64,000 bases of DNA, taken from positions 832,001 to 896,000 of the forward strand of contig OZ244650.1 in NCBI GenBank assembly GCA_965218785.1. The letters are read 5' to 3'. Shown one piece after another: positions 1-64,000 of the stretch (its first letter is position 1; each line of letters starts with the position of its first letter). The DNA comes from Nitrosopumilus sp. (GTDB lineage: Archaea > Thermoproteota > Nitrososphaeria > Nitrososphaerales > Nitrosopumilaceae). The notes beneath the pieces were generated by a model. That model saw nothing but the letters and a program-made list of their open reading frames with translations, made no database searches and had not been told where the DNA came from. Both the position numbers and the translations under genes were made by a program.

Positions 1-149
1 ATTAAAAGAATTAATTTAATTTATGTGCCTTTCGTGTATGTATTTGGATGTTATTTGTAGAGGTGATGGCTGTGTCATCAATGTGTCTTGATGTAATCTG
101 TCGTATACATAATGAAAAACATCATATTTGAGCTGTATGAAATAAAGAC

Positions 150-398
150 ATGAAGTATTTCTGGGGCGTGATATCCGTGATTCTGGTGTTGGTGTTCTTT
201 GTATCCGGTTATGCCATTGTTGCATTTGATGATGACCCTGAACCAAAAAGCGGTTTAAACCATACACTTAACGCATCATCCACCCTTGTAGTTACAGATG
301 ATCTCAAAACAGGTGCTTCCCCTGATTCTGTCAGTTCAAACGGCACCAAACATTACGTCATAAACGTATCTGACTCTCCCATCGTGGGCGGAAATTAG
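150..398 (+). CDS. Small secreted/membrane-anchored protein (82 aa) ending in a VSDSP motif
   Basis: Hydrophobic N-terminal signal/TM (MKYFWGVISVILVLVFFVSGYAIVAF); C-terminus HYVINVSDSPIV. Confidence 0.65.
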   Translation: MKYFWGVISVILVLVFFVSGYAIVAFDDDPEPKSGLNHTLNASSTLVVTDDLKTGASPDSVSSNGTKHYVINVSDSPIVGGN

Positions 399-400
399 TG

Positions 401-841
401 TTACTTGTCCCACTCTGTGATGTAGTACCTGTATTTTTCTGCGTGAGTCTGTGCCTCTGCAATCACATACCAGATGTGTAACTCCGATGTGTCCCCTGTT
501 AACTGGTCACAGGGTATTGTGAGTGTCTTTTCTGCTGCGTTGTAATCGAGCTGGTCTGATAGCTGGTCTGCCCTGACAAAGTATTGGTGCTCTATAATCT
601 GGTTATAGTGCTCTGCTGTAACATTGCAGTTGCCGTTTTCATCCCCCCCGTCAATTAGCCGTATCGGAATCGAGTTTTTTACGATGTCCCTTTCATTTAT
701 CTGGCTCCAGTCCGGCTCTGCGTACTCTTTGAGTATGCCGCCTAGTACTGATTCGTTTAGAAACGACTGCTCGTATGTTCCGGCGATTATCACTGCACCA
801 AGAGCTGATGCGGCTATTATGGTTAGGATTTTGTAGTTCAT
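401..841 (-). CDS. Hypothetical secreted protein
   Basis: ORF 401..868; likely start MNYKILTIIAASALGAVIIAG (ATG 841) gives a signal anchor; two Cys. Confidence 0.65.
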   Translation of the reverse strand: MNYKILTIIAASALGAVIIAGTYEQSFLNESVLGGILKEYAEPDWSQINERDIVKNSIPIRLIDGGDENGNCNVTAEHYNQIIEHQYFVRADQLSDQLDYNAAEKTLTIPCDQLTGDTSELHIWYVIAEAQTHAEKYRYYITEWDK

Positions 842-1182
842 GGTGTGTCTGTTGTTATATGGATTCACAGATACCCTTGTAAATTAGTTGCTATTTTGCC
901 GTGCCGTCTTTTCTGCCTTGCAGACTTGGCAGTTAGTTGAAGTGGGGCATCTGACTGGTAATTATTGTGGACTCTTGCTTCTTTTTTTGTATTCGAGTCG
1001 GCTCTGTTGAGTGCCTGTGGTTGCAGGCAGGTTAAATGCCCGGAACCATCATATCAAGCATGCTTTTGCGATTAATACCTGGTTCTTGAGCCCAAGTGGA
1101 TATGGCAGGATACGCATCACCCATCTTTTACGGAAAATAACCCCATAAACGCTAAAATCATGGGATTATGCGTCAAATTACC

Positions 1183-1197
1183 CCAAACCTTTATTAG
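1183..1197 (+). promoter_or_regulatory. Putative archaeal BRE/TATA promoter (leaderless) for the 1220 gene
   Basis: aaacctttattag about 25-30 nt upstream of ATG 1220. Confidence 0.4.
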
Positions 1198-1219
1198 ATT
1201 AAATTATCTCCGTACCTAC

Positions 1220-1879
1220 ATGACAAACACAAACACAAGTCAAAAACTGGCCTACAAGCTTTCTGCAACTGGGCTCTTTGCGATATTTGCCATGATGGTT
1301 ATTCCTGGCAGTGTATTTGGAGGAGCAGCAGCGGCAGATTCCACCGAGACCGGACAGATATCTGTCTATGGAATGTTGGATCTTGTACAAAAAGATGCCA
1401 GTGGAAACACGTTGTTATCACAGACAGTGCACAACCAACTCACAAATGATGGTGAAAACTTCCTGTTAAATCAGGCATTTGCATCAACCACAGCATCAGT
1501 AGCTGACACACTTAGAATAGGTGCAATCTGCGTCACTGGTGTTGTAGCACCTCTAGGTGAGACATCTACTGCAGCAACCATGAGTGCAGTTCCTCTGGGA
1601 ACATCACTAGACAACTGTAAAGTACATACTCTCGCAGCTGCCAGCACAAACAGCCTAGCAGTAATAGGACCTCTTACATTTATAGGTGGTACTGAAGTTC
1701 CTGCTGCTGGAGAGATTCAGTCAATAGCAATATGCAATCATGCTGCTGCCGACTATGCACTTTGTAGTGATGCTTCAGGCGTTGCATTTGCAATAGTGAA
1801 TACCAACCCAGTGACCCTAGAACAGGATGACACTGTAGAAATCACATACACATTCAACGTGGAATCTCCAGACACATAA
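1220..1879 (+). CDS. Secreted protein resembling phage tail-collar/tail-fibre-type beta proteins
   Basis: Signal peptide, then GMLDLVQKDASGN..HNQLTNDGENFL and C-terminal IQSIAICN..VTLEQDDTVEITYTF pattern; start placed at MTNTNT after the TATA box. Confidence 0.7.
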   Translation: MTNTNTSQKLAYKLSATGLFAIFAMMVIPGSVFGGAAAADSTETGQISVYGMLDLVQKDASGNTLLSQTVHNQLTNDGENFLLNQAFASTTASVADTLRIGAICVTGVVAPLGETSTAATMSAVPLGTSLDNCKVHTLAAASTNSLAVIGPLTFIGGTEVPAAGEIQSIAICNHAAADYALCSDASGVAFAIVNTNPVTLEQDDTVEITYTFNVESPDT

Positions 1880-1882
1880 AAT

Positions 1883-1910
1883 CTTTTTTTCTTTATTTTT
1901 TTATTTATTC
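1883..1910 (+). terminator. Oligo-T archaeal terminator
   Basis: tctttttttctttatttttttatttatt immediately after stop 1879. Confidence 0.55.
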
Positions 1911-2195
1911 ATTGCAGGCTTGCCTGTAGGTTTTCACATGCAATCCATTCCGCATATTCCTTGTCAATCCAATATATAATGACGCGCAAATATTGAGATC
2001 AATTTTATCAAACCGAAAACCATCAAGTCATCATATCCATATCCCAAACAACGAGATCAACCTTTTACCTGAAACGGTAGGGAGATGCAGGATGGACAGG
2101 GCTGGAATTACCGGTGAGTAGTGACACACAATGTTTTCAAATTAAAAATCATTCAAAAATAAAGATTAGATGATTTTACCAAGGCAAACATAATA

Positions 2196-2906
2196 ACCAA
2201 GGTAAAGAACAAATTCACCCAACAAGAAAGGCAAGAATCATTCTGGAATCCATAAACACCCGGATCAGCACGGCAGCCGGCATATCATGCAGAAAACAAG
2301 CATGGGAAAGTCGGTGTCCATGTCGGATTATCTCGCAACAAATTATATCACAACCCAAGACCGAGAGTCATCAGCAGATCCCACCGTCACAACTGTCGGG
2401 AATCTGGTTTGATGATCTCTACTAGACAGCAGACGCACGGCCGCAAGCGTTTCACGGTAGATTGCTGTGCCCATAAACTGCAGGCAGATTCAGAGAATAT
2501 GCCGTAAAACAGGCGTGATTTCACCCCAAAAGACCAAAAAAGACATCATAAGATCCAACAGAAAACTGCTCAAGCCACAGGACCAAACCAGTATGGAATG
2601 GAGATGACGTACATTGGAGACATCGACGACAGGTGCTCTGCTTTAACGTAATGGACGTCCTTACCAGAAAATGGATATCTATTCCTTTGACGTACGGCAG
2701 ACAAGCATCTGCAGTTGATTCCAGTCAACACCATGCCACTGATGCCCCGACTGCTCACATCTAATAATTAGAACAGACAACGGCGGCCAGTTCTCAGCAG
2801 GACGTTCCAGGATGCGATCATTCTTGGTGCAGACAGTTCATAAGAATCACACATCATGGCAGCGGACATGTAGAATCGTTCCACAAGACTCTCAAAAAAG
2901 AGTATG
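2196..2906 (+). mobile_element. Degenerate IS3-family element (frameshifted orfA/orfB remnants)
   Basis: 2201-2276 matches orfA of the IS at 55611-55872; 2300-2400 matches 55365-55586; rve motifs LIIRTDNGGQF (2761) and GHVESFHKTLKKEY (2864). Confidence 0.85.
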
Positions 2907-3525
2907 CTCCTTGATTATCTGCAGTAAATCTTTGTATGGAGACATTTTTCTTGCTCTCTGCTATTATCTTGGCAACCCCCCCTCCTCTCCGTAATCCTGA
3001 TTTCTGAACGGATCTCAGATCCCCGTTAATGGCATTTGAACCGATCATAATTACCCGGTTTTGCCGCAAAAATGATCTAATCCCAATAGTCCTGTCACAC
3101 CAGATAACACACATCCTTTTCTTTGATTTTCATAATTTGAGGGATTGATTGAAAATTTGAATTGATCATATCTAGTCAGATATTTCATCGGGTCCTGTGG
3201 TGGGACATCTGACAACAGGTAATCCATACATGGGCATTATCGGCCTCCGCACCTATCTGCCTGCAAAACCCTTATCATATCTGATGACCCAAGCGATCAG
3301 ATGTCTGATTAGGTGGCTAAATTTCCATATATTTCCTATATGGATAGGAAAAAACTAGCAAAATCAAGAAAATATAGAATATTCCCAACTAATTTGGATA
3401 TAACTATTTTAACTAAAGAATTACGGAAAACTACTATTGACTTCAAAAGACGTTCAATCACGGAGGAAAGGGGGGAACTGTATTGCAGTACAGCGCAATG
3501 ATTACTACTACCTGTTTGATACTAT

Positions 3526-6500
3526 ATGATATTATGTTGTTGTTTACTTGTCCTCCTTTTTGCATTCACTGCTGGACTGGTACTATCCGATGCACATGCC
3601 CAGACATACGTCCCACCCTTTGGGACTTTTGTAGACACGTTTGATAGTACCGACCTGGCTTCCCTTCCACGGGGAATCACAGCAAACTCCACTCACGTAC
3701 TGGTTGCAGATTATAACGGAATAAACATATTTGATCTGGACGGTAACATTGCCGGCACGATTGGCAGTTTTGGCAGAGACAACGGTCAGTTTGACAATCC
3801 ACGAGGAATCACAACAAACTCCACTCACATACTGGTTGCAGACACCGACAACAACAGGATACAGGTATTTGATAACACGGGCACCCATGTCACCACGATT
3901 GGCAATCCTGCTAACAGCATATCTGGCAGCTCATTAGACGGCATGTTTGACACGCCATCAGGAATCACAACAAACTCCACCCACATACTGGTTGCAGACA
4001 CCTACAACCACAGAATCCAGGTATTTGATCTGGATGGCAACTATCTCAGCCAGTTTGGCAACGACCTGCTTTCCCTTCCACGGGGAATCACGACAAACTC
4101 CACCCACATACTGGTTACAGACACCGGAAACAACAGAATCCATGTATTTGATTCAAACGGTACCATTGCCGCCACGTTTGGCAGTGTCGGCGGTCGTGCA
4201 GGTCAGTTTAACTATCCTACCGGAATCACAACAACTTCCACACACATACTGGTTACAGACACCCACAACGATAGAATCCAGGTATTTGATCATAGCGGCA
4301 ACTATGTAAGCATGATTGGCAGTTCCGGTAATATCGGTAATAATGAGAACCAGTTTGACAGACCATCCGGAATCACGACAACCTCCACGCACGTACTGGT
4401 TGCAGACACCGGCAACGCCAGAATCCAGATATTTGATCTTCCGCCTACCGTAACGATATCTTCCACTCTTTCTGATGGTGGACCTGCATTCTCTAATACC
4501 ATATCTTATGTTGTCCTGTTCAGTGAACCTGTGACTGGCTTTATGGCATCGGATATTACAATATCTGGGACGGCATCCGTCGACCCGTATGTGGCATCAA
4601 ATTTTGGTGGAACTGCTGATCGATACACCTTTGAGGTGGTAACCCCCTCCGTTGATACAGTCACAGTATCAATTCCTGAAAACACGGCAGAGGATAATGC
4701 AGGCAACGGCAACGTGGCATCTGACCAACATACCATTGCAATCGATATCGTCGCACCTACAGTATCTCTAACTACTGATGTCACCTATGGTGGTACCTCT
4801 GAGACTAACATGATATTCTATACTGCCGCCTTTGATGAGACCGTAACGGGATTTGATACCGCATCTGATATCACCATATCTGGAACAGCTACTGCAACGG
4901 CATCTGCACCGACTGGAGAAGGCGACACATACTACTTTACTGTGACTACCACCACTGACGGTACGGTCACAGTATCAATTCCTGCAAACGCGGCAGAAGA
5001 TAATGCAGGCAACGGCAACGTGGCATCTGACCCATACATCGTTACAGTGGATGCCCCTGCATCATTTGGGACTTTTGTCAGCACTATTGGCAGTTTCGGC
5101 AGAGACGACGGTCATTTTAACAATCCTAATGGAATCACGACAAACTCCACGCACATCCTGGTTGCAGACTCTGACAACAACAGAATACAGGTATTTCATC
5201 TAAACGGCACCCATGCCGACACGCTTGATAGTTTCGGCGATACGGGAGACGACGGGTTTAATCATCTACAAGCAATAACAACAAACTCCACGCACATCCT
5301 GGTTGCAGACACCTTCCATGACAGGATATTGATATTTGACACCGCAGGTAGATTGCTCCACACGTTTGGCAGCCACGGCACAGGCGACGGTCAGTTTGAC
5401 AGCCCGCGAGGCATCACGACAAACTCCACGCACATACTGGTTGCAGACACCAGTAACGACAGAATACAGGTATTTGATAACACAGGCACCCATGTCAGCA
5501 CGTTTGGCAATCACGGCTCAGGCGACGGTCAGTTTGACAGCCCGCGAGGAATCACGACAAACTCCACGCACATCCTAGTTACAGACTCTAGAAACGATCG
5601 GATACAGGTATTTGATAATACGGGCACCCATGTCGGCACAATTGGCAGTATGGGCTCAGACCTCCGCGAAATTGACAACCCACGAGGCATCACAACAACC
5701 CCCACACACATCCTGGTTGCAGACACCAGCAACCACCAGATACAGGTATTTCATCTGAACGGCGCCCATGTCGGCACAATTGGCAGTTCAGGCTCAGGCG
5801 ACGGCCAGTTTGGCGCACCACACGGAATCACGACAAACTCCACGCACATGCTGGTAACAGAAATCAGCAACGACAGAATCCAGATATTTGATCTTGCACC
5901 TGCCATGACCATAAATAGTAACACCTCCAACGGCGGTATGTCTTCCTCCGAGACCGTATCATACACTGTAACCTTTACAGAAGATGTGTCATACTTTGAT
6001 GGTACGGATATCACCGCATCTGGAACCGCATCCTGGGGTTCGCCTACCGTGTCAAACTTTATGAAAATAACTGCAACTGATTATACGTTTGACGTGGCAA
6101 CCACCGATGACGGTACGGTCACAGTATCTATTCCTAAAAACGTGGCAGTAGGTAGTGCAGACATCGGCAACGTGCCATCTGCCACACATGCCATTACGGT
6201 AGATACCACTGCACCTGCCGTAACCATAACTGCCGATGTCACTGATGAGGACACCGTAGACACTAACATGATATCCTATACTGCCACCTTTGATGAGGCA
6301 GTCACTGGCTTTGATGTCGCTGATGATATCACCGTATCCGGATCAGATACTGCAACGGCATCTGCACCGACTGGAGATGGTACCACCTACCACTTTACTG
6401 TGACTGCCATCACTGACGGTACGGTCACAGTATCGATTCCTGCAAACGCGGCAGAAGATAATGCAGGCAACTACAATATATCATCTGAACCATACACCGT

Positions 6501-7497
6501 TACCGTGGATGCCCCAGTATCGTTTGGGACCTTTGTCAGCACGATTGGCAGTGTGGGTGGCTCTGGCAACGACCAGTTTAAAAATCCAAGAGGAATCACG
6601 ACAAACTCCACCCACATACTGGTTGCAGACACTCTCAACAGCAGGATCCAGGTATTTGATCTGGACGGCACATATGTCAACACGATTGGCAGTTTAGGCT
6701 CAGGTAACGACCATCTTAACATTCCTACTAGAATCACAACAAACTCCACTCACATACTGGTTGCAGACACCAACAACCACAGGATACAGGTATTTGATCT
6801 GGACGGCACCCACACCGGTACGTTTGGCAGTAAAGGCTCAGCCGACGGTCAGTTTAACAGCCCGCGAGGAATCACAACAAACTCCACGCACATACTGGTT
6901 GCAGACCGCAACAACCACCGAATCCAGGTATTTGATAACACGGGCACCCATGTCAACTCGTTTGGCAGTCGTGGCGCCACCTCCGAAGGCAACCCCGGCG
7001 AGTTTAGATCACCTGCAGGAATCGCCACAACTCCAATACACATACTAGTTGCAGACACTGGCTACGGCAGGATACAGGTATTTGATCTGGACGGCAACTA
7101 TGTCGACCAGTTCGGCAACGGTTATCTTGAATCCCCACAAGGAATCACAATAACCCCTACACACATACTGGTTACAGACACCTACGACAACAGGATACAT
7201 GTGTTTGATCTGGTCGGCAACCATCTCGGCATGTTTGGCAGTCTTGACCACCCACGAGAAATCACGACAAACTCCACCCACATACTGGTTGCAGACACCG
7301 GCAACCACAGGATACAGATATTTGATCTTCCACATACTGCAACCATAAAGACTGACACCCACCACGGCAGCACGCAGGTCTCTGAGACGGTATCCTACAC
7401 TGTCACCTTTACAAAAGACGTGTCATATTTTGATGGTTCGGATATTATAATATCTGGAACAGCATCAGGCGTTCGCCCACCATATCAAACTTTATGA
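3526..7497 (+). CDS. Giant NHL-repeat/Ig-like surface protein, N-terminal fragment (signal peptide + 3 six-bladed NHL propellers + Ig-like domains)
   Basis: Signal peptide; 18 GITTNSTHILVADTxNxRIQVFD repeats; Big-like F.E.VTGF..SDI.ISG..GTVTVSIP..A.D.AGN domains; ends by a frameshift near 7470. Confidence 0.85.
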   Translation: MILCCCLLVLLFAFTAGLVLSDAHAQTYVPPFGTFVDTFDSTDLASLPRGITANSTHVLVADYNGINIFDLDGNIAGTIGSFGRDNGQFDNPRGITTNSTHILVADTDNNRIQVFDNTGTHVTTIGNPANSISGSSLDGMFDTPSGITTNSTHILVADTYNHRIQVFDLDGNYLSQFGNDLLSLPRGITTNSTHILVTDTGNNRIHVFDSNGTIAATFGSVGGRAGQFNYPTGITTTSTHILVTDTHNDRIQVFDHSGNYVSMIGSSGNIGNNENQFDRPSGITTTSTHVLVADTGNARIQIFDLPPTVTISSTLSDGGPAFSNTISYVVLFSEPVTGFMASDITISGTASVDPYVASNFGGTADRYTFEVVTPSVDTVTVSIPENTAEDNAGNGNVASDQHTIAIDIVAPTVSLTTDVTYGGTSETNMIFYTAAFDETVTGFDTASDITISGTATATASAPTGEGDTYYFTVTTTTDGTVTVSIPANAAEDNAGNGNVASDPYIVTVDAPASFGTFVSTIGSFGRDDGHFNNPNGITTNSTHILVADSDNNRIQVFHLNGTHADTLDSFGDTGDDGFNHLQAITTNSTHILVADTFHDRILIFDTAGRLLHTFGSHGTGDGQFDSPRGITTNSTHILVADTSNDRIQVFDNTGTHVSTFGNHGSGDGQFDSPRGITTNSTHILVTDSRNDRIQVFDNTGTHVGTIGSMGSDLREIDNPRGITTTPTHILVADTSNHQIQVFHLNGAHVGTIGSSGSGDGQFGAPHGITTNSTHMLVTEISNDRIQIFDLAPAMTINSNTSNGGMSSSETVSYTVTFTEDVSYFDGTDITASGTASWGSPTVSNFMKITATDYTFDVATTDDGTVTVSIPKNVAVGSADIGNVPSATHAITVDTTAPAVTITADVTDEDTVDTNMISYTATFDEAVTGFDVADDITVSGSDTATASAPTGDGTTYHFTVTAITDGTVTVSIPANAAEDNAGNYNISSEPYTVTVDAPVSFGTFVSTIGSVGGSGNDQFKNPRGITTNSTHILVADTLNSRIQVFDLDGTYVNTIGSLGSGNDHLNIPTRITTNSTHILVADTNNHRIQVFDLDGTHTGTFGSKGSADGQFNSPRGITTNSTHILVADRNNHRIQVFDNTGTHVNSFGSRGATSEGNPGEFRSPAGIATTPIHILVADTGYGRIQVFDLDGNYVDQFGNGYLESPQGITITPTHILVTDTYDNRIHVFDLVGNHLGMFGSLDHPREITTNSTHILVADTGNHRIQIFDLPHTATIKTDTHHGSTQVSETVSYTVTFTKDVSYFDGSDIIISGTASGVRPPYQTL

Positions 7498-9459
7498 AAA
7501 TAACTGCGACTGATTATACGTTTGACGTGGCAACCACAGATAACGGTACGGTTACAGTAACGATTCCTAAAAACGTGGCGGTAACTGATACAGGTAACAG
7601 CAACATGGCATCTGAACCCTATACCGTTACAGTAAATACCAACGCCTCTACCGTAACTGTAATTACCGATACTGTGGATGGTGGTACTGCAACCACTAAA
7701 ACCATATCCTACATGGTCACATTTGACATGGATGTAAATGACTTTACTGAATCTGATATTGTGATAACTGGAACGGCATCCGGTGACTCACCTGCACCAT
7801 CAAACTTTATGAAATTAAGTGCTACATAGTATACCTTTGATGTGGCAACCATCCGTGACGGCACGGTCATTGTAATCATTCCTGAAAACGTGGCAACAAC
7901 TGATGCAGGCAACGGCAACATATCATCTGACACACATGCCATTATAGTGGATGCCCACATACCTGCCGTAACCATAACTGCAGATACCGCTGATGGTCGT
8001 ACCACGGGCACTAACATAATATCATATACTGCCACCTTTGATGAGGCAGTAACTGGCTTTGATACGGATGATATCACAGTATCTGGATCAGCTGCTGCAA
8101 CGGCATCTGCACCAACCGGAGATGGCACCACATACTTCTTTACTGTGACTGCCGATTCTGACGGTACGGTCACGGTATCTATTCCTGCAAACGCAGCAGA
8201 AGATATTACAGGCAACGGCAATGTGGCGTCTGACCCATACACCGTTACTGTGGATACCCCTGTAACATTTGGGACCTTTGCCAACACGCTTGGTAGTTCA
8301 AGTGGCTCTGGCAACGACCAGTTTAACAGTCCACGAGGAATCACGACAAACTCCACTCATATACTGGTTGCAGACCGCAACAACCACAGGATACAGATAT
8401 TTGATCTGGACGGCACCTATGTCAGCACGATTGGCAGTCTAGGCACCGGCAACGACCAGCTTAAAAATCCTTCTGGAATCACAACAAACTCCACCCACAT
8501 ACTGGTTGCAGACCCCGGCAACGACAGGATACAGGTATTTGATCTGGACGGTACCCACATCGGCACGTTTGGCAGGGAAGGCTCAACCGACGGTCAGTTT
8601 AACAGCCCACGCGGAATCACAACAAACTCCACTCACATACTGGTTGCAGACCGCAACAACCACAGGATCCAGGTATTTGATAACACAGGCATCCATGTGG
8701 CAGCTCGTTTGGACAACCACAGTGGTCCACCCGCTGTAAAGACCAACACCCCCAACGGCAGCACACAGGCCGGTATCCTACACTGTCACCTTTACAACAG
8801 ACGAAGGCAATCCTGGCGAGTTTAGATTTCCTGCAGGAATCGCCACAACTCCCACAGGCACATACTGGTCGCAGACAGTGGCTACGGCAGGATACAGATA
8901 TTTGATATGGACGGCACCTATGTCGACCAGTTCGGCAACGGTCATCTTGAATCACCACAAGGAATCACAACAACCCCCACACACATACTGGTTGCAGACA
9001 ACGACAACGACAGGATACACGTATTTGATCTGGACGGCAACCATCTGCCACCTTTGATGAAATAGTCACCGGCTTTGTTGATGCAGATGATATCACGGCA
9101 TGTTTGGCAGTCTTAACAACCCACAAGAAATCACAACAAACTCCACTCACATACTGGTTGCAGACACCGACAACCACAGGATACAGATATTTGATCTTCC
9201 ACCCGCTGCAACCATAAAGACCAACACCCCCAACGGCAGCACACAGGTCTCTGAGACGGTATCCTACACTGTCACCTTTACAATACTGGTCGCAGACGTG
9301 TCATACTTTGATGGTCGGCAACGGATATCACCGTATCTGGAACCGCATCGTATTTGATCTGGCGGTTCAGCATGTTTGGCCCACCGTCCACTCAAACTTT
9401 GTGAAAATAAATAAAGACCAACACCCCCAACGGCAGCACACACTGATTATACGTTTGAC
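7494..9459 (+). pseudogene. Disrupted middle part of the giant NHL/Ig-like gene
   Basis: Continues the same modules; TAG at 7827-7829 where paralogous modules have GAG; multiple insertions/frameshifts at 8690-9525. Confidence 0.75.
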
Positions 9460-12400
9460 GTGGCAACCGCCCACCGATCAAACGGTACTGATTATACGTT
9501 TGACGTGGCAACCGCCGATAACACGGTTGCAGTATCGATTCCTAAAAACGTGGCAGTAGATGATGCAGGCAACGGCAACGTGACATCTGACCTATATACC
9601 GTTACAGTAAATACCAACGCCCCCACTGTAACCATAATTGCCGATACTGTAAATGGTGGCACCGTAGATACTAAAACCATATCCTACATGGTCACATTTG
9701 ACATGGATGTAAATGACTTTACTGAATCTGATATTATGGTAACTGGAACCGCATCCGGTGACTCACCTGCACCCTCAAACTTTATGAAATTAAGTGCGAC
9801 AGAGTATACCTTTGATGTGGCAACCATCCGTGATGGTACGGTCACAGTAACGATTCCTGAAAATGTGGCATCAAGTAATACAGGCAACTACAACGTGGCA
9901 TCTAACACGCATACCATTACAGTAGATGCCTACATACCTACCGTAACCATAACTACCGATACCGCTGATGGTAGTACCACAGGCACTAACATAACATCCT
10001 ATACTGCCACCTTTGATGAAATAGTCACCGGCTTTGATACCACATCTGATATCACCGTATCCGGATCAGCTGCTGCGACGGCATCAGCACCAACCGGAGC
10101 CGGCACCACATACTCCTTTACCGTGACTGCCGATTCTGACGGTACGGTCACGGTATCTATTCCTGCAAACGCTGCAGAAGATAGCACAGACAACGGCAAC
10201 ATACAATCTGACCCATACACCGTTACAGTGGATACCCCGATAACATTTGGGACTTTTGTCAGCTCGTTTGGACGTCAGGGTTCAGGTGACGGCAGGTTTA
10301 ACAATCCTATTGGAATCACAACAAACTCCACACACATACTGGTTGCAGACGCCACCAACAACAGAATCCAGATATTTTATCTGAACGGCACCCATTCCAA
10401 CACGCTTGACAGTTTTGATGGCTCAGACGACGGCCTGTTTGATAACCCACAAGGAATAACGACAAACTCCACTCACATGCTGGTTGCAGACACCGATAAC
10501 GACCGGATACTGATATTTGACACTGCAGGCATTTTACTTCAAACGATTGACCGTTTTGGTCCAGATCTCCGTAAGTTTAACAGTCCGCAAGGAATCACAA
10601 TGACCTCCGTGCACATCCTGATTACCGACTCCCGTAACCACATGGTACACATATTTGATCTGGACGGTACCCCTGTCAACTCGTTTGAATTACAAGACGC
10701 AAGAACCAACCATCCTTTCATCCCACGAGGAATCACAACAAACTCCACACACATACTGGTTACAGACACCGACAACGGCAGGATACAGGTATTTGATAAC
10801 ACAGGCACCCATGCCGGCACTATTGGCAGTATTGGCACTACCGACGGCAAGTTTAAAAACCCACGAGGAATCACAACAACCCCTACACATATCCTGGTTG
10901 CAGACACCAGCAACCACAAGATACAGGTATTTGATATGGGTGGTAATCATGTCAGCACGCTTGGCCGTTTCGGAGGAGGCGCCGGCCAGTTTTCTTTACC
11001 ATATGGAATCACAACAAATTCCACGCATATGCTGGTTGCAGACACTCGCAACGCCAGAATCCAGACATTTGATCTTGCACCCACCGTGACCATAAATACC
11101 AACATCTCCAACGGAGGCACATCTTTTTCAGAGACCGTATCCTACACTGCCACCTTTACTGAAGACGTATCGTACTTTGATGGTGCGGATATCCTCATAT
11201 CTGGAACCGCATCGGGAGGTTTGCCCACCGTATCAAACTTTGTGAAAATAAATGCGACTGATTATACGTTTGACGTGGCAACCACAGATGACGGTACTGT
11301 CACAGTAGCGATTCCTAAAAACGTGGCAGTAGGCAGTGCAGACGCCGGCAACGTGCCATCTGCCACACATACCATTACAGTAAATACCGACTCACCCATC
11401 GTAACCATAACTCCCGATGATGACAGCACCGTAGATACTGACACAATATCCTATACTGTTACCTTCAGCGAGGAGGATATGGTGGGCTTTACGGTATCTG
11501 ATATTGAACTATCTGGAACGGCAACTATCCACCCGTCTGCACCATCAAACTTTATGAAAACAAGTGCGACAGAGTATACCTTTGACGTGGCAACCACAGA
11601 TGACGGTACGGTCATTGTATCGATTCCTGAAGACGTGGCAGTAAGTACGACAGACACAGGCAAAGTGACATCTGTAAAACACACCATTACAGTAAATGCC
11701 AACATACCCACAGTAACCATAACTGCCGATACGGCATATGGTGGCACCACAAACACTGACACAATATCCTATACTGCCACCTTTGATGAGGAAGTAACCG
11801 GCTTTGATGATACAGATGATATCGTCATATCCGGAACAGCTACTGCAACGGTATCTGCACTGACTGGAGACGGTGCCACATACTTTTTTACCGTGACTGC
11901 CCTCACTGACGGTACTGTTACAGTATCAATTCCTGAAAACGTGGCAACGGACATTGCAGGCAACAACAACGTGGCATCTGACCCATACACCGTTACGGCG
12001 GATGTTCCAATATCATTTGCGACTTTTGTCAGATCGTTTGGCAGTATAGGTGCAAGCGACGGTGAGTTTAGAAATCCTACTGGAATCATAACAAATTCCA
12101 CACACATGGTGGTTACAGACGCCGGCAACGACAGGTTACAAATATTTCATCTGAACGGCACCCATGCCAACACGCTTGACAGTTTTGATGGCTCAGACGA
12201 CGGTCTGTTTGATTACCCCCGGGCAATAACGACAAACTCCACCCACATGCTGGTTACAGACTCATCTCACAACAGAATACTGATATTTGACACCGCAGGC
12301 ATCTTACTCCACACGTTTGGCAGTCGTGGCTCAGACCCCGGCGAATTTAACCGCCCATCAGGAATCGCAACAAACTCCACGCACATACTGGTTGCAGACA

Positions 12401-15400
12401 CCAACAACCGCCGGATCCAGGTATTTGATAACACAGGCACCCATGTCAGCTCGTTTGATTTACGAGGTGCAAGAGGCGGCGATGATTTCAGCCCATCAGG
12501 AATCACAACAAACTCCACACACATACTGGTTTCTGACATCGGTAATGACAACATACATGTATTTGATCCGGACGGTACCCATGCCGGCACATTCGGTAGT
12601 GGAGGCACAGCCCCTAATGAATTTAGCATTCCTCGAGGAATCACAATAACCCCCACGCACATGCTGGTTACAGACAGCGGCAACGACCGAATCCAGATAT
12701 TTGATCTAGGCGGTAACTATGTAGGTATGTTTGGCAGTTCCGGTGACAGTGAGAACCAGTTTCATTTACCATATGGAATCACAACAAACTCCACGCACCT
12801 GCTGGTTACAGAATTACGCTCCGACAGAATCCAGACATTTGATCTTGCACCTGCTGCGACCATAAATACCAACACCCCCAACGGCGGTACATCTTTTTAT
12901 GAGACCGTATCATACACTGTCACCTTTACTGAAGACGTGTCATACTTTGATGGTACGGATATCCTCATATCTGGAACCGCATCAGGTGGTTCGCCTACCG
13001 TGTCAAACTTTATGAAAATAAATGCAACTGATTATACGTTTGACGTGGTAACCACCGATGACGGTACGGTTGCAGTAACGATTCCCAAAAACGTGGCAGT
13101 AGGCAGTGCAGACACCGGCAACGTGCCATCTGTCACACATGCCGTTACAGTCGATACCACTGCACCCACCGTAAGCATAACTCCAGATGATGACAGCATC
13201 ATAGACACCAACATAATATCCTATACTGTCGCCTTCAGCAAGGAGGATGTGACGGGATTTACAGCATTTGATATTGAACTATCTGGAACGGCATCCATCC
13301 ACCCGTCTGCACCATCAAACTTTATGAAAACAAGTGCGACAGAGTATACCTTTGACGTGGAAACCACCAGTGACGGTACGGTAATAGTAACGATTCCTGA
13401 AAACGCAGCAGTAAGTAGGACAGGTACCGGCAACATATCCTCTGATACACATACCATTACAGTAAATGCCAGGATACCCACCGTAACCATAACTGCCGAT
13501 ACGGCAGATGACGGCACCACGGGCACCAACATAATATCCTATACTGCCACCTTTGATGAGACCATAACTGGATTTGATACCACATCTAATATCACAGTAA
13601 CTGGAACAGCTATTACAACGGCATCTACACCTACTGGAGACGGCACCACATACTTTTTTACCGTGACTGCCCTCACTGACGGTACGGTCACAGTATCAAT
13701 TCCCGAAAACGTGGCAACAGATATTGGAGACAACAACAACACGGCATCTGACCCATACACCGTTACTGTGGATGCCCCGGTATCATTTGGGACTTTTGTC
13801 AGCACTATTGGCAGTAAAGGTTCAAGCGACGGTCAGTTTGAAAAACCTGCCGGAATAACGACAAACTCCACACACATACTGGTTGCAGACACCGACAACG
13901 ACAGAATCCAAATATTTCATCTGAACGGCACCCATTCCAACACGCTTGACAGTTTCGACGGTTCAGATGACGACAACTTTCATTACCCTCAAGCAATAAC
14001 GACAAACTCCACTCACATACTGGTTGCAGACACCTTCAACAACAGAATACTGATATTTAACACCGCAGGCATCTTACTCCACACGTTTGGCAGTCATGGC
14101 TCAGACCCCGGCGAGTTTAAAAGTCCACACGGAATCACGACAAACTCCACTCACATACTGGTTGCAGACACCAACAACCAACGGATCCAGGTATTTGATG
14201 ACACAGGCACCCACGTCAGCTCGTTTGGTTTACAGGGAGCAGGAGGCAGCAAATCTTTCAACCCACTAGAAATCACAACAAACTCCACGCACATACTGGT
14301 TACAGACCGCGGTAACGACAGAATTCAGGTATTTGATCTGGACGGCACATATACCAGCTCCATTGGCAGTCCAGGCTCAGCCCCCCGTGAATTTAACAAC
14401 CCACACGGAATCACAACAACTCCCACGCACATACTGGTTGCAGACACCGACAACGACAGGATCCAGATATTTGATCATAACGGCAACTATGTAGGTATGA
14501 TTGATAGTTTCGGTAATGATGTGAACCCGTTTGACACACCGTCAGGAATCACGACAAACTCCACGCACATGCTGGTTGCTGAATTAAACAACCACAGAAT
14601 CCAGGTATTTGATCTTGCGCCCGCTGCGACCATAAAGACTGACACCCCCGACGGTGGCACACATTTCTCTGAGATCATATCATATACGGTCACCTTTACA
14701 AAAGACGTGTCGTACTTTGATGGTACGGACATCCTCATATCTGGAACCGCATTGGGTGATTTCCCTGTGGCGTCAAACTTTGATGGTTCCGGTGCATCAT
14801 ACACCTTTGATGTGGTGAGTACCTCCAACGGCGTGGTTACAGTATCGATTCCTAAAAACGTGGCGGCAAGTAATACAAACATCCGCAACGTGCCATCTGC
14901 CACACATTCCATTACAATCGATACACACGCACCCACCGTAACCATAACTCCCGATGATGGCAGCACCGTAGATACCAACATAATATCCTATACTGCCACC
15001 TTCAGCGAGGAGGACGTGACGGGCTTTACGGTATCTGACATTGAACTATCTGGAACGGCATCCATCCACCCGTCTGCACCATCAAACTTTGTGAAATTAA
15101 GTGCGACAGAGTATACCTTTGACGTGGAAACCACCCGTGATGGTACGGTAATAGTAACGATTCTTGAAAACGCGGTGACAAGCAGGACGGGCAGCGGCAA
15201 CATGGCATCTGCCACACATACCATTACGGTAAATGCCAGGGTGCCTGCCGCAACCCTGACTGCCGATACTGCTGATGGCGGCACCACGGACATTAACACA
15301 GTATCCTATACTGCCATCTTTGATGAGACAGTCACCGACTTTGATGATGCAGATGATATCACCGTATCTGGAACAGCTACTGCAACGGCATCCGCACCGA

Positions 15401-18400
15401 CTGGAGACGGTACCACATACTCCTTTACTGTGACTGCCACCTCTGATGGTACTGTCACGGTATCTATTCCTGAAGACGTGGCAACTGATATTGGAGGCAA
15501 CTACAACGCGGAATCCGATCCATACACCGTTACAGTGGATGTCCCCGTATCATTTGGGAATTTTGTCAGCGAGTTTGGCAGTAAAGGCAGACCATCTGGC
15601 GACCAGCTTAGCTTCCCCGTGGGAGTCACAACAAACTCCACGCACATACTGGTTACAGACACCTTCAACGACAGGATACAGGTATTTGATCTAAACGGCA
15701 TCCCTGTCGGCACGATTGGCGGTTTTGGCAGCGTTGATGGCATGTTTGAAGATCCTACCGGCATCACAACAAACTCCACTCACATACTGGTTTCAGATTT
15801 TAGCAACACCAGGATACAGATATTACATCTGAACGGCACACATGCCAACACGATTGACGACGGGCAGTTTGACTCACCACACGGAATCACGGCAAACTCC
15901 ACGCACATACTGGTTGCTGATTCCTATAACGACAACATCCAGGTACTTGATAACACGGGCAACCGTGTCAGCACGTTTGGCAGTGAAGGCTCAGAAGACG
16001 GGCAGTTTGACTCACCACATGACATCACGACAAACTCCACACACATACTGGTTGCAGATACCCTCAACCACAGGATACAGGTATTTGATGACACGGGCAC
16101 CCATGTCAGTACGATTGGTAGTCCCAGCTCCAATTTTGGTATGGCCGACGGCGAGTTTAACCTTCCACGGGGAATCACAACAACTCCCACGTACATACTG
16201 GTTACAGACTCTAACAACAACAGGATACAGATATTTGATCTGGATGGCACCCATGTCAGCACGTTTGGCAGTGCAGGCTCAGGCAACAACCAGTTTGACT
16301 CACCATACGGCATCACAGCAAACTCCACACACATGCTGGTTGCAGACTCCTACAACAACAGGATACAGGTATTTGATCTTCCACCTGCAGCAACGATATC
16401 TTCTACCCCCTCTGATAGTGGAAGTGGATTTTTTGATACCTTATCTTATGTTGTCCTGTTCAGTGAATCTGTGACGGGCTTTGGTGAATCTGATGTTATA
16501 ATATCCGGAACGGCATCTGTCGACCTGTCTGCACCGTCAAACTTTGAGGGATCCGGTGCATTATACACCTTTGATGTGGTGAGCACCTCTGATGGTACAG
16601 TTACCGTATCAATTCCTAAAAACGCGGCAACAGATAATGCTGGCAACATCAACCCTCCCTTTACATCCCATACCGCTACAATAAATACATCTGTGATCGT
16701 TGACACATCTGACTCTCCGAGGATAACTGATGCCGCGTCACTGAAATTCTTTATTACGCACACTGACACCCTTGTCATCTCTGATATCGTAACTGGCATG
16801 GGCACCATCGAAACATCCGACTCTCCGAGAATAGCTGATACAGCATCACTGGAACTGCACATTACTGCCACTGACACACCAGCCATATCTGATGAATCAG
16901 ACATGCAGATCCTGTACGCCATCACCGAATCCACCATCACCGTATCTGACTCTCCCGTACTAGATGACTCTGCATCAATTCAGATCTCCATTACCCTCTC
17001 TGATTCTCCGGCAATCTCTGATGTCGTAACTGGCATGGGCGGCATTGACACATCCGACTCCCCCGTACTAGCCGACACCGCATCCACCAAGATCTCCATT
17101 ACCCTCTCTGATTCTCCGGCAATCTCTGATACCGTAACTGGCATGGGCGGCATTGACACATCCGACTCCCCCGTACTAGCCGACACCGCATCCACCAAGA
17201 TCTCCATTACCCTCTCTGATTCTCCGGCAATCTCTGATGTCGTAACTGGCATGGGCGGCATTGACACATCCGACTCCCCCGTACTAGCCGACACCGCATC
17301 CACCAAGATCTCCATTACCCTCTCTGATTCTCCGGCAATCTCTGATACCGTAACTGGCATGGGCGGCATTGACACATCCGACTCTCCGAGAATAACTGAT
17401 GCCGCATCACTGGAACTGCACATTACTGCCACTGACGCACCTGCCATATCTGATGAATCCGACATGCAGGTACTGGAGACCATCACCGAATCCACCATCG
17501 CCGTATCTGACTCCCCCGTACTAGCCGACACCGCATCCACCAAGATCTCCATTACCCTCTCTGATTCTCCGGCAATCTCTGATACCGTAACTGGCATGGG
17601 CGGCATTGACACATCCGACTCTCCGAGAATAACTGATGCCGCATCACTGGAACTGCACATTACTGCCACTGACGCACCTGCCATATCTGATGAATCCGAC
17701 ATGCAGGTACTGGAGACCATCACCGAATCCACCATCACCGTATCTGACTCCCCCGTACTAGATGACTCTGCATCCACCAAGATCTCCATTACCCTCTCTG
17801 ATTCTCCGGCAATCTCTGATATCATAACTGGCATGGGCGGCATCAAAACATCAGACTCTCCGAGAATAACTGATGCCGCATCACTGGAACTGCACATTAC
17901 TGCCACTGACGCACCAGCCATATCCGATGAATCCGACATGCATGTCCTGGAGACCGTCACCGAATCCACCATCGCCGTATCTGACTCCCCCGTACTAGCT
18001 GACACCGCATCCGCTCGGATCTCTATCATCCTCTCTGATTCCCCGGCAATCTCTGACACCATATCTGGCATGGGCACCATCGAAGCATCTGATTCTCCAA
18101 CAATAACTGACACCGCATCCATGCAACTACACATAACCACCACTGACGCACCTGCCATATCCGATGAATCCGACATAGAGATCACAACCCCCATCACTGG
18201 ATCCGAGATCACCGAATATCCAATCACCGTATCTGACTCCCCCGTACTATCTGACACCGTATCCACCAGGATCTCCATTACCCTCTCTGACTCTCCGGCA
18301 ATCTCTGACACCATATCTGGCATGGGCACCATCGAAGCATCTGACTCTCCGGTTCTATTTGATACCGTTACAATCAATACTGCAATACCTGAGATAATAT

Positions 18401-20154
18401 CTGCAAGACTCTCCACTAATACGATCACCATAATCTACAACGTACCAGTAACTACAATTCTTGCCCATTATATGGATCTGACTATCGATGGGGTATCATC
18501 ACAACTTGAAATATCTGATATTGCCGGTAGTACCACTGATACCATCTCACTTACCCTCCCCTCCGAGTTCCCAGCGGGAACCGTTGCCACAATAGATGTA
18601 TCTGGTCCAACAAGTACATCAGACTCTACACGCGTGCTTTTACCGCTAGTTGACCAACTGGTAACAGCAGAAGACAACGTTACACTTGTCGGTACTGACA
18701 ACAGCATTGCAGTAACTGATCCTGCTTCCACCCTTACCACAGTCACATATTCCAATACCGTTGGTGCCACGCTGGATTACTCATCACTGCTAGAAGACAA
18801 ACCGGGACTTCGAACTGCCATGACAAACGACGAGATTGTAATAACTGCGACAGGTCTGCGTGGAGGGAATATTCAGGTGACTATTCCTGCCAGCACCAGT
18901 TTTAGCTCTCCTACCTTTGATGGAATACTGGTTCTGCCAACTGACACTGACTCTGACACTGGTTGTAACTCTGATGCCATAACCTCCGGTGCACAGGCAT
19001 CCTGCATCGAGATAGGACAGTCTGATTCTGTGATAAACACTGATAAGCCAATACGGATACAGCTTGGAGGGCAGGCAGGCAACGTTCCATGGTATTCTGA
19101 GAGCGGTGCTGCAGCTACCCAGATAACTACGGCGTGTACTGCCGATGATATTGACTCTGTATCAGCGCAGCTTGACGGCACCGGGGAGTGCTTCATAAAC
19201 ACGAATGGTAACCTGATAATCTGGACTACGCACTTTACAACATTTGGCTCAAACCTGGTATCACCACCACCACCACCGGTTGTTGTTGAACCAGAACCAG
19301 AATCAATACCAGAACCTGCTCCTAGAAGGTCAGGCGGCGGCGGAGGTGGAGGTGGCGGCGGAGGCGGCGGCGGTGGCGGCGGCGGTGGCGGCGGCGACAG
19401 AGGTGAAGGCAGCAACAGCAGAGGTTCACCCTACAACCTGTCCTTCATCCTTACATCAGACGGAGCAAACGCATTGACAGGCCCATCACAGATAACACTT
19501 GAATCTAACACATCACTTACAATAGCACCACAGATACTGCCCATTGACGCACGCCAGAAAATCCTAAAGATGGAGATCATCATCTCGGATCATACAACAC
19601 CTGAACTTCCGGCTGCCCTGATACAATACATGTTGATTCCAAATACTCTTACACATGACAAATGTACTGGCAAGGAACACACATCAGACCGTCTTTATGT
19701 CTGTGATTTCTCCTCGATCATATCTGAGACACAGGTATCATATCTTAAATCCATTCTTTCAACTGCAAGGCACTTTGACAGTATAGTGATACCTTTTGAA
19801 GGGGATTTCTCAGGCAGTCTCAGCGTATTCTTGCAGGATAATCGTGGAATAACCCTGTCTTCGCACACCCGCACGATGTATGGTATTGTTGTAACATCAG
19901 GAGAGAATGACAAACCCGAGACTGTAGACGAGGTGAATCCAGAACCGGTGGAAATGAATCCAGAACCGGCACCCGTGAATCCAGAACCGGCACCAGTGAA
20001 TCCAGAACCGGTGGAAACGGATCCAGAACCAGTGGAAATGAATCCAGAACCGGTGGAAATAACAGAATCCACACGAGCAGATCCAGAATCTGCAGATGAT
20101 CGTAATTTCTTTGAGAAGATTGTAGACTGGTTCCAGTCACTGTTTGGACTTTGA
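9460..20154 (+). CDS. Giant NHL-repeat/Ig-like surface protein, C-terminal 3564 aa (4 propellers, Ig-like domains, SDSP stalk, Cys-containing IWTTHFT domain, Gly/Pro linkers, amphipathic C-terminal anchor)
   Basis: Uninterrupted ORF; ~1770-nt module periodicity (11262/13032; 11451/13221/14988); C-terminus NFFEKIVDWFQSLFGL; no signal peptide of its own. Confidence 0.85.
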   Translation: MATAHRSNGTDYTFDVATADNTVAVSIPKNVAVDDAGNGNVTSDLYTVTVNTNAPTVTIIADTVNGGTVDTKTISYMVTFDMDVNDFTESDIMVTGTASGDSPAPSNFMKLSATEYTFDVATIRDGTVTVTIPENVASSNTGNYNVASNTHTITVDAYIPTVTITTDTADGSTTGTNITSYTATFDEIVTGFDTTSDITVSGSAAATASAPTGAGTTYSFTVTADSDGTVTVSIPANAAEDSTDNGNIQSDPYTVTVDTPITFGTFVSSFGRQGSGDGRFNNPIGITTNSTHILVADATNNRIQIFYLNGTHSNTLDSFDGSDDGLFDNPQGITTNSTHMLVADTDNDRILIFDTAGILLQTIDRFGPDLRKFNSPQGITMTSVHILITDSRNHMVHIFDLDGTPVNSFELQDARTNHPFIPRGITTNSTHILVTDTDNGRIQVFDNTGTHAGTIGSIGTTDGKFKNPRGITTTPTHILVADTSNHKIQVFDMGGNHVSTLGRFGGGAGQFSLPYGITTNSTHMLVADTRNARIQTFDLAPTVTINTNISNGGTSFSETVSYTATFTEDVSYFDGADILISGTASGGLPTVSNFVKINATDYTFDVATTDDGTVTVAIPKNVAVGSADAGNVPSATHTITVNTDSPIVTITPDDDSTVDTDTISYTVTFSEEDMVGFTVSDIELSGTATIHPSAPSNFMKTSATEYTFDVATTDDGTVIVSIPEDVAVSTTDTGKVTSVKHTITVNANIPTVTITADTAYGGTTNTDTISYTATFDEEVTGFDDTDDIVISGTATATVSALTGDGATYFFTVTALTDGTVTVSIPENVATDIAGNNNVASDPYTVTADVPISFATFVRSFGSIGASDGEFRNPTGIITNSTHMVVTDAGNDRLQIFHLNGTHANTLDSFDGSDDGLFDYPRAITTNSTHMLVTDSSHNRILIFDTAGILLHTFGSRGSDPGEFNRPSGIATNSTHILVADTNNRRIQVFDNTGTHVSSFDLRGARGGDDFSPSGITTNSTHILVSDIGNDNIHVFDPDGTHAGTFGSGGTAPNEFSIPRGITITPTHMLVTDSGNDRIQIFDLGGNYVGMFGSSGDSENQFHLPYGITTNSTHLLVTELRSDRIQTFDLAPAATINTNTPNGGTSFYETVSYTVTFTEDVSYFDGTDILISGTASGGSPTVSNFMKINATDYTFDVVTTDDGTVAVTIPKNVAVGSADTGNVPSVTHAVTVDTTAPTVSITPDDDSIIDTNIISYTVAFSKEDVTGFTAFDIELSGTASIHPSAPSNFMKTSATEYTFDVETTSDGTVIVTIPENAAVSRTGTGNISSDTHTITVNARIPTVTITADTADDGTTGTNIISYTATFDETITGFDTTSNITVTGTAITTASTPTGDGTTYFFTVTALTDGTVTVSIPENVATDIGDNNNTASDPYTVTVDAPVSFGTFVSTIGSKGSSDGQFEKPAGITTNSTHILVADTDNDRIQIFHLNGTHSNTLDSFDGSDDDNFHYPQAITTNSTHILVADTFNNRILIFNTAGILLHTFGSHGSDPGEFKSPHGITTNSTHILVADTNNQRIQVFDDTGTHVSSFGLQGAGGSKSFNPLEITTNSTHILVTDRGNDRIQVFDLDGTYTSSIGSPGSAPREFNNPHGITTTPTHILVADTDNDRIQIFDHNGNYVGMIDSFGNDVNPFDTPSGITTNSTHMLVAELNNHRIQVFDLAPAATIKTDTPDGGTHFSEIISYTVTFTKDVSYFDGTDILISGTALGDFPVASNFDGSGASYTFDVVSTSNGVVTVSIPKNVAASNTNIRNVPSATHSITIDTHAPTVTITPDDGSTVDTNIISYTATFSEEDVTGFTVSDIELSGTASIHPSAPSNFVKLSATEYTFDVETTRDGTVIVTILENAVTSRTGSGNMASATHTITVNARVPAATLTADTADGGTTDINTVSYTAIFDETVTDFDDADDITVSGTATATASAPTGDGTTYSFTVTATSDGTVTVSIPEDVATDIGGNYNAESDPYTVTVDVPVSFGNFVSEFGSKGRPSGDQLSFPVGVTTNSTHILVTDTFNDRIQVFDLNGIPVGTIGGFGSVDGMFEDPTGITTNSTHILVSDFSNTRIQILHLNGTHANTIDDGQFDSPHGITANSTHILVADSYNDNIQVLDNTGNRVSTFGSEGSEDGQFDSPHDITTNSTHILVADTLNHRIQVFDDTGTHVSTIGSPSSNFGMADGEFNLPRGITTTPTYILVTDSNNNRIQIFDLDGTHVSTFGSAGSGNNQFDSPYGITANSTHMLVADSYNNRIQVFDLPPAATISSTPSDSGSGFFDTLSYVVLFSESVTGFGESDVIISGTASVDLSAPSNFEGSGALYTFDVVSTSDGTVTVSIPKNAATDNAGNINPPFTSHTATINTSVIVDTSDSPRITDAASLKFFITHTDTLVISDIVTGMGTIETSDSPRIADTASLELHITATDTPAISDESDMQILYAITESTITVSDSPVLDDSASIQISITLSDSPAISDVVTGMGGIDTSDSPVLADTASTKISITLSDSPAISDTVTGMGGIDTSDSPVLADTASTKISITLSDSPAISDVVTGMGGIDTSDSPVLADTASTKISITLSDSPAISDTVTGMGGIDTSDSPRITDAASLELHITATDAPAISDESDMQVLETITESTIAVSDSPVLADTASTKISITLSDSPAISDTVTGMGGIDTSDSPRITDAASLELHITATDAPAISDESDMQVLETITESTITVSDSPVLDDSASTKISITLSDSPAISDIITGMGGIKTSDSPRITDAASLELHITATDAPAISDESDMHVLETVTESTIAVSDSPVLADTASARISIILSDSPAISDTISGMGTIEASDSPTITDTASMQLHITTTDAPAISDESDIEITTPITGSEITEYPITVSDSPVLSDTVSTRISITLSDSPAISDTISGMGTIEASDSPVLFDTVTINTAIPEIISARLSTNTITIIYNVPVTTILAHYMDLTIDGVSSQLEISDIAGSTTDTISLTLPSEFPAGTVATIDVSGPTSTSDSTRVLLPLVDQLVTAEDNVTLVGTDNSIAVTDPASTLTTVTYSNTVGATLDYSSLLEDKPGLRTAMTNDEIVITATGLRGGNIQVTIPASTSFSSPTFDGILVLPTDTDSDTGCNSDAITSGAQASCIEIGQSDSVINTDKPIRIQLGGQAGNVPWYSESGAAATQITTACTADDIDSVSAQLDGTGECFINTNGNLIIWTTHFTTFGSNLVSPPPPPVVVEPEPESIPEPAPRRSGGGGGGGGGGGGGGGGGGGGGDRGEGSNSRGSPYNLSFILTSDGANALTGPSQITLESNTSLTIAPQILPIDARQKILKMEIIISDHTTPELPAALIQYMLIPNTLTHDKCTGKEHTSDRLYVCDFSSIISETQVSYLKSILSTARHFDSIVIPFEGDFSGSLSVFLQDNRGITLSSHTRTMYGIVVTSGENDKPETVDEVNPEPVEMNPEPAPVNPEPAPVNPEPVETDPEPVEMNPEPVEITESTRADPESADDRNFFEKIVDWFQSLFGL
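16700..18370 (+). repeat. Intragenic SDSP-motif tandem repeats (108-bp and 240-bp units)
   Basis: tggcatgggcggcattgacacatccgac recurs at a 108-nt period from ~17031, then 240-nt units from ~17356. Confidence 0.9.
19333..19395 (+). repeat. GGN trinucleotide tract (poly-Gly linker)
   Basis: ggcggcggcggaggtgga... encodes ~21 Gly after a PPPPP..EPEPE linker. Confidence 0.9.
19933..20060 (+). repeat. 21-bp repeats encoding NPEPVEM/NPEPAPV spacer
   Basis: atccagaaccg/a at 21-nt spacing, 6 units. Confidence 0.85.
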
Positions 20155-20430
20155 GAATAAATCCCGGTAAGATCGTGATTCAAAAAGACTGCTGATCCGT
20201 GTCGGTACACGCATTTACCTGTCCCAACTTTGTGATCTTGCGGGTTGCTGTAAAATTTCCTAATGTCTGTAATTTCTTCGTCTGAAAGTAACCGTCCTGA
20301 TCTCTTTATCTTCTTTTACAGGCTGCTATCTGTATATGGTAGTCACCAATCAAAACGCCGTTTGTCTGCAACATGCGATTTACCAGTATACACAGTAACC
20401 GCCGGCATTTTAGGAAACATTTTTGATTAA

Positions 20431-20712
20431 TTACCCGCTGAAGATCCGCTCTCTTATCTCCGGTATGTGCTTGTATACCAGGTCCCTCACCCTCATCTGA
20501 TCTTCTGCAGTCGGCATCTCTTTTTGCGCGCTGAGAATCGCACCGCTTAACCCCAACGCCATTCCCATGACGACTCCGTATACAAACTCTTTTGGGTTTT
20601 CGACCTTTAGCGTATCCCGGTTCTCCTTGATATCCTCCATGTATGCAGGAATCGTTGCTATGGCACCGTTGATAGTCTGCGTGATTAGCATCTCTAGTTG
20701 GTCCTCACTCAT
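20431..20712 (-). CDS. Conserved thaumarchaeal-type hypothetical protein (93 aa)
   Basis: Clean ORF, core-like composition, EFVYGVVMGMALG helix. Confidence 0.75.
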   Translation of the reverse strand: MSEDQLEMLITQTINGAIATIPAYMEDIKENRDTLKVENPKEFVYGVVMGMALGLSGAILSAQKEMPTAEDQMRVRDLVYKHIPEIRERIFSG

Positions 20713-20783
20713 GCCACCTTCCGGAGAGTTTTCTTAATAAATCTGTGCCCAAGATTTTTAATCGGGGTTTTCTGTGTGGTGAC

Positions 20784-21185
20784 ATGTACTCGTTTTTTAC
20801 CGCTAATGAGGCCAACGCCGCCCTTCCGGATGTGATAAAAAAGTTTGAGCTTGCCCTGGCAAAAAGAAAGGGGGTTGCAAAACTCGAGCAGCAGCTGCAG
20901 ATGAGCATGGCCACTGCAGGCTCTTTTAAAGAGTATGTGCCCCTCAAACAGAAACTAAATTCCATGATCACCCAGTTTTACCAGTCAGTTGAGGTTCTCG
21001 AAAACACCGGTGTTGTAGTAAAAAGTATTGACGAGGGACTGCTTGATTTTCCCTCAAAAAGATTCAATGAGGAGGTCTGGCTGTGCTGGAAATACGGGGA
21101 GACGGAGATAAAGTTCTGGCATGAAAAGGATTCCGGTTTTATGGCACGAAAACCAATAGAGGTCAGTGACGAATCGCTGGTCTGA
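20784..21185 (+). CDS. DUF2203 family protein
   Basis: FT.NEANAALP N-terminus; GLLDFPS..EEVWLCWKYGE.EI.FWH...GF..RKP. Confidence 0.85.
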   Translation: MYSFFTANEANAALPDVIKKFELALAKRKGVAKLEQQLQMSMATAGSFKEYVPLKQKLNSMITQFYQSVEVLENTGVVVKSIDEGLLDFPSKRFNEEVWLCWKYGETEIKFWHEKDSGFMARKPIEVSDESLV

Positions 21186-21209
21186 GCATATCTGTGCACA
21201 CAATTGGCA

Positions 21210-21595
21210 CAAATTACGTGCCTTAAATTGACAATCTTTTCTTCTGGCACATAACACTCTGAAATGTATCCACCCATGTACTAGTCTGCAAGTGCGTGCG
21301 CGTCTATCTTGTCTGTTTTTTTCTTGGATGCTGCAATTGCCTTTGTATGGTATGGATTGGAAAGAATCACATCCAAGCCCTGTTATCTCGTATAAACATG
21401 AATGGACCATACCATACCGATGATGATTCAGTAACGCATTTTGAATTCTTTGGCAGGATGGGGGAAGGTATTATGCATATCATCATGTGTGTTTTGAGTC
21501 CTTTCATTAAACAGGACATTGCCATCATTATCCATTGCCTCTACTTGGAGAAATTCCTTATGTAGGTCGATTCCCACATATGTCACAGATTCCAT
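21210..21595 (-). pseudogene. IS110-family (DEDD) transposase N-terminal remnant
   Basis: Minus strand reads MESVTYVGIDLHKEFLQVEAMDNDGNV, then across frameshifts VTESSSVW, LDVILSNPYHTKAIAASKKKTDKIDAHALAD and GGYISECYVP. Confidence 0.85.
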
Positions 21596-21749
21596 CTTTT
21601 TTCCCTAATGATTTTGTTTGTTTTTTTCTTGGAAACTGTATTTTTTCCAGATGGGGTCTTCCTAATAACATCTGAATTTCTTTTTTCTTCACATATAGCT
21701 AAGACTGATTAATAAATACGGTTTATTTGATATCTGATAAATTGGATCA

Positions 21750-23006
21750 ATGATGACAAATCCGGATGAATTTGTAATTAGAACTCCGGATGATCTGTAC
21801 AATGAATTCAGATCAGCAACAGAGCAGTTGTGCAAGCAAATGGGATTAGACCTAGAGAAGATACAGTACGAACCAAGAATGGAAACTAGAGGTAAAGGAT
21901 TGGACTATGTTTCATCACAACACCCTCCTGAAGGCGACGGTTTTGAATTCCACATAAAAACATTTACTAAAAATGACAACATTATTGGAAACACAATCGA
22001 GATTAGTATAGATATTAAGAATTCCAACAGAGTAACCCTGCATTATTTAGATCGTAAAATGGAGAAGCATGAATGGCATTCGAATTTTTTACAGAGATTG
22101 GTTTCACTAGCATGGTCTGAATATAATGATGAGGTGCTTTCAGACAAACTAGAAAATCTTTTTCATGATTCTGATATCAGGGTTTACGGTATACCAGATG
22201 ATCCAATTCTTACCCTTAAAGAGTTGGGGGTATTTTTAAAAGGAATGACATCAGTGACTGAAAAATTAACAATGTGTAAATTTTATCATGTTACAGGATC
22301 AGACAATTACAGACAGGTCAGTTTTGCGTTTTTAGCATCCGAATTAGATACACCACTCTGGGTGTTTTTTTTACAAGTAGGCTCGCCTGATAGCGGAGGT
22401 GCCAAGATAGCTTTGGACAGGGCATATGAAGAGATTGAGAAAGTAAAAAAGAAGATCAAAGTGGAGCCCAAAGAAATTCACATAGATTTTGACAAACTAG
22501 AATCATTTTTGATTGAACGCAGCAATTATTTTGAAAAAGGTTCCATCTCAAAAATATGTGAAAATTCAATTTTTGATCGTCATTATTTTGATGAATCAGA
22601 TTTTGGAGAAGAGTTTATAAAAAATTATAAAACAATGAAAAAACATTATAAAAATAACGAGTGGCGTTTAGCACTCCAAGAATTTCGTCCACTAGTTCAA
22701 GAGGCATTAAAAATCACATGTGATAAGAAAGGCATAGGCATTGCAGATATTCGTAATCCCGGTATTTCAAATTTAACTATAAGGATTATTCAGGCAAAAA
22801 TCCTGAAAAAAACAATGCAGAAATGGTTGGATGCAGTTGCCAACGATCCTAATATGGCAACTCATTCAGATTTTCCCACTGAAGAGGATCTACAGGATGA
22901 AAATATAAAAAACCGTATTTTTTTATCATTTCAAGTAGGGTTGAGCGTATTATCTGAACTCAAAGAAATTATCAATCCATTCCAAGATGAGTGGGAACAA
23001 GGTTAG
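21750..23006 (+). CDS. Hypothetical 418-aa protein with C-terminal HEPN-like (DUF4145/Abi_C-like) helical domain
   Basis: YKNNEWRLALQEFRPLVQEAL...DPNMATH pattern resembles HEPN; defence-island context. Confidence 0.5.
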   Translation: MMTNPDEFVIRTPDDLYNEFRSATEQLCKQMGLDLEKIQYEPRMETRGKGLDYVSSQHPPEGDGFEFHIKTFTKNDNIIGNTIEISIDIKNSNRVTLHYLDRKMEKHEWHSNFLQRLVSLAWSEYNDEVLSDKLENLFHDSDIRVYGIPDDPILTLKELGVFLKGMTSVTEKLTMCKFYHVTGSDNYRQVSFAFLASELDTPLWVFFLQVGSPDSGGAKIALDRAYEEIEKVKKKIKVEPKEIHIDFDKLESFLIERSNYFEKGSISKICENSIFDRHYFDESDFGEEFIKNYKTMKKHYKNNEWRLALQEFRPLVQEALKITCDKKGIGIADIRNPGISNLTIRIIQAKILKKTMQKWLDAVANDPNMATHSDFPTEEDLQDENIKNRIFLSFQVGLSVLSELKEIINPFQDEWEQG

Positions 23007-23112
23007 GAACAGTGGGAGGCGCATTGTATTTGATATCAGTTTGGTCTTTTTTCATGCTTTTAGGGAGCGATTCAAAATACCCCCAACCGAAATTTTTAAT
23101 AGACACAAAAAT

Positions 23113-23140
23113 TCAATCTGGAGAAGATTCGTATTTCATG
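23113..23140 (+). repeat. 28-bp dispersed motif, copy A
   Basis: tcaatctggagaagattcgtatttcatg. Confidence 0.85.
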
Positions 23141-23182
23141 TCTACATCTCCATAATTTCAGTACCAAGCAATCAAAAACAAT

Positions 23183-23413
23183 TTAATTTTTGATCCTTTT
23201 TTTGTCCCTGCAAATCCCGCATAGGTAATTTTTTTTGAAATTTTCTAATTCTGTTTTAAATGCAATGGTTTTAGAGTGCTCTTTTCCCGTTTTTATTCCG
23301 CCTGGCACTCTTTTTCCACAGTTTGTACAGTGAATTACAATTTCTAGTCTTATCATCTTTTCATCATCTAATTTTTCCCCAATTATCATATGGTGTCTTT
23401 TATTGATTTTCAT
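23183..23413 (-). CDS. Small zinc-binding protein
   Basis: CTNC...CGIC; 76 aa. Confidence 0.65.
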   Translation of the reverse strand: MKINKRHHMIIGEKLDDEKMIRLEIVIHCTNCGKRVPGGIKTGKEHSKTIAFKTELENFKKNYLCGICRDKKRIKN

Positions 23414-23880
23414 ATAAACATGCTCAGCAGAATAAAGACTGGCAGATCAAAGCAGGATTAATCATCAAAACTAGAGAGTCTTGAGAAAAAAGAACAAGTG
23501 CGGTATATTTGAAATGCGGGTGATTCCAAACATCAAACAAAGAAATGGAGTGACAAGCCATAACTAAATCATCATCAGTTTGTATACTTTGATCATGTCT
23601 TGGGATTTGTTTGTGATCTCACTGAAAACACATCTGATTTGAACTGAACAATGCCTCAATACCCGTATGATTTCATTGCTACTTGTATGCTTGTTCTTGC
23701 GTAAGACATATCAAAAATTATACATCTGGAAAAACAAAGTGATTCAAGAACACAGAATAACAGGCTCTTGTTTCATCATTGGCTCGTTTAAGCCTCTGAT
23801 TTTATTATCTACATGCCTTTCTTGTCCTTACGTAATATCTAAAAATTTAAGGTGATTTAATGTTCTATACCTTAAGGTTT

Positions 23881-23896
23881 GAAAAAGATTTATAAT
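23881..23896 (+). promoter_or_regulatory. BRE/TATA promoter of the AbrB-Mod-Res operon
   Basis: gaaaaagatttataat with TTTATAA ~25-30 nt upstream of ATG 23919. Confidence 0.55.
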
Positions 23897-23918
23897 TCAA
23901 GTTTATTTTTAGAATTAT

Positions 23919-24098
23919 ATGACTAGGTGGAAAAAAGATGCTACTGAATTCGAGGTCGGCGTGATCAATCTTACTAGCAGTAATGGACCTGCTTCAAAAA
24001 CATGTATAATTCCAAAACCGATATTTGAATTATTAAAAAGACCAACTCGATTAAAATTTAAAATCATTGGAAAAAGAATAGAGGTTCAAAGTGTTTAG
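23919..24098 (+). CDS. AbrB/SpoVT-like small DNA-binding protein (59 aa, below ORF-track cut-off)
   Basis: MTRWKKDATEFEVGVINLTSSNGPASKTCIIPKPIFELLKRPTRLKFKIIGKRIEVQSV; IPKPI..L....LKF swapped-hairpin pattern. Confidence 0.7.
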   Translation: MTRWKKDATEFEVGVINLTSSNGPASKTCIIPKPIFELLKRPTRLKFKIIGKRIEVQSV

Positions 24099-24340
<242 letters not shown>

Positions 24341-24344
<4 letters not shown>

Positions 24345-26242
24345 GAAAGTCTCTCAAAAAAACTAAACAGCGGTTAGATCGGATTTCTGAATACACCGAT
24401 AACGAAACTGTGGAAGAATTAATGGATGTTATAGAAATTCCAAAACAGCCTGAATTTTACAAAATTCCACGAAGGTTTGGTTCCATTCCTGTAGATGAGC
24501 TTCCTCTAGGTTGTGATAAAGACAAACAGTATTATAAAATTTATCCACGAGTTGCACTACCATTTCAAAAAGCCGATAGAATAACATTTGGTCATACAAA
24601 ATTAGAACCTAACAGATTATTTTGGGGAGATAATCTACATGTAATGCGAATACTTCCATCAAATTCCATAGATTTGATTTACATTGATCCTCCATTTTTT
24701 TCTGGAACGAATTATAATGTTATTTTTGGAGATCAAAATGAAATAAGATCTTTTACGGATATTTGGGACGGGGGGATGATTAGTTATTTGATATGGCTTA
24801 ATGCCCGATTGTTGGAAATTAAAAGAATTCTTAAATCTACAGGAGCTCTTTATTTACATTTAGATTTTCATGCATCTCATTATGTAAAACAAGAATTAGA
24901 TAAAATTTTTGGAATCGATAATTTTCGAAATGAAATAATATGGCATTATGGACAAAGAACAATGCATAATAAATATAAATTTAATTCCAAACATGATGTA
25001 ATTTTATTTTATTCAAAATCAAACAAACATATTATTAATCAAATAACACTACCTTGGACAAAAGACGATATATCTAAAACACGAGTAAGAAAAATTCTCA
25101 AAGATGACAATGGTAAAGAATACATTTTAGATAATCGCTCTGTATCTAAGGGGTATCCTGTAAAAAAGCAGTATATCGATGACATCATAAAAAAAGGAAA
25201 AGCAATTGATAGTGTTTGGAATATACCTATGATAGTGAGTACCAGTTCTGAAAGAATTGGTTATCCTACTCAAAAACCTGAGGTGCTTTTAGAAAGAATA
25301 ATCAAAGCTTCAACAAAAGAAGGTGATGTAGTAGCTGATTTTTTCTGTGGTGGAGGAACAACACCTACCGTAGCTCAAAAATTAAACCGTAAATGGATTG
25401 CATGTGATCAATCCAGAGTTGCAGTTGCAATAACCCAAGGCAGATTGGAAACACTGCATGAAAAATCTGAAAGCGCAGGAACTCAACAGACCCTGCTTCC
25501 AATACCTGACATATCTGTGGAATACTGGGGAACCTACGAGGTGCCAGCATTGGAGGATCTCACAGACATGGAGTTTAGAAATTTTGTCGTTTCTGCATAT
25601 GGTGGCAGAACAGCGTCAGGTGATGGAACCATTCACGGATTCAAACAACAGACACCGCTGTTTGTAGGTTCGTCAAAACAGAAAAACAGAATTACAAAAA
25701 ACAATGTCTTGGAGTTTGCAAGGGAAATATCTGAAACAAAGGGTGTGTACAAGGGAGTGATGCTTGCATGGTCTTTTGCTGATTCTGCCAGATTTGCAGC
25801 AGAAAAGCTAAAAGGAGAAAACCATGCAGAGATTGATCTGATTCAGATCTCACTTACCGAGATTGATTCTGCCACATTTAGAAATCACATAGTAAAACTC
25901 CACGATGATTACAAATCATTATTGACGTTTATCTTGCCACCGGATGTAACTTTACACCACAAAAAAATTAGTTCCATGACGTACAGGTTTGATACATCCG
26001 AATCCATCGCACTAAACACTAGTACAAAAATCGTAAATGTACAATGGGATTTTGAATACAAGGGAAGATTCACGCCAACCCAGGGGTTTGCATATGGCAG
26101 GGAAGGCTCTGGGGATAAAATCAAACCAATGTTTATTGTACAACACAAATTCAAACATCTTGGAAATACCCCAATAGCGGTTCGTGTTCAAGATGATCTG
26201 GGTGGAGAGAAAATACACACGGAGATAATTTCGGTGAGATGA
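24341..26242 (+). CDS. mod: Type III-like R-M modification methyltransferase (beta-class N6/N4 MTase) with C-terminal extension
   Basis: LFWGDNL, DLIYIDPPFF (motif IV) before YPTQKP and ADFFCGGGTT (motif I); GAGGT SD-like upstream of TTG. Confidence 0.9.
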
Positions 26243-28188
26243 TGCTAGATTCATTCATACAACACGAAGAAAAATTCAGGGATTGGAAGAATTCTGGATT
26301 TCCAAATGTAAAAGGCGAGACATATGATTTTATCGACAATATGTTGCATCATGATAAAGAAAACAAGATGTGGAAACACCAGACAGAAGGCATGCTTCGA
26401 GTCATCTACTCATTTGAGATATTGCAAAAAAGAAACAACCTTCTAAATATCGTAACAGGTGGCGGAAAGACTGCCATAATTGCAGCCATAATATTCTGGT
26501 TAAAATCTGCCCACAACATCAACAAGTTTGTCATACTGACTCCCAATACCATAGTCCGGGCAAGACTAGAATCTGATTTCAAAGATGGTACGGTGTTCCG
26601 GAAATTTGAATTTGCGACAGAACAAAACCAGATACTGCTAAATGATCTTGGATTGCATGTCATGAAGAGTGGTGAACAGCCGCAGGGAATGCTACAGTCG
26701 GGAATAATACTGGGTAATATCCAGCAGCTTTACTCATCAAAGAACACTAATAGAAATCTTGCATATCTCAAGGAATTTGTCGGAGATTTGGCAATATTTA
26801 ATGATGAGGCACACAACACTCCTGCACCCGAATACACAAACATACTAAACGAATTATCCCACAAATGCAGGATACGGTTGGACACTACTGCAACACCTGA
26901 CAGGGCAGACGGTTCAGAACCTGATTCGGAGATGATTTACTATTATGATGTGTCAAATGCGCTAGATGATGGAATAATAAAATCAGTAGTGGTATATCAG
27001 CCCGAAGTCAAACTACTTAAAATGACATATACCAATCCTGAAACCGGAGAAAAAAAAGATATTACCGAACTTGATGCAGAATTTGCAGAAGCAGAAAAGA
27101 ATCTAAAGCCGTTTCAGTGGATACTAGATCCAGAACCCATGAGAAAACAGATTGCAATCGCTCTACAACGTCACAAGGAACAGATTGCAAGGGCCAAGGG
27201 GAGATACAAGCCGATTCTGTTTGTAGTTACCATGAGCATACAGGAGGGACAAAGGGTTCAAAAAACACTTCAGGATGTCTTTAAGATAAACACGTTGCTT
27301 GTAACGGAGGAATCCGATGAGAGAGACCGAGATGAAGCACTGCACATTGGAACATTTGAGAGCAAGTATGAGGCAGTAGTTAGTGTGCTTATGCTACGGG
27401 AGGGATGGGATGTACCGGAGGTATCTACCATACTATTGCTAAGAAAGTTCTCATCGCCAGTATACGGCCAGCAGGTCATAGGTAGAGGACTACGAAAGAT
27501 AATACGAAAGCCTGAAGAAAGAGAGATACTGGCAGTGGTGGATCATCCACGTCTGGAACACGACTGGCTGTGGAGAATGGTGGCAGTAAGCAAGATAAAT
27601 CAGGAGGTGGCAGACGGACAGATATTTGATCCTAGTGAGGATCTGCCAAAACCGATAATTCAAACAATGGTCAGACCTGAAAAAATAATAAAAATTCCAC
27701 CTGCAACTTTTGATACAAATATCCCCTGGGGGAAATATGAGGAAGAAATACCTGAAGATGAATCTGAAAATGACTGGTATGCAATGCTGGATAGGGCATC
27801 ATATGACAAGGAAAGATGGACCATATCCAGAACACGGATCAGCACTGTTGAGGCAAAAGAGCTCAAAAATAGACGTCTTGAAATTCTAAACGGAGTAAGT
27901 GACTATGATTTTAACATATCCGGACAGTATCCTAGAGATATCCTGGAAGAAAAATTCAAGGAAACACTATTGGGAATATGTGCAGGTCTGCTAGATGAAT
28001 CTGGATTTGGAAATACGAATCGCGGCAAACTGTACAAGATCATGTTAAAACACATACGTGAAAAGATATTTGCAGGAAAGCCGTTGTCAGAGGCAGAACG
28101 CGATGATATTGAGTTTGCCATGTATATGATGCCTGAGATACGGGATAGTTTCTCAAAACCGATAATTGCAGGAATCGTGGAGAGTTAA
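26239..28188 (+). CDS. res: Type III restriction Res-like SF2 helicase/ATPase
   Basis: VTGGGKT, NDEAHN, TATP, MLREGWD, QVIGRGLR; ATGA overlap with mod. Confidence 0.88.
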   Translation: MMLDSFIQHEEKFRDWKNSGFPNVKGETYDFIDNMLHHDKENKMWKHQTEGMLRVIYSFEILQKRNNLLNIVTGGGKTAIIAAIIFWLKSAHNINKFVILTPNTIVRARLESDFKDGTVFRKFEFATEQNQILLNDLGLHVMKSGEQPQGMLQSGIILGNIQQLYSSKNTNRNLAYLKEFVGDLAIFNDEAHNTPAPEYTNILNELSHKCRIRLDTTATPDRADGSEPDSEMIYYYDVSNALDDGIIKSVVVYQPEVKLLKMTYTNPETGEKKDITELDAEFAEAEKNLKPFQWILDPEPMRKQIAIALQRHKEQIARAKGRYKPILFVVTMSIQEGQRVQKTLQDVFKINTLLVTEESDERDRDEALHIGTFESKYEAVVSVLMLREGWDVPEVSTILLLRKFSSPVYGQQVIGRGLRKIIRKPEEREILAVVDHPRLEHDWLWRMVAVSKINQEVADGQIFDPSEDLPKPIIQTMVRPEKIIKIPPATFDTNIPWGKYEEEIPEDESENDWYAMLDRASYDKERWTISRTRISTVEAKELKNRRLEILNGVSDYDFNISGQYPRDILEEKFKETLLGICAGLLDESGFGNTNRGKLYKIMLKHIREKIFAGKPLSEAERDDIEFAMYMMPEIRDSFSKPIIAGIVES

Positions 28189-28536
28189 ATGTCGATACAT
28201 GGCATCTTTGAGAATCCACAAAAAAGTGTATTCTCTATAGAATATTATGATTCAACATGGGAGCATGACTATATGAAGGAATTAGAAAAAGACGACATTG
28301 TATCAAAATGGACTAAAAACCATGGGATAAGAATTCCATATCTTGCAGATGACAACAAGTACAAGTATTATAATCCGGATTTTCTAGTGGAAAGATCTGA
28401 TGGTACAATAGAACTAGTCGAGATGAAGAGTACCCATATGCTAAAAGCGACAAATACAAAAAGAAAAGCAGAATATGCCAAGAAATGGTGTGATGCCCGG
28501 AGTATTGAATATCGTCTCATTTCTAGATATCAATGA
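28189..28536 (+). CDS. PD-(D/E)xK endonuclease (TnsA-N-like / Res C-terminal nuclease domain)
   Basis: YDS.WE..Y...LE....V.KW.KN..IPY..YNPDFLV..LVEMK; same frame as res, directly after its TAA. Confidence 0.8.
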   Translation: MSIHGIFENPQKSVFSIEYYDSTWEHDYMKELEKDDIVSKWTKNHGIRIPYLADDNKYKYYNPDFLVERSDGTIELVEMKSTHMLKATNTKRKAEYAKKWCDARSIEYRLISRYQ

Positions 28537-28619
28537 AGGTAGTTGTATGTGTAAGATCAATATGGAATAACATGATACGGAATTGATATGGATGACTTGC
28601 TATTCAAAAGTCAAATATT

Positions 28620-28767
28620 GGAATCCGGAGAAAATTGATATTTCATGTTTATGCCCTCACAACTTGGTAGATTTCAGATTAAACACTCTCAGAAAGAGAT
28701 AGTGGATTTTGATAAATTTTAGTGATTTATAACACAAATCATGAAATACAGATCTTCTCCGAACTAC
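28620..28767. repeat. 28-bp motif copies B (+, 28620-28647) and C (-, 28740-28767), inverted pair
   Basis: ggaatccggagaaaattgatatttcatg and the reverse complement of gtagttcggagaagatctgtatttcatg. Confidence 0.85.
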
Positions 28768-28940
28768 ACTGTAATTTTACTAGATAATTTAACTGGGATC
28801 GTCTATGTTGAATTCTGCGGTTAAATTTTGGTGTTCAGATCATTATTTTACACTCGTGCGAGATAGTGATTGCACTCAAAAAGAGTACCCGAGAAGATTT
28901 GATATGAAAAAATTATAAATTAGTTATAGAATTATAAATT

Positions 28941-31900
28941 ATGAGCAGTATTTTCTCCGTTCGTGAAGACCATATCAATAATTTATCTCCAGAATATTGT
29001 GTACAATTATTCGGAGAATTACTCCATTCTGATGCTAGACGTCTCAAACTCTCTATATCTAAGGTTAATTTTACAACAAAAACTGTTCCTGATGGTGGAA
29101 TTGATGCTTCTATCGAAGATGGGATTTCTCAAGAGGGTGATCTGATAATTGATCCTGAATCTTTTTACCAAATTAAATCTGGAGAAACATTTTCTTCATG
29201 GCAAGAATCTGAAATCAAAGAAGAATTATTACATGGAAAACCTCCCATAAAACAAAATCTTGGTGATGAAGTTCAAAGATGTTTTGAACGAAACGGGACC
29301 TATATCTTAGTATGCATGAAAGTTCAATTGTCTACTCAACAAAAAAAACAATCTGAAAAAAATTTAATCAATGTTTTAACTGCATGTGGAATAGATAATC
29401 CCAAAGTCAAAGTATGGGGCCAAGACAAAATTATTGGTACAATTGCTTCATACCCTTCATTAGTTTTACGATTGACAAGAAAAGATGCTCCTGTCTTTCA
29501 ATCTCATCAGGATTGGTCAAATAATCATGACATGCAAAGAGAACTGGTACTTGGAAAAAAACAAAAGGACTTTATAAAAATAATTCAAGAAGCACTTCTT
29601 GATGATTCTGAAACTGTTCATGTACATATCTATGGTGAAACTGGAGTTGGAAAGACAAGACTTGTTTTAGAATCTACAAGAATTTCTTTCTTATGTCCTC
29701 TTGTGATCTATTGTTCATCTCCAAAAGAATTTCTTTCAAAATCACTGCTAAATGAAATTATTGCTGATAATAAGTTACATTGTATTTTGATTATTGATGA
29801 ATGTTACTATCTTGATCATTTAAACATATGGAATAAGTTGGCATCTCTTGGTTCTCGAATAAAACTTGTTACCATGTCTCACGAATATCGAAGAGTTGAT
29901 GAAACTACAAAGCAAAATGAAGCTCCAAATTTAGATGAATCACAAATTAAAGAAATTATTAAGAAATACCATGATGATGACATTTTGGCAGGTAGATTAT
30001 CAAGAATTTGTAATGGAATTCCTCGTTTGGCTCATATGATCGGATGGGATTTAAAAAATAATCCTAAAGAAATCCTTCGTGGTTCCCAAGATGTATTTGC
30101 ATTTTTTGACAGATATATTAACCAAGGAGAAGATCCTCTTTCAACACATGTGTTACAAAGAAAAAGAATTCTTTTAACAATTTCATTATTTAAAAAATTT
30201 GGAAGCATCACATATTTTCCTAATGAATTTAAGTCAGTACATGCGATTATTGAAGAGATAGATCCAAGTATTACATTACCAATATTTCTAGAACATGTAA
30301 AAGATTTACAAGATCGCAAAATTTTGCAAGGTCAGGAAACGTTGTATATTAGTCCTAAAGGATTGCATCTGTGGTTATGGATGGAGTGGTGGGAGTCTTA
30401 TCATGCATCAATTACATTTGAAAAATTAATCCAGATAATTCACCCTACTCTCAGAAAATGGTTCTTTACAATGTTTCAATATGCTGGTAATTCTGATGCG
30501 ACAAAAACTGTTGTACAAAAATTATTTAAAGACGGTGGCCCACTTTTAAATTCCGAATTCATAAAAACTAGTTTAGGTGCAGAGCTTTTTCATTCATTAT
30601 CTAATGCAGATCCTACAACTGCAACTGATTATCTTGAACGAACAATGGGAACATGGTCTAATAAAGAATTGTGTGATTTTTCAATAGGACGGAGATCCGT
30701 AATTTATGGGTTAGAAAGAATTGTTTTTGAGCCAGAACTCTTCACTCGGGGCGGTACACTTCTTAGAAGTTTGGCTGAAAATGAAAATGAAGAATGGTCA
30801 AATAATGCTACAGGGTTGTTTGCTAGCTTGTTTTCATTAGGTATCGGCTATGCTTCATTAACCAAAACCCCTCCTAAAATGAGACTTGCTTTGTTGAAAG
30901 AAACACTGTGTTCTGATAATGAAAATAGAAGAAATTTGGGGTTAAAAGCATGTGAATTTGCCTTAAAGACCGAGGATTTTTTATATCCTTCCGAACTGCC
31001 AGCAGATGAACTTAGAGTAGAACAAAAGGGTTGGGAACCAAAAATCAACCAAGACTGGGCTGATGCGTATAAATCCGTAATCGAATTAATTATTGAAAGA
31101 CTCCAAACATTTACAAATAAAGATAAGCAAAAATGTGCTTCGATGATCTCTCAAAACTCCAGATGGCTGTTTCATACATTTTCATTTATGGGAGAATACA
31201 TCGTAGAGAAATTATACCAGATTAAAAAATTTATTGACAAAGAAACCCTATTAGAAAATATTATTGATATTTTAGAATTTGAAAAAGATAGATTAACTCC
31301 AGAAACCAAATCAAAACTTGAGACACTTCAGATTGAAATTATTGGAACTGATTATTCTTCCCTTTTGAAAAGATATGTGGGGATGGATATTATGTTGGAT
31401 TTGGCAAACAAAGATCGTGAAAAAGAAAGGGTGGAACATATCCAAAAATTAGTTGAAATGTCGTTGAATACTGAAAAATTAAAACCAGAATTATCCTGGC
31501 TGACTACTGATAATGCGCGATATGGATACGTATTTGGACAAGAATTAGCAAAAAAAGATAATGATTTTTTATTACTGCCATTACTATTAGATGAACAAAG
31601 AAAAACTGATGAAAAAGGAACTGGTTTTTTCCTAAGCGGATATCTTGTAATTATTTTTGAAAAAAACCAGAAAAAATGGCTACAAATTATGAATGAAATA
31701 TCACAAGATCCTGAATTGATAAGATTTTTTACAGAAATAGCATGGAGATCTGGGATTACTGATGAAATTGGATTATTAATATTGAATCTGATAAAATCTC
31801 AAAAAATTAAAATCGATGAATTGGATAAATTTACTTTGGGTGGAGCTGTAAACAGACTCTCTGAAAAGGTGGTGTTAGAATGGATTGAATATATGATAGA

Positions 31901-32687
31901 TACTAATGAACAAAAGACAATTTTTAGCGCTATTTCATTGTATGATGCCTTCTTTGTATATAGAGCTGAAAAAACCTTGAATCCTGAAATCACCTTAAAA
32001 CTCTTAACACATGATGTTTTCATGGGGAGAACACCTGTTCGAACATATACCATGGTGGATTACCACTGGAACGAAATAGGTCTGAGATTCATTCAGCAAT
32101 ACCCTGATGAATCTCTTGAATTTGCTGATAGATTGTTGGCAAGTATGGATAGTGAATCATCTCTTATTTCTCCTCATTCACAATCTTTGGAGGTATTGGA
32201 TACTGTTGCTTCTAGATTACCAGATGAAGTATGGGATTTAATGACTAAATACATTGCATTACCTTTTGATAAACGTGGATATGCTATAATTAATTGGATG
32301 CGGGGTAATCTATTTGCACCATCGAATAACTTTCTAGATAAGGTTGATTTTCAAAAAATTTTGGATTGGATTGATAATAATCCTCATAAATTGGCACCAT
32401 ACATTATTGAACATGTACCACCAATTCTGACCTTTGATAGTTTAGCCAGAAAACTCCTAGTAAAATATGGAACTGAAAAAAGTGTAAAAATATCCCTTGT
32501 TGCAAACTTTTCTACCGAAGGATTCTCTGGATCAGCCTCAACTCATTTCCAAGAAAAGAAAGAAAAATTACTTGTTTACAAAGAACATGATGATAACGAA
32601 AATGTGAAAAACTGGATTGATTTCTATGTAAAATGTTTAGATGAGGATATTAATCGTGAAAAATTACAAGAAGAAAGGGAATTCTAA
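28941..32687 (+). CDS. Avs-like antiviral STAND protein: N-terminal PD-(D/E)xK nuclease, P-loop NTPase, long helical sensor
   Basis: PDGGIDA..YQIKSG; GETGVGKT (Walker A); ILIIDE (Walker B); CNGIP (GxP); 1248 aa, very AT-rich. Confidence 0.7.
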   Translation: MSSIFSVREDHINNLSPEYCVQLFGELLHSDARRLKLSISKVNFTTKTVPDGGIDASIEDGISQEGDLIIDPESFYQIKSGETFSSWQESEIKEELLHGKPPIKQNLGDEVQRCFERNGTYILVCMKVQLSTQQKKQSEKNLINVLTACGIDNPKVKVWGQDKIIGTIASYPSLVLRLTRKDAPVFQSHQDWSNNHDMQRELVLGKKQKDFIKIIQEALLDDSETVHVHIYGETGVGKTRLVLESTRISFLCPLVIYCSSPKEFLSKSLLNEIIADNKLHCILIIDECYYLDHLNIWNKLASLGSRIKLVTMSHEYRRVDETTKQNEAPNLDESQIKEIIKKYHDDDILAGRLSRICNGIPRLAHMIGWDLKNNPKEILRGSQDVFAFFDRYINQGEDPLSTHVLQRKRILLTISLFKKFGSITYFPNEFKSVHAIIEEIDPSITLPIFLEHVKDLQDRKILQGQETLYISPKGLHLWLWMEWWESYHASITFEKLIQIIHPTLRKWFFTMFQYAGNSDATKTVVQKLFKDGGPLLNSEFIKTSLGAELFHSLSNADPTTATDYLERTMGTWSNKELCDFSIGRRSVIYGLERIVFEPELFTRGGTLLRSLAENENEEWSNNATGLFASLFSLGIGYASLTKTPPKMRLALLKETLCSDNENRRNLGLKACEFALKTEDFLYPSELPADELRVEQKGWEPKINQDWADAYKSVIELIIERLQTFTNKDKQKCASMISQNSRWLFHTFSFMGEYIVEKLYQIKKFIDKETLLENIIDILEFEKDRLTPETKSKLETLQIEIIGTDYSSLLKRYVGMDIMLDLANKDREKERVEHIQKLVEMSLNTEKLKPELSWLTTDNARYGYVFGQELAKKDNDFLLLPLLLDEQRKTDEKGTGFFLSGYLVIIFEKNQKKWLQIMNEISQDPELIRFFTEIAWRSGITDEIGLLILNLIKSQKIKIDELDKFTLGGAVNRLSEKVVLEWIEYMIDTNEQKTIFSAISLYDAFFVYRAEKTLNPEITLKLLTHDVFMGRTPVRTYTMVDYHWNEIGLRFIQQYPDESLEFADRLLASMDSESSLISPHSQSLEVLDTVASRLPDEVWDLMTKYIALPFDKRGYAIINWMRGNLFAPSNNFLDKVDFQKILDWIDNNPHKLAPYIIEHVPPILTFDSLARKLLVKYGTEKSVKISLVANFSTEGFSGSASTHFQEKKEKLLVYKEHDDNENVKNWIDFYVKCLDEDINREKLQEEREF

Positions 32688-32894
32688 TGTAATTTATTGA
32701 ATTTGAAAAATTAATTCTCCCATATCCAATCCTTTCCGGTAATCTGGAAACCTACTAGCATTAGAATCTGTATAATTAAATTTTTAATTGTGTTTTTGAT
32801 GATTTCTCTAATGTAATGATGGTTTTTCTGTTCTCAAATAATCTTATGTGAGTAAAAAATGAAATTTAGATGGCATTGGGAACGATCTTATCGA

Positions 32895-33011
32895 TGAATC
32901 TAAAGAAGATCTATATTTCATGTTTCATTTCTGGCATTAGATAACTTTAGAGCCACGAAGTGGATGCTGTCTAATGATCGAGATCTGAAATCACGATCTT
33001 CTCCTGATTGA
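32895..33011. repeat. 28-bp motif copies D (+, 32895-32922) and E (-, 32984-33011), inverted pair
   Basis: tgaatctaaagaagatctatatttcatg and the reverse complement of tcaatcaggagaagatcgtgatttcaga. Confidence 0.85.
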
Positions 33012-33127
33012 AGCTTTGTATTTATTCTGCAATACATTTCGTTAAGATTCTCTTTATAATGAGGTAAACGATCTGGAAGAGGGTCTAAATTAAATACTGG
33101 CAAAATAAAGTCCCAATGCATGAGTAA

Positions 33128-33167
33128 TCATTCCTTATCATTCCTTATCATTCCTTATCATTCCTTA
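33128..33167 (+). repeat. (TCATTCCTTA)4 decamer tandem repeat
   Basis: Four exact copies upstream of the Type ISP gene. Confidence 0.95.
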
Positions 33168-33235
33168 GATGCACAATATTATAAAAAATCTAAAGATTTT
33201 ACAAATTTCGATGATGTAAGTGATGGTGCCTCCGT

Positions 33236-36200
33236 TTGAGTGCCGTCCGAGACGGCGCATTTGAGATGGTATTAAAGAAGATAAGAACAGGATCCAAGAC
33301 TCCTGTAGATCTTGGCATTAAATTTGAAAAGATCATGTTTGATTTTTTTAAAACCGACAGCGTATACAAAAAACGATTTCAAAAGGTCTGGATGTGGAGT
33401 GACTGGGCTAGAGATAACAAGATCAAAGAAGAACTTGGAACTTCTCATGACCTAGGGGTAGATATCGTAGCTCAAGAATATGGCGGTACACTCTGCGCCA
33501 TCCAGTGCAAGTGTTATGACGATGACAATACACTTGGCAAAGAGGATATCGATAGTTTTATTGCAGCAGGAAAATCATATCATCTCTCCAACTATGTGCT
33601 GGCTTGTACAGGACCAATCAACGATAACGCAATGGCTATGCTAAGGGGTGTAAGATGCAATATAATCACAAAGCAACACCTAAAAAACAGCAGTGTAGAC
33701 TGGTCAGAGTACCCAAAGATTAAATCAAAAAAACCCAAGAAACTACGGGATTATCAACAGTTTGCAATGACTGATGTGGTACAAGGTTTTGAGAAATCAT
33801 CAAGAGGCAAGATGATAATGGCATGTGGTACGGGCAAGACGTTTGTATCATTAAAAATTGCTGAAAAACTGGCAGGCAAGGGAGGTATAGTTTTGTATCT
33901 GGTACCCTCGATCTCTTTGATTCTACAAAGTATGAGGGAATGGTCTGATAACTCTGGCATTCCACACTATTACATGGCAGTATGCTCGGACAAGAGCATC
34001 AGAAATTCAGAGAATGGAACCTTGACTGAATTGGAGACTCCGGCATCAACTGATATAACAGAACTATCAGAGAAACTGGCAAAAATATCCAACAATACCA
34101 TGAACGTGATTTTTTCCACATATCACTCAATCGAGGTAGTCATGAGCGCCATGACTGACAAAAAGTTTGATCTCATACTGTGTGATGAGGCTCACAGAAC
34201 TACGGGAATTGGAGATACAAAAAAAGAATCATTTATGACCATGGTTCATCATGAGCACAACATAAAATCCAAACGACGACTCTACATGACGGCAACCCCA
34301 AGAATATACACAGATATCATCAAAGCCAAGGCACAGCAAAAGGAAAAAGTAATCATCTCAATGGATGACGAATCTCTTTATGGTTCGGTCTTTCATAATC
34401 TGAGCTTTTATGATGCTGTCCACAAGTATCATGCCCTGTCTGATTTCAAAGTACGCGTAGCCATCATGGATGGTGATACCATGAGTAGAATGATCCAGCA
34501 TTCTACTGCCAATGATGAAAATCTGGTTCCACTAAATGAAAAAACATTGATGGCATCCGTATGGCATGCTTTGGAGTATCCTGGGAGTGGGGATGAAAAA
34601 GAGTTGCTACAGCGAGTTATAGTGTTTTGTGACATGATAAACTCATCCAAACTGTTTGCAGGAGAGGAACTGGTATACAAAAAAGACATTCGTGAAGATC
34701 CTGAAAAACTGGGTAAATCCAGAGAGATTGACAGGTATAGATCATTTGGCAAGGTAGTCGAGCATATCCAAAAGATAAAAAATGATCCTGATTCTACCAA
34801 ATCTGAAGTAAGGCACGTGGATGGGGGCGACAATGCCCAGAGACGGCGGCGGGAACTTGACTGGCTTCGAGACAGCCAGGATGATCCGAGCACATGCCGG
34901 ATTCTATCAAACGCCCGATGTTTATCTGAAGGCATAGATGTTCCCTCTCTGGACGGCGTAGTATTTATGAATCCGCGAAAATCAGTTGTGGATGTGGTGC
35001 AGGCTGTTGGTCGAGTCATGCGCCGATCGCCTGGAAAAGAATACGGATATGTTATACTTCCTGTTGCCATACCTGCCGGCATCAAAGTCGAGGAAGCCCT
35101 CAGTGACAGTAAACATTTCAAGGTGGTGTGGCAGGTACTCAACGCACTTCGATCCCATGATCCAAATCTTGCCGAAGAGATTAATCGACTGATACTGGAG
35201 AGACCCAATCCCAATGACAATGAGATAACAAACAGGATAATAATCAGACATGCAAACAGCCACAATCTCTATTCCCTTGACATGCCTGCTGATAAAATGA
35301 TAGAGGGTATTACTACCAAGCTTATTGAAAAGGTCGGTGACATTAATTATTTTGACAGGTATGGTCAAAAACTCGGGGATGCATCACATACAATCGAGGC
35401 AAGAATCAAAAATAAAATAGATTCATCTGATTCAATAAAAAACGAGATCGGACAGTTCCACGATTCCCTCAAGAATATGATAAATGACTCCATTACAATT
35501 GACTCTACAACACAGGTCATAGCACAGCATATCGTACTGTCAAGAGTTTTTGATGCGTTGTTTCAAGGCGAGTTTACATCACATAATCCAATATCCATCG
35601 AGTTTGATAAGATTGCAAAGAAACTGGGGTTAAAAGAAGAGCTTGAGGATCTAGAGGGATTCTATGATGACGTAAAAACAGAGTTAAAGGAGATAAAGAG
35701 CAGAGAGGCAAGACAGAATTTTATTAAAAAGATTTATGGAAACTTTTTTGAGAGTGCCAACAAAAAGGAAACAGAACAACACGGTGTGGTGTATACTCCT
35801 GTGGAACTGATTGATTTTATCATTAACAGTGTACAGTATCTCTTAAAGAAACACTTCAAGACGGAATTCAACCAGAGAGCGGTAAAGGTACTAGAACCGT
35901 TTGCTGGGACGGGCACATTTATCACCCGACTCTTGGAATCTGGTCTGATCACCGACAACCTGTATGAAAAATACAAAAATGATTTGTATGCAAATGAGCT
36001 TATTTTGCTGGCATATTACATTGCAACAGTAAACATAGAGACTACATATTCGAGTCTCCGAAAAGGTGGAAGATACGTTCCGTTTGATGGGATTAGTTAT
36101 ACAGATACACTACGGATAAATCCACAGTACCGGGATGATGAACGTCATAGACATGAAAAGACTACACTTGATGAGATATTCGAGATAGCTCATAAGAGGA

Positions 36201-37969
36201 TACGGCATCAGAGAGGAATCCATGTTCATGTACTTATGGGAAACCCACCGTATTCGGCAAAACAAAGCGACTATAATGATCAAAATCCGAATGTTTCATA
36301 TCCTGAATTAGATAAACGAATAGAAAATACCTATGTAAAAAAATCAAATGCAACCCACAAAGGTTCACTTTATGATTCCTATATACGCGCCATTCGTTGG
36401 GCATCTGACAGAATTGGCAAGTCGGGAATAATCGCGTTTGTCACAAACGCTAGTTTTATACGATCAGAGACAGCAGCAGGAATACGTGCCTGCCTTGCAG
36501 AGGAATTCAATGAGGTATGGTGTTTTGATTTGAGAGGAAATCAAAGAACTCAAGGTGAAGTTTCAAAGAAAGAAGGGGGCAAGATATTTGGTTCTGGTTC
36601 ACGTGCCCCCGTAGCAATAACAATCCTAATCAAAAACCCAAAAAAGAATGATTGCACCATACATTACAAGAATATTGGTAATTATCACAACAGAGAGAAA
36701 AAGTTGGAGATAATAAAAAATACAAAATCTGTACAAGGAATACGAGATTGGCAAGCAATAACCCCTGATAGACACAATGATTGGCTTGACCAGCGCGGTG
36801 ACGAGTTTTCAAAGTATATGTCTATTGGAAACAAGAATGTCAAGACAGGTAAAAGTGGAAGTGCTATATTTAGAATGTATTCACGTGGAATAGCAACAGA
36901 TCGTGATGTGTGGGCATATAATTCATCTGAAAAAGAATTATCAAATAACATGAAGTGCCATATTAATTATTGTAATAATCAAAATCCAGATAACCCCGTC
37001 ATCAATCCAAAACAAGGTAAATGGAGTAGAGGATTACGTAGTAAAATTAAAACAATTAAACCAAAATTTGAACAAAATAAAATTAGAATTGCTTTATACA
37101 GACCATTTTTCAAACAATATCTCTATTATGATTCTACAAGAATTTTTAACGAAGAAGTTTCTCAAATACCTAAATTCTTCCCAGAAAATTATTCAAAAAA
37201 CCTGATCATCATATTACCATACAAATCTACTGTATATTTTTCTACATTTGTAACTGATATTACACCTGATCTTAATATAATTACTGCCAATCAATGTTTC
37301 CCGCTATACACATACGAAAACAAAAAAGACAAGAAAATCAATATTATTGATTCCATACTACAACAATACCAGACACATTATAACGACAAAAAAATAACCA
37401 AAAAAGACATCTTCTACTATACATACGGCATCCTGCATCATCCAGCATACAAAAAGAAATTTGCAAACAATCTCATTAGAGAACTGCCGAACATACCAAT
37501 GGCTCCAGATTTTTGGAAGTTTTGCAATGCAGGAGAAAAACTAGTTGACTTGCATCTGAATTTTGATTCATGTAATAAATACAGTCTTGGTAAACCAAAA
37601 CATAAATTCAATAAATTCACAAAGATCTCATTTGGAACAAAAAAGCTCAAAAAAGATGGCAGAGACAAGACAGTATCGGATAAAACAAGACTCCGCATTG
37701 ATGGTGTCGAGATATTTGACAGTATACCGGAGATAAAATATTCAGTAAACGGAAGGACCCCTTTGGAGTGGATAATAGATAGGCACCGTATTACGACGGA
37801 CAAAGACAGTGGAATTACAAATGATTCCTGTTCTGGAGTTGACATTATATCAGTAATAAAGAGAGCCGTACATGTGGGAGTAGAATCTGATAAAATAATA
37901 TCACAACTGCCTAAAGAATTTGAACCAAAGAACTGGACTCCTGCAAAGACAGGTCTTGACAAATTCTAA
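33236..37969 (+). CDS. Type ISP restriction-modification enzyme (Mrr-like nuclease + SF2 helicase + N6-MTase + TRD; LlaBIII/LlaGI-like)
   Basis: DLGVDIVA..IQCK; MACGTGKT; DEAHR; LEPFAGTG; GNPPY; DLRGNQR; YRPF; 1577 aa. Confidence 0.92.
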   Translation: MSAVRDGAFEMVLKKIRTGSKTPVDLGIKFEKIMFDFFKTDSVYKKRFQKVWMWSDWARDNKIKEELGTSHDLGVDIVAQEYGGTLCAIQCKCYDDDNTLGKEDIDSFIAAGKSYHLSNYVLACTGPINDNAMAMLRGVRCNIITKQHLKNSSVDWSEYPKIKSKKPKKLRDYQQFAMTDVVQGFEKSSRGKMIMACGTGKTFVSLKIAEKLAGKGGIVLYLVPSISLILQSMREWSDNSGIPHYYMAVCSDKSIRNSENGTLTELETPASTDITELSEKLAKISNNTMNVIFSTYHSIEVVMSAMTDKKFDLILCDEAHRTTGIGDTKKESFMTMVHHEHNIKSKRRLYMTATPRIYTDIIKAKAQQKEKVIISMDDESLYGSVFHNLSFYDAVHKYHALSDFKVRVAIMDGDTMSRMIQHSTANDENLVPLNEKTLMASVWHALEYPGSGDEKELLQRVIVFCDMINSSKLFAGEELVYKKDIREDPEKLGKSREIDRYRSFGKVVEHIQKIKNDPDSTKSEVRHVDGGDNAQRRRRELDWLRDSQDDPSTCRILSNARCLSEGIDVPSLDGVVFMNPRKSVVDVVQAVGRVMRRSPGKEYGYVILPVAIPAGIKVEEALSDSKHFKVVWQVLNALRSHDPNLAEEINRLILERPNPNDNEITNRIIIRHANSHNLYSLDMPADKMIEGITTKLIEKVGDINYFDRYGQKLGDASHTIEARIKNKIDSSDSIKNEIGQFHDSLKNMINDSITIDSTTQVIAQHIVLSRVFDALFQGEFTSHNPISIEFDKIAKKLGLKEELEDLEGFYDDVKTELKEIKSREARQNFIKKIYGNFFESANKKETEQHGVVYTPVELIDFIINSVQYLLKKHFKTEFNQRAVKVLEPFAGTGTFITRLLESGLITDNLYEKYKNDLYANELILLAYYIATVNIETTYSSLRKGGRYVPFDGISYTDTLRINPQYRDDERHRHEKTTLDEIFEIAHKRIRHQRGIHVHVLMGNPPYSAKQSDYNDQNPNVSYPELDKRIENTYVKKSNATHKGSLYDSYIRAIRWASDRIGKSGIIAFVTNASFIRSETAAGIRACLAEEFNEVWCFDLRGNQRTQGEVSKKEGGKIFGSGSRAPVAITILIKNPKKNDCTIHYKNIGNYHNREKKLEIIKNTKSVQGIRDWQAITPDRHNDWLDQRGDEFSKYMSIGNKNVKTGKSGSAIFRMYSRGIATDRDVWAYNSSEKELSNNMKCHINYCNNQNPDNPVINPKQGKWSRGLRSKIKTIKPKFEQNKIRIALYRPFFKQYLYYDSTRIFNEEVSQIPKFFPENYSKNLIIILPYKSTVYFSTFVTDITPDLNIITANQCFPLYTYENKKDKKINIIDSILQQYQTHYNDKKITKKDIFYYTYGILHHPAYKKKFANNLIRELPNIPMAPDFWKFCNAGEKLVDLHLNFDSCNKYSLGKPKHKFNKFTKISFGTKKLKKDGRDKTVSDKTRLRIDGVEIFDSIPEIKYSVNGRTPLEWIIDRHRITTDKDSGITNDSCSGVDIISVIKRAVHVGVESDKIISQLPKEFEPKNWTPAKTGLDKF

Positions 37970-38308
37970 TGTAAAGAAATATCAATCAAAGATATGACAT
38001 ACGAATTAAACTAAATATTACAAAGAAATTTCTAAATGTTCCATGCAAAGCTCTCCAATGTTTCTGAATGAAAGACAATAGTATGTGGAATCAAAGATAT
38101 TGTAAGGAGATCCTGATTTTTCAAACATCTATCAATAGCAACGGCACTTAATTTGATATATTATTGAAAAGTCATGTTGATTTAATCATGTGAATAAAAC
38201 CTCTTGATTCATCTCTGGGTTCTGTAAGAAATATTGCTAAAAGGAAGATTGGAATATGACGGATGAGGTAAGCAGGATCCTATGACTGCGTCATAGCCCA
38301 TAGATCGT

Positions 38309-38336
38309 CCAATTTGGAGAAGATCGTTATTTGGAA
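38309..38336 (+). repeat. 28-bp motif copy F
   Basis: ccaatttggagaagatcgttatttggaa. Confidence 0.75.
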
Positions 38337-38424
38337 TAAAATTTTGCAAAACACCCTAACTTTACAGCGCAGTCAAAATATCCACAACTTACCAGAGCGA
38401 TAAAAGAGAAAGTTTAACTGTATT

Positions 38425-38928
38425 ATGCCTGTATACGATCTAGGTGATGTATGGTTGCTATCACAGTTCATCAAATATCTGGAGGAAAACAAGCTCGTTG
38501 AATTTGAAATACTGGGAGACACCGAATCCTGTTTTCAAAACAGATTCAAGATTCAAAAGTATGTCTTTCTGGCCAAGCGTTTTGGACTGGAATTGCCTTT
38601 TGAACATGATATATATCTGTACGGACCATACTCCCAATCACTGATATCTGAATGCTATGCGCTGGCAAACAACCGCAAAGAATTGTACGATGCAGTAGAT
38701 GCCGTACTTCCAGAATCCTTTCAAAGTCAGAACTTTTTAAATCTGATACAAGACAAAAATATGGATTGGCTGGAAATAGCTACAACACTAATGAATAAAA
38801 AACACATTACAAAGAGAGATGACCTTGTGGAAAATGTAGAAAATACCAAAAACGGGTTTACACGGGAGTTTATCTCCGGTGTGTTAGATGATTTGAGTAA
38901 TACCAATCTTGTTACACTCGTTCAATGA
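38425..38928 (+). CDS. YwgA/Panacea(SocA)-like winged-helix antitoxin-type protein
   Basis: RFKIQKYVFL..F....YLYGPYS..L and WLEIATTL motifs. Confidence 0.6.
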   Translation: MPVYDLGDVWLLSQFIKYLEENKLVEFEILGDTESCFQNRFKIQKYVFLAKRFGLELPFEHDIYLYGPYSQSLISECYALANNRKELYDAVDAVLPESFQSQNFLNLIQDKNMDWLEIATTLMNKKHITKRDDLVENVENTKNGFTREFISGVLDDLSNTNLVTLVQ

Positions 38929-39478
38929 TTTTCAATTTCTCCTTTCTTAATCCTGCACCACTCAATTTCTTTTCATACTTGATGATTTTTGGATTATCCA
39001 GTAATTTATTATCTGGGGTGAGAAAGAATTTTGAACGGGGATCGATAAGCATGTGAGACAAAATCATAATATAGGTCACATCCAAATAGGTGTCTTTCTG
39101 CCGCAATTTTGTCATTATGGTAGGAGCATTATTGCCTAGTGGAGTTAGGCAAGTATTTGCGTCAATGCCATATTTCTGAATCATATTGCCAAATTTTTCC
39201 AGGCATTCATACAATTTTACATCATCATATTTTTGCAGTATCTTGGTCATTACTTCCCCTAGAATCATCTGAGGTATGATAATCTCAAAACTGCCTCTAC
39301 TGATTTCGGATAACAAATGTTCTACATCTTGTTTTGCTGGACCATTGACTATTATTTCTTTTATATGAGTTTGTTTCTGTAATTTTATGTGTGTGTTACA
39401 TCGTGATATTACCAGTCTTAGTCCCATAGTGTTCAAGATAAAAATTATCACAGATAGAAAATACCCTGACTGGTACAT
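38912..39478 (-). CDS. PIN-domain (VapC-like) protein, probably 5'-damaged
   Basis: IIIPQMILGEV, LDVTYIMIL, FFLTPDNKLL; first catalytic Asp not evident; 5' end overlaps the opposite-strand ORF. Confidence 0.5.
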   Translation of the reverse strand: MYQSGYFLSVIIFILNTMGLRLVISRCNTHIKLQKQTHIKEIIVNGPAKQDVEHLLSEISRGSFEIIIPQMILGEVMTKILQKYDDVKLYECLEKFGNMIQKYGIDANTCLTPLGNNAPTIMTKLRQKDTYLDVTYIMILSHMLIDPRSKFFLTPDNKLLDNPKIIKYEKKLSGAGLRKEKLKIIERV

Positions 39479-39662
39479 TGGCGTGACAGATCATCTTGAA
39501 GAGCGAAGAGCAAGACATGGTGATCCTGTAATCTGGCACGTATGGGAACCTTCCAACGAAGAAACATCTCGTGAAATAGAAAAGATTTTTCTCGATCTTG
39601 GCATGGATGGTGGCCCTGGTGGCTCCGGCAGTGCCAAATATGTCTACATCTACAAAAAATAA
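39387..39662 (+). CDS. Small GIY-YIG-like protein
   Basis: WYIGVTD..EERRARH..W..SREIEK.FL..GMDGGPGG..YVYIYKK; start uncertain. Confidence 0.55.
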   Translation: MCVLHRDITSLSPIVFKIKIITDRKYPDWYIGVTDHLEERRARHGDPVIWHVWEPSNEETSREIEKIFLDLGMDGGPGGSGSAKYVYIYKK

Positions 39663-39763
39663 GGATTAAACCACACTCTTTTTTTATTATCGAAATGACT
39701 CGAACCCCGTATAATCACTGATTTTATAATCCTGAATACTAACTTTTTTACCTATTTTCTCCC

Positions 39764-40020
39764 ATGATACACTGAATAAAACCAAGATAGTCATAGTATT
39801 GTGCGTAAAATCCGTCATTCTTGTGATATCTGGTACATTGGCGTGACCGATAACCGAGTCAGATTATATCATTCATGATACTCCTGATATCTTGCATGTG
39901 TGGCATACGGATACTAGGGATGATTTCTACTATGTTTATACACGTTTTATCAACCAAGGTATGAGTTATGCTAGTCAGAAAAGTGGATGTGGCAAATACG
40001 TCTATATTTTTAAGAAATGA
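39764..40020 (+). pseudogene. Frameshifted tandem paralogue of the GIY-YIG-like gene
   Basis: Shares ctggtacattggcgtgac with 39470-39487; reads WYIGVTDN / LHVWHTD..FINQGM..GKYVYIFKK across a frameshift. Confidence 0.65.
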
Positions 40021-40081
40021 GTGTTTGGTTTGTTATTGTCGTTTTTATTACCTCGTTGATTTAATTTGATTAGTGGAAATT

Positions 40082-40398
40082 TAGTTTGTCTTTATGGTGT
40101 TGACTCGTAGGTTTTTACTCATTATACCCCTGTAATAGTTGTATAATCCGGTCAGTCTTTCAGAGGTGATATTTGCCTTGTATGTTTTGTTTTGAGACCC
40201 TGTTTTCTTGAATTAGGAATGTTATGCATTTTTGGACTTTGTATTTTTCTAGTTTTATGAACTTTGAGATATCACATATTTTCTGATCTAGTTTGTAATT
40301 TGAGAAAAACCAGTCCAGGATTTTGTACATTCCTTCTGTTGATAATAACCTCTCTAATGGAGTGTGTATTTTGATATGGTTTCAATTTGGGTGGTCAT
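40082..40398 (-). pseudogene. Possible winged-helix regulator remnant
   Basis: One frame reads TPLERLLSTEGMYKILDWFFSNYKLDQKICDISK..VQKCITFLIQE; start and end fall in other frames. Confidence 0.35.
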
Positions 40399-40704
40399 GA
40401 TGATTCGATTTTGATGTTATTTAACATAGATGTATCTGTCAAGCTTGCAGATGAGTTGAAATCTAAAATACCTTCATGGAAATTATCGTATATGGTATAG
40501 TCGACTTTGTGTTAAAGTATGTTGGGTGTAATTGCTAAAGATTTGATAGAAAAAAAGAGTTATGATGCCCTGATTTCAAAGAGTTTGGTAAACCTGTCTA
40601 AGGATATTTGATTCAAATATACAAAAACGGTTACCCGCTAGTCAAAATATCAAATATAATCATATAACCCATTATCTATAACGAGATACTTTGGAGAACA
40701 TACT

Positions 40705-41505
40705 ATGAGTAACAAAGAAAGTGATACAAATGAAGAAAATATGGATGTGAATAATACTGACAGAGATGAAGATAGCTATGAATGGGGGCAGGAACCTTTC
40801 TCATCTGCACAAAATGAATATAATCCTCTAGTATTAATTGAAGAAAATAAAATGTTACTATCAAAGTTGAAAATGGATCACTCTGAAGTTAAATTGGCTT
40901 CAAAAAACATAATTAATCCATTATACAGTATATCCGTGGTATTTCTTACCCTGTTTGGAATTGGTACATATTTTTCAGGTCTGGACCATAATGCACTGGG
41001 TTTTGAAATTTCTTTTATTATCGGAATACTCTTAATTTTAGCCGTTGGTTCAATTCTTCTAGTCTTTTGTTCTTTACAAAAGACATCCAACCCCAAACAT
41101 GATGAATTGAGGAAAAATATAGTCTACTACCAGAAAAAAATGCTCGAAACTGGATCATACATTCGTAAATACTATGCCAGCCATCCCAGATCAAACTCAA
41201 AGGTATTTACAGAGTTCTCTGACTTTCAAAACACACTTTACTCTGCAAGTATTTTTTTGATATCTTTCAAGTCTGAGAAAGTGTATAATAAATTAATTTA
41301 TGATTTAGATGAGAAAAATCTGAAAGATGGCAAAAATAATACTCGGGCAGATTCGAGAAAAATTCAAAAAATACTTGATGCCTATATTGTATCTAATGAA
41401 GAATACTGTAAAATATTACGTAGGCAACTAGGTGGAATTGAGGTTCGTTTGCAGAAAGCGATAACTGAACTAGGCGGCGGTTCTGAGAAAAATACGGAGA
41501 AATAA
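40705..41505 (+). CDS. Hypothetical two-TM membrane protein (266 aa)
   Basis: Two hydrophobic helices at ~aa 70-125; acidic N-terminus; AT-rich. Confidence 0.65.
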   Translation: MSNKESDTNEENMDVNNTDRDEDSYEWGQEPFSSAQNEYNPLVLIEENKMLLSKLKMDHSEVKLASKNIINPLYSISVVFLTLFGIGTYFSGLDHNALGFEISFIIGILLILAVGSILLVFCSLQKTSNPKHDELRKNIVYYQKKMLETGSYIRKYYASHPRSNSKVFTEFSDFQNTLYSASIFLISFKSEKVYNKLIYDLDEKNLKDGKNNTRADSRKIQKILDAYIVSNEEYCKILRRQLGGIEVRLQKAITELGGGSEKNTEK

Positions 41506-42033
41506 TCTTGTTAATCTCTGATTCATTTCAAATCCATAAAATCGATGATATTTTAGGACTTTCAGATCTGCCTATACATCATGTTCGCTAGTATTATCTC
41601 TGATCTACTGCTTTTTCTTCATTTGATCCTCAAAATATTTTAGGTCTCTACAACTTTTCAGTACCAATGCAGGGAAATATTTAAAAAGATTTTACATAGA
41701 AATAATTAAAGAAGATATGACAAACCCCCATGATGAATTCCTGCACAAATCCAAAACTGAAGATAAACGGTTGAATCAATCAATTGAGCAAAAAATAGAA
41801 TCAATCCAGTCCGGAAACTCCAAAGGCAAAAGATACACCATCCCGGAATATCTCGCACATATTGACCGGGTTCTACAAGAGAGTTAAAGCATGGTTTTGT
41901 AACTCTGTATGGGACATAACCATGACTGTATATCTTGAGATCATGGTTTTCCACTCCCGTTTTTTACGGCAAAAAGACCAACCAACAACATAAACCCCAT
42001 GAATATTATACCGAAAAATCAACAGTACTTTTG

Positions 42034-42921
42034 ATGCTTTCTGCATGGATTCGCATAATCAGGGTAAGATTCCTTCTTGCATCAGTAATTGCAGTATCTG
42101 CCGGACTGGCAATTAACTGGCGGCAAAACGCCACCCTAGACCCACTCGATGCGGCTCTGACGTTTGCAGGCGTGCTGGCACTGCACGCAAGCGTGGACCT
42201 GCTAAATGATTTCTGGGATTTTAAACGAGGCATTGACACGCAAACCAAGAGGACCAAAATGAGCGGCGGTACAGGAGTCCTACCAGAGGGATTACTCTCA
42301 CCATCCTCCGTATACCGTGCAGGAATCGCATTTTTGATAATCGGCACGATAATCGGAAGTTATTTTGTCATTACAGACGGTATTACCATCGCAGTAATCC
42401 TGGGATTTGCAATCATCTCAATCTATTTTTATTCGACTAAAATCGTCGATTCCGGACTGGGAGAATTCTTTGTTGCACTAAAAGGATCCATGATAGTCAT
42501 CGGGGCATCCTTTATCCAGTCAGGTCAGATCACCACAGAATCAATCCTGGGAGGCATCATCATAGGCATTCTATCCTCACTGGTTCTTTTTATTACATCA
42601 TTTCCTGATCATGATGCTGATAAATCCAAAGGCAGGAAAACTCTAGTCATCACCGCAGGAAAAAAGAGATCCGCAAAACTTTTCTGGCTGTTCCCACTAC
42701 TCTCATATACCGTAATCCTTACCGGCGTATCCACAAACCTGTTCCCGGCACTATCATTAATCACACTTGTTACACTCCCCATAATTATAAAATCCGGGCT
42801 GGAACTGCACAAAAACTATGACTCTGTTGAGGATATCATTCCTGCCATGTCACTAACTTTGAAATTCAGCAGAATCACAGGTGCGTTGTTTGTAGTCAGT
42901 CTCTTGCTGGATATAACATAG
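42034..42921 (+). CDS. menA: 1,4-dihydroxy-2-naphthoate prenyltransferase (UbiA/MenA family)
   Basis: NDFWDFKRGID, FPDHDADKSKGRKTL, multiple TMs. Confidence 0.85.
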   Translation: MLSAWIRIIRVRFLLASVIAVSAGLAINWRQNATLDPLDAALTFAGVLALHASVDLLNDFWDFKRGIDTQTKRTKMSGGTGVLPEGLLSPSSVYRAGIAFLIIGTIIGSYFVITDGITIAVILGFAIISIYFYSTKIVDSGLGEFFVALKGSMIVIGASFIQSGQITTESILGGIIIGILSSLVLFITSFPDHDADKSKGRKTLVITAGKKRSAKLFWLFPLLSYTVILTGVSTNLFPALSLITLVTLPIIIKSGLELHKNYDSVEDIIPAMSLTLKFSRITGALFVVSLLLDIT

Positions 42922-42954
42922 TAGACATAAATTTAACGTCTCACAGGATACATC

Positions 42955-44058
42955 ATGATTTCAGGCTTTGCCACAGCAGAGGGAACCAGAAAATTTGCAG
43001 AAGATTCCGGTGTACCCAAAGCCAACTATAACACATTTGAAAAGCTGAGCCTCTCTAACGTAGGAATGGGAACATACCTTGGGGAACCGGACACAAACAC
43101 TGACGAACTGGTAAAAAACGCCGTAAAACAGTCTATTACATCTGGAATCAACATTGTGGATACTGCAATAAACTACCGCTCCCAAAAGGCAGAGCGCTCT
43201 GTTGGTAAAGCAGTATCTGAGCTGATACAAGAGAAAAAGATCACACGTGATCAGATATTTCTAAGCAGTAAAAACGGATACGTCACAAATGATGCAGATA
43301 TCAAGCTGGAGTTCTGGGAATATGTAAAGGAGGAATACACCCAAAAAGGAATCATCAAGGAAGGTGACATTACATCAGGGTACCACTGTATGACTCCAAA
43401 ATTTCTCTCTGATCAGCTGGATCGCAGCCTGAAAAATTTGGATGTGGACTGTATCGATCTGATGTACCTGCATAACGCAGTTGAGGGGCAGATAAAGGAC
43501 GTTACAGCAGAGCAGCTTTTAGGCAAACTAGAATCCGCATTCAAGTTATACGAAGAAAAACGCGCTGAAGGCAAGATCAGATTTTACGGAATGGCCACAT
43601 GGGAGTGCTTTAGGGTTCCCAAAGAGAATCCGCAGTACCTCTCACTTGAAAAGATGGTCCAGCTGGCGCGAAGATTCGGCGGTGAACACCACGGATTTCG
43701 ATTTATCCAGCTGCCATTTAACCTGTCATACGACCAGGCACTGCTGGCAAAAACCCAGGAATTTGATTGGAATTCCGTATCTGTTCTGGATGCCGCATCA
43801 AGACTGGGAGTCGGTGTGTTTACCAGCGTTCCATTTATGCAAGGACGGCTGCTGGCACCAGGGGTAATACCTGATTTTGCAGACCTGGCACCGCCACTGC
43901 GCGCATTACAGTTCATACGCTCGTCTCCCGGTGTACTAGCTCCGCTGGTGGGTCAAAAAACACCCAAGCACGTCTCAGAGAACCTTGAGATTATGGGGAT
44001 TCCACCAATACCCGAAGAAGAATTTCTGACACTTGTAAAAAGGCTCACCTCTTCCTGA
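42955..44058 (+). CDS. Aldo/keto reductase
   Basis: GMGTY, DTAINY, SLKNL..DCIDLMYLH, GKIRFYG, IQLPFN. Confidence 0.92.
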   Translation: MISGFATAEGTRKFAEDSGVPKANYNTFEKLSLSNVGMGTYLGEPDTNTDELVKNAVKQSITSGINIVDTAINYRSQKAERSVGKAVSELIQEKKITRDQIFLSSKNGYVTNDADIKLEFWEYVKEEYTQKGIIKEGDITSGYHCMTPKFLSDQLDRSLKNLDVDCIDLMYLHNAVEGQIKDVTAEQLLGKLESAFKLYEEKRAEGKIRFYGMATWECFRVPKENPQYLSLEKMVQLARRFGGEHHGFRFIQLPFNLSYDQALLAKTQEFDWNSVSVLDAASRLGVGVFTSVPFMQGRLLAPGVIPDFADLAPPLRALQFIRSSPGVLAPLVGQKTPKHVSENLEIMGIPPIPEEEFLTLVKRLTSS

Positions 44059-44107
44059 TGTATATGGAAAGATAATAAATTAGGCAAATGTCTGGTAAAT
44101 ACGTAAT

Positions 44108-44473
44108 TTGTCTGATAAAATATATGACTATACTGGCATCTGTGATTCCATCTTATCCATTGATCCGAAAATCCGATTCGCAGGCGTGATCAACGAACGT
44201 GGCAGGCTGGTGGCAGGAGGCATGAAAGAGAATGTAAAACCGCTAGAGACAGAAAAAGACGATGAGATGATCTTCATGGAGCTTGCATTACGTGTAAAAA
44301 TGAGAAAAGAGTTTGATAAGCAGCTTGGTCCTGTGAACTTTGCCATGGCCTCACGCCAGCGCGCCCTTGCAATTAGCGTCATACTCAACGATGACATCCT
44401 GTATGTGGTATCAGAACCCGATGCCGATTATGGTTCCCTCCCAAAGAAGATTCTTGGAATAGTTGATGCGTAA
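44108..44473 (+). CDS. Thaumarchaeal Roadblock-like protein (DUF6659-type)
   Basis: IRFAGVINERGRLVAGG..MRKEFD..LGPV. Confidence 0.8.
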   Translation: MSDKIYDYTGICDSILSIDPKIRFAGVINERGRLVAGGMKENVKPLETEKDDEMIFMELALRVKMRKEFDKQLGPVNFAMASRQRALAISVILNDDILYVVSEPDADYGSLPKKILGIVDA

Positions 44474-44554
44474 TTGTTTCTGTTTATTGGACGCATCTGT
44501 CATCTGAAAACCTGCTGACTCAATCTATAAATAGAATCCACCTATGGAAAATTT

Positions 44555-44701
44555 GTGCCAGTGGATCCCGTTTGTGGAATTGAACTTGATGAGGATATCG
44601 CATTACTACACGAGCATGACGGCAAAAAGTTCTATTTCTGCTGTAACGGCTGCAGGCGCATCTTTGTCAAAAAACCCCGCAAGTACAAAAACAACACCTA
44701 G
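44555..44701 (+). CDS. YHS/TRASH domain protein (48 aa)
   Basis: MPVDPVCGIE..HDGKKFYFCCNGCRRIF..P.KY; not in ORF track (short, GTG start). Confidence 0.85.
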   Translation: MPVDPVCGIELDEDIALLHEHDGKKFYFCCNGCRRIFVKKPRKYKNNT

Positions 44702-45642
44702 ATTGGAAACGCCCCGCACATTCTACAGAATCTGGAATCACCGACGTTATACCTGCAGTATGGACAGGATTCATCCGTGTTTTTGCCTGTTGGTACCCCG
44801 AATAATTTTTTAAAAATCTCGTAATAATGCATTGATTCCACGCTTTTGATGATTATGCCGTCGTTTTTCTCCACGGTCAGCTTTTTTTCAATGTATGACT
44901 CTGTATTTATTATCGATTCAAACAGGCCCGTCAGCCCGGCTGTTCCGGCGCCGTCCTGCATGGGTGATTTTCCCCTCCATGCGATCTTTGGGGGGATGTG
45001 TTTCTCAAACGTCTTGCGTAAAATCCACTTGCCGAATCTTTTTTCATTCTCATCTTTTACCTTCAGGTTTGCTGGGATGCTGCTGGCAATCTCTTTGATT
45101 GCATCGTCTAAAAATGGCGATTCGATGTTGACTCCCATGGCACCTGCTATCTTTTGTGCTGGAAAATGCATTACCGAGCAGACACGTTTTATCTCCTCTT
45201 CTAATTTATCTTCTGGTGCGTTGATCATAAAGCTATACCCTGCAAACAGCTCATCTGCCCCGTCTCCTGTAATGATGCCCCGCTCGCCGTTTTCCTTTGC
45301 CCACTTTACTGCCAAATACATTACCACGCTGTTGCGGATCTCAATATCGTTGAAGTTTTTTAAAATGCTGATCGTACCTTCTACTGCCTCTAGGATTGCC
45401 GCTGTTTTGACGCTGTAAATTGACAGGGGCAGCTGCATCTCTTTTGAAGCCATCTGGCAGTACGTCAGATCCGTTGAGACAAAATCCTCTGCAATCACCG
45501 CCACCGCCTTTGGGCGTCTCTCCCTTAGAAAATACGCTATGATGGAGCTATCAAGCCCGCCTGACAGTGAAATCAGGTTTGAGCTGCATGCGTTGCAGGA
45601 CTCTTTTAACGCGCTGTACAGTTTCTCGGAGATTTCATCCAA
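44698..45642 (-). CDS. Asparagine synthase C-terminal-domain protein
   Basis: SLSGGLDSS, TGDGADELFAGY, SPFLD, GKWILR; C-terminal CxxC..CxxC; likely TTG start. Confidence 0.88.
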   Translation of the reverse strand: MDEISEKLYSALKESCNACSSNLISLSGGLDSSIIAYFLRERRPKAVAVIAEDFVSTDLTYCQMASKEMQLPLSIYSVKTAAILEAVEGTISILKNFNDIEIRNSVVMYLAVKWAKENGERGIITGDGADELFAGYSFMINAPEDKLEEEIKRVCSVMHFPAQKIAGAMGVNIESPFLDDAIKEIASSIPANLKVKDENEKRFGKWILRKTFEKHIPPKIAWRGKSPMQDGAGTAGLTGLFESIINTESYIEKKLTVEKNDGIIIKSVESMHYYEIFKKLFGVPTGKNTDESCPYCRYNVGDSRFCRMCGAFPI

Positions 45643-45821
45643 TATCCCATGAATGGTCTTGAAATTAAAATAGATATGCCTGATATCATGAATAACGTGA
45701 TAGATTCTAGTCACACGCAAATATGAGATCAATTTTATCAAGCCAGGAACATCTGATCATATGGGCATCTTATCGGCTACACCGTGTAAACTTTAAATTC
45801 TTAACCAAAACCTTGGGAATC

Positions 45822-46238
45822 ATGCTGCTTCCAGCGGAGATCGAATCCAAGACCCTGATTCCCGCACTGCGGGCAATTCTTGCAAAAAAATTAGCCGAGG
45901 ATCACAATATCCGGGAAGAAGAGATCTCAAAGATGCTCGGTGTCACACAGGCAGCAGTCAGCAACTACATTCGTGGAACAAGGGGTGATCCGTCCCTGAT
46001 TGTAAAACTCTTGGCAGAAAAACAGGTTGCAACCATGATTACCGAGCTAAGCGACAGCCTCTCATCGGATATGGCCTACACCCCGTCAAGCCTTTCAAAG
46101 TTCATCGGCATGTGTAATTATATAAAGTCCAGTCTGTTCATATGTGAGATACATCACAACCTGGAATCAAACATTGATGAACAGGTGTGCAAGGAATGCG
46201 AAAACATGCTTCTTAAAGGACCTGGAAGCGTCTACTAG
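45822..46238 (+). CDS. HTH transcriptional regulator (archaeal XRE-like)
   Basis: LLPAEIE...IPALRA..EISKMLGVTQAAVSNYIRGTRG; C-terminal C..H..C..C. Confidence 0.85.
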   Translation: MLLPAEIESKTLIPALRAILAKKLAEDHNIREEEISKMLGVTQAAVSNYIRGTRGDPSLIVKLLAEKQVATMITELSDSLSSDMAYTPSSLSKFIGMCNYIKSSLFICEIHHNLESNIDEQVCKECENMLLKGPGSVY

Positions 46239-46549
46239 TTTTTATTTAAAATAATCTCTATAGTCGATGTCATCCTGCCAATCCCCGCTGCCTCCTCCGT
46301 ATCTAGTGTGATCTTTTGAATGCTGGAGTTTCCACTCAGCATTTTTTCTGTAATTATGTTTGCTACTGCCACTGCGTTTGGAATCGAACCCCCGCTTGCC
46401 CTGAGAACGACCTTGCTCTTGCTTCCCAGCATTGATATAACATCGACTGCTACCTGCATTACTGGTTCATTTCTAATTTTTACGATGATATCCTTGGATT
46501 CGTCAACCTGCTCGTGATCCTGCAGATTAGTTGTTTCTTCCATGAGCAT
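46235..46549 (-). CDS. albA: Alba-family DNA/RNA-binding protein
   Basis: VVLRASG.SIPNAVAVA..I..SIQKITLD..STIEIIL. Confidence 0.8.
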   Translation of the reverse strand: MLMEETTNLQDHEQVDESKDIIVKIRNEPVMQVAVDVISMLGSKSKVVLRASGGSIPNAVAVANIITEKMLSGNSSIQKITLDTEEAAGIGRMTSTIEIILNKN

Positions 46550-46599
46550 TATCAACAATCAACAGGTTTTTCTTCTTTTAAGTTTTATCGACAAATGAT

Positions 46600-47079
46600 T
46601 CATTTTTCAAAGTATTCAATCGGAATATTCTGATAATCACCGTTTGGAAGCACCCTTCTAATGGTGATTGGGATTACCCTTTGTTCAAGCTCTTCCATCG
46701 AAATATCCAGTGAAATTCTTGCATCTTTTGGAATCGGGATAAATGGCGGCGCCCCCTGGGATAGCTGCAATGCCCTGGCACCCATAATTCTGGCTTTTTC
46801 AAATCTTGTCAACGTGGGTGGTCCGATTGTTATCTTTCCCTTTTCGCATGGAATCTCGACTGGTTCATGCTCTACTACTCTCTCGACTATCTCCCTGTCT
46901 TCGATCTCTTTGATTCTTTTTTCAAGGTTTTCCTGTTCCTTTTCTGTCAGTGTTTCTACCCCTTTCTTTTTCTCTATTATTTTTCGATAAGTATCAAGTG
47001 CCTTGTTTAATCCGACATTTTCTTCTATTACAGGTTCGGACTCCTCTACAACCAGCTTGGTTTTTTTAGCATCAGACAA
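46600..47079 (-). CDS. rpoK: RNA polymerase subunit K (Rpo6)
   Basis: LTRFEKARIMGARALQLSQGAP..PITIRRVLPNG. Confidence 0.95.
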   Translation of the reverse strand: MSDAKKTKLVVEESEPVIEENVGLNKALDTYRKIIEKKKGVETLTEKEQENLEKRIKEIEDREIVERVVEHEPVEIPCEKGKITIGPPTLTRFEKARIMGARALQLSQGAPPFIPIPKDARISLDISMEELEQRVIPITIRRVLPNGDYQNIPIEYFEK

Positions 47080-47346
47080 GTAAATTATTTTTCCTTAAAA
47101 ACGTTATTTAACTGCTCGCTTCATTGGTATGGCTGTTATCATTTCTCTTGGCTGGTATCTCAATGTGGGTCGTCTTTTGGCACGATATCATATGCAGATC
47201 CAAACAAATCTCAAACCAGTATCGTTTTTCGATGTTTCATCATAGGCACCATTAGTTGGGGATGAATAAAACCCCTAGCTTTTTTCATGTTTATAGAGGA
47301 TAATTCAGAATTCTACAAAGTTAGAATTTCAGACAGGCGGAATTTT

Positions 47347-47374
47347 TCAATCCGGAGAAGATCGTGATTTCATG
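47347..47374 (+). repeat. 28-bp motif copy G
   Basis: tcaatccggagaagatcgtgatttcatg (25 of the first 26 nt identical to copy E). Confidence 0.85.
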
Positions 47375-47652
47375 TCTGATTCAGGCATTAATTCCATATC
47401 ACGATGATGTTACAGAACCTGGAAGATAAACAAATATTCATTTGGTCTTGGAATATTATACAATGTTTACAATAATGAACAAGGTGATATCTGAATATTT
47501 TAGGTTAACAAAATTCAGGTGGGATACTGCCAGTTATTTTTAAAAATCCTGCAAAAATCTTCAGGAACTTGAGCACCGCCGGTGTAAATGATCACACATC
47601 AATTGCTTTCCATATCGAAAATAATTTTAAGTAGGTCTGGTTTGCCTTAATC

Positions 47653-48024
47653 ATGACAGAGGGAAAATTTGCAACATCTGTGACTTGCATGGATGGAAGG
47701 ATTCAGACGCCTTTAGCGACCCGGATTAAAGGGAATTTTCCAGTTGATTTTGCTGATGTAGTCCCCGAGCCGGGAATTGACAAGATAATATCTGAAAACC
47801 AAAATCTGGACCCTATTAAAAATAAAATTGACATTTCAATTAATGCACATAAATCCGAACTAGTTATGGCCTCTGGTCACTTTGACTGTGCAGGCAATCC
47901 GGCATCTGATGAGGAGCACATTGCACAAATCAAAAAAGGCGTAAATGTTATCCCCACGTGGAATCCCAGTGTCAAAGTCATCGGTGTAGGGGTTGATGAT
48001 TCCCGGAATGTAAATCTTCTCTGA
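47653..48024 (+). CDS. Small beta-class carbonic anhydrase-like protein
   Basis: CMDGRIQ and GHFDCAGNP Zn-ligand motifs. Confidence 0.75.
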   Translation: MTEGKFATSVTCMDGRIQTPLATRIKGNFPVDFADVVPEPGIDKIISENQNLDPIKNKIDISINAHKSELVMASGHFDCAGNPASDEEHIAQIKKGVNVIPTWNPSVKVIGVGVDDSRNVNLL

Positions 48025-48026
48025 TC

Positions 48027-49301
48027 ATGAATCCAATCAACGAAAAATTATCTCGACTTTCAAAGACTGCCGGTCCCGGAGTATTATTTGCGTGTACTGC
48101 AATCGGCGTCTCCCACCTAGTCCAGTCCACCAGGGCCGGGGCTGATTTTGGTTTGATGATTTTGGGGTTTGTGATTTTAATAATCCTGTTGAAATACCCT
48201 TTCTTTGAGTTTGGTTCCAGGTATGCCAATTCCACCCAGACAAGCATCATTGATGGATACAAAAAGCTCGGCAGGTCTGCCCTGTGGTTGTACTTTCTGC
48301 TGACTGTCGCCTCGATGTTTTTTGTAACTGGCGCTGTCGGATTTGTAACTGCCGGATTTTTTGAGAATCTTTTTGGAATTGATTTTCTTGGGGAGTGGAC
48401 TGTGGGCATATTATTTGCAGTATGTGTTGCAATACTGGCAATAGGAAAGTTCAATGTTTTTGATAGTCTGATTAAGATTATCGCAATGGTATTGCTGATA
48501 TCCACAGTCACTGCATTCTTGTTTGCACTGTATAACGGTCCAATAGAGCCCGTATCTGGATTCGAGCCAAAAGATCTTTGGGATATCTCTGGCATCTTTT
48601 TCCTGCTTGCATTAATGGGCTGGATGCCTACGGCAGTAGATCTTTCCAGCTGGAATAGTTTGTGGACATTGGAGAGAATGAAGCAGACAAACTACAAACC
48701 AAAACTCAAAGAAACCCTGCTTGAATTTAGATTGGCTTATCTGGCTACCGGGATTCTTGCAGTGATGTTTGTCGTACTTGGATCGTTTATCTTCTTTGGC
48801 TCAGGTGAGGAACTTCCAAACAATAATTCGGATTTTGCACACAAGGTGGTAACATTATACACTGAAACAGTCGGAGACTGGAGCTACATCATAATTGCAG
48901 CTTCTGCATTTACCGTGATGTTTGGAACCATAATTGCAGTATTGGATGGATACTCGAGGTCCCTGCAGAAAACAGTCGAGCTGATGTTTACTACAAAAGA
49001 AGGTAAAACGCGCACAAAATTCCGTGTGTTATATGTGATTTTCTTGGTTGTTTTATCCGTTGGTTCCTTTCTAGTAATATTTCAATTTGGAAGCAATCTT
49101 CGGGAACTAGTTGACTTTGCCACCGTGCTGTCATTTGTAATTGCCCCCATAATCGCCATCTTTAATTTCAGACTGGTTACTGGAAAATTCCTTGCAAAAG
49201 AACACCAGCCGTCTGTTCTGTTAAAAGTTCTAAGTGTTGCAGGAATTATCTTTTTGAGCGGATTTGCAATCTTTTTTTTAATTATTAAATTCCTTTCATG
49301 A
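48027..49301 (+). CDS. NRAMP-like divalent metal transporter
   Basis: GPGVLFA..AIGVSHLVQSTRAGA; LMGWMP; ~11 TMs. Confidence 0.85.
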   Translation: MNPINEKLSRLSKTAGPGVLFACTAIGVSHLVQSTRAGADFGLMILGFVILIILLKYPFFEFGSRYANSTQTSIIDGYKKLGRSALWLYFLLTVASMFFVTGAVGFVTAGFFENLFGIDFLGEWTVGILFAVCVAILAIGKFNVFDSLIKIIAMVLLISTVTAFLFALYNGPIEPVSGFEPKDLWDISGIFFLLALMGWMPTAVDLSSWNSLWTLERMKQTNYKPKLKETLLEFRLAYLATGILAVMFVVLGSFIFFGSGEELPNNNSDFAHKVVTLYTETVGDWSYIIIAASAFTVMFGTIIAVLDGYSRSLQKTVELMFTTKEGKTRTKFRVLYVIFLVVLSVGSFLVIFQFGSNLRELVDFATVLSFVIAPIIAIFNFRLVTGKFLAKEHQPSVLLKVLSVAGIIFLSGFAIFFLIIKFLS

Positions 49302-49470
49302 TATTTTTTGATTCCATGACCTGCATTTACTTGAAACTCATGTATCTTTTTCCGAATTTCACAGGGTTCTGGACTTGATTCCTCATGGACTGACAACACG
49401 TGGAATAACTGATGGATAATCTAGTCATATTTGAATAAATATACAAAGTTATATAAATCTCTTAAGATAA

Positions 49471-50136
49471 ATGTTATATATGAATACACAGTCAATATCG
49501 ATGTTCCGAGATGCCAGAATCATAAACATGGCCAAAGACGGAAACACGATATCCGGAATAGCACGTCAAACAGGCATTCCATTTCCAACAGTCAGACGTA
49601 CAGTTTATGCATTTGAAGATATTGGGATTATCAGATCTACAAAGATTGGAAAAACAGTAACTGTGAGGATAAACAGAGATCACCCTGTTGTAAATTCCAT
49701 GATCGAAACTGCCAGATGGATTGATACGGTAATATGGGATCCCAATACTTTCATAGTAAATATTTGTGAGGAAAACAAAATTAATTATGCCTTTGTTGGA
49801 ACCAGTAAAATCCGATATACCAAAAACGAATCACGAAATATGGTTCAAATTGCCATTGAAAAAAAAGATTTTGAAAGAGCAAAAAAGATAATTCAGCATA
49901 AATTCAGGAATACCGGTATTGAAACCACAGATGACCCACGTAAAACTATTGGTTATGCAATGTCTATAATATACATTAAATTCTTTCCAGTTGAAAAAAT
50001 AAAATTTAACGTGTATGAAACATGGACGGATTCTGGTAAAGTAATCCGGGCAAGGGTTGCAGATGATTCTACTGAAAGAAATGCAATGAGGAACAGTTCA
50101 AAGGTAGATCGAATGTTTATCCCATCTTCAATTTAA
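49471..50136 (+). CDS. Winged-HTH protein with degenerate NTase-like C-terminal domain
   Basis: TISGIARQTGIPFPTVRRTV..IGII HTH; INYAFVG. Confidence 0.6.
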   Translation: MLYMNTQSISMFRDARIINMAKDGNTISGIARQTGIPFPTVRRTVYAFEDIGIIRSTKIGKTVTVRINRDHPVVNSMIETARWIDTVIWDPNTFIVNICEENKINYAFVGTSKIRYTKNESRNMVQIAIEKKDFERAKKIIQHKFRNTGIETTDDPRKTIGYAMSIIYIKFFPVEKIKFNVYETWTDSGKVIRARVADDSTERNAMRNSSKVDRMFIPSSI

Positions 50137-50153
50137 TGAGTTTCAACTGAGCA

Positions 50154-51125
50154 ATGAGAAAAGAAATGAAGGAAAAGATAGAACGAACGGAAATTGAGTC
50201 CAAGATATGGGTACCAGAAGCATTACGTTTTGGGAATATTTTGGGATCAAATGGAATAAAATATGCAATCTTTGGTGCAGGTGCATTGGCAATTCAAAAT
50301 GTCATGATGAGACCTACAATAGATATTGATTTTGTAGTAAAGGATTATGATATAGCCGTTTCAGTCATGCTAGAACAGCCAAATCTCAAATCAAGTAATC
50401 TTGAAAAAGAGAGAGATGGGATTCAAGTGGCTGATTTCTATTTTAAATCTGGAATTACCATCCAAATATGGGACAATAACATGTACTCACTCCCAATGAC
50501 TGAGGATTCATGGAGGCGTATAGTATTCAAGCCTGTAACTGGATATTCCATTTATAGTATCAGTATGGAGGATCTGATTGTTTCCAAAGTTGGGAGATCC
50601 ACTCAACAAATGACTGCAAGCAAATATGAGGCAAACAAGGATGTCCTAGACATTATTACAACAATGCAATATCTGACTAGACCTGATTTCAAATATGTTA
50701 TTCAAAGACTGGCAGAGGGAGCAAGAAGAGAAACTCTTGGAAAATCCTCTCAAACACATAACCTAAATTGGTATTTTGCAAAGGAAGTTGAAATTTATAG
50801 AAGATCAGCAGAATCTTTGGATCCTGCAAAAATAGGAAAATTTGTATCATCTGTACTGGTTCAATCAAAATCTTCCAATATGGAATATACCATGCTGCAC
50901 AGTATTAGAAAAGGAAAAAGCCTAAAGAAATTCAAATCTGATTTTATGCTGGATGAAAAAAATTATTCCGTATTATTGGCAAGATGGGATTCCTTCTTGG
51001 AAATTGATGGTGAGAATGTCAAAGTAACTGCAAAACAAATTCAGGATTATACTAAATTATTAAAGCCTGAACAAGTTTCAGATTATGCTAAAAAATTGAT
51101 ATTTTCAGGGAAACACCCCGCTTGA
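50154..51125 (+). CDS. Nucleotidyltransferase (AbiEii/DUF6036-like)
   Basis: YAIFGAGAL..RPTIDIDFVV; SMEDLIVSK..KDVLDI. Confidence 0.7.
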   Translation: MRKEMKEKIERTEIESKIWVPEALRFGNILGSNGIKYAIFGAGALAIQNVMMRPTIDIDFVVKDYDIAVSVMLEQPNLKSSNLEKERDGIQVADFYFKSGITIQIWDNNMYSLPMTEDSWRRIVFKPVTGYSIYSISMEDLIVSKVGRSTQQMTASKYEANKDVLDIITTMQYLTRPDFKYVIQRLAEGARRETLGKSSQTHNLNWYFAKEVEIYRRSAESLDPAKIGKFVSSVLVQSKSSNMEYTMLHSIRKGKSLKKFKSDFMLDEKNYSVLLARWDSFLEIDGENVKVTAKQIQDYTKLLKPEQVSDYAKKLIFSGKHPA

Positions 51126-51192
51126 TCTCCGTACGGTAAAAACAAGCCGGTGATTTAAAACGTTATATAATCAGACCGTCTTAAAGTACGAA

Positions 51193-51591
51193 TTGGACAT
51201 CTCATCGGTATCCCGAAAACAGCTGGTTTTGGAAATCAGAGGAAAGGCAAAGATCTCCTGCGATCTAAAGTCCCACCTGTCCCCGAGAACAGTTGGAACC
51301 ATCATGAGATCCCTGCCGCTAGAGGGGAATGCCCATCAGTTGGGAAAAAGCATCTTATATTTTGAAACCGTGATTGATTCTGGCATTGAGAGGGCAAGAT
51401 CAGAATTCAAAAAAGGCGATGTTGCCTTTTTACCCTCTACTGGAAGTATCTGTTTTTTTATACATGATGTGAGATCTGCAAAGACCATGACGCCCATTGG
51501 GACGCTGGGGGGAGATACTGATGTATTAACTGATGTAAAGTCCGGAGATACTTTTTGCATCTATGAGGATGTTGGGGATGATACCATTTGA
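51193..51591 (+). CDS. Cyclophilin-like fold protein
   Basis: SPRTV..I..SLPL..GDVAF.P..SICFF. Confidence 0.8.
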   Translation: MDISSVSRKQLVLEIRGKAKISCDLKSHLSPRTVGTIMRSLPLEGNAHQLGKSILYFETVIDSGIERARSEFKKGDVAFLPSTGSICFFIHDVRSAKTMTPIGTLGGDTDVLTDVKSGDTFCIYEDVGDDTI

Positions 51592-51878
51592 TACAAATGA
51601 TGCCCTGAATAACCGCCTACGCGCTTTACGATTCCCTTAACTATGGATTCCTTTAGGAATGCATTGGCAGCTGAAGTTTTGACTCCCATCTGTCTTGCCA
51701 GATCCTGGACTGTGAGTACCTTGGAATTTTGAATAATCTTCATTGCCTGCTGCTCGTTTACCATTACTGTGATCTCTGCCTTTCTTGGCCCGCTTTCACC
51801 CTTGTCTTTTTTTGATTTTTTAGAGTCTTTACTGTCTTTTTTGTTATCTGACTGTGTCTGCTTTTTTCCCCCGCCCAT
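51561..51878 (-). CDS. rps25e: 30S ribosomal protein S25e
   Basis: MGGGKK Lys-rich N-terminus; KVLTVQDLARQMGVKTSAANAFL..GGYSGHHLY. Confidence 0.9.
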   Translation of the reverse strand: MGGGKKQTQSDNKKDSKDSKKSKKDKGESGPRKAEITVMVNEQQAMKIIQNSKVLTVQDLARQMGVKTSAANAFLKESIVKGIVKRVGGYSGHHLYQMVSSPTSS

Positions 51879-51994
51879 AAATTGAGAAAAAAATATTCCT
51901 CTTATAAACGATGAATCATTTTTAAAATGATTTCCCTGCTTTTTGGGCGATCTTTTCTTTTCAACTATAAATAACATCCTGACCTTTTGATTGT

Positions 51995-52207
51995 ATGGGA
52001 ATTGTCTCAAAAGGAGCAAAATGCAATGTTGAGGGATGTGACAAGGACGGCGCCCGATCCCTGAATACAACCAGGGTTGAAAACGCGGGACTGCGAGTAA
52101 ATTCCACAGGCAAGAAAACCGTTCTCTGCAAGGAGCACTATAAGGAGTGGAAGAAGGAATCCAAAGATGACCGGGAACTTGAACGTGCCAGATTTGACAA
52201 GTTTTAA
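51995..52207 (+). CDS. Small conserved archaeal zinc-binding protein
   Basis: C.V.GC..A.RS..LCKEHYKEWKK. Confidence 0.8.
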   Translation: MGIVSKGAKCNVEGCDKDGARSLNTTRVENAGLRVNSTGKKTVLCKEHYKEWKKESKDDRELERARFDKF

Positions 52208-53292
52208 TCTCTCTTGATTCTGGCTCCATCCGTAGGATTCTCAAAGTAATCCCTGCTTAGTTTGTCATATAACGCCCCTAATTTTTTATACAGCCTTTTT
52301 GGTTTGCGTGTTTTTTGGTTGCTTAGCACGTATAACGCAAGAATGGGAAACGCAATTGTCGCATCTGCGTATACGGTTACCATTCCCTTATGCGCGTCTT
52401 GAACCTTGCCCCAGCTTTTCCCCTCCTGTAGTGTCGCACCAGACAGTCCCCCGGTGTCTGGCCGTGCATCAGTGATTTGTATTATGTAGTCCTGCCCCCC
52501 GTCGTCCCTTCTTAAAATCTGATCTAGTAGCGGGCCTGTCTGCTGTGCCGTATTTTTTGGAACGCCCCCGCCCAGCTCTACGATTCCTGATTTTTTCGAA
52601 TCATAGATAATTGCGGCCTGCTCGATAATCTCCCTGACAAAATCCAGATTGTATGCCTTGCCATGTAATCTGTGAACTGCCAGATTCAGTGCCAGCGATG
52701 AATCCTTTATCGTTGAGACGTACACCGGAACATCATATTCGTATGCAGCAGTGACAAAACTTTTCTCCGGATGTTTTGCGTGCTCCTTGCTCATCTTTCC
52801 CATCAGATTACAAAATTCCGCCGTTGTAAACGGCTTTTCTGGAAAATCCCCGCCAAACATCTTTTGAATGGCCTGATCTTCTGCTTCTAGCGTCTCGTAA
52901 AATTTTATGTATACGTCTCTAATCCGAACAATCTCGTTTTGATACAGCTTCATGTCATCCACATCGGAGCTTCCCTGCTTTATGGGCAGACCCCGGGCAA
53001 AGTGATCCTCGTGATATACATTTGCCCCCGTCGTGATGATCCAGTCAACAAAGCCCCTTTCAATTAACGTCTTGATTATTCCTCCAAAACCCACCGGCGT
53101 CATCGCCCCTGAAACTGTAAGGCAGATTGTGGCATCCTCTTTTATCATCCTTGCAAAAAGCTTTGCAGCCTCGCCAAGACTCCTTCCGTTAAATCCTGTG
53201 GCTGCAAACACATCAACCAAGTCCTCGATGGTCATATCCGGATCTAGTTTTATGTGCGGGATGTCTTTTCCATGAAATTCATGCTGGTTCAC
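52204..53292 (-). CDS. dys: Deoxyhypusine synthase
   Basis: IITTGAN, LGGGVPKN, DTGGLSGATLQEGKSWGK, YADATI. Confidence 0.93.
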   Translation of the reverse strand: MNQHEFHGKDIPHIKLDPDMTIEDLVDVFAATGFNGRSLGEAAKLFARMIKEDATICLTVSGAMTPVGFGGIIKTLIERGFVDWIITTGANVYHEDHFARGLPIKQGSSDVDDMKLYQNEIVRIRDVYIKFYETLEAEDQAIQKMFGGDFPEKPFTTAEFCNLMGKMSKEHAKHPEKSFVTAAYEYDVPVYVSTIKDSSLALNLAVHRLHGKAYNLDFVREIIEQAAIIYDSKKSGIVELGGGVPKNTAQQTGPLLDQILRRDDGGQDYIIQITDARPDTGGLSGATLQEGKSWGKVQDAHKGMVTVYADATIAFPILALYVLSNQKTRKPKRLYKKLGALYDKLSRDYFENPTDGARIKRD

Positions 53293-53494
53293 TTTTAAAA
53301 AACAGCTTTATGCTGTAAATAATACTTGCGCAGGGATATGGGATTAATTGAGGTTCTGGGTATTTAGTGATGACATACAAATCATGAAATATGGATCTTC
53401 TCCAAATTGGATTTCATCTGACTTTTGCTTCCCGTTGAATGATTTTGAGGAAATTGTTCTTTTTAGACCTTGTTGGTGCATTTTGGTAATTCAT

Positions 53495-53536
53495 GACTCA
53501 TGAGTTTCGGGGGTTCAAATCCCTCTCTATACGCTA
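53495..53536 (+). pseudogene. 3' fragment of a long-variable-arm tRNA (Ser/Leu type)
   Basis: gactc-at-gagtt hairpin, T-arm ggggg-ttcaaat-ccctc, 7-nt acceptor strand, then gcta; no 5' half found. Confidence 0.55.
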
Positions 53537-53792
53537 GATCCCGATAACTTCAGTAACCCTCAAGATGTATTATTGGTGTCTGCCTGCATCCTATTCTCAG
53601 ATAATGGTTCGTGTTTTGTGGTACAAAACGGCAGGAAAAAATGCAGGTAAATGGAACGTGTAATCTTGCCTGTTTGAAAGATGGATTTTGACCAAAGACA
53701 TCGTGCTGGCTAACTCCAGACCATGCCATCCACAGACAATCAGAAGGCGGAATATTGACAATCTTAAAAACAAGGCAGGATACACCAGAATC

Positions 53793-54002
53793 ATGGAGAC
53801 AAGAAAATTCACCATACAGGTGATTAAATCATCAGAAGGTGGATATACCGGAAGATGCATTGAGTTGCCTGCAGCAATTAGTGAAGGGGATACAATGGAG
53901 CAATTAGAAACAAACATGAAAGAAGCTGTTCAACTAGTTCTAGAATACATTGAAGAGAAAACAAAATCAGATCAGAAGATAATCATAGAGATTCCAAATT
54001 GA
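53793..54002 (+). CDS. hicB: HicB-family antitoxin
   Basis: GGYTGRCIELPAAISEGDT.EQLE.NMKEAV. Confidence 0.88.
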   Translation: METRKFTIQVIKSSEGGYTGRCIELPAAISEGDTMEQLETNMKEAVQLVLEYIEEKTKSDQKIIIEIPN

Positions 54003-54107
54003 GTCTCAGAAACCACAATTGGCTAGATGTTGTAAAGGCATTAAGCAAGTTCAGTTATTGTGTAGACAGGCAAAGAGGTAGCACTATGAGATGTTTGCCG
54101 ACATGAT
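53999..54107 (+). pseudogene. hicA: Truncated HicA toxin
   Basis: LSLRNHNWLDVVKALSKFSYCVDRQRGS, then loses the GSH His (ggtagcact) and terminates. Confidence 0.7.
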
Positions 54108-54341
54108 ACGTGCGATATCAGTTTTTCAGGACAGGAAGATTTGATCTTGACGTGATGGATATGTTGCACGAGAATCAATTATCCCAAAAACTTTTGATCG
54201 TCACTATAAATGGATTGAATCAGTAAGACACAACTTTTAGCAGATGCATACGATACAAAAGATCCTAGTCGATTATATGAAAGTTTCAAACAATTGCGTT
54301 ATATTACAACACCATATACTGAAACGTACGGCGGATAAAAC

Positions 54342-54746
54342 ATGATAAAACCACATATAGAAAAAACTGGAATAGAACAGGATATTTCTAGATTAGACTG
54401 TATAAGAAAAGAATTTCAAAATTCCACACATATTAATTCAGATGACTTTGCGTATCTGGGACTTGAATTATGCGGTTTGGTAGAAAGATTATTGGAAAAT
54501 AATGATGAGAAAATACAACAAATGATGGAAAGTTACGGTCTAGTCCAAATACAAGAAAATACCGGTAAAGACAACTTTGATTTAGATAAAGAAAGTGTTA
54601 AAAAAATAATATTAAAAGAAATTAGTATTGGTCAAATATTTTATCCAAGTGAGATATCTGATGAATATAATTTGGATCTAAAAATGGTAATGGATGTGAT
54701 CTCTGAATTAAAAGAAAATAAGCAAATCATTGAAAATATAGATTAA
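54342..54746 (+). CDS. Hypothetical protein with C-terminal winged helix
   Basis: FYPSEISDEYNLDLKMVMDVISELKENKQI. Confidence 0.6.
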   Translation: MIKPHIEKTGIEQDISRLDCIRKEFQNSTHINSDDFAYLGLELCGLVERLLENNDEKIQQMMESYGLVQIQENTGKDNFDLDKESVKKIILKEISIGQIFYPSEISDEYNLDLKMVMDVISELKENKQIIENID

Positions 54747-54944
54747 CATGTCAACTCATTATAGTACAATGATTCCATAAAAGGTGAACGTATTGTATGT
54801 AGTTCAGAAAAATGAAACAAAAATACCCATGACCGGAAATCAGAGGTACATGATAATTTCTGGAAAGATCCATATTTCATGATTGTATGTCAGATCATTA
54901 TAACGCACCAGACTCCTAACTGGGATGGATTTACTTATGTATGA

Positions 54945-55301
54945 ATGAGACATACTGATGTCGTGATAATCATTGATCTGCATGATCCCCGGCGTGTGGG
55001 AAAGACCCCTGATGATGTCAGGGTGCTGGTCTCTTCGGGGGATTTTCTTCAGGATGAATTTAAAATCTCCAAGGTGGAACTACGCCTTTACTTGGAGGGA
55101 ACCGATGAAAAATTAGGGGATTATTCGCTGATAACATCCTTTGTTGAAACTGACAGGGGCTCCATTGAAATGATTTATGATGAGGGATTCCGCGGCAAGG
55201 ACTCCCTTTTACGTGCGGCAGAGTTTCTCACTTCCAGTCTGGGAATATCCGGCCTGATTTTACGCTCGGTGATCTCCCTGCGTGAAAAAACCGGGAATTG
55301 A
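54945..55301 (+). CDS. Conserved hypothetical protein
   Basis: Clean 118-aa ORF with core-like composition. Confidence 0.7.
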   Translation: MRHTDVVIIIDLHDPRRVGKTPDDVRVLVSSGDFLQDEFKISKVELRLYLEGTDEKLGDYSLITSFVETDRGSIEMIYDEGFRGKDSLLRAAEFLTSSLGISGLILRSVISLREKTGN

Positions 55302-55364
55302 AGATCTTGAAAATAACTCACGAACTTTGATTGTTACTATAGTAAAGTATGATCTTTGGTTTTA

Positions 55365-55944
55365 CTAAAGTATGTCAATACAGGCTCCCGTGAAACGCTT
55401 GCGGCCATGCGTCTGGTGCCGTATGTAGGTCTCTTCAAACCAGTCTTCCTGACAGTTTTTGTGACGGTAGGATCTATCTGAATGACTCGGTCTTGGATTG
55501 TGATGTAGTTTGTTGCGAGATAATCCTACATAGGACACCGACTTTCTTGTGCTTGTCTTTTTCATAATTATACTGGCCACAGTCATCTTATCCTTCCCTC
55601 CAACGTTTTTTTAAAAGCGTCTATGACTGGTCTGCTCACATATGATTCTCTTGAGGGTTTCATTCTCCTTTTGTAGCACGCGTTCTGGGCTCTGTTTGGC
55701 GGTTCCGATTACAGACATCTTGCCACCGTTGATGAACTTCCCCCTCCACTGATAGAATGTCTGGGGATGTATGTTGTACTTGCGACACAGTTCTGCCGTG
55801 CTGATCCTGGTGTTTATGGATTCCAGGATGATTCTTGCCTTTTCCTGTGGGGTGAATTTGCTCTTTACCATTGGTGTTTTACCTCTTAACCTGCTCAAAA
55901 AGTGTATGTATGCAAGCGGTCTCATTCTAGCGGGGTCCCCACCA
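55365..55944 (-). mobile_element. Truncated IS3-family element (left end, orfA, start of orfB)
   Basis: 5'-TGGTGGGGACCCC end; MVKSKFTPQEKARIILE..AELCRKYNIHPQTFYQW..LQKENETLKRII (HTH_Tnp_1 type). Confidence 0.88.
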
Positions 55945-56019
55945 ATATGCAGTCATGACTAATGGATCATGATGCTTTTATCTTGTTGATAAAATTGTGA
56001 GAATAGGTGACTTCATACT

Positions 56020-56256
56020 TCATTTTATGTATCCATTGTTATAATCACGGGTAAATTTATCCCTGGTTATATTCACATCTTGCAATATTGCTAAAATCAT
56101 CCCTGTTTTTAAGATGTGATTGCCTGCCGATACAGTTGTAAAAAGATCATTGTGCCTTAATGTTACATGACTACCTTTTCTACTTTTTATAAAAAATCCT
56201 TTTCTAATCAAATATTTAATCATGGTGTTGCCAGAAATTTTGGGAATTTTTTTCAA
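56020..56256 (-). CDS. hicA: HicA-family toxin
   Basis: KIPKISG..MIKYL..KGF....RKGSHV.L..G.ILAIL. Confidence 0.88.
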   Translation of the reverse strand: MKKIPKISGNTMIKYLIRKGFFIKSRKGSHVTLRHNDLFTTVSAGNHILKTGMILAILQDVNITRDKFTRDYNNGYIK

Positions 56257-56462
56257 AATTTTTGGATTATATTCAAATTAAAATTATTTCGTTTATCTTC
56301 CGCTGCAAGTTCTATTGCCTCTTTCATGTTTTCCATTACTTCTTTATACGTCTCACCTTGTGAGTTGGCATGTAATTTGTTACATCTGCCAACAAATCCT
56401 CCATCATCCATGTCTTTAGTTATTACAACCGTGTAGGTTTTTTTCTGTATCAATGAACTCAA
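56253..56462 (-). CDS. hicB: HicB-family antitoxin
   Basis: GGFVGRCNKLHANSQGETYKEVMENMKEAI; 4-nt overlap with hicA; TTG start assumed. Confidence 0.88.
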   Translation of the reverse strand: MSSLIQKKTYTVVITKDMDDGGFVGRCNKLHANSQGETYKEVMENMKEAIELAAEDKRNNFNLNIIQKF

Positions 56463-56605
56463 TGTATACACAACTGTATACGCATATGGAATTATTAAAG
56501 GTATAGTTAGTTTAGGCGTTGTCCGTAAATTCACAAAAATCGCCAATTACGAGGCATCATAACCCATCAATGTCCTTGGATTTCGTGCCGATTCCTCATT
56601 CCAAA

Positions 56606-56661
56606 TGGTGGGGACCCCTCAGAATGAGACCGCTTGCATACATACACTTTTTGAGCAAGTT
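56606..56661 (+). mobile_element. Isolated left end of the same IS3 family
   Basis: tggtggggacccctcagaatgagaccgcttgcatacatacactttttgagca, near-identical inverted copy of 55888-55944. Confidence 0.85.
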
Positions 56662-56729
56662 GGGGGAGGGGGCTGGTAATTAGATCAGTTTTGCATGAAT
56701 CCATTTTACACACATTAAATCTACGGGAT

Positions 56730-57184
56730 TCAATCAGGATTAAGATAACACTGCAAAGGTATGCTCCATTCTAACGTGGAAAGATCCACCCCCATAGCTA
56801 CGGCATCAGAAGGCCAGACACAAGGTCCTGCCAAAGTGCCAAAAACCAAGATAGAGATGATCATGTTACCTGTAAATCCGCCAATAATAAAAGACGCATC
56901 TATGCCTAAAAAAAATATAGGCTTGGTAATCCTCATGCCGCCAACACATATCCCCGGAATGAAGAGACATCATCGATAACAAGTAATGATTTTCATCAAT
57001 CATCGTATTTTTCCATTATTTTAAAGACATGCAGCATGTCTTTTTTTATAAAATCCGGTTGTTCTGATTCTTCTCTGGGTGTCTGCCGTACAAATGAATG
57101 CCTCATGCCAGAAAACGGCAAAATCATTGTAATAATCAAAGATGCAAACAATGCTGTTTTTGTTATTTTTTTGATGTTATTCAT
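56730..57184 (-). pseudogene. Fragmented secreted-protein gene
   Basis: Signal peptide MNNIKKITKTALFASLIITMILPFSG followed by short broken ORFs. Confidence 0.4.
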
Positions 57185-57414
57185 TTCTTACATCCCTATG
57201 TGTCCTTTATTATATGAGAAGATCTATGATGTCCTGCAAGTATACACTAACTTTCACAGATGAAGATCATCTTACATCATCTTGGGATCAAACATTTTAT
57301 AAAATTATACCATTTCATTGTGAAATCATCACTGATTTCTCTAACTGTCATGTTGGTAATACCTGGAATCATTTGATGGATACAATTAATAGAAATCCTT
57401 CAACGTGAAAAACA

Positions 57415-57711
57415 ATGATGTCTACTAGTACGTCTTTTTTTTTCCTCAGGGCAATTAACGCAATTGTCATCTTGCTATGTATGGGTTTTTTTGTAATGTT
57501 GATTTTGGTTAGCGGTGAATTTCCAATGTTCGGTCAAAGAGTACGGGGCCCTGGATTATACCTTTATCTTTTTACCATGGCCGGTAGTGGGATTGCACTA
57601 GCTATACTGCAACTAAAAAGTGTGAAACAAAGCGACAAATTCAGTATTTTATGGTATGCTGTAAATGGTATCCTGTTTTATGGCCATAAAATCATTCAAA
57701 CTGAATATTAA
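57415..57711 (+). CDS. Small hypothetical membrane protein
   Basis: 98 aa, 2-3 hydrophobic helices. Confidence 0.4.
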   Translation: MMSTSTSFFFLRAINAIVILLCMGFFVMLILVSGEFPMFGQRVRGPGLYLYLFTMAGSGIALAILQLKSVKQSDKFSILWYAVNGILFYGHKIIQTEY

Positions 57712-57725
57712 TTCCGTACATCTAT

Positions 57726-57782
57726 TGGTGGGGGACACCCCCCTCAATGAGTACACGGATACCTGCACTTTTTGAGCAGGCT
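57726..57782 (+). mobile_element. Diverged IS3 left-end fragment
   Basis: tggtgggggacacc...aatgag...cactttttgagcagg. Confidence 0.7.
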
Positions 57783-57969
57783 GGGATGAGAGAGAGACTA
57801 GACAATGACCTGATTCACTGCCTCAAAATGACTGCCGTGCCTGAAACCAACTCTGTGCATTGACTGTATGGTCAACCCCCACATTCATTTTCCTCCTTTA
57901 TTAAATAAAATATTCCAAATTTGCCCCAAAGTGAAAGATTTAATTCAATTGTGATCTGTCTTTGAGATT

Positions 57970-59835
57970 ATGCGCATACTGCAACTGCACTGTAACAGCA
58001 TCGAGTACACCCCCACACAAAAGGAGATCAAATCAGCCGAGAACATCGAGGATCCCCAAACCCGGATACTAGAGGAGGTCGTAGTCGCATTTGTCGCAAT
58101 TGAAGACGGTGATGACTCCTCAGTGGCTCAAAACGCGGTATCCCAAATAAAAGACTCGATGGGCAAAATCGGCTGTAAAAAACTACTACTATACCCTTAT
58201 GCACATCTTAGTTCCAATCTTGCAAAGCCATCTGTTGCCATGACCCTGCTTGAGGAAATGGAGTCTGCGGCATCGGATTTGCAGGTGTCCCACTCCCCGT
58301 TTGGCTGGACCAAATCATACAAGATACAAGTCAAGGGCCACCCACTAGCTGAGAGCTTTAAAGTTGTTACAAAAGATTCCAAAAGCCCCAAGGATGATGA
58401 GATCACCTCTGATGCATTAAAAGGCGAATCCAAGATCCGCTCCTACTGGAAGATACTCTCCCCTGACGGGACGATGACTGGCATTGAAGATTTTGATTTC
58501 TCAAAACACAGGAAATTGGAAATTCTGGCAAAGTACGAATCGGCAAAACAGCGGCGCGTAGACGAATCCCCGCCACACGTTGCATTGATGAAGAAAATGG
58601 CAATAGCTGACTATGAGCCGGCATCTGATTCTGGCAACATGCGTTTTTTCCCCAACGGACGGCTGATAAAATCACTGATTGAACGGCATGTTACTGACAG
58701 GGTAAAAAGATACGGTGGTTACGAGGTTGAAACGCCGATCATGTATGATTCCGAACATCCCAGCATGGTCAGTTATTTTAACAGGTTTCCTGCAAGACAG
58801 TACAACATTGATTCGGAGGGAAAGAAACTCTTTCTGAGATTTGCCGCATGTTTTGGGCAGTTTCTGATGGCAAACCAGTTTCAACTATCATACAAAAACC
58901 TGCCATACAGACTATACGAACTAACCAGATACAGTTTCAGACGGGAACAGTCAGGCGAACTCGTCGGTCTGAGGCGGCTTAGGGCATTTACCATGCCTGA
59001 CTGCCACGCATTCTGCAAGGACATGCCGCAGGCAGTAGATGAGATTATGACCCGGTTTGAATTATCACAAAGCGTACTCTGCGAACTTGGAATTGACGAA
59101 TCAGACTATACCATGGCAGTCAGATTCACCGAGGACTTTTACAATGAAAACAAATCCTCCATTGAGGCCCTGGTCAGAAAACACGGAAAACCGGTCCTAG
59201 TCGAGATGTGGAAGGAACGATTTTTTTACTTTGTCCTCAAATGGGAGTTTAACTTTATTGATAACCTGGGAAAGGCGTCTGCCTTATCAACAGACCAGAT
59301 TGACGTGGAAAACGGCGAACGATACGGCATTAAATTCGTCGATGAACACAACTGTGCCACGCATCCGATCATTCTGCATAACTCCCCTAGCGGCGCAGTT
59401 GAAAGAATCATTTACGCGCTGCTAGAAAAGGCGGCAACTGACTCCAAAGAGGGACGAAAACCCATGTTTCCGCTGTGGCTTGCCCCGACACAGGTGAGAA
59501 TCATCCCGTTAAAGGAAGAGTTTAACAGTTTCTGTGAAACCCTTTATGATAAAATTTCCTGCAACAACGTCCGCGTTGATATAGATGACAGAAACGAAAG
59601 CATCGGAAAAAGAATCCGCGAGGCAGAAAAAGAGTGGATAAGATACATCCTGGTAATCGGTGAAAAGGAGGCAGGCTCTGCAAATCTTAGTATTCGTGAC
59701 AGGGTATCAGGTAAGGTAGAAGAACTGCCATTTGATGACTTTATAGATAATATACGCAAACAGACTCAGGACAGGCCGTTTACCGGCTTGAATCTGCCAA
59801 AACATCTCTCAAAGCGACCCCAACTGATGGTGTGA
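57970..59835 (+). CDS. thrS: Threonine--tRNA ligase (archaeal editing-domain type)
   Basis: YPYAHLSS, LRFAACFG, FRREQSGE..RLRAFTMPDCH, GAVER, anticodon-binding domain. Confidence 0.97.
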   Translation: MRILQLHCNSIEYTPTQKEIKSAENIEDPQTRILEEVVVAFVAIEDGDDSSVAQNAVSQIKDSMGKIGCKKLLLYPYAHLSSNLAKPSVAMTLLEEMESAASDLQVSHSPFGWTKSYKIQVKGHPLAESFKVVTKDSKSPKDDEITSDALKGESKIRSYWKILSPDGTMTGIEDFDFSKHRKLEILAKYESAKQRRVDESPPHVALMKKMAIADYEPASDSGNMRFFPNGRLIKSLIERHVTDRVKRYGGYEVETPIMYDSEHPSMVSYFNRFPARQYNIDSEGKKLFLRFAACFGQFLMANQFQLSYKNLPYRLYELTRYSFRREQSGELVGLRRLRAFTMPDCHAFCKDMPQAVDEIMTRFELSQSVLCELGIDESDYTMAVRFTEDFYNENKSSIEALVRKHGKPVLVEMWKERFFYFVLKWEFNFIDNLGKASALSTDQIDVENGERYGIKFVDEHNCATHPIILHNSPSGAVERIIYALLEKAATDSKEGRKPMFPLWLAPTQVRIIPLKEEFNSFCETLYDKISCNNVRVDIDDRNESIGKRIREAEKEWIRYILVIGEKEAGSANLSIRDRVSGKVEELPFDDFIDNIRKQTQDRPFTGLNLPKHLSKRPQLMV

Positions 59836-60704
59836 ATATGAGCTTTGTCGATTTATACATGAACAAAAACCCCCTCATTACTGTATCTGATGAGGATTCA
59901 GAATCCGTGGCAACCGTGTTTGGCGTTCCGTTTGATGCCACCCATTCATACAAGCCCGGCTGCAGATTCGGACCAGACGTGATCCGTGATTCATTTAACA
60001 ACATCGAGGTCTTTCATCCGGATCTTCAGATGGACCTGGAATCCAAACACATCGAGGATCTCGGAAACACCCGCCACACTGCCGTCTCCTCTGAGATGGT
60101 CAACATGGTAAGAAAGATAACTGCCGAGCTTGCGGCAAAACAAAGACAGCTCTTCATTCTGGGCGGTGAGCACTCTATAACGTATGGCACATACGCGGGT
60201 TTTCCAAAAGAGACCGGCTATGTCGTGTTTGATGCACACTATGATTTAAGGGACGAACTTGCAGATACGAAACTAAGCCATGCCTCTTATCTTAGGCGGC
60301 TGGTGGAGGAGAGGGGCTCTCAAAACATCCTGCATGTGGGGGCCAGGGCGTTTGTTCGAGAGGAGCTGGAGTTTTTAAAAGAAAACAACATAAAAACAAT
60401 TTCTGACAGGCAGATTCGGGACGGCAAGGCGCCACAGCTCCTAAGGGATTACGTCTCGACGTTTGATACCGTATACTCTAGCTTTGATCTTGACGTGCTG
60501 GATCCCGCATTTGCCCCAGGTGTTGGCAATCCGGAGGCAGTGGGAATCACCTCCCGGGAACTATTTGAGATGATCTACGCCCTTGCAGAAACAAGGGTTG
60601 TTGGCGCAGATATAGTCGAGCTTAATCCATACCATGATAACGGCTCGACTGCAACAATAGCTGCCAAAATAATGTCCACTTTGATTGCCTTGAACCTGTC
60701 TTAA
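59832..60704 (+). CDS. speB: Agmatinase
   Basis: GGEHS, DAHYD, SFDLDVLDP..APG, ELNP. Confidence 0.93.
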   Translation: MNMSFVDLYMNKNPLITVSDEDSESVATVFGVPFDATHSYKPGCRFGPDVIRDSFNNIEVFHPDLQMDLESKHIEDLGNTRHTAVSSEMVNMVRKITAELAAKQRQLFILGGEHSITYGTYAGFPKETGYVVFDAHYDLRDELADTKLSHASYLRRLVEERGSQNILHVGARAFVREELEFLKENNIKTISDRQIRDGKAPQLLRDYVSTFDTVYSSFDLDVLDPAFAPGVGNPEAVGITSRELFEMIYALAETRVVGADIVELNPYHDNGSTATIAAKIMSTLIALNLS

Positions 60705-60819
60705 GACAGGTGATCTGCCGCTGTTACTGCAATTACCCCCTCCTACCGTTTCGTAAATCGGGGTTCTAGCCTGTTTTTCTCCTGCTCACTTTATTAGCTA
60801 GTGGTGTTGGGTTTATCAC

Positions 60820-61392
60820 GTGTTAAATAATCTAAGAGGCGCGCTAGGTCCATCACTTGAAAAAATCGGCAAGGGATTTGCATCCACGGGACTCTCTGCC
60901 AACTTTTGGACATGCGTCGGTCTTGTATTTGCCCTGGTGTCTGCCGCGGTGTATGGTCTGGGGTTTGAATTTGGGCTGATAGCCGGAGGAATCCTGCTGC
61001 TTGTTTCCGGATTCTTTGATGTAGTGGACGGGCAGGTCGCACGGGTTACCAACAAAACATCAAAAAAGGGCTCTTATCTTGATTCGATGTTTGACAAGAT
61101 AGCCGAGGTCGCAATATTTCTAGGAATTTTAATCGGAGGGTATGCAGAACCATACCTGGTGATGCTTGCCATAACCCTGTCGCTGTTAGTCAGTTATGCC
61201 CGGGCAAAATCCGACGCACTTGATGTGAAACTGCAGGGAATCGGAATCGGGGAGAGAGCCGAGAGGCTTTTGGTAATTGCAATAATTGGAATAATCGGTT
61301 TTATGGAGTATGCCGTACTGATCGTCGCAGTGATTGCCGGAATTACCCTGATTCAAAGGATGGTATTTACTGCAAAAAACATCAAAGAGTAA
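60820..61392 (+). CDS. CDP-alcohol phosphatidyltransferase (archaetidylinositol phosphate synthase-like)
   Basis: DVVDGQVAR...G.YLDSMFD motif. Confidence 0.92.
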   Translation: MLNNLRGALGPSLEKIGKGFASTGLSANFWTCVGLVFALVSAAVYGLGFEFGLIAGGILLLVSGFFDVVDGQVARVTNKTSKKGSYLDSMFDKIAEVAIFLGILIGGYAEPYLVMLAITLSLLVSYARAKSDALDVKLQGIGIGERAERLLVIAIIGIIGFMEYAVLIVAVIAGITLIQRMVFTAKNIKE

Positions 61393-61680
61393 CTATCGCA
61401 GTTTTCCGCGTTTTCTTCTACTGTCTGCAGATCTAATCTTGAGAATTTTAAAGTGAATCGCACATGAGATGCAGTACCATTTTAAAACAGTCGGCGATGC
61501 AATGTATGCCCCCTGTGCCCGCAGTTCTTTTGCCAGCGTGTGCTCTACTAGATTCAATCTAGATGTGACTTTTTTTGCCTTGTCTTTTGGAACAGTCTGT
61601 CCGCAGTTTGTACACTGGACTACCCCCGAGGATCCCTTGCCCCCCTTGGTCCTGCCTCTGCTTGCACGTTTTAGTGGCAT
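61393..61680 (-). CDS. rps26e: 30S ribosomal protein S26e
   Basis: MPLKRASRGR..CTNCG..VPKDKAKK..YCISCAIH. Confidence 0.96.
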   Translation of the reverse strand: MPLKRASRGRTKGGKGSSGVVQCTNCGQTVPKDKAKKVTSRLNLVEHTLAKELRAQGAYIASPTVLKWYCISCAIHFKILKIRSADSRRKRGKLR

Positions 61681-61729
61681 GAAAATAAACCAATTTGCCT
61701 ACTTATATTCTTGTTTGTATCATGCGCTA

Positions 61730-61872
61730 TGGCGGGACTGCTACATGAGAACTCAGATACATGCGCTTTTTGAGCAATTGGGAGGTAAAACGTGGTAAAT
61801 GGCAAATTCACGCCACAGAAGGCAAATAATCCTGGAATCAAAACAGCAGAATCATACGGCAGCTGCCACAAG
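61730..61872 (+). mobile_element. Eroded IS3 left end plus orfA start
   Basis: ctttttgagca..gaggtaaaac.tggtaaa..caaattcacgccacag..aggcaa..cctggaatc aligns with the 55944 element. Confidence 0.75.
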
Positions 61873-62188
61873 CATACTAAATCCTCTGACATATCATGGG
61901 GGTGTGGGAGGGGGGCATGTCTGCAGATAAAATCCACGCTTGAATCAGCTGATTTATTCTTGCAGATAACCCAAAACCCTTCTGACTCGTGCCTGAATCC
62001 AGACAAAAGATACCTTATGTTTTAATTCTAGATCGTAGAATATTATTTGATAGTCATGCTGGGTCTTTGCCACAAATGTCTGAGTTCTGGCGTCGAGCTG
62101 ATAGTATCCAAGGGTACGATACTCTGTCGTAACTGTCTTGATAAAAGCAATGCAAAAAACTAAATCCGTTGTTTTAACCATAAAAAGA

Positions 62189-63058
62189 ATGAAACTAGCA
62201 GTATACTCCCACTGTGCAATAGATTCGATTACCATCAATAATCACAATTACGAGCAAATCGGAGGTGCTGCCTGCTACTGTGGTATGACTGCAAGACAGT
62301 TTGATTTTGATGTGGATCTGTTTACAAAATTCGGTCCTGATTTTCCAAAACAGTACCTTACTCAAAGCAATCTTAATTTCATAAACTCAGAGTCTGAAAA
62401 AAAGACCACGAGGTTTGCCATCTCCATTAACGGCTCAGATAGAACCCTGAAGCTTGAAAACTCGTGTGATGAAATACCGTACGTTGATGCCGATGCTGAC
62501 TGCCATATGACAAGTCCGATTTATCACGAGATCTCAGATGAGACTTTTAAGAAGATTAAAAACAACTCTAACTTTCTTTTCGTTGATCCTCAGGGTTTTT
62601 TGAGACAGACAGACTCTCAAAACAACGTCGTCTTGGAAAAGACCGATCTTGATTTAACAGGAGTTGATGCGATTAAAGTCGGCCTGGATGAATCCCGACA
62701 GCTCGTCAGTGGCACCCCTGATGAAATGATGGTGGCATTACAAAAAAAAGGGGTGCAATACGTGCTGCTTACAGATAAGACGGACATCTCCCTCCTGATA
62801 AAAGATAAGATTTTTTCCATCACCCTGCCAAACAAGCAAATTCATGACACCACTGGAATCGGGGATATCTTTTGTACCACGTTTTGCTGTACCATGTTAA
62901 AGGAGAAGGACTTTTTATGGGCGTTTTGCTTTGCTGGCGGTGCCGCCCAGGCCGCACTTGATTCAAAGAACGTGGGACTGCAAAAAATTCCCAAAAGGAG
63001 CACCATTCAGACAAATGCCTCGTATTTTTACAATCTAGTTAAATTCAGGGATTTGTAG
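62189..63058 (+). CDS. PfkB/ribokinase-family kinase
   Basis: IGGAA, VDPQGFLR, DTTGIGDIF. Confidence 0.88.
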   Translation: MKLAVYSHCAIDSITINNHNYEQIGGAACYCGMTARQFDFDVDLFTKFGPDFPKQYLTQSNLNFINSESEKKTTRFAISINGSDRTLKLENSCDEIPYVDADADCHMTSPIYHEISDETFKKIKNNSNFLFVDPQGFLRQTDSQNNVVLEKTDLDLTGVDAIKVGLDESRQLVSGTPDEMMVALQKKGVQYVLLTDKTDISLLIKDKIFSITLPNKQIHDTTGIGDIFCTTFCCTMLKEKDFLWAFCFAGGAAQAALDSKNVGLQKIPKRSTIQTNASYFYNLVKFRDL

Positions 63059-63100
63059 AAGAACATTATTCTTTTATTGCATTGATAGTTTGTTTCTTTT

Positions 63101-64000
63101 ATGCAAATAGGCATTTACAGTTCCGGGTCTGCAGATATTGCGACAAAGACGATAAAAAAAATTCTGGCTTATTCTGAAATAAACTCGTTTTCTCTGACAA
63201 AATCAAAAAATAAGCAGGCTGACTGTATCATAGTACTGGGAGGAGACAAGGGCGTGCGAAACTATTTTCATCATACCTTTGATACCGTCCCGGTACTGGG
63301 GATAAGCGAGGGTGAATCCAGCGGATTTCTGGCACAGATAGATCTTCGGGAATTCTCATCTTATGTCGGTGTCTTGAAAAAACAAAATTACACCGTTGAG
63401 GAGGTGCCGCGTCTTGGCGTAAAAATAGACGGAAAAAACGTCTATCCGGTGTTAAATGATGTGGCGGTATTCTCCTCAAAGAGTGCAATGCTAATGGAGC
63501 ACACCCTGCGAGTCAACGGTGAAGAGGTATGGCATGATAACAGCGACGGAATTATCGTATCCACCCCGATTGGCTCTTCTGCCTACTCCATGTCTGCTGG
63601 CGGTCCCGTCCTGTTTCAGGACTCGATGGTATTTGAGATAATCTCCGTAAACTCCCTTGATGTTACCCGCAGGCCAATCATTGTATCTAATAGCAGTTCG
63701 ATTGAAATTGATGATATCTCTGCGCGACTTCACTGCGAGGTTGTTCTTGACGGGATGGACAGACACAAGGTAAACAAGACCGTCGAGTGCACGCAGTTTT
63801 TTCCTCCGGCAAAAATCATCCGCCTCAAAAAGGATTCCACTGCCATCTCGGCACTTGCAAAAAAGGTGCATCTTGCCGAAGATCTGCTCAGCATGCCTCC
63901 CAGCTCCAAGCTGCTCCTAAAGACACTAGAGTATGAGGGGGCATTGACACAAAAAGACCTGGCAAACAAAACACTTCTTCCTGATAGGACAGTCAGACTG
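63101..64000 (+). CDS. NAD kinase-family protein with C-terminal winged helix (runs off window)
   Basis: VLGGDKG, GFLA, LND, DGIIVSTPIGSSAYSMSAGGP; LTQKDLA..LLPDRTVR. Confidence 0.9.
   Translation, partial: MQIGIYSSGSADIATKTIKKILAYSEINSFSLTKSKNKQADCIIVLGGDKGVRNYFHHTFDTVPVLGISEGESSGFLAQIDLREFSSYVGVLKKQNYTVEEVPRLGVKIDGKNVYPVLNDVAVFSSKSAMLMEHTLRVNGEEVWHDNSDGIIVSTPIGSSAYSMSAGGPVLFQDSMVFEIISVNSLDVTRRPIIVSNSSSIEIDDISARLHCEVVLDGMDRHKVNKTVECTQFFPPAKIIRLKKDSTAISALAKKVHLAEDLLSMPPSSKLLLKTLEYEGALTQKDLANKTLLPDRTVRL

Follow-up and report, generated by a model that had tools for sequence, protein, structure and literature searches.

A 28-bp site in a Nitrosopumilus defence island as the likely inner block of IS6-like transposon ends

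Defence and toxin-antitoxin genes in a Nitrosopumilus genome are separated by repeated copies of a 28-bp site, which raises the question of what this site is and whether it moved the genes beside it. The stretch analysed, called the window, comprises 64,000 nt of Nitrosopumilus sp. GCA_965218785.1 (OZ244650.1:832,001-896,000; genome label G000). All nine strong copies reported in the earlier note are present at their positions. A search with its consensus at ≤3 mismatches matches five of them (23113+, 28740-, 32895+, 47347+, and 53383-) and yields 0 matches in 100 shuffles of the window, so that none is expected by chance. A profile of the full repeat recovers 9/9, with E values from 3e-12 to 0.0085 for 23107+, 28617+, 28737-, 32895+, 32967-, 38305+, 47342+, and 53352-, and a weak one for the ninth, 54859+ (E 0.07). 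Five further copies had been described as degenerate, and none of them found support in the window: 20158+ reaches only E 14 with the full-repeat profile, and 21628-, 23508-, 49330-, and 57213+ have no match at E≤50. The proposed arrangement, a minus copy to the left and a plus copy to the right of each cassette, thus holds for 28740/32895, 32984/38309, and 53383/54854, whereas 21628/23113 and 23508/28620, two of the five cassettes, fall with their degenerate left copies. By eye, the 20159 stretch resembles the DNA just beyond a repeat tip near a ParE toxin-antitoxin pair elsewhere in the genome (C1:699.3 kb). A weak, partial match to the outer half of the repeat (41635..41665, +; E 6.2, alone not significant) lies at the right edge of a strain-specific block of 18.5 kb and precedes a UbiA gene by 269 nt.

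Within a ~55-bp terminal inverted repeat (TIR), the 28-bp site forms the inner and best conserved block. This TIR belongs to an IS6-like insertion-sequence family of Nitrosopumilus with a probability of roughly 0.9. The outer tips of the TIR are GGTTCTGT.../...ACAGAACC, and its consensus is TTTCAATCTGGAGAAGATCnnnATTTCAkGTCTC...ACAGAACC. The outer tip (A/C)CAGAACC is conserved and lies 25-45 nt beyond CATG. The motif (T/G)CAYTA, previously regarded as a second element, is real but belongs to the outer half of the same repeat. About 51 copies occur in this genome as solo ends, as two-ended remnants that measure 210-510 bp, and in cargo-bearing units that lack a transposase. At ≤2 mismatches the genome holds 26 copies, compared to 0-1 in each of 18 congeners, and the repeat family is thus a lineage-specific expansion. 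When all species genomes were scanned for the exact pattern, 35 stretches matched, and 28 of these belong to Nitrosopumilus or Nitrosopumilaceae. The copies had been called intergenic, which is borne out for 50 of 53 genome-wide by crude ORF-based gene calls. They had also been placed in accessory DNA, which is true only in part, since 47347+ adjoins rpoK and the deoxyhypusine synthase gene starts only 60 nt downstream of 53383-. Genome-wide, the next copy less than 20 kb after a minus copy is a plus copy in 10/11 cases (binomial p ~0.03).

Complete elements outside the window have the inverted repeat at both ends, GG...CC tips, and 8-bp target duplications, the last being present in four elements. 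Element L063, in another genome (G034), measures 2,491 bp and has the motif in both TIRs and the duplication CACACAAG. The 500-bp element at C1:812852-813351 has near-identical TIRs, an 8/8 duplication (TTGATTCC), and an interior with only an 18-aa C-terminal remnant of a transposase; with two ends, a duplication, and no transposase gene it is a miniature inverted-repeat transposable element (MITE). Two pairs of 217 bp and 210 bp (C1:699901 and C1:916949) have both ends and no target duplication of their own. The third element with a duplication, at C1:698825-700117, is a transposase-less unit of 1,293 bp, which carries between its TIRs the gene of a ParE toxin (PF05016, E 1e-7), with a small ORF upstream of it, and is flanked by a perfect 8-bp duplication (CTTGATCG). 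It was inserted beside an older tip and made a normal 8-bp duplication there, leaving a tip-8 bp-tip junction at C1:698817-698825. The fourth is a related transposon of 6,050 bp (C1:1212865-1218914; TIR GGTTCTGTGTAGTT..., duplication CCCGTCAT), which carries an intact transposase and, with a DNA methylase and neighbouring genes, a restriction-modification system.

The enzyme was expected to act from outside the window, and a transposase family is indeed encoded elsewhere in the same genome. In tblastn searches with a 464-aa DDE protein of this genome, homologues were found beside motif copies in other Nitrosopumilus genomes, and five such genomes have 14-42 matches each. Outside the present genome, the repeat follows immediately after the stop codon of the transposase gene. 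A TIR match lies ≤100 nt behind the 3' end of the transposase gene in half of the 20 loci fetched. The transposases, of 373-464 aa, match Pfam DDE_Tnp_IS240 (PF13610) at 45-49 bits, where the cut-off is 27. In NCBIfam, 'IS6 family transposase' ranks first (NF033587, E 7e-31, positions 1-201 of 202), with a score of 107.5 bits that is below the curated cut-off of 125, and IS1 ranks second (E 2e-16). The section 'Terminal inverted repeats' of PMC7986276 gives GG tips followed by cTGT as the IS6 hallmark, and the GG...CC tips with cTGT of the present TIR agree with it; the IS6 'caaa' motif is loosely present as AAAG. The dimensions that PMC7986276 gives as usual for the family (repeats of 15-20 bp, elements of 0.7-0.9 kb, and transposases of 213-254 aa) differ from the ~55-nt TIR, the elements of 2.49 and 6.05 kb, and the transposase lengths found here. 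Because of these dimensions and the NCBIfam score below cut-off, the family is termed IS6-like and is no proven IS6 member. For a subgroup of transposases with 64-69% identity in other genomes, no left end was found, and several of its copies start ~60 nt behind a tRNA gene. The TIR of the only intact transposase of this genome has the inner part without the GGAGAAGATC block, and this enzyme is only a candidate for acting on motif-type ends. The cognate transposase is probably present here only as fragments, so that most copies in this genome would be fossils.

Within the window, one such unit lies around hicBA. It is a transposase-less unit of 1.57 kb (53352..54916) with two TIRs of the same subtype. 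The left-end TIR (53352..53415, -; E 1.3e-9) has its tip, GGTTCTGG, at 53352, 60 nt upstream of the deoxyhypusine synthase start. The right-end TIR (54855..54916, +) is degenerate (E 0.07), and its tip ...CACCAGACTCC was read by eye against the subtype. Between them lie a HicB-like gene (53793-54002; HicB_lk_antitox E 3e-4), a truncated HicA-like ORF (53999-54106; HicA_toxin E 0.013, covering only positions 1-21 of 58), and a 134-aa ORF (54342-54746). The unit is absent from three of four relatives (G007, G010, and G006), whose flanks join colinearly, with a gap of 107-114 nt from deoxyhypusine synthase to the p118 homologue where the present genome has 1,652 nt. Relative to these three genomes, the unit is a clean insertion; no target duplication is visible around it when the tips are compared. 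The site had been suggested to form part of terminal inverted repeats of mobile DNA that bound non-autonomous cargo units. Such units do exist, the ParE unit being a mobile insertion cassette by its 8-bp duplication and the hicBA unit by its empty site. The right-facing copy next to rpoK (47342..47419, +; long subtype, E 4.7e-12, tip ACAGAACC) lies within a 4.1-kb insertion between rpoK and a cyclophilin-like gene. Its tip is directed into the adjacent strain-specific DNA and does not enclose it.

In the defence island, a right-facing copy (23107..23165, +; E 1.4e-7), whose tip ...TTTCAGTACC ends at 23165, lies downstream of a 418-aa 'HEPN-like' gene, and the DNA conserved in two relatives (G006 and G009) starts again at 23196. 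The next right-facing copy (28617..28675, +; E 0.0029, tip by eye against copy 80267) is preceded by Type III restriction-modification genes for a methylase (24341-26242), a ResIII helicase (26239-28188), and a small nuclease (28189-28536). At 28 nt from this tip stands that of a left-facing copy (28704..28767, -; E 0.0085) of the 'ATTTGTG...CACTA' subtype, read by eye against that subtype in other genomes. Together with a right-facing copy (32895..32954, +; E 1.3e-4), whose tip ...TTTAGAGCC ends at 32954, it encloses with outward-facing tips a defence ATPase gene previously called 'Avs-like' (28941..32687, +). The 1248-aa product aligns to positions 2-1276 of 1283 of the PADLOC profile PD-Lambda-4_A (E 4.3e-28), and its only other match is a weak one to ATPase_2. 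A left-facing copy (32962..33017, -; E 3e-12) follows tip to tip, 7-8 nt from the 32954 tip. Its tip at 32962 and that of a right-facing copy at 38371 (38305..38371, +; E 4.9e-5, 'TTTGG...TAACTTTACAG' subtype as at C1:491566) face outward around the gene of a Type ISP restriction-modification enzyme (33236..37969, +; Type_ISP_C E 3.6e-77, Mrr_cat_2, ResIII, and ISP_coupler). The two large defence units have outward-facing tips, in the orientation proposed, but for neither of them, PD-Lambda-4-like or Type ISP, was a target duplication or an empty site found, and in each unit the left and right ends differ in TIR subtype when read by eye. None of the three minus/plus pairs of the window has a target duplication, the best tip match being 4/8.

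These mismatched ends, and the missing duplications around 28704-32954 and 32962-38371, fit an alternative whose chance is somewhat short of even. The island copies may be no more than what is left of separate IS insertions into permissive intergenic DNA of a hotspot, the PD-Lambda-4-like and Type ISP genes having arrived otherwise and never as TIR-bounded units. Among 150 other genomes of the genus, five have homologues of the 1248-aa gene, and the flanks examined there contain no TIR. The DUF2203-UbiA interval also varies without the motif, measuring 18 kb in G012 with pilus-like genes and 0 matches. Moreover, the 47347+ tip is aimed at inserted DNA, and at least one minus/plus pair (1294157/1304321) has housekeeping-type genes inside, namely those of superoxide dismutase, a Na/H exchanger, and an SNF2 helicase. 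On the other hand, a single decayed IS would leave outward tips close together, whereas the island has two tip-to-tip junctions (28 and 7-8 nt), which require two separate long elements. The same kind of junction at C1:698817-698825 demonstrably arose from a cargo unit inserted beside an older tip, and a right-facing tip closes each of the four gene blocks of the island.

In the favoured explanation, the N-terminal zinc-finger/HTH part of the transposase would bind the inner block and the enzyme would cut at the GG tip, the cut tips then joining target DNA opened with an 8-bp stagger. DNA between any two outward-facing ends could be moved by a transposase from another copy, and such movement in trans probably placed the ParE and hicBA units, and perhaps the larger defence units as well. 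Some new insertions would hit the 8 bp beside an existing tip, giving tandem blocks. A fuller reading, in which an IS6-like transposase moves toxin-antitoxin and anti-virus cassettes in trans and, by a preference for the 8 bp beside existing ends, builds a head-to-tail island including the PD-Lambda-4-like and Type ISP genes, is judged unlikely, though by no means negligible.

There is very little chance that the repeat instead encodes a small RNA, acts as a regulatory operator, or is a promoter/terminator module common to defence genes. It is true that 35 of 53 copies are directed at the start of the gene that follows, with distances of 59-93 nt in several cases, that T-runs follow and a TTTATA box precedes some copies (by eye), and that IS6-family ends supply promoter parts in bacteria according to PMC7986276. 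However, the window contains no Rfam family, RNAalifold gave no consensus structure for 36 copies on either strand, the distance from copy to gene ranges from 59 to ~770 nt, and the repeat is nearly absent from the 18 congeners with the same core genes. Hardly any credit remains for a target of a tyrosine or serine site-specific recombinase, with cassettes exchanged like the pdif modules or integrons of the earlier analogy: a Phage_integrase-family gene does lie inside a motif-flanked Type I restriction-modification locus (C1:69.4-80.3 kb), whose 276-bp inverted repeat stops exactly at the motif, but that recombinase sits among inverted hsdS genes in the usual specificity-shuffling layout, no such gene is near the other copies examined, the 28-bp site when read by eye lacks a pair of inverted arms flanking a spacer, and the 8-bp duplications with an adjacent IS6-like DDE transposase indicate transposition, so that a site of this type was rejected.

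An apparent new recombination site has thus received a concrete, testable identity as transposon ends, and the true element ends now allow these elements to be annotated in Nitrosopumilus genomes. In this archaeal group, whose mobile elements have been little described, the transposons of this family carry along at least small toxin-antitoxin units and one restriction-modification system. If the larger units move likewise, this would account for the assembly of defence islands in these abundant marine archaea.

Like pdif modules and integron cassettes, the present units are modular accessory genes between short repeated sites. In contrast, those systems depend on tyrosine recombinases, which act at dif-like or attC sites without duplicating the target, whereas transposon ends and a DDE transposase are found here. 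MITEs, which have no passenger, and mobile insertion cassettes (MICs), which carry passenger genes (e.g. the IS231-derived MIC231 of Bacillus cereus), have IS-type inverted repeats, make target duplications, and are mobilised by a transposase supplied in trans. The present units differ in their archaeal host, in an IS6-like parent IS, and in having toxin-antitoxin pairs and possibly defence genes as passengers, and their mobilisation in trans is inferred. With the IS6/IS26 family (IS26, IS257, and archaeal ISH-type elements) the elements share target duplications of 8 bp and repeat tips of GG followed by cTGT. Their DDE transposase, with a zinc-binding and HTH region at its N-terminus, resembles that of the family, matching the IS240 profile above its cut-off and the IS6 profile below its own. 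They differ in the conserved inner block of their long repeats, which measure ~55 bp against 14-20 bp, and in size, with elements of ~2.5-6 kb against ~0.8 kb. Derived MITEs and rare passenger-carrying members of the IS6 family are known (PMC7986276). IS26 pseudo-compound transposons have directly repeated whole IS copies, whereas the cargo here lies between inverted ends. As in IS26 arrays and translocatable units, accessory blocks at a single hotspot have IS ends between them, and new units are placed directly beside an existing end (tip-8 bp-tip junctions). Targeted insertion of IS26 does not duplicate the target and preserves complete IS copies in direct orientation; in contrast, C1:698825-700117 has an 8-bp duplication by the older tip, and ends alone remain. 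If cassettes are indeed mobilised in trans, their arrays in marine ammonia-oxidising archaea would be an archaeal, transposition-based counterpart of the IS26 resistance arrays.

The 28-bp site that the earlier note took as the boundary of defence and toxin-antitoxin cassettes, comparing it with pdif modules and integrons, is part of a transposon end. Alignment of its copies shows that conservation extends past those 28 nt: the inner block, of which GGAGAAGATC is a portion, runs on to ATTTCAkG and is followed by a variable 20-45 nt and then by the tip, (A/C)CAGAACC, which together make a terminal inverted repeat (TIR) of ~55 bp. The second element described beyond the block is present, and it is the outer portion of the same repeat rather than a separate one. 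Upstream of some copies lies the reverse complement of this outer part (GGTTCTGT...), for which reason the tip was compared with the ends of the IS6 family. At up to 3 mismatches the original consensus occurs at five places in the window, versus none in 100 shuffles. A profile of the full repeat, built from 18 complete copies and then used for scanning, finds all nine copies listed as strong, which are also clear on reading the 14 listed places; eight of them have E-values of 3e-12 to 0.0085 in the window scan, and 54859+ is weak (E = 0.07). A weak partial copy lies at 41635-41665 (E = 6.2). The five copies called degenerate do not stand, as 20158+ has E = 14 and the other four are without a match at E <= 50 to this profile. 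The stretch at 20159 (20146-20220) resembles DNA beside a ParE unit at 699.3 kb of the same contig (C1), and the small minus-strand ORFs next to it (20431-20971) have no Pfam match, their toxin-antitoxin label being putative.

The genome under study (G000) measures 1.99 Mb, of which the window, at C1:832001-896000, makes up 3.2%. The full-repeat profile locates 51 copies genome-wide at E < 0.1 (30 plus, 21 minus), nine of them inside the window, and 50 of the 53 copies obtained with an earlier, shorter profile are intergenic by crude ORF-based gene calls. At up to 2 mismatches the pattern occurs 26 times in G000 versus 0-1 times in each of the 18 same-genus genomes searched, and a search for the exact pattern in one genome of each prokaryote species returned 35 stretches, 28 of them from Nitrosopumilus or Nitrosopumilaceae records, with 3-6 copies in some records. 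Because of these counts, the repeat is regarded as a genus-wide, patchy, multi-copy element, expanded in this genome, and not as a conserved regulatory site. Viral contigs gave one pattern match, in an 82.9-kb contig, and the outer tip is absent from it by eye.

Solo ends form the majority of the copies in G000. Several keep the last codons of a transposase gene upstream, and tblastn locates transposase remnants at C1:1343298-1343441, 1303778-1304062, and 813139-813192. The Pfam family DDE_Tnp_IS240 has two matches in the genome, one of which is an intact 464-aa protein (C1:1217304-1218698) with a duplicated SWIM-like zinc-finger N-terminus. Homologues of this protein found by tblastn adjoin motif copies in loci of other genomes; five Nitrosopumilus genomes have 14-42 transposase matches each, and in 10 of 20 loci taken around these genes a TIR match is found no more than 100 nt past the 3' end of the transposase gene. 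At L075, an intact homologue has the block in its own right end. One locus of a relative (L063, genome G034) holds a complete copy of 2,491 bp with the motif-bearing repeat inverted at both ends and CACACAAG at either side, and its transposase gene has stop codons inside. At four loci of two further relatives (L061, L064, L065, and L069; G032 and G033), the start of the transposase gene is ~60 nt past the 3' end of a tRNA gene and is preceded by a shared TTCTATATTAATTTTCGAGG stretch; this start reflects either a tRNA-proximal target preference or an undefined left end.

Two-ended forms are also present in G000. Four minus/plus pairs make small elements of 210-508 bp, and in the one at C1:812852-813351 the two ends are nearly identical and all 8 bp of the duplication agree (TTGATTCC). 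A compound unit of 1,293 bp at C1:698825-700117 has an outward-facing end at each side and two further ends inside; its cargo is a gene for a ParE toxin (PF05016, E 1e-7), preceded by a small ORF, and CTTGATCG stands at both flanks. On the left, this duplication directly meets the tip of a partial end that is older than the unit (ACAGAACC-CTTGATCG-GGTTCTGT), so the ParE unit inserted on the 8 bp adjoining an existing tip. The family thus generates 8-bp duplications, and units devoid of transposase and loaded with toxin-antitoxin cargo have inserted as single pieces. Restriction-modification genes are found in a related transposon whose transposase is intact: this element of 6,050 bp (C1:1212865-1218914; L058 1865-7914) has inverted GGTTCTGTGTAGTTGTGGGGATAT repeats of 28 bp and an 8-bp direct repeat, CCCGTCAT, holds the 464-aa transposase at its right end, and has an N6/N4 DNA methylase, a 369-aa protein, and a bPH/SHOCT protein as cargo. 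A motif-type end is nested 47 nt within its left repeat.

A Type I restriction-modification locus at C1:69383-80319 (L001 3383-14319) has a minus copy on one side and a plus copy on the other, with 276-bp inverted repeats, 96% identical, ending at the motif. Inside are inverted hsdS genes, one full and two partial, together with a tyrosine recombinase of the Phage_integrase family and a PIN-domain gene. The locus is read as a specificity-shuffling layout, in which the recombinase would shuffle hsdS rather than act on the motif. The TBP gene beside it is not syntenic in relatives, so this locus offers no empty-site comparison.

In the window, the hicBA unit lies at 53352-54916. In three relatives (G007, G010, and G006), the deoxyhypusine synthase gene is divergent from the adjacent homologue of ORF 54945-55301, with 107-114 nt between them; the distance is 1,264 nt in G009 and 1,652 nt in the window. 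The extra DNA is the unit itself, bounded by minus and plus copies of one subtype, and its joined flanks are colinear with the relatives' spacer on alignment. Its cargo comprises three ORFs: one is HicB-like (E 3e-4, below Pfam's cut-off), one is a HicA-like stub of 35 aa (E 0.013), and the third, of 134 aa, has no family match. No target duplication was seen around this unit, with 4 of 8 positions agreeing at the tips. A 52-nt inverted repeat, 88% complementary and unrelated to the motif, lies at 55888-55939 and 56610-56661 around 670 nt; it may be another small mobile element.

The copy at 47342-47419 is a rearrangement edge and not a cassette end. The rpoK gene is directly followed by a cyclophilin-like gene in 9 of 11 relatives' loci, and 4.1 kb with a Pro_CA_2 gene, a 424-aa gene, an HTH gene, and a nucleotidyltransferase gene separate the two in the window; the copy stands at the left of this insert with its tip directed into it. 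The stretch just past the tip (47404-47570) recurs at G000:C1:1371133-1371301 with 81% identity, and three times in G009.

The defence island lies between the DUF2203 gene (20784-21185) and the UbiA gene (from 41935), which are 20.7 kb apart in the window, 0.28-1.9 kb apart in G010, G006, G009, and G007, and 18 kb apart in G012. Window 23196-23420 is matched by a small segment conserved in G006 and G009, and this segment divides the island into two insertions. Insertion A (~21.2-23.2 kb) contains a 418-aa gene, termed HEPN-like in the earlier note, for which no match was found, and its right edge is within about 30 nt of the tip at 23165. At the left edge of this 2-kb insertion, a 55-aa ORF (21428-21595, minus strand) aligns with positions 1-38 of DEDD_Tnp_IS110 (E 8.7e-6, slightly short of Pfam's cut-off) and is a fragment of a second, unrelated IS of the IS110 family. 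Insertion B (~23.4-41.7 kb) contains Type III genes, the 1248-aa gene (28941-32687), the Type ISP gene (33236-37969), and three ORFs, with the weak partial end 41635-41665 at its right edge. The 1248-aa gene, formerly Avs-like, has a full-length match to PADLOC PD-Lambda-4_A (E 4e-28). Shortly before the start of the Type III methylase gene (24341-26242), ~25 tandem ACAG units (24126-24225) lie in a short ORF (24099-24344), arranged as in a slipped-strand phase-variation switch; in public runs, contigs seem to break off at this tract. Four tandem copies of ATCATTCCTT stand at 33127-33166, ~70 nt upstream of the Type ISP gene start.

A right-facing tip closes every gene block of insertion B (28675, 32954, 38371, and 41665), and a left-facing tip opens two of them (28704 and 32962), so that two tip-to-tip junctions are found, 28 nt and 7-8 nt apart. 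A decayed single IS would give close outward-facing tips, whereas tip-to-tip junctions imply long elements side by side; the insertion of the ParE unit beside an older tip shows how such junctions could arise. Long elements side by side are what the earlier note proposed. Four results count against the cassette reading of the 1248-aa and Type ISP units, whose movement as cassettes stays putative. First, no target duplication was found within 200 nt of each copy, nor at these two units when more distant ends were tested per pair. Second, the two ends of each large unit belong to different TIR subtypes. Third, homologues of the 1248-aa gene occur in 5 of 150 other genomes of the genus, and no TIR is present in the flanks examined. 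Fourth, the 18-kb block of G012, which is another species (L093, G012:C1:661801-681400), has no motif match and carries non-defence content, namely type IV pilus-like genes (T2SSE, T2SSF), a TackOD1 protein, and transporters; the DUF2203-UbiA interval is thus a general variable hotspot.

Assembled contigs of three runs from two studies, none of them listed as RNA, cover the region, and many contigs break at repeat copies. A joint of 32991 to 38456 occurs in three runs, and it was set aside as evidence as its shorter side of 29 letters lies inside the repeat. In one run of another study (X3), contigs are identical to the window over 34988-38344 and 38862-41989, and 108 of 4,381 positions (about 2.5%) differ over 27724-32105, which covers the Type III end and part of the PD-Lambda-4-like gene. 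This contrast between units is a mosaic pattern and may reflect exchange between strains.

For adjacent copies spaced by under 20 kb, the order is minus-plus in 10, plus-minus in 9, plus-plus in 9, and minus-minus in 1. A plus copy follows a minus copy in 10 of 11 cases, and with 59% plus copies overall p is about 0.03 by our own binomial arithmetic; small two-ended elements make up 4 of the 10 minus-plus pairs. Another of the 10, at C1:1294157-1304321, surrounds a superoxide dismutase, a Na/H exchanger, and an SNF2 helicase; its ends were probably paired by chance, or they belong to a composite of great age.

Readings of the site other than as a transposon end fared poorly. A promoter at a fixed distance is contradicted by widely variable gene distances. 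A CRISPR-like solo repeat, suggested by a reverse complement ending in ATTGAAA, was rejected as the genome is without arrays and its regularly spaced repeats are perfect tandem repeats. An RNA gene or structure was discarded since single-sequence folds are inconsistent and RNAalifold gives no structure for 36 copies on either strand; in the window, Rfam has no match at gathering thresholds and no tRNA was found. Perfect tandem repeats lie at C1:58636-59259 (78 bp, 8 copies) and C1:1278656-1278859 (68 bp, 3 copies), the latter directly following a motif copy.

The element is an IS6-like IS with MITE-like and cassette-like derivatives. The inner block would be the transposase binding site and the GG tip the cleavage site; non-autonomous units would be mobilised in trans, and insertion beside existing tips would produce tandem blocks. 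In G000 the cognate transposase is present as fragments only, and the inner repeat differs in its one intact relative. A literature search found no paper on miniature inverted-repeat elements in Nitrosopumilus. In Thaumarchaeota, 244 IS of 13 families have been described (PMC6563490); the terms 'MITE' and 'non-autonomous' are absent from the main text of that paper, whose supplementary tables may list the present family. The finding is useful for annotating Nitrosopumilus genomes and bears on how archaeal defence islands are built.

Comparison with the IS6 family supports a qualified name. The best NCBIfam match of the 464-aa protein is 'IS6 family transposase' (E 7e-31, over the whole profile), with a score under the curated cut-off, and the second best is IS1. 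According to PMC7986276, the IS6 family is marked by 8-bp duplications, GG tips, and a cTGT motif, and has repeats of 15-20 bp, elements of ~0.8 kb, and transposases of 213-254 aa. Since all three of the former marks are found in the present elements, whereas repeat length, element size, and transposase size all depart from the family and the NCBIfam score is under the cut-off, the family is termed IS6-like.

Follow-up and report, generated by a model that had tools for sequence, protein, structure and literature searches.

A transposase-less gene cassette between long inverted ends, probably of IS6-family type, in Nitrosopumilus

A foreign insertion between dys and hyp118 bounded by a matched inverted pair

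In the window (the whole 64-kb stretch of Nitrosopumilus DNA that was analysed), a 1.57-kb segment at 53350-54916 lies between the core gene for deoxyhypusine synthase on its left (dys; 52204..53292, minus strand; Pfam DS, E 1.3e-80) and a conserved hypothetical gene of 118 aa on its right (hyp118; 54945..55301, plus strand). A first-pass annotation of this DNA had described a cassette between core genes, flanked by dys and a conserved hypothetical gene, and both points were borne out by relatives. Among their dys loci (80 kept of 110 relatives found; dys 72-90% identical at the amino acid level), hyp118 had a tblastn match next to dys in 72 of 80 and is transcribed divergently from it. The start-to-start gap between the two genes is at most 200 bp in 61 of the 72 loci that hold both, and 1652 bp in the window. 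In 11 of the 72, unrelated genes without the cassette repeats occupy the site, which indicates that it varies for other reasons too.

The empty sites of relatives, a comparison that the first-pass annotation had proposed as a check, hold roughly 8-50 nt of unalignable spacer between conserved promoter blocks. In the window these blocks align by eye beyond the tips of the repeats, at a distance of ~17 nt towards dys and 13 nt towards hyp118; because they resume 13-17 nt outside the tips, the breakpoints of the cassette match the repeats to within that spacer of roughly 8-50 nt. The cassette has thus been inserted where the divergent promoters of dys and hyp118 lie, and it is foreign in base composition, with a GC content of 34.6% vs 44.6% and 47.1% in the flanks. 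No perfect target duplication was found at the cassette, in line with the earlier remark that none was obvious: the 8-mers beside the GG tips agree at 5 of 8 positions at best, and the sole perfect direct repeat is a 6-mer (TGGGAT) that lies 7 and 4 nt outside the tips.

The left terminal inverted repeat spans 53350..53425 (minus strand; core 53377-53413 by nhmmer), with an outer tip that reads GGTTCTG on the plus strand at 53352-53358. The right one spans 54837..54916 (plus strand; core 54851-54887 by nhmmer), and its outer tip, ...CCAGACTCC, ends at 54916 and has 2 mismatches to the tip heptamer CAGAACC; the reverse complement of this tip, GGAGTCTGG, is one base longer than the left tip. Both end sequences quoted in the first-pass annotation occur in the window where it placed them, and the reverse-complemented left one aligned to the right one with a local score of 55 (500 shuffles: 16.7 +/- 2.5, maximum 30). 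No other place in the window matches the left end as well as the right end does. Under gentler gap costs, the inverted-repeat alignment grew to ~80 nt (53350-53425 vs 54837-54916) and a score of 71 (shuffles: 20.4 +/- 4.1, maximum 39). The ends are therefore a matched inverted pair, as had been proposed, but they are longer than the ~40-50 bp first given, extending 13-16 nt further outward and ~25 nt further inward than the original limits of 53363 and 54900. The two are ~80% alike, with indels, and have the same 4-nt variable spacer, CCAT.

Cargo of the cassette and absence of a transposase

Between the repeats lies a hicB-like antitoxin gene of 69 aa (53793..54002, plus strand; Pfam HicB_lk_antitox, E 3e-4), with a score of 21.4 bits that falls below the gathering cut-off of 27. 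The DNA of the cassette also matched the second HicB of the window in a tblastn search (35% identity, E 5e-9). It is followed by a broken hicA (53999..54237, plus strand; Pfam HicA_toxin, E 0.013, covering profile positions 1-21 of 58). An N-terminal fragment of 35 aa is encoded at 53999-54106, and in a three-frame reading the remainder continues in a different frame that two TGA codons interrupt; when these stops were read as X, the remainder had no Pfam match. Both genes had been named in the first-pass annotation, and both assignments stand, although what is present is a hicB beside a truncated and frameshifted hicA, not an adjacent intact HicAB pair.

The third gene, ORF134 (54342..54746, plus strand), is a conserved hypothetical gene with 20 homologues, none of them functionally named (two are 'hypothetical protein' entries from JGI and the others are unnamed). 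It had been called a wHTH gene, a label that we keep as a lead only. Its match to Pfam MCM_WH_arc has an E-value of 0.69, and Atlas matches to wHTH clusters score at most 0.87. Folded alone, the protein gave an unusable model (pLDDT 51); with 11 sequences the pLDDT rose to 65. The latter model had 0 Foldseek matches to the PDB at E <= 0.001, but local matches of ~50 residues to wHTH domains (rmsd 1.5-3.6 Å) suggest a possible winged-helix DNA-binding domain in its last ~50 residues.

The last item of cargo is a stretch of ~26 nt at 53508..53533 (plus strand) that resembles a tRNA T-arm and 3' acceptor, found with Rfam by E-value threshold only. Within it, 53508-53525 matched the 3' end of tmRNA (E 0.029), and on the opposite strand 53486-53533 matched a tRNA-like plastid UTR family (E 5e-4; 30.7 bits vs a gathering score of 68). 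The resemblance is weaker than the earlier reading of a tRNA fragment had it: ARAGORN found no tRNA gene, nothing in the whole window reached an Rfam gathering score, and the piece matched no tRNA gene in the 80 relatives' loci. At most, 53508-53533 may be a faint relic of a tRNA 3' end. One could take it instead for the att relic of an integrative element that targets tRNA genes by means of a tyrosine integrase, with the inverted repeats incidental; 57% of thaumarchaeal integrated elements are described as targeting tRNA genes (PMC6563490, in the part drawn on here). We regard such an origin as highly improbable: neither an integrase nor a full tRNA gene occurs in the window, a direct att repeat is missing, the cassette entered a promoter region and not a tRNA gene, and the tRNA-like match lies under every curated threshold. 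Nor was the cargo seen beside an intact tRNA gene and an integrase gene in any of the 80 relatives' loci.

Scans of the window ORFs with Pfam, NCBIfam and PADLOC matched no transposase or recombinase family in the ORFs of the cassette, which agrees with the first-pass description of a cassette without a transposase. The sole transposase-type match among the window ORFs is an unrelated IS3-type OrfA fragment (HTH_Tnp_1, 55611-55925). When two IS6-type transposases from relatives were used as tblastn queries against the window, only two chance-level matches were returned (E 1.5 and 5.5). Searches of phage and plasmid collections for DNA like the cassette yielded one 37-nt match at chance level in the phage set and none in the plasmid set.

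Core copies across the window and their relation to IS6-family ends

The ends of the cassette contain a 31-nt core that is present nine times in the window, also at the borders of other insertions. A 17-mer search allowing up to 3 mismatches gave 5 matches vs 0.66 +/- 0.87 expected, and 0 of 100 shuffles reached 5. The core consists of conserved arms around a variable 4-nt centre, which reads TCGT, TGAT, CTGT, CTAT, CGTG, CGTG and CGTT in the remaining seven copies; this sustains the earlier view that the two CCAT ends are a cognate pair with a spacer unlike most copies. By comparison with relatives, eight of the nine copies lie either at a junction of two cassettes or no more than ~80 nt from where an inserted segment begins or ends, and the ninth (47342-47382) lies ~230 nt inside an island. 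The ends of the cassette are thus members of a family that also delimits other insertions without a transposase gene in the window.

Three of the core-bounded segments carry one defence system each. The type III RM cassette has a partial left end, consisting of the outer part only (24077..24117, minus strand), with a (GACA)n run at 24137-24204 in place of the inner part, and a right end with a degenerate tip (28615..28696, plus strand). A lone TnsA-like N-terminal endonuclease domain was also observed within this cassette. About 7 nt further on begins the left end (28704..28772, minus strand) of a cassette with a PD-Lambda-4-like protein, the right end of which (32890..32954, plus strand) has a tip, ...AGAGCC, that ends at 32954. 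The type ISP RM cassette follows, with a left end at 32962..33016 (minus strand), whose GG tip at 32962-32963 is 7 nt from the neighbouring tip, and a right end at 38304..38370 (plus strand; tip position approximate). Elsewhere, DUF2203 and a 76-aa core gene are separated by a 2-kb insertion whose right end (23108..23165, plus strand) has a tip, CAGTACC, 17 nt from the stop codon of the 76-aa gene, and a solo end lies in the island between rpoK and a cyclophilin-like gene (47342..47420, plus strand; tip CAGAACC at 47413-47419). In inverted-repeat alignments against shuffles, no significant inverted partner was found for the ends at 47354, 23120 and 28627.

In the three cassettes with clear inverted pairs, the spacer difference between the two ends is 0, 1 and 1 nt, and only 0.8% of random triples of disjoint pairs agree equally well (permutation fraction 0.008). 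Such a pattern recalls the Xer-dependent dif modules of Acinetobacter plasmids, which are transposase-less, often carry toxin-antitoxin genes, and are flanked by short inverted sites whose centre varies. A Xer/dif site is 28 bp long, with two inverted ~11-bp arms and a ~6-bp centre. The 31-nt core could by analogy be the site of a site-specific recombinase, in a dif-like module or an invertible segment, with recombination between cores of matching centre that would shuffle or invert the cassettes; the conserved arms around a variable centre, the centre common to paired ends, and the inverted sites around transposase-less cargo that includes a toxin-antitoxin pair would all fit. Against this, the core has no Xer-type dyad (6 of 8 complementary positions at best, and no 11-nt arms), no recombinase gene is found in the window, the similarity of the ends goes far past the core, out to IS-like tips, and in one relative a DDE transposase gene adjoins the core (see below). 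We therefore hold recombination at the core to be very unlikely.

The repeats might also be halves of integron-type attC sites, or else regulatory or structural sequences without mobility (a terminator, an operator or a small RNA) that accompany horizontally acquired genes. All cargo genes share one strand and are separated by convergent repeat pairs, much as integron cassettes, which have been reported in Archaea too (10.1101/2022.02.06.479319, in part), are small, promoter-poor, recombinase-less units in one orientation with imperfect palindromes between. However, the R''/R' signature of attC (RYYYAAC, GTTRRRY) was found in 0 of the 4 regions examined, on either strand, and the window has no integron integrase. 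The 53350-54916 cassette moreover has single outward-facing ends, half-sites at both ends of one unit, where an integron cassette has one whole attC. As for a regulatory or structural repeat, the core does not face neighbouring genes in the consistent way that a terminator or promoter would, and it has no consensus RNA structure (RNAalifold, 0 pairs) and no Rfam match at the gathering score. Both versions have a very low probability in our judgement. An RNA element was rejected on similar grounds, with no Rfam match at the gathering score, only sub-threshold ones on 53250-55000, and 0 pairs in RNAalifold; a C/D-box sRNA was dismissed by eye because boxes and spacing do not fit, and a small ORF because the short ORFs are not conserved among copies.

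Outside the window, the core motif had only two matches at E <= 0.01 in the 80 relatives' loci. In the first (locus L034) the core begins 3 nt past the stop codon of a transposase ORF (L034:13321-13893) that matches Pfam DDE_Tnp_IS240 (E 4.8e-14) and has 224 relatives, some of them named IS6 or IS1/IS6 family transposase. The gene is truncated at its N-terminus (190 aa vs ~330 aa in full-length relatives). The second (L054) lies ~2 kb from another IS6-type transposase gene, an interval occupied by an HNH gene and by a DNA methylase gene that is split over two ORFs, and in a third locus (L069) a degenerate core copy follows a transposase pseudogene. The same ends on a DDE transposase gene were thus found in relatives only (L034, and in degenerate form L069), not in the window. 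Upstream of the L054 transposase gene, at the left end of the IS, there is no core and no likeness to the end family; the core may consequently mark one IS end, in which case the cassette would have two right ends. No full-length IS with these ends was seen in the window or in the 80 loci. We rejected the idea that the core encodes the C-terminus of the transposase, since the proteins of full-length-type relatives stop before it, and with the core discounted, end similarity reaching into the L034 coding region did not rise above shuffles.

The tips offer a further comparison. The heptamer CAGAACC (up to 1 mismatch) is found within 75 nt outward of the core at 5 of 11 ends vs 10.2% of background windows (P 0.003), and the remaining 6 ends have 2-mismatch versions only. 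Its distance from the aligned core block varies from 11 to 36 nt, which is odd for catalytic geometry. IS6-family ends are characterised by GG tips, a G at position 7 and cTGTt, as outlined in PMC7986276 and PMC6807381. In the cassette, the left tip shows the GG and the G at position 7 without TGTT, and the right tip the GG plus one extra base; the ends at L054 and at window 47413 also show CTGT. According to the same two sources, in the sections drawn on here, inverted repeats of the family measure 15-20 bp (at least 18 bp in archaeal members) and an 8-bp duplication is expected; supplementary file 4 of PMC6563490 includes IS6-family elements of ~1.2 kb from Thaumarchaeota. The cassette departs from the family norm, in that its similarity extends over ~80 nt, with the best-conserved part subterminal, and the 8-bp duplication is absent. 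As part of the larger reading set out below, we consider it probable from these sequence likenesses that the ends are IS6-type insertion-sequence ends, a mechanism that the first-pass account did not include.

The same evidence bears on another scenario, in which the ends are leftovers of two full IS copies (a pseudo-compound transposon) or of independent insertions, the transposase genes were later deleted, and the segment at no time moved as one piece bounded by these ends. Pseudo-compound transposons are typical of IS6-family elements, as the relevant part of PMC7986276 puts it, and the lack of a target duplication, the core found so far only at the transposase-distal 3' end, and the solo and partial ends at 47342-47420 and 24077-24117 are compatible with this course of events. 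Yet no transposase remnant was detected by tblastn on the window at E <= 10 bar the two chance-level matches, and both deletions must have stopped at the same ~80 nt, while two further cassettes keep the core at both ends. In addition, pseudo-compound transposons are always flanked by direct repeats in the same partial account (PMC7986276), whereas the ends of the cassette are inverted, and the spacer common to paired ends also speaks against independent origins. Residual IS copies are in our estimation unlikely, if less so than the other alternatives.

A MIC-type reading and its meaning for Nitrosopumilus

Taken together, we think that 53350-54916 is probably a non-autonomous MIC-type cassette, in which hicB, hicA (now broken), ORF134 and the short tRNA-like remnant would be passengers between inverted ~80-nt ends derived from an archaeal insertion sequence of the IS6 family. 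MICs are described as passenger genes between IS- or transposon-derived inverted repeats that are moved in trans, with the TnXax1-type elements of Xanthomonas and the MICs of Bacillus cereus as examples (PMC4337579, in part). Like these, the cassette has an inverted repeat of less than 100 bp, related to an IS, around its passengers and no transposase gene of its own; its cargo includes toxin-antitoxin genes; and several cassettes with different cargo lie in one genome, some in tandem clusters and with solo ends. It differs in that the parent appears to be archaeal and IS6-like, instead of the Tn3 family or a Bacillus IS, that the host is a thaumarchaeon, and that three neighbouring cassettes each hold a whole defence system. 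A further difference is that, with no target-site duplication and a single known copy of the cassette, neither sign of transposition is present here.

Under this MIC-type reading, an IS6-type DDE transposase encoded elsewhere in the genome would bind the 31-nt subterminal core and cleave at the GG tips. The cassette would have moved in trans, replicatively via a cointegrate that was then resolved through homologous recombination. The present copy is probably old and inert: its two ends agree at ~80% and differ by indels, hicA is no longer intact, and a target duplication either decayed or was never made.

Among known elements of the IS6/IS26 type, the closest points of contact are the same end sequence attached to a transposase of the IS240/IS6 Pfam type in a relative, a left tip with GG and a G at position 7, and the existence of transposase-less two-ended derivatives in the family. 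The latter are the MITEs MITEBth2 and MITEHarch3 of ISfinder, of 227 and 336 bp and without ORFs (PMC7986276, PMC6807381, in part), whereas the elements here are 1.6-5.4 kb long and carry genes. Compound structures of the family contain direct IS copies, in contrast to the inverted ends seen here. The family 1 casposons of Nitrosopumilus, which have terminal inverted repeats, a 13-bp duplication and a fixed target (PMC8464041, in part), are likewise bounded by terminal inverted repeats and occur in the same genus. However, their terminal repeats end in another motif, and cas1 and polB are lacking here; a casposon was ruled out, with no Cas1 family in the window ORFs and no 13-15-bp duplication at the cassette.

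More tentatively, and with clearly less confidence than for the single cassette, Nitrosopumilus-type archaea may possess a system of cassettes driven by a transposase and not an integrase, in which defence or toxin-antitoxin units between long IS6-like ends would be moved in trans and stacked end to end into defence islands. The tips that lie ~7 bp apart at two junctions in the window would then reflect such stacking, and the 53350-54916 cassette would be its smallest and a decayed member. A matched central spacer could mark cassette lineages or be needed for the pairing of ends.

A 2019 survey of thaumarchaeal integrated elements (PMC6563490) noted in its Discussion that no transposons with passenger genes had yet been detected in archaea. 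The 31-nt core together with the IS-like tip provides a search key for the parent IS and for further cassettes and their cargo in genomes and metagenomes. If the reading is true, the cassettes would explain how part of the defence island in this genome was assembled, and ammonia-oxidising archaea would have an integrase-free route by which toxin-antitoxin pairs and whole restriction or defence systems move between sites and between genomes.

Insertion and matched ends between dys and hyp118

The window is DNA of a Nitrosopumilus-like archaeon. The deoxyhypusine synthase encoded by its dys gene is 72-90% identical to those of 80 Nitrosopumilaceae loci, and Alba, RpoK, ribosomal protein S26e and archaeal-type ThrRS are among the window's core genes. 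Relatives keep the order arginase, ThrRS, hyp118 (a conserved 118-aa gene), dys, Zn-finger gene, cyclophilin-like gene, rpoK, with dys divergent from hyp118 and rpoK from the cyclophilin-like gene. In the 72 of 80 loci holding both dys and hyp118, the set used for start-to-start distances, the starts lie ≤200 bp apart in 61, 347-412 bp in 6 and 746-1405 bp in 5, compared to 1652 bp in the window; the empty site that the first-pass annotation had proposed to look for in relatives is therefore present. The cassette (53350-54916) is an insertion between these two genes, with a GC content of 34.6% versus 44.6% and 47.1% in the core genes on either side (41.6% for the whole 64 kb). By eye, two promoter-like blocks, one beside each gene, are common to empty sites; both are present in the window, where they stop ~17 nt short of the repeat tip on the dys side and ~13 nt short of it on the hyp118 side. 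The 8-50 nt between the blocks of relatives are unalignable, so the breakpoints can be placed no more finely. The 11 relatives with bigger gaps hold unrelated genes here, among them SDF-family symporter and rhodanese-like genes, and a profile search found no end-family repeats at their sites; the site measures ~1.4 kb in L023, L065, L066 and L068 and ~0.4 kb in L031, L035, L049 and L062.

Both end sequences quoted in the first-pass annotation were found in the window. The reverse-complemented left end aligned to the right end with a score of 55 (500 shuffles: 16.7 ± 2.5, maximum 30), and the right end was the top-scoring match to the left end across the whole window. The inverted match is thus real, and the ~40-50 bp first assigned to it was too short: with gentler gap costs the repeat comprises 53350-53425 and 54837-54916; it is ~80 nt long and roughly 80% identical, includes several indels and scores 71 (shuffles 20.4 ± 4.1, maximum 39). 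At either end of the cassette the core (the conserved subterminal sequence) contains the spacer CCAT, in agreement with the description of the two ends as a cognate pair. Read from outside, the left tip is GGTTCTG. As had been remarked, there is no obvious target duplication: no clean 8-bp duplication was found at the tips, where flanking 8-mers match at best 5/8, and a perfect 6-mer, TGGGAT, sits 7 and 4 nt outside them.

The cargo includes hicB and, as annotated, a broken hicA, cut to an N-terminal fragment and an out-of-frame remainder. The gene called wHTH, ORF134, exists, with local, weak indications of a winged helix and 20 homologues, none with a functional name. What had been named a tRNA fragment is a 26-nt T-arm-like stretch accepted by no tRNA or Rfam search. 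That the cassette is a relic of a tRNA-targeting integrative element is most improbable, since integrase and att repeat are both lacking and the insertion lies in a promoter. Separately, an intact second hicA/hicB pair (around 56020-56546) lies between 52-nt inverted repeats (55888-55939 and 56610-56661, 88% complementary) that consist of the 5' end of an IS3-type OrfA fragment (55611-55925), a further inverted copy of which lies at 2192-2460; the window's second toxin-antitoxin pair is thus framed by ends of a different IS family.

The end family at other insertion borders

A 17-nt piece of the core occurred five times in the window at ≤3 mismatches, versus 0.66 ± 0.87 expected, and a looser search and a repeat finder raised the clear core copies to nine. 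The conserved core of ~31 nt reads TTCAATCC GGAGAAGATC, then three variable bases, then ATTTCATG. A profile built from the nine copies rescored the same nine, circularly, at E 4.9e-10 to 9.2e-6; the next match had E 0.34. Comparison with relatives revealed further inserted segments in the window, and 8 of the 9 copies lie at the edge of an inserted segment or at a cassette-cassette junction. The cassette ends are matched, and the same end family stands at other insertion borders.

One copy (23120, + strand) marks the right edge of a 2-kb insertion. Inside an 18.5-kb island, two convergent pairs (28627 + and 28760 -; 32902 + and 33004 -) separate three units, and another copy (38316, +) follows the third. 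Each of these adjacent end-bounded units holds a single defence system. The first has a type III RM system that includes a TnsA_N-like endonuclease (24341-28536), the second a PD-Lambda-4_A-like 1248-aa protein (28941-32687) and the third a type ISP/IIG RM enzyme (33236-37969). All their cargo genes, like those of the cassette, are on the + strand. Only part of a left end is present in the type III RM unit: an outer stretch of 39 nt matches the corresponding portion of the cassette's left end, and a (GACA)17 microsatellite (24137-24204) replaces the inner part. The inverted pair of the PD-Lambda-4-like unit scored 41, within the shuffle range (maximum 52), and that of the type ISP unit 34 (shuffle maximum 31); alignment against shuffles found no significant inverted pair among the remaining ends in the window, so that calling the dys-hyp118 cassette the clearest was fair. 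Spacers of paired ends differ by 0, 1 and 1 nt, where the 36 possible pairings average 2.22; three disjoint pairs drawn at random do as well in only 0.8% of cases. By eye, GG tips lie 7 nt apart (32954, 32962) where the PD-Lambda-4-like and type ISP units meet, and ~7 nt apart at the other unit junction, one tip being degenerate.

The ninth copy (47354, +) lies ~230 nt inside a 4.1-kb island with carbonic-anhydrase-like, Nramp-like, HTH and nucleotidyltransferase genes. A 16-nt promoter block common to rpoK and the cyclophilin-like gene, single in most relatives, is doubled on either side of this island (47096-47111, 51155-51170); L056 and L006 have this duplicate too, variant base included, around unrelated islands of 7.3 kb (L056: 12124-12139, 19397-19412) and 4.3 kb (L006: 12118-12133, 16401-16416). 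Possible explanations of the doubling are an old duplication of an att or target site and a shared hot spot. At 41436-41446 (+) the left-type outer tip sequence, AATTGAGGTTC, occurs for a third time, within a 266-aa ORF or at its end and with no core after it; this could be a further degraded end or chance. At 3526-20154 the window holds a very large gene or gene array with NHL and Ig-like (Big_12) repeats (138-nt periodicity, 48% GC), split into ORFs of 1323, 111, 327, 85 and 3564 aa.

Transposase genes and the end family

In line with the annotation of a cassette lacking a transposase, Pfam, NCBIfam and PADLOC scans of the window's ORFs gave a single transposase-type match, the unrelated IS3-type OrfA fragment outside the cassette, along with a lone TnsA-like endonuclease domain. 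Window tblastn with two IS6-type proteins gave only two chance-level matches (E 1.5 and 5.5). That the ends are leftovers of two whole IS copies is unlikely: such transposase remnants are absent from the window, the ends are inverted rather than direct, and the core is kept at both ends in three cassettes.

A profile search of the 80 relatives' loci yielded only two core copies at E ≤0.01. In L034 the core begins 3 nt past the stop codon of a 190-aa ORF matching Pfam DDE_Tnp_IS240 (E 4.8e-14); its 224 relatives have lengths up to 333 aa (the upper bound of that search), and several are annotated at source as IS6 or IS1/IS6 family transposase. In L054 the core copy, a solo end, is ~2 kb away from a second IS6-type transposase gene; a DNA methylase in two ORFs and an HNH endonuclease occupy the interval (1311-2805), and the arrangement could represent an IS that has captured cargo. 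L069 has a degraded transposase pseudogene with a degenerate core copy after it. On the strength of these neighbourhoods, the end sequence is linked, in relatives, to an IS6-type transposase gene. The sequence preceding the L054 transposase gene showed no core, so that the core could belong to a single IS end. We also considered the core as coding sequence and rejected this, as the transposase C-termini end before it.

CAGAACC (≤1 mismatch) lies ≤75 nt outward of the core in 5 of 11 ends versus 10.2% of background windows (P 0.003), and the tip heptamer occurs with two mismatches in the other six. The IS6 family is described, in the parts of two reviews consulted, as having GG tips, G at position 7, cTGTt and caaa motifs, 8-bp duplications and repeats of 15-20 bp, longer in archaea (PMC7986276, PMC6807381); a supplementary table of a 2019 survey of integrated elements lists IS6-family elements of Thaumarchaeota, one of 1206 bp (PMC6563490). 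It is very unlikely that the ends are site-specific recombination sites, since the core is without a dyad, the window has no recombinase and the end similarity extends to IS-like tips. An attC or regulatory repeat is scarcely credible, given a negative attC search in 4 regions and no predicted common RNA fold of the core.

A mobile insertion cassette-like reading

The insertion, its foreign composition, the matched ends and the recurrence of these ends at other insertion borders support the first-pass interpretation as a cassette. Somewhat probably, it is MIC-like (mobile insertion cassette), with IS-derived ends in inverted orientation around passenger genes, no transposase of its own, and movement in trans. 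MICs are so defined, and tandem clusters and solo ends described, in the consulted part of a Xanthomonas study (PMC4337579); the likeness extends to passengers between IS-derived repeats, the lack of an internal transposase, neighbouring cassettes and solo ends. An IS6-type transposase would bind the core and cleave at the tips, and the cassette would move by the family's cointegrate route. Against this MIC-like reading, a clean 8-bp duplication is lacking, neither the window nor the 80 relatives' loci showed a full-length IS with these ends, the L034 transposase gene is truncated, the core is perhaps at one IS end only, half of the tips are degenerate, and the cassette is known from a single copy. 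Also against it are a repeat (~80 nt) far longer than the IS6 family norm and a core-to-tip distance that differs among ends.

The Discussion of the 2019 survey states that passenger-carrying transposons were undetected in archaea (PMC6563490), and the literature reached by our searches on such cassettes in Thaumarchaeota held no description of them. What is new is that the cassette ends appear to be IS6-like insertion-sequence ends, which would make the cassette and the three nearby defence units transposase-less cassettes of a type already known from bacteria.
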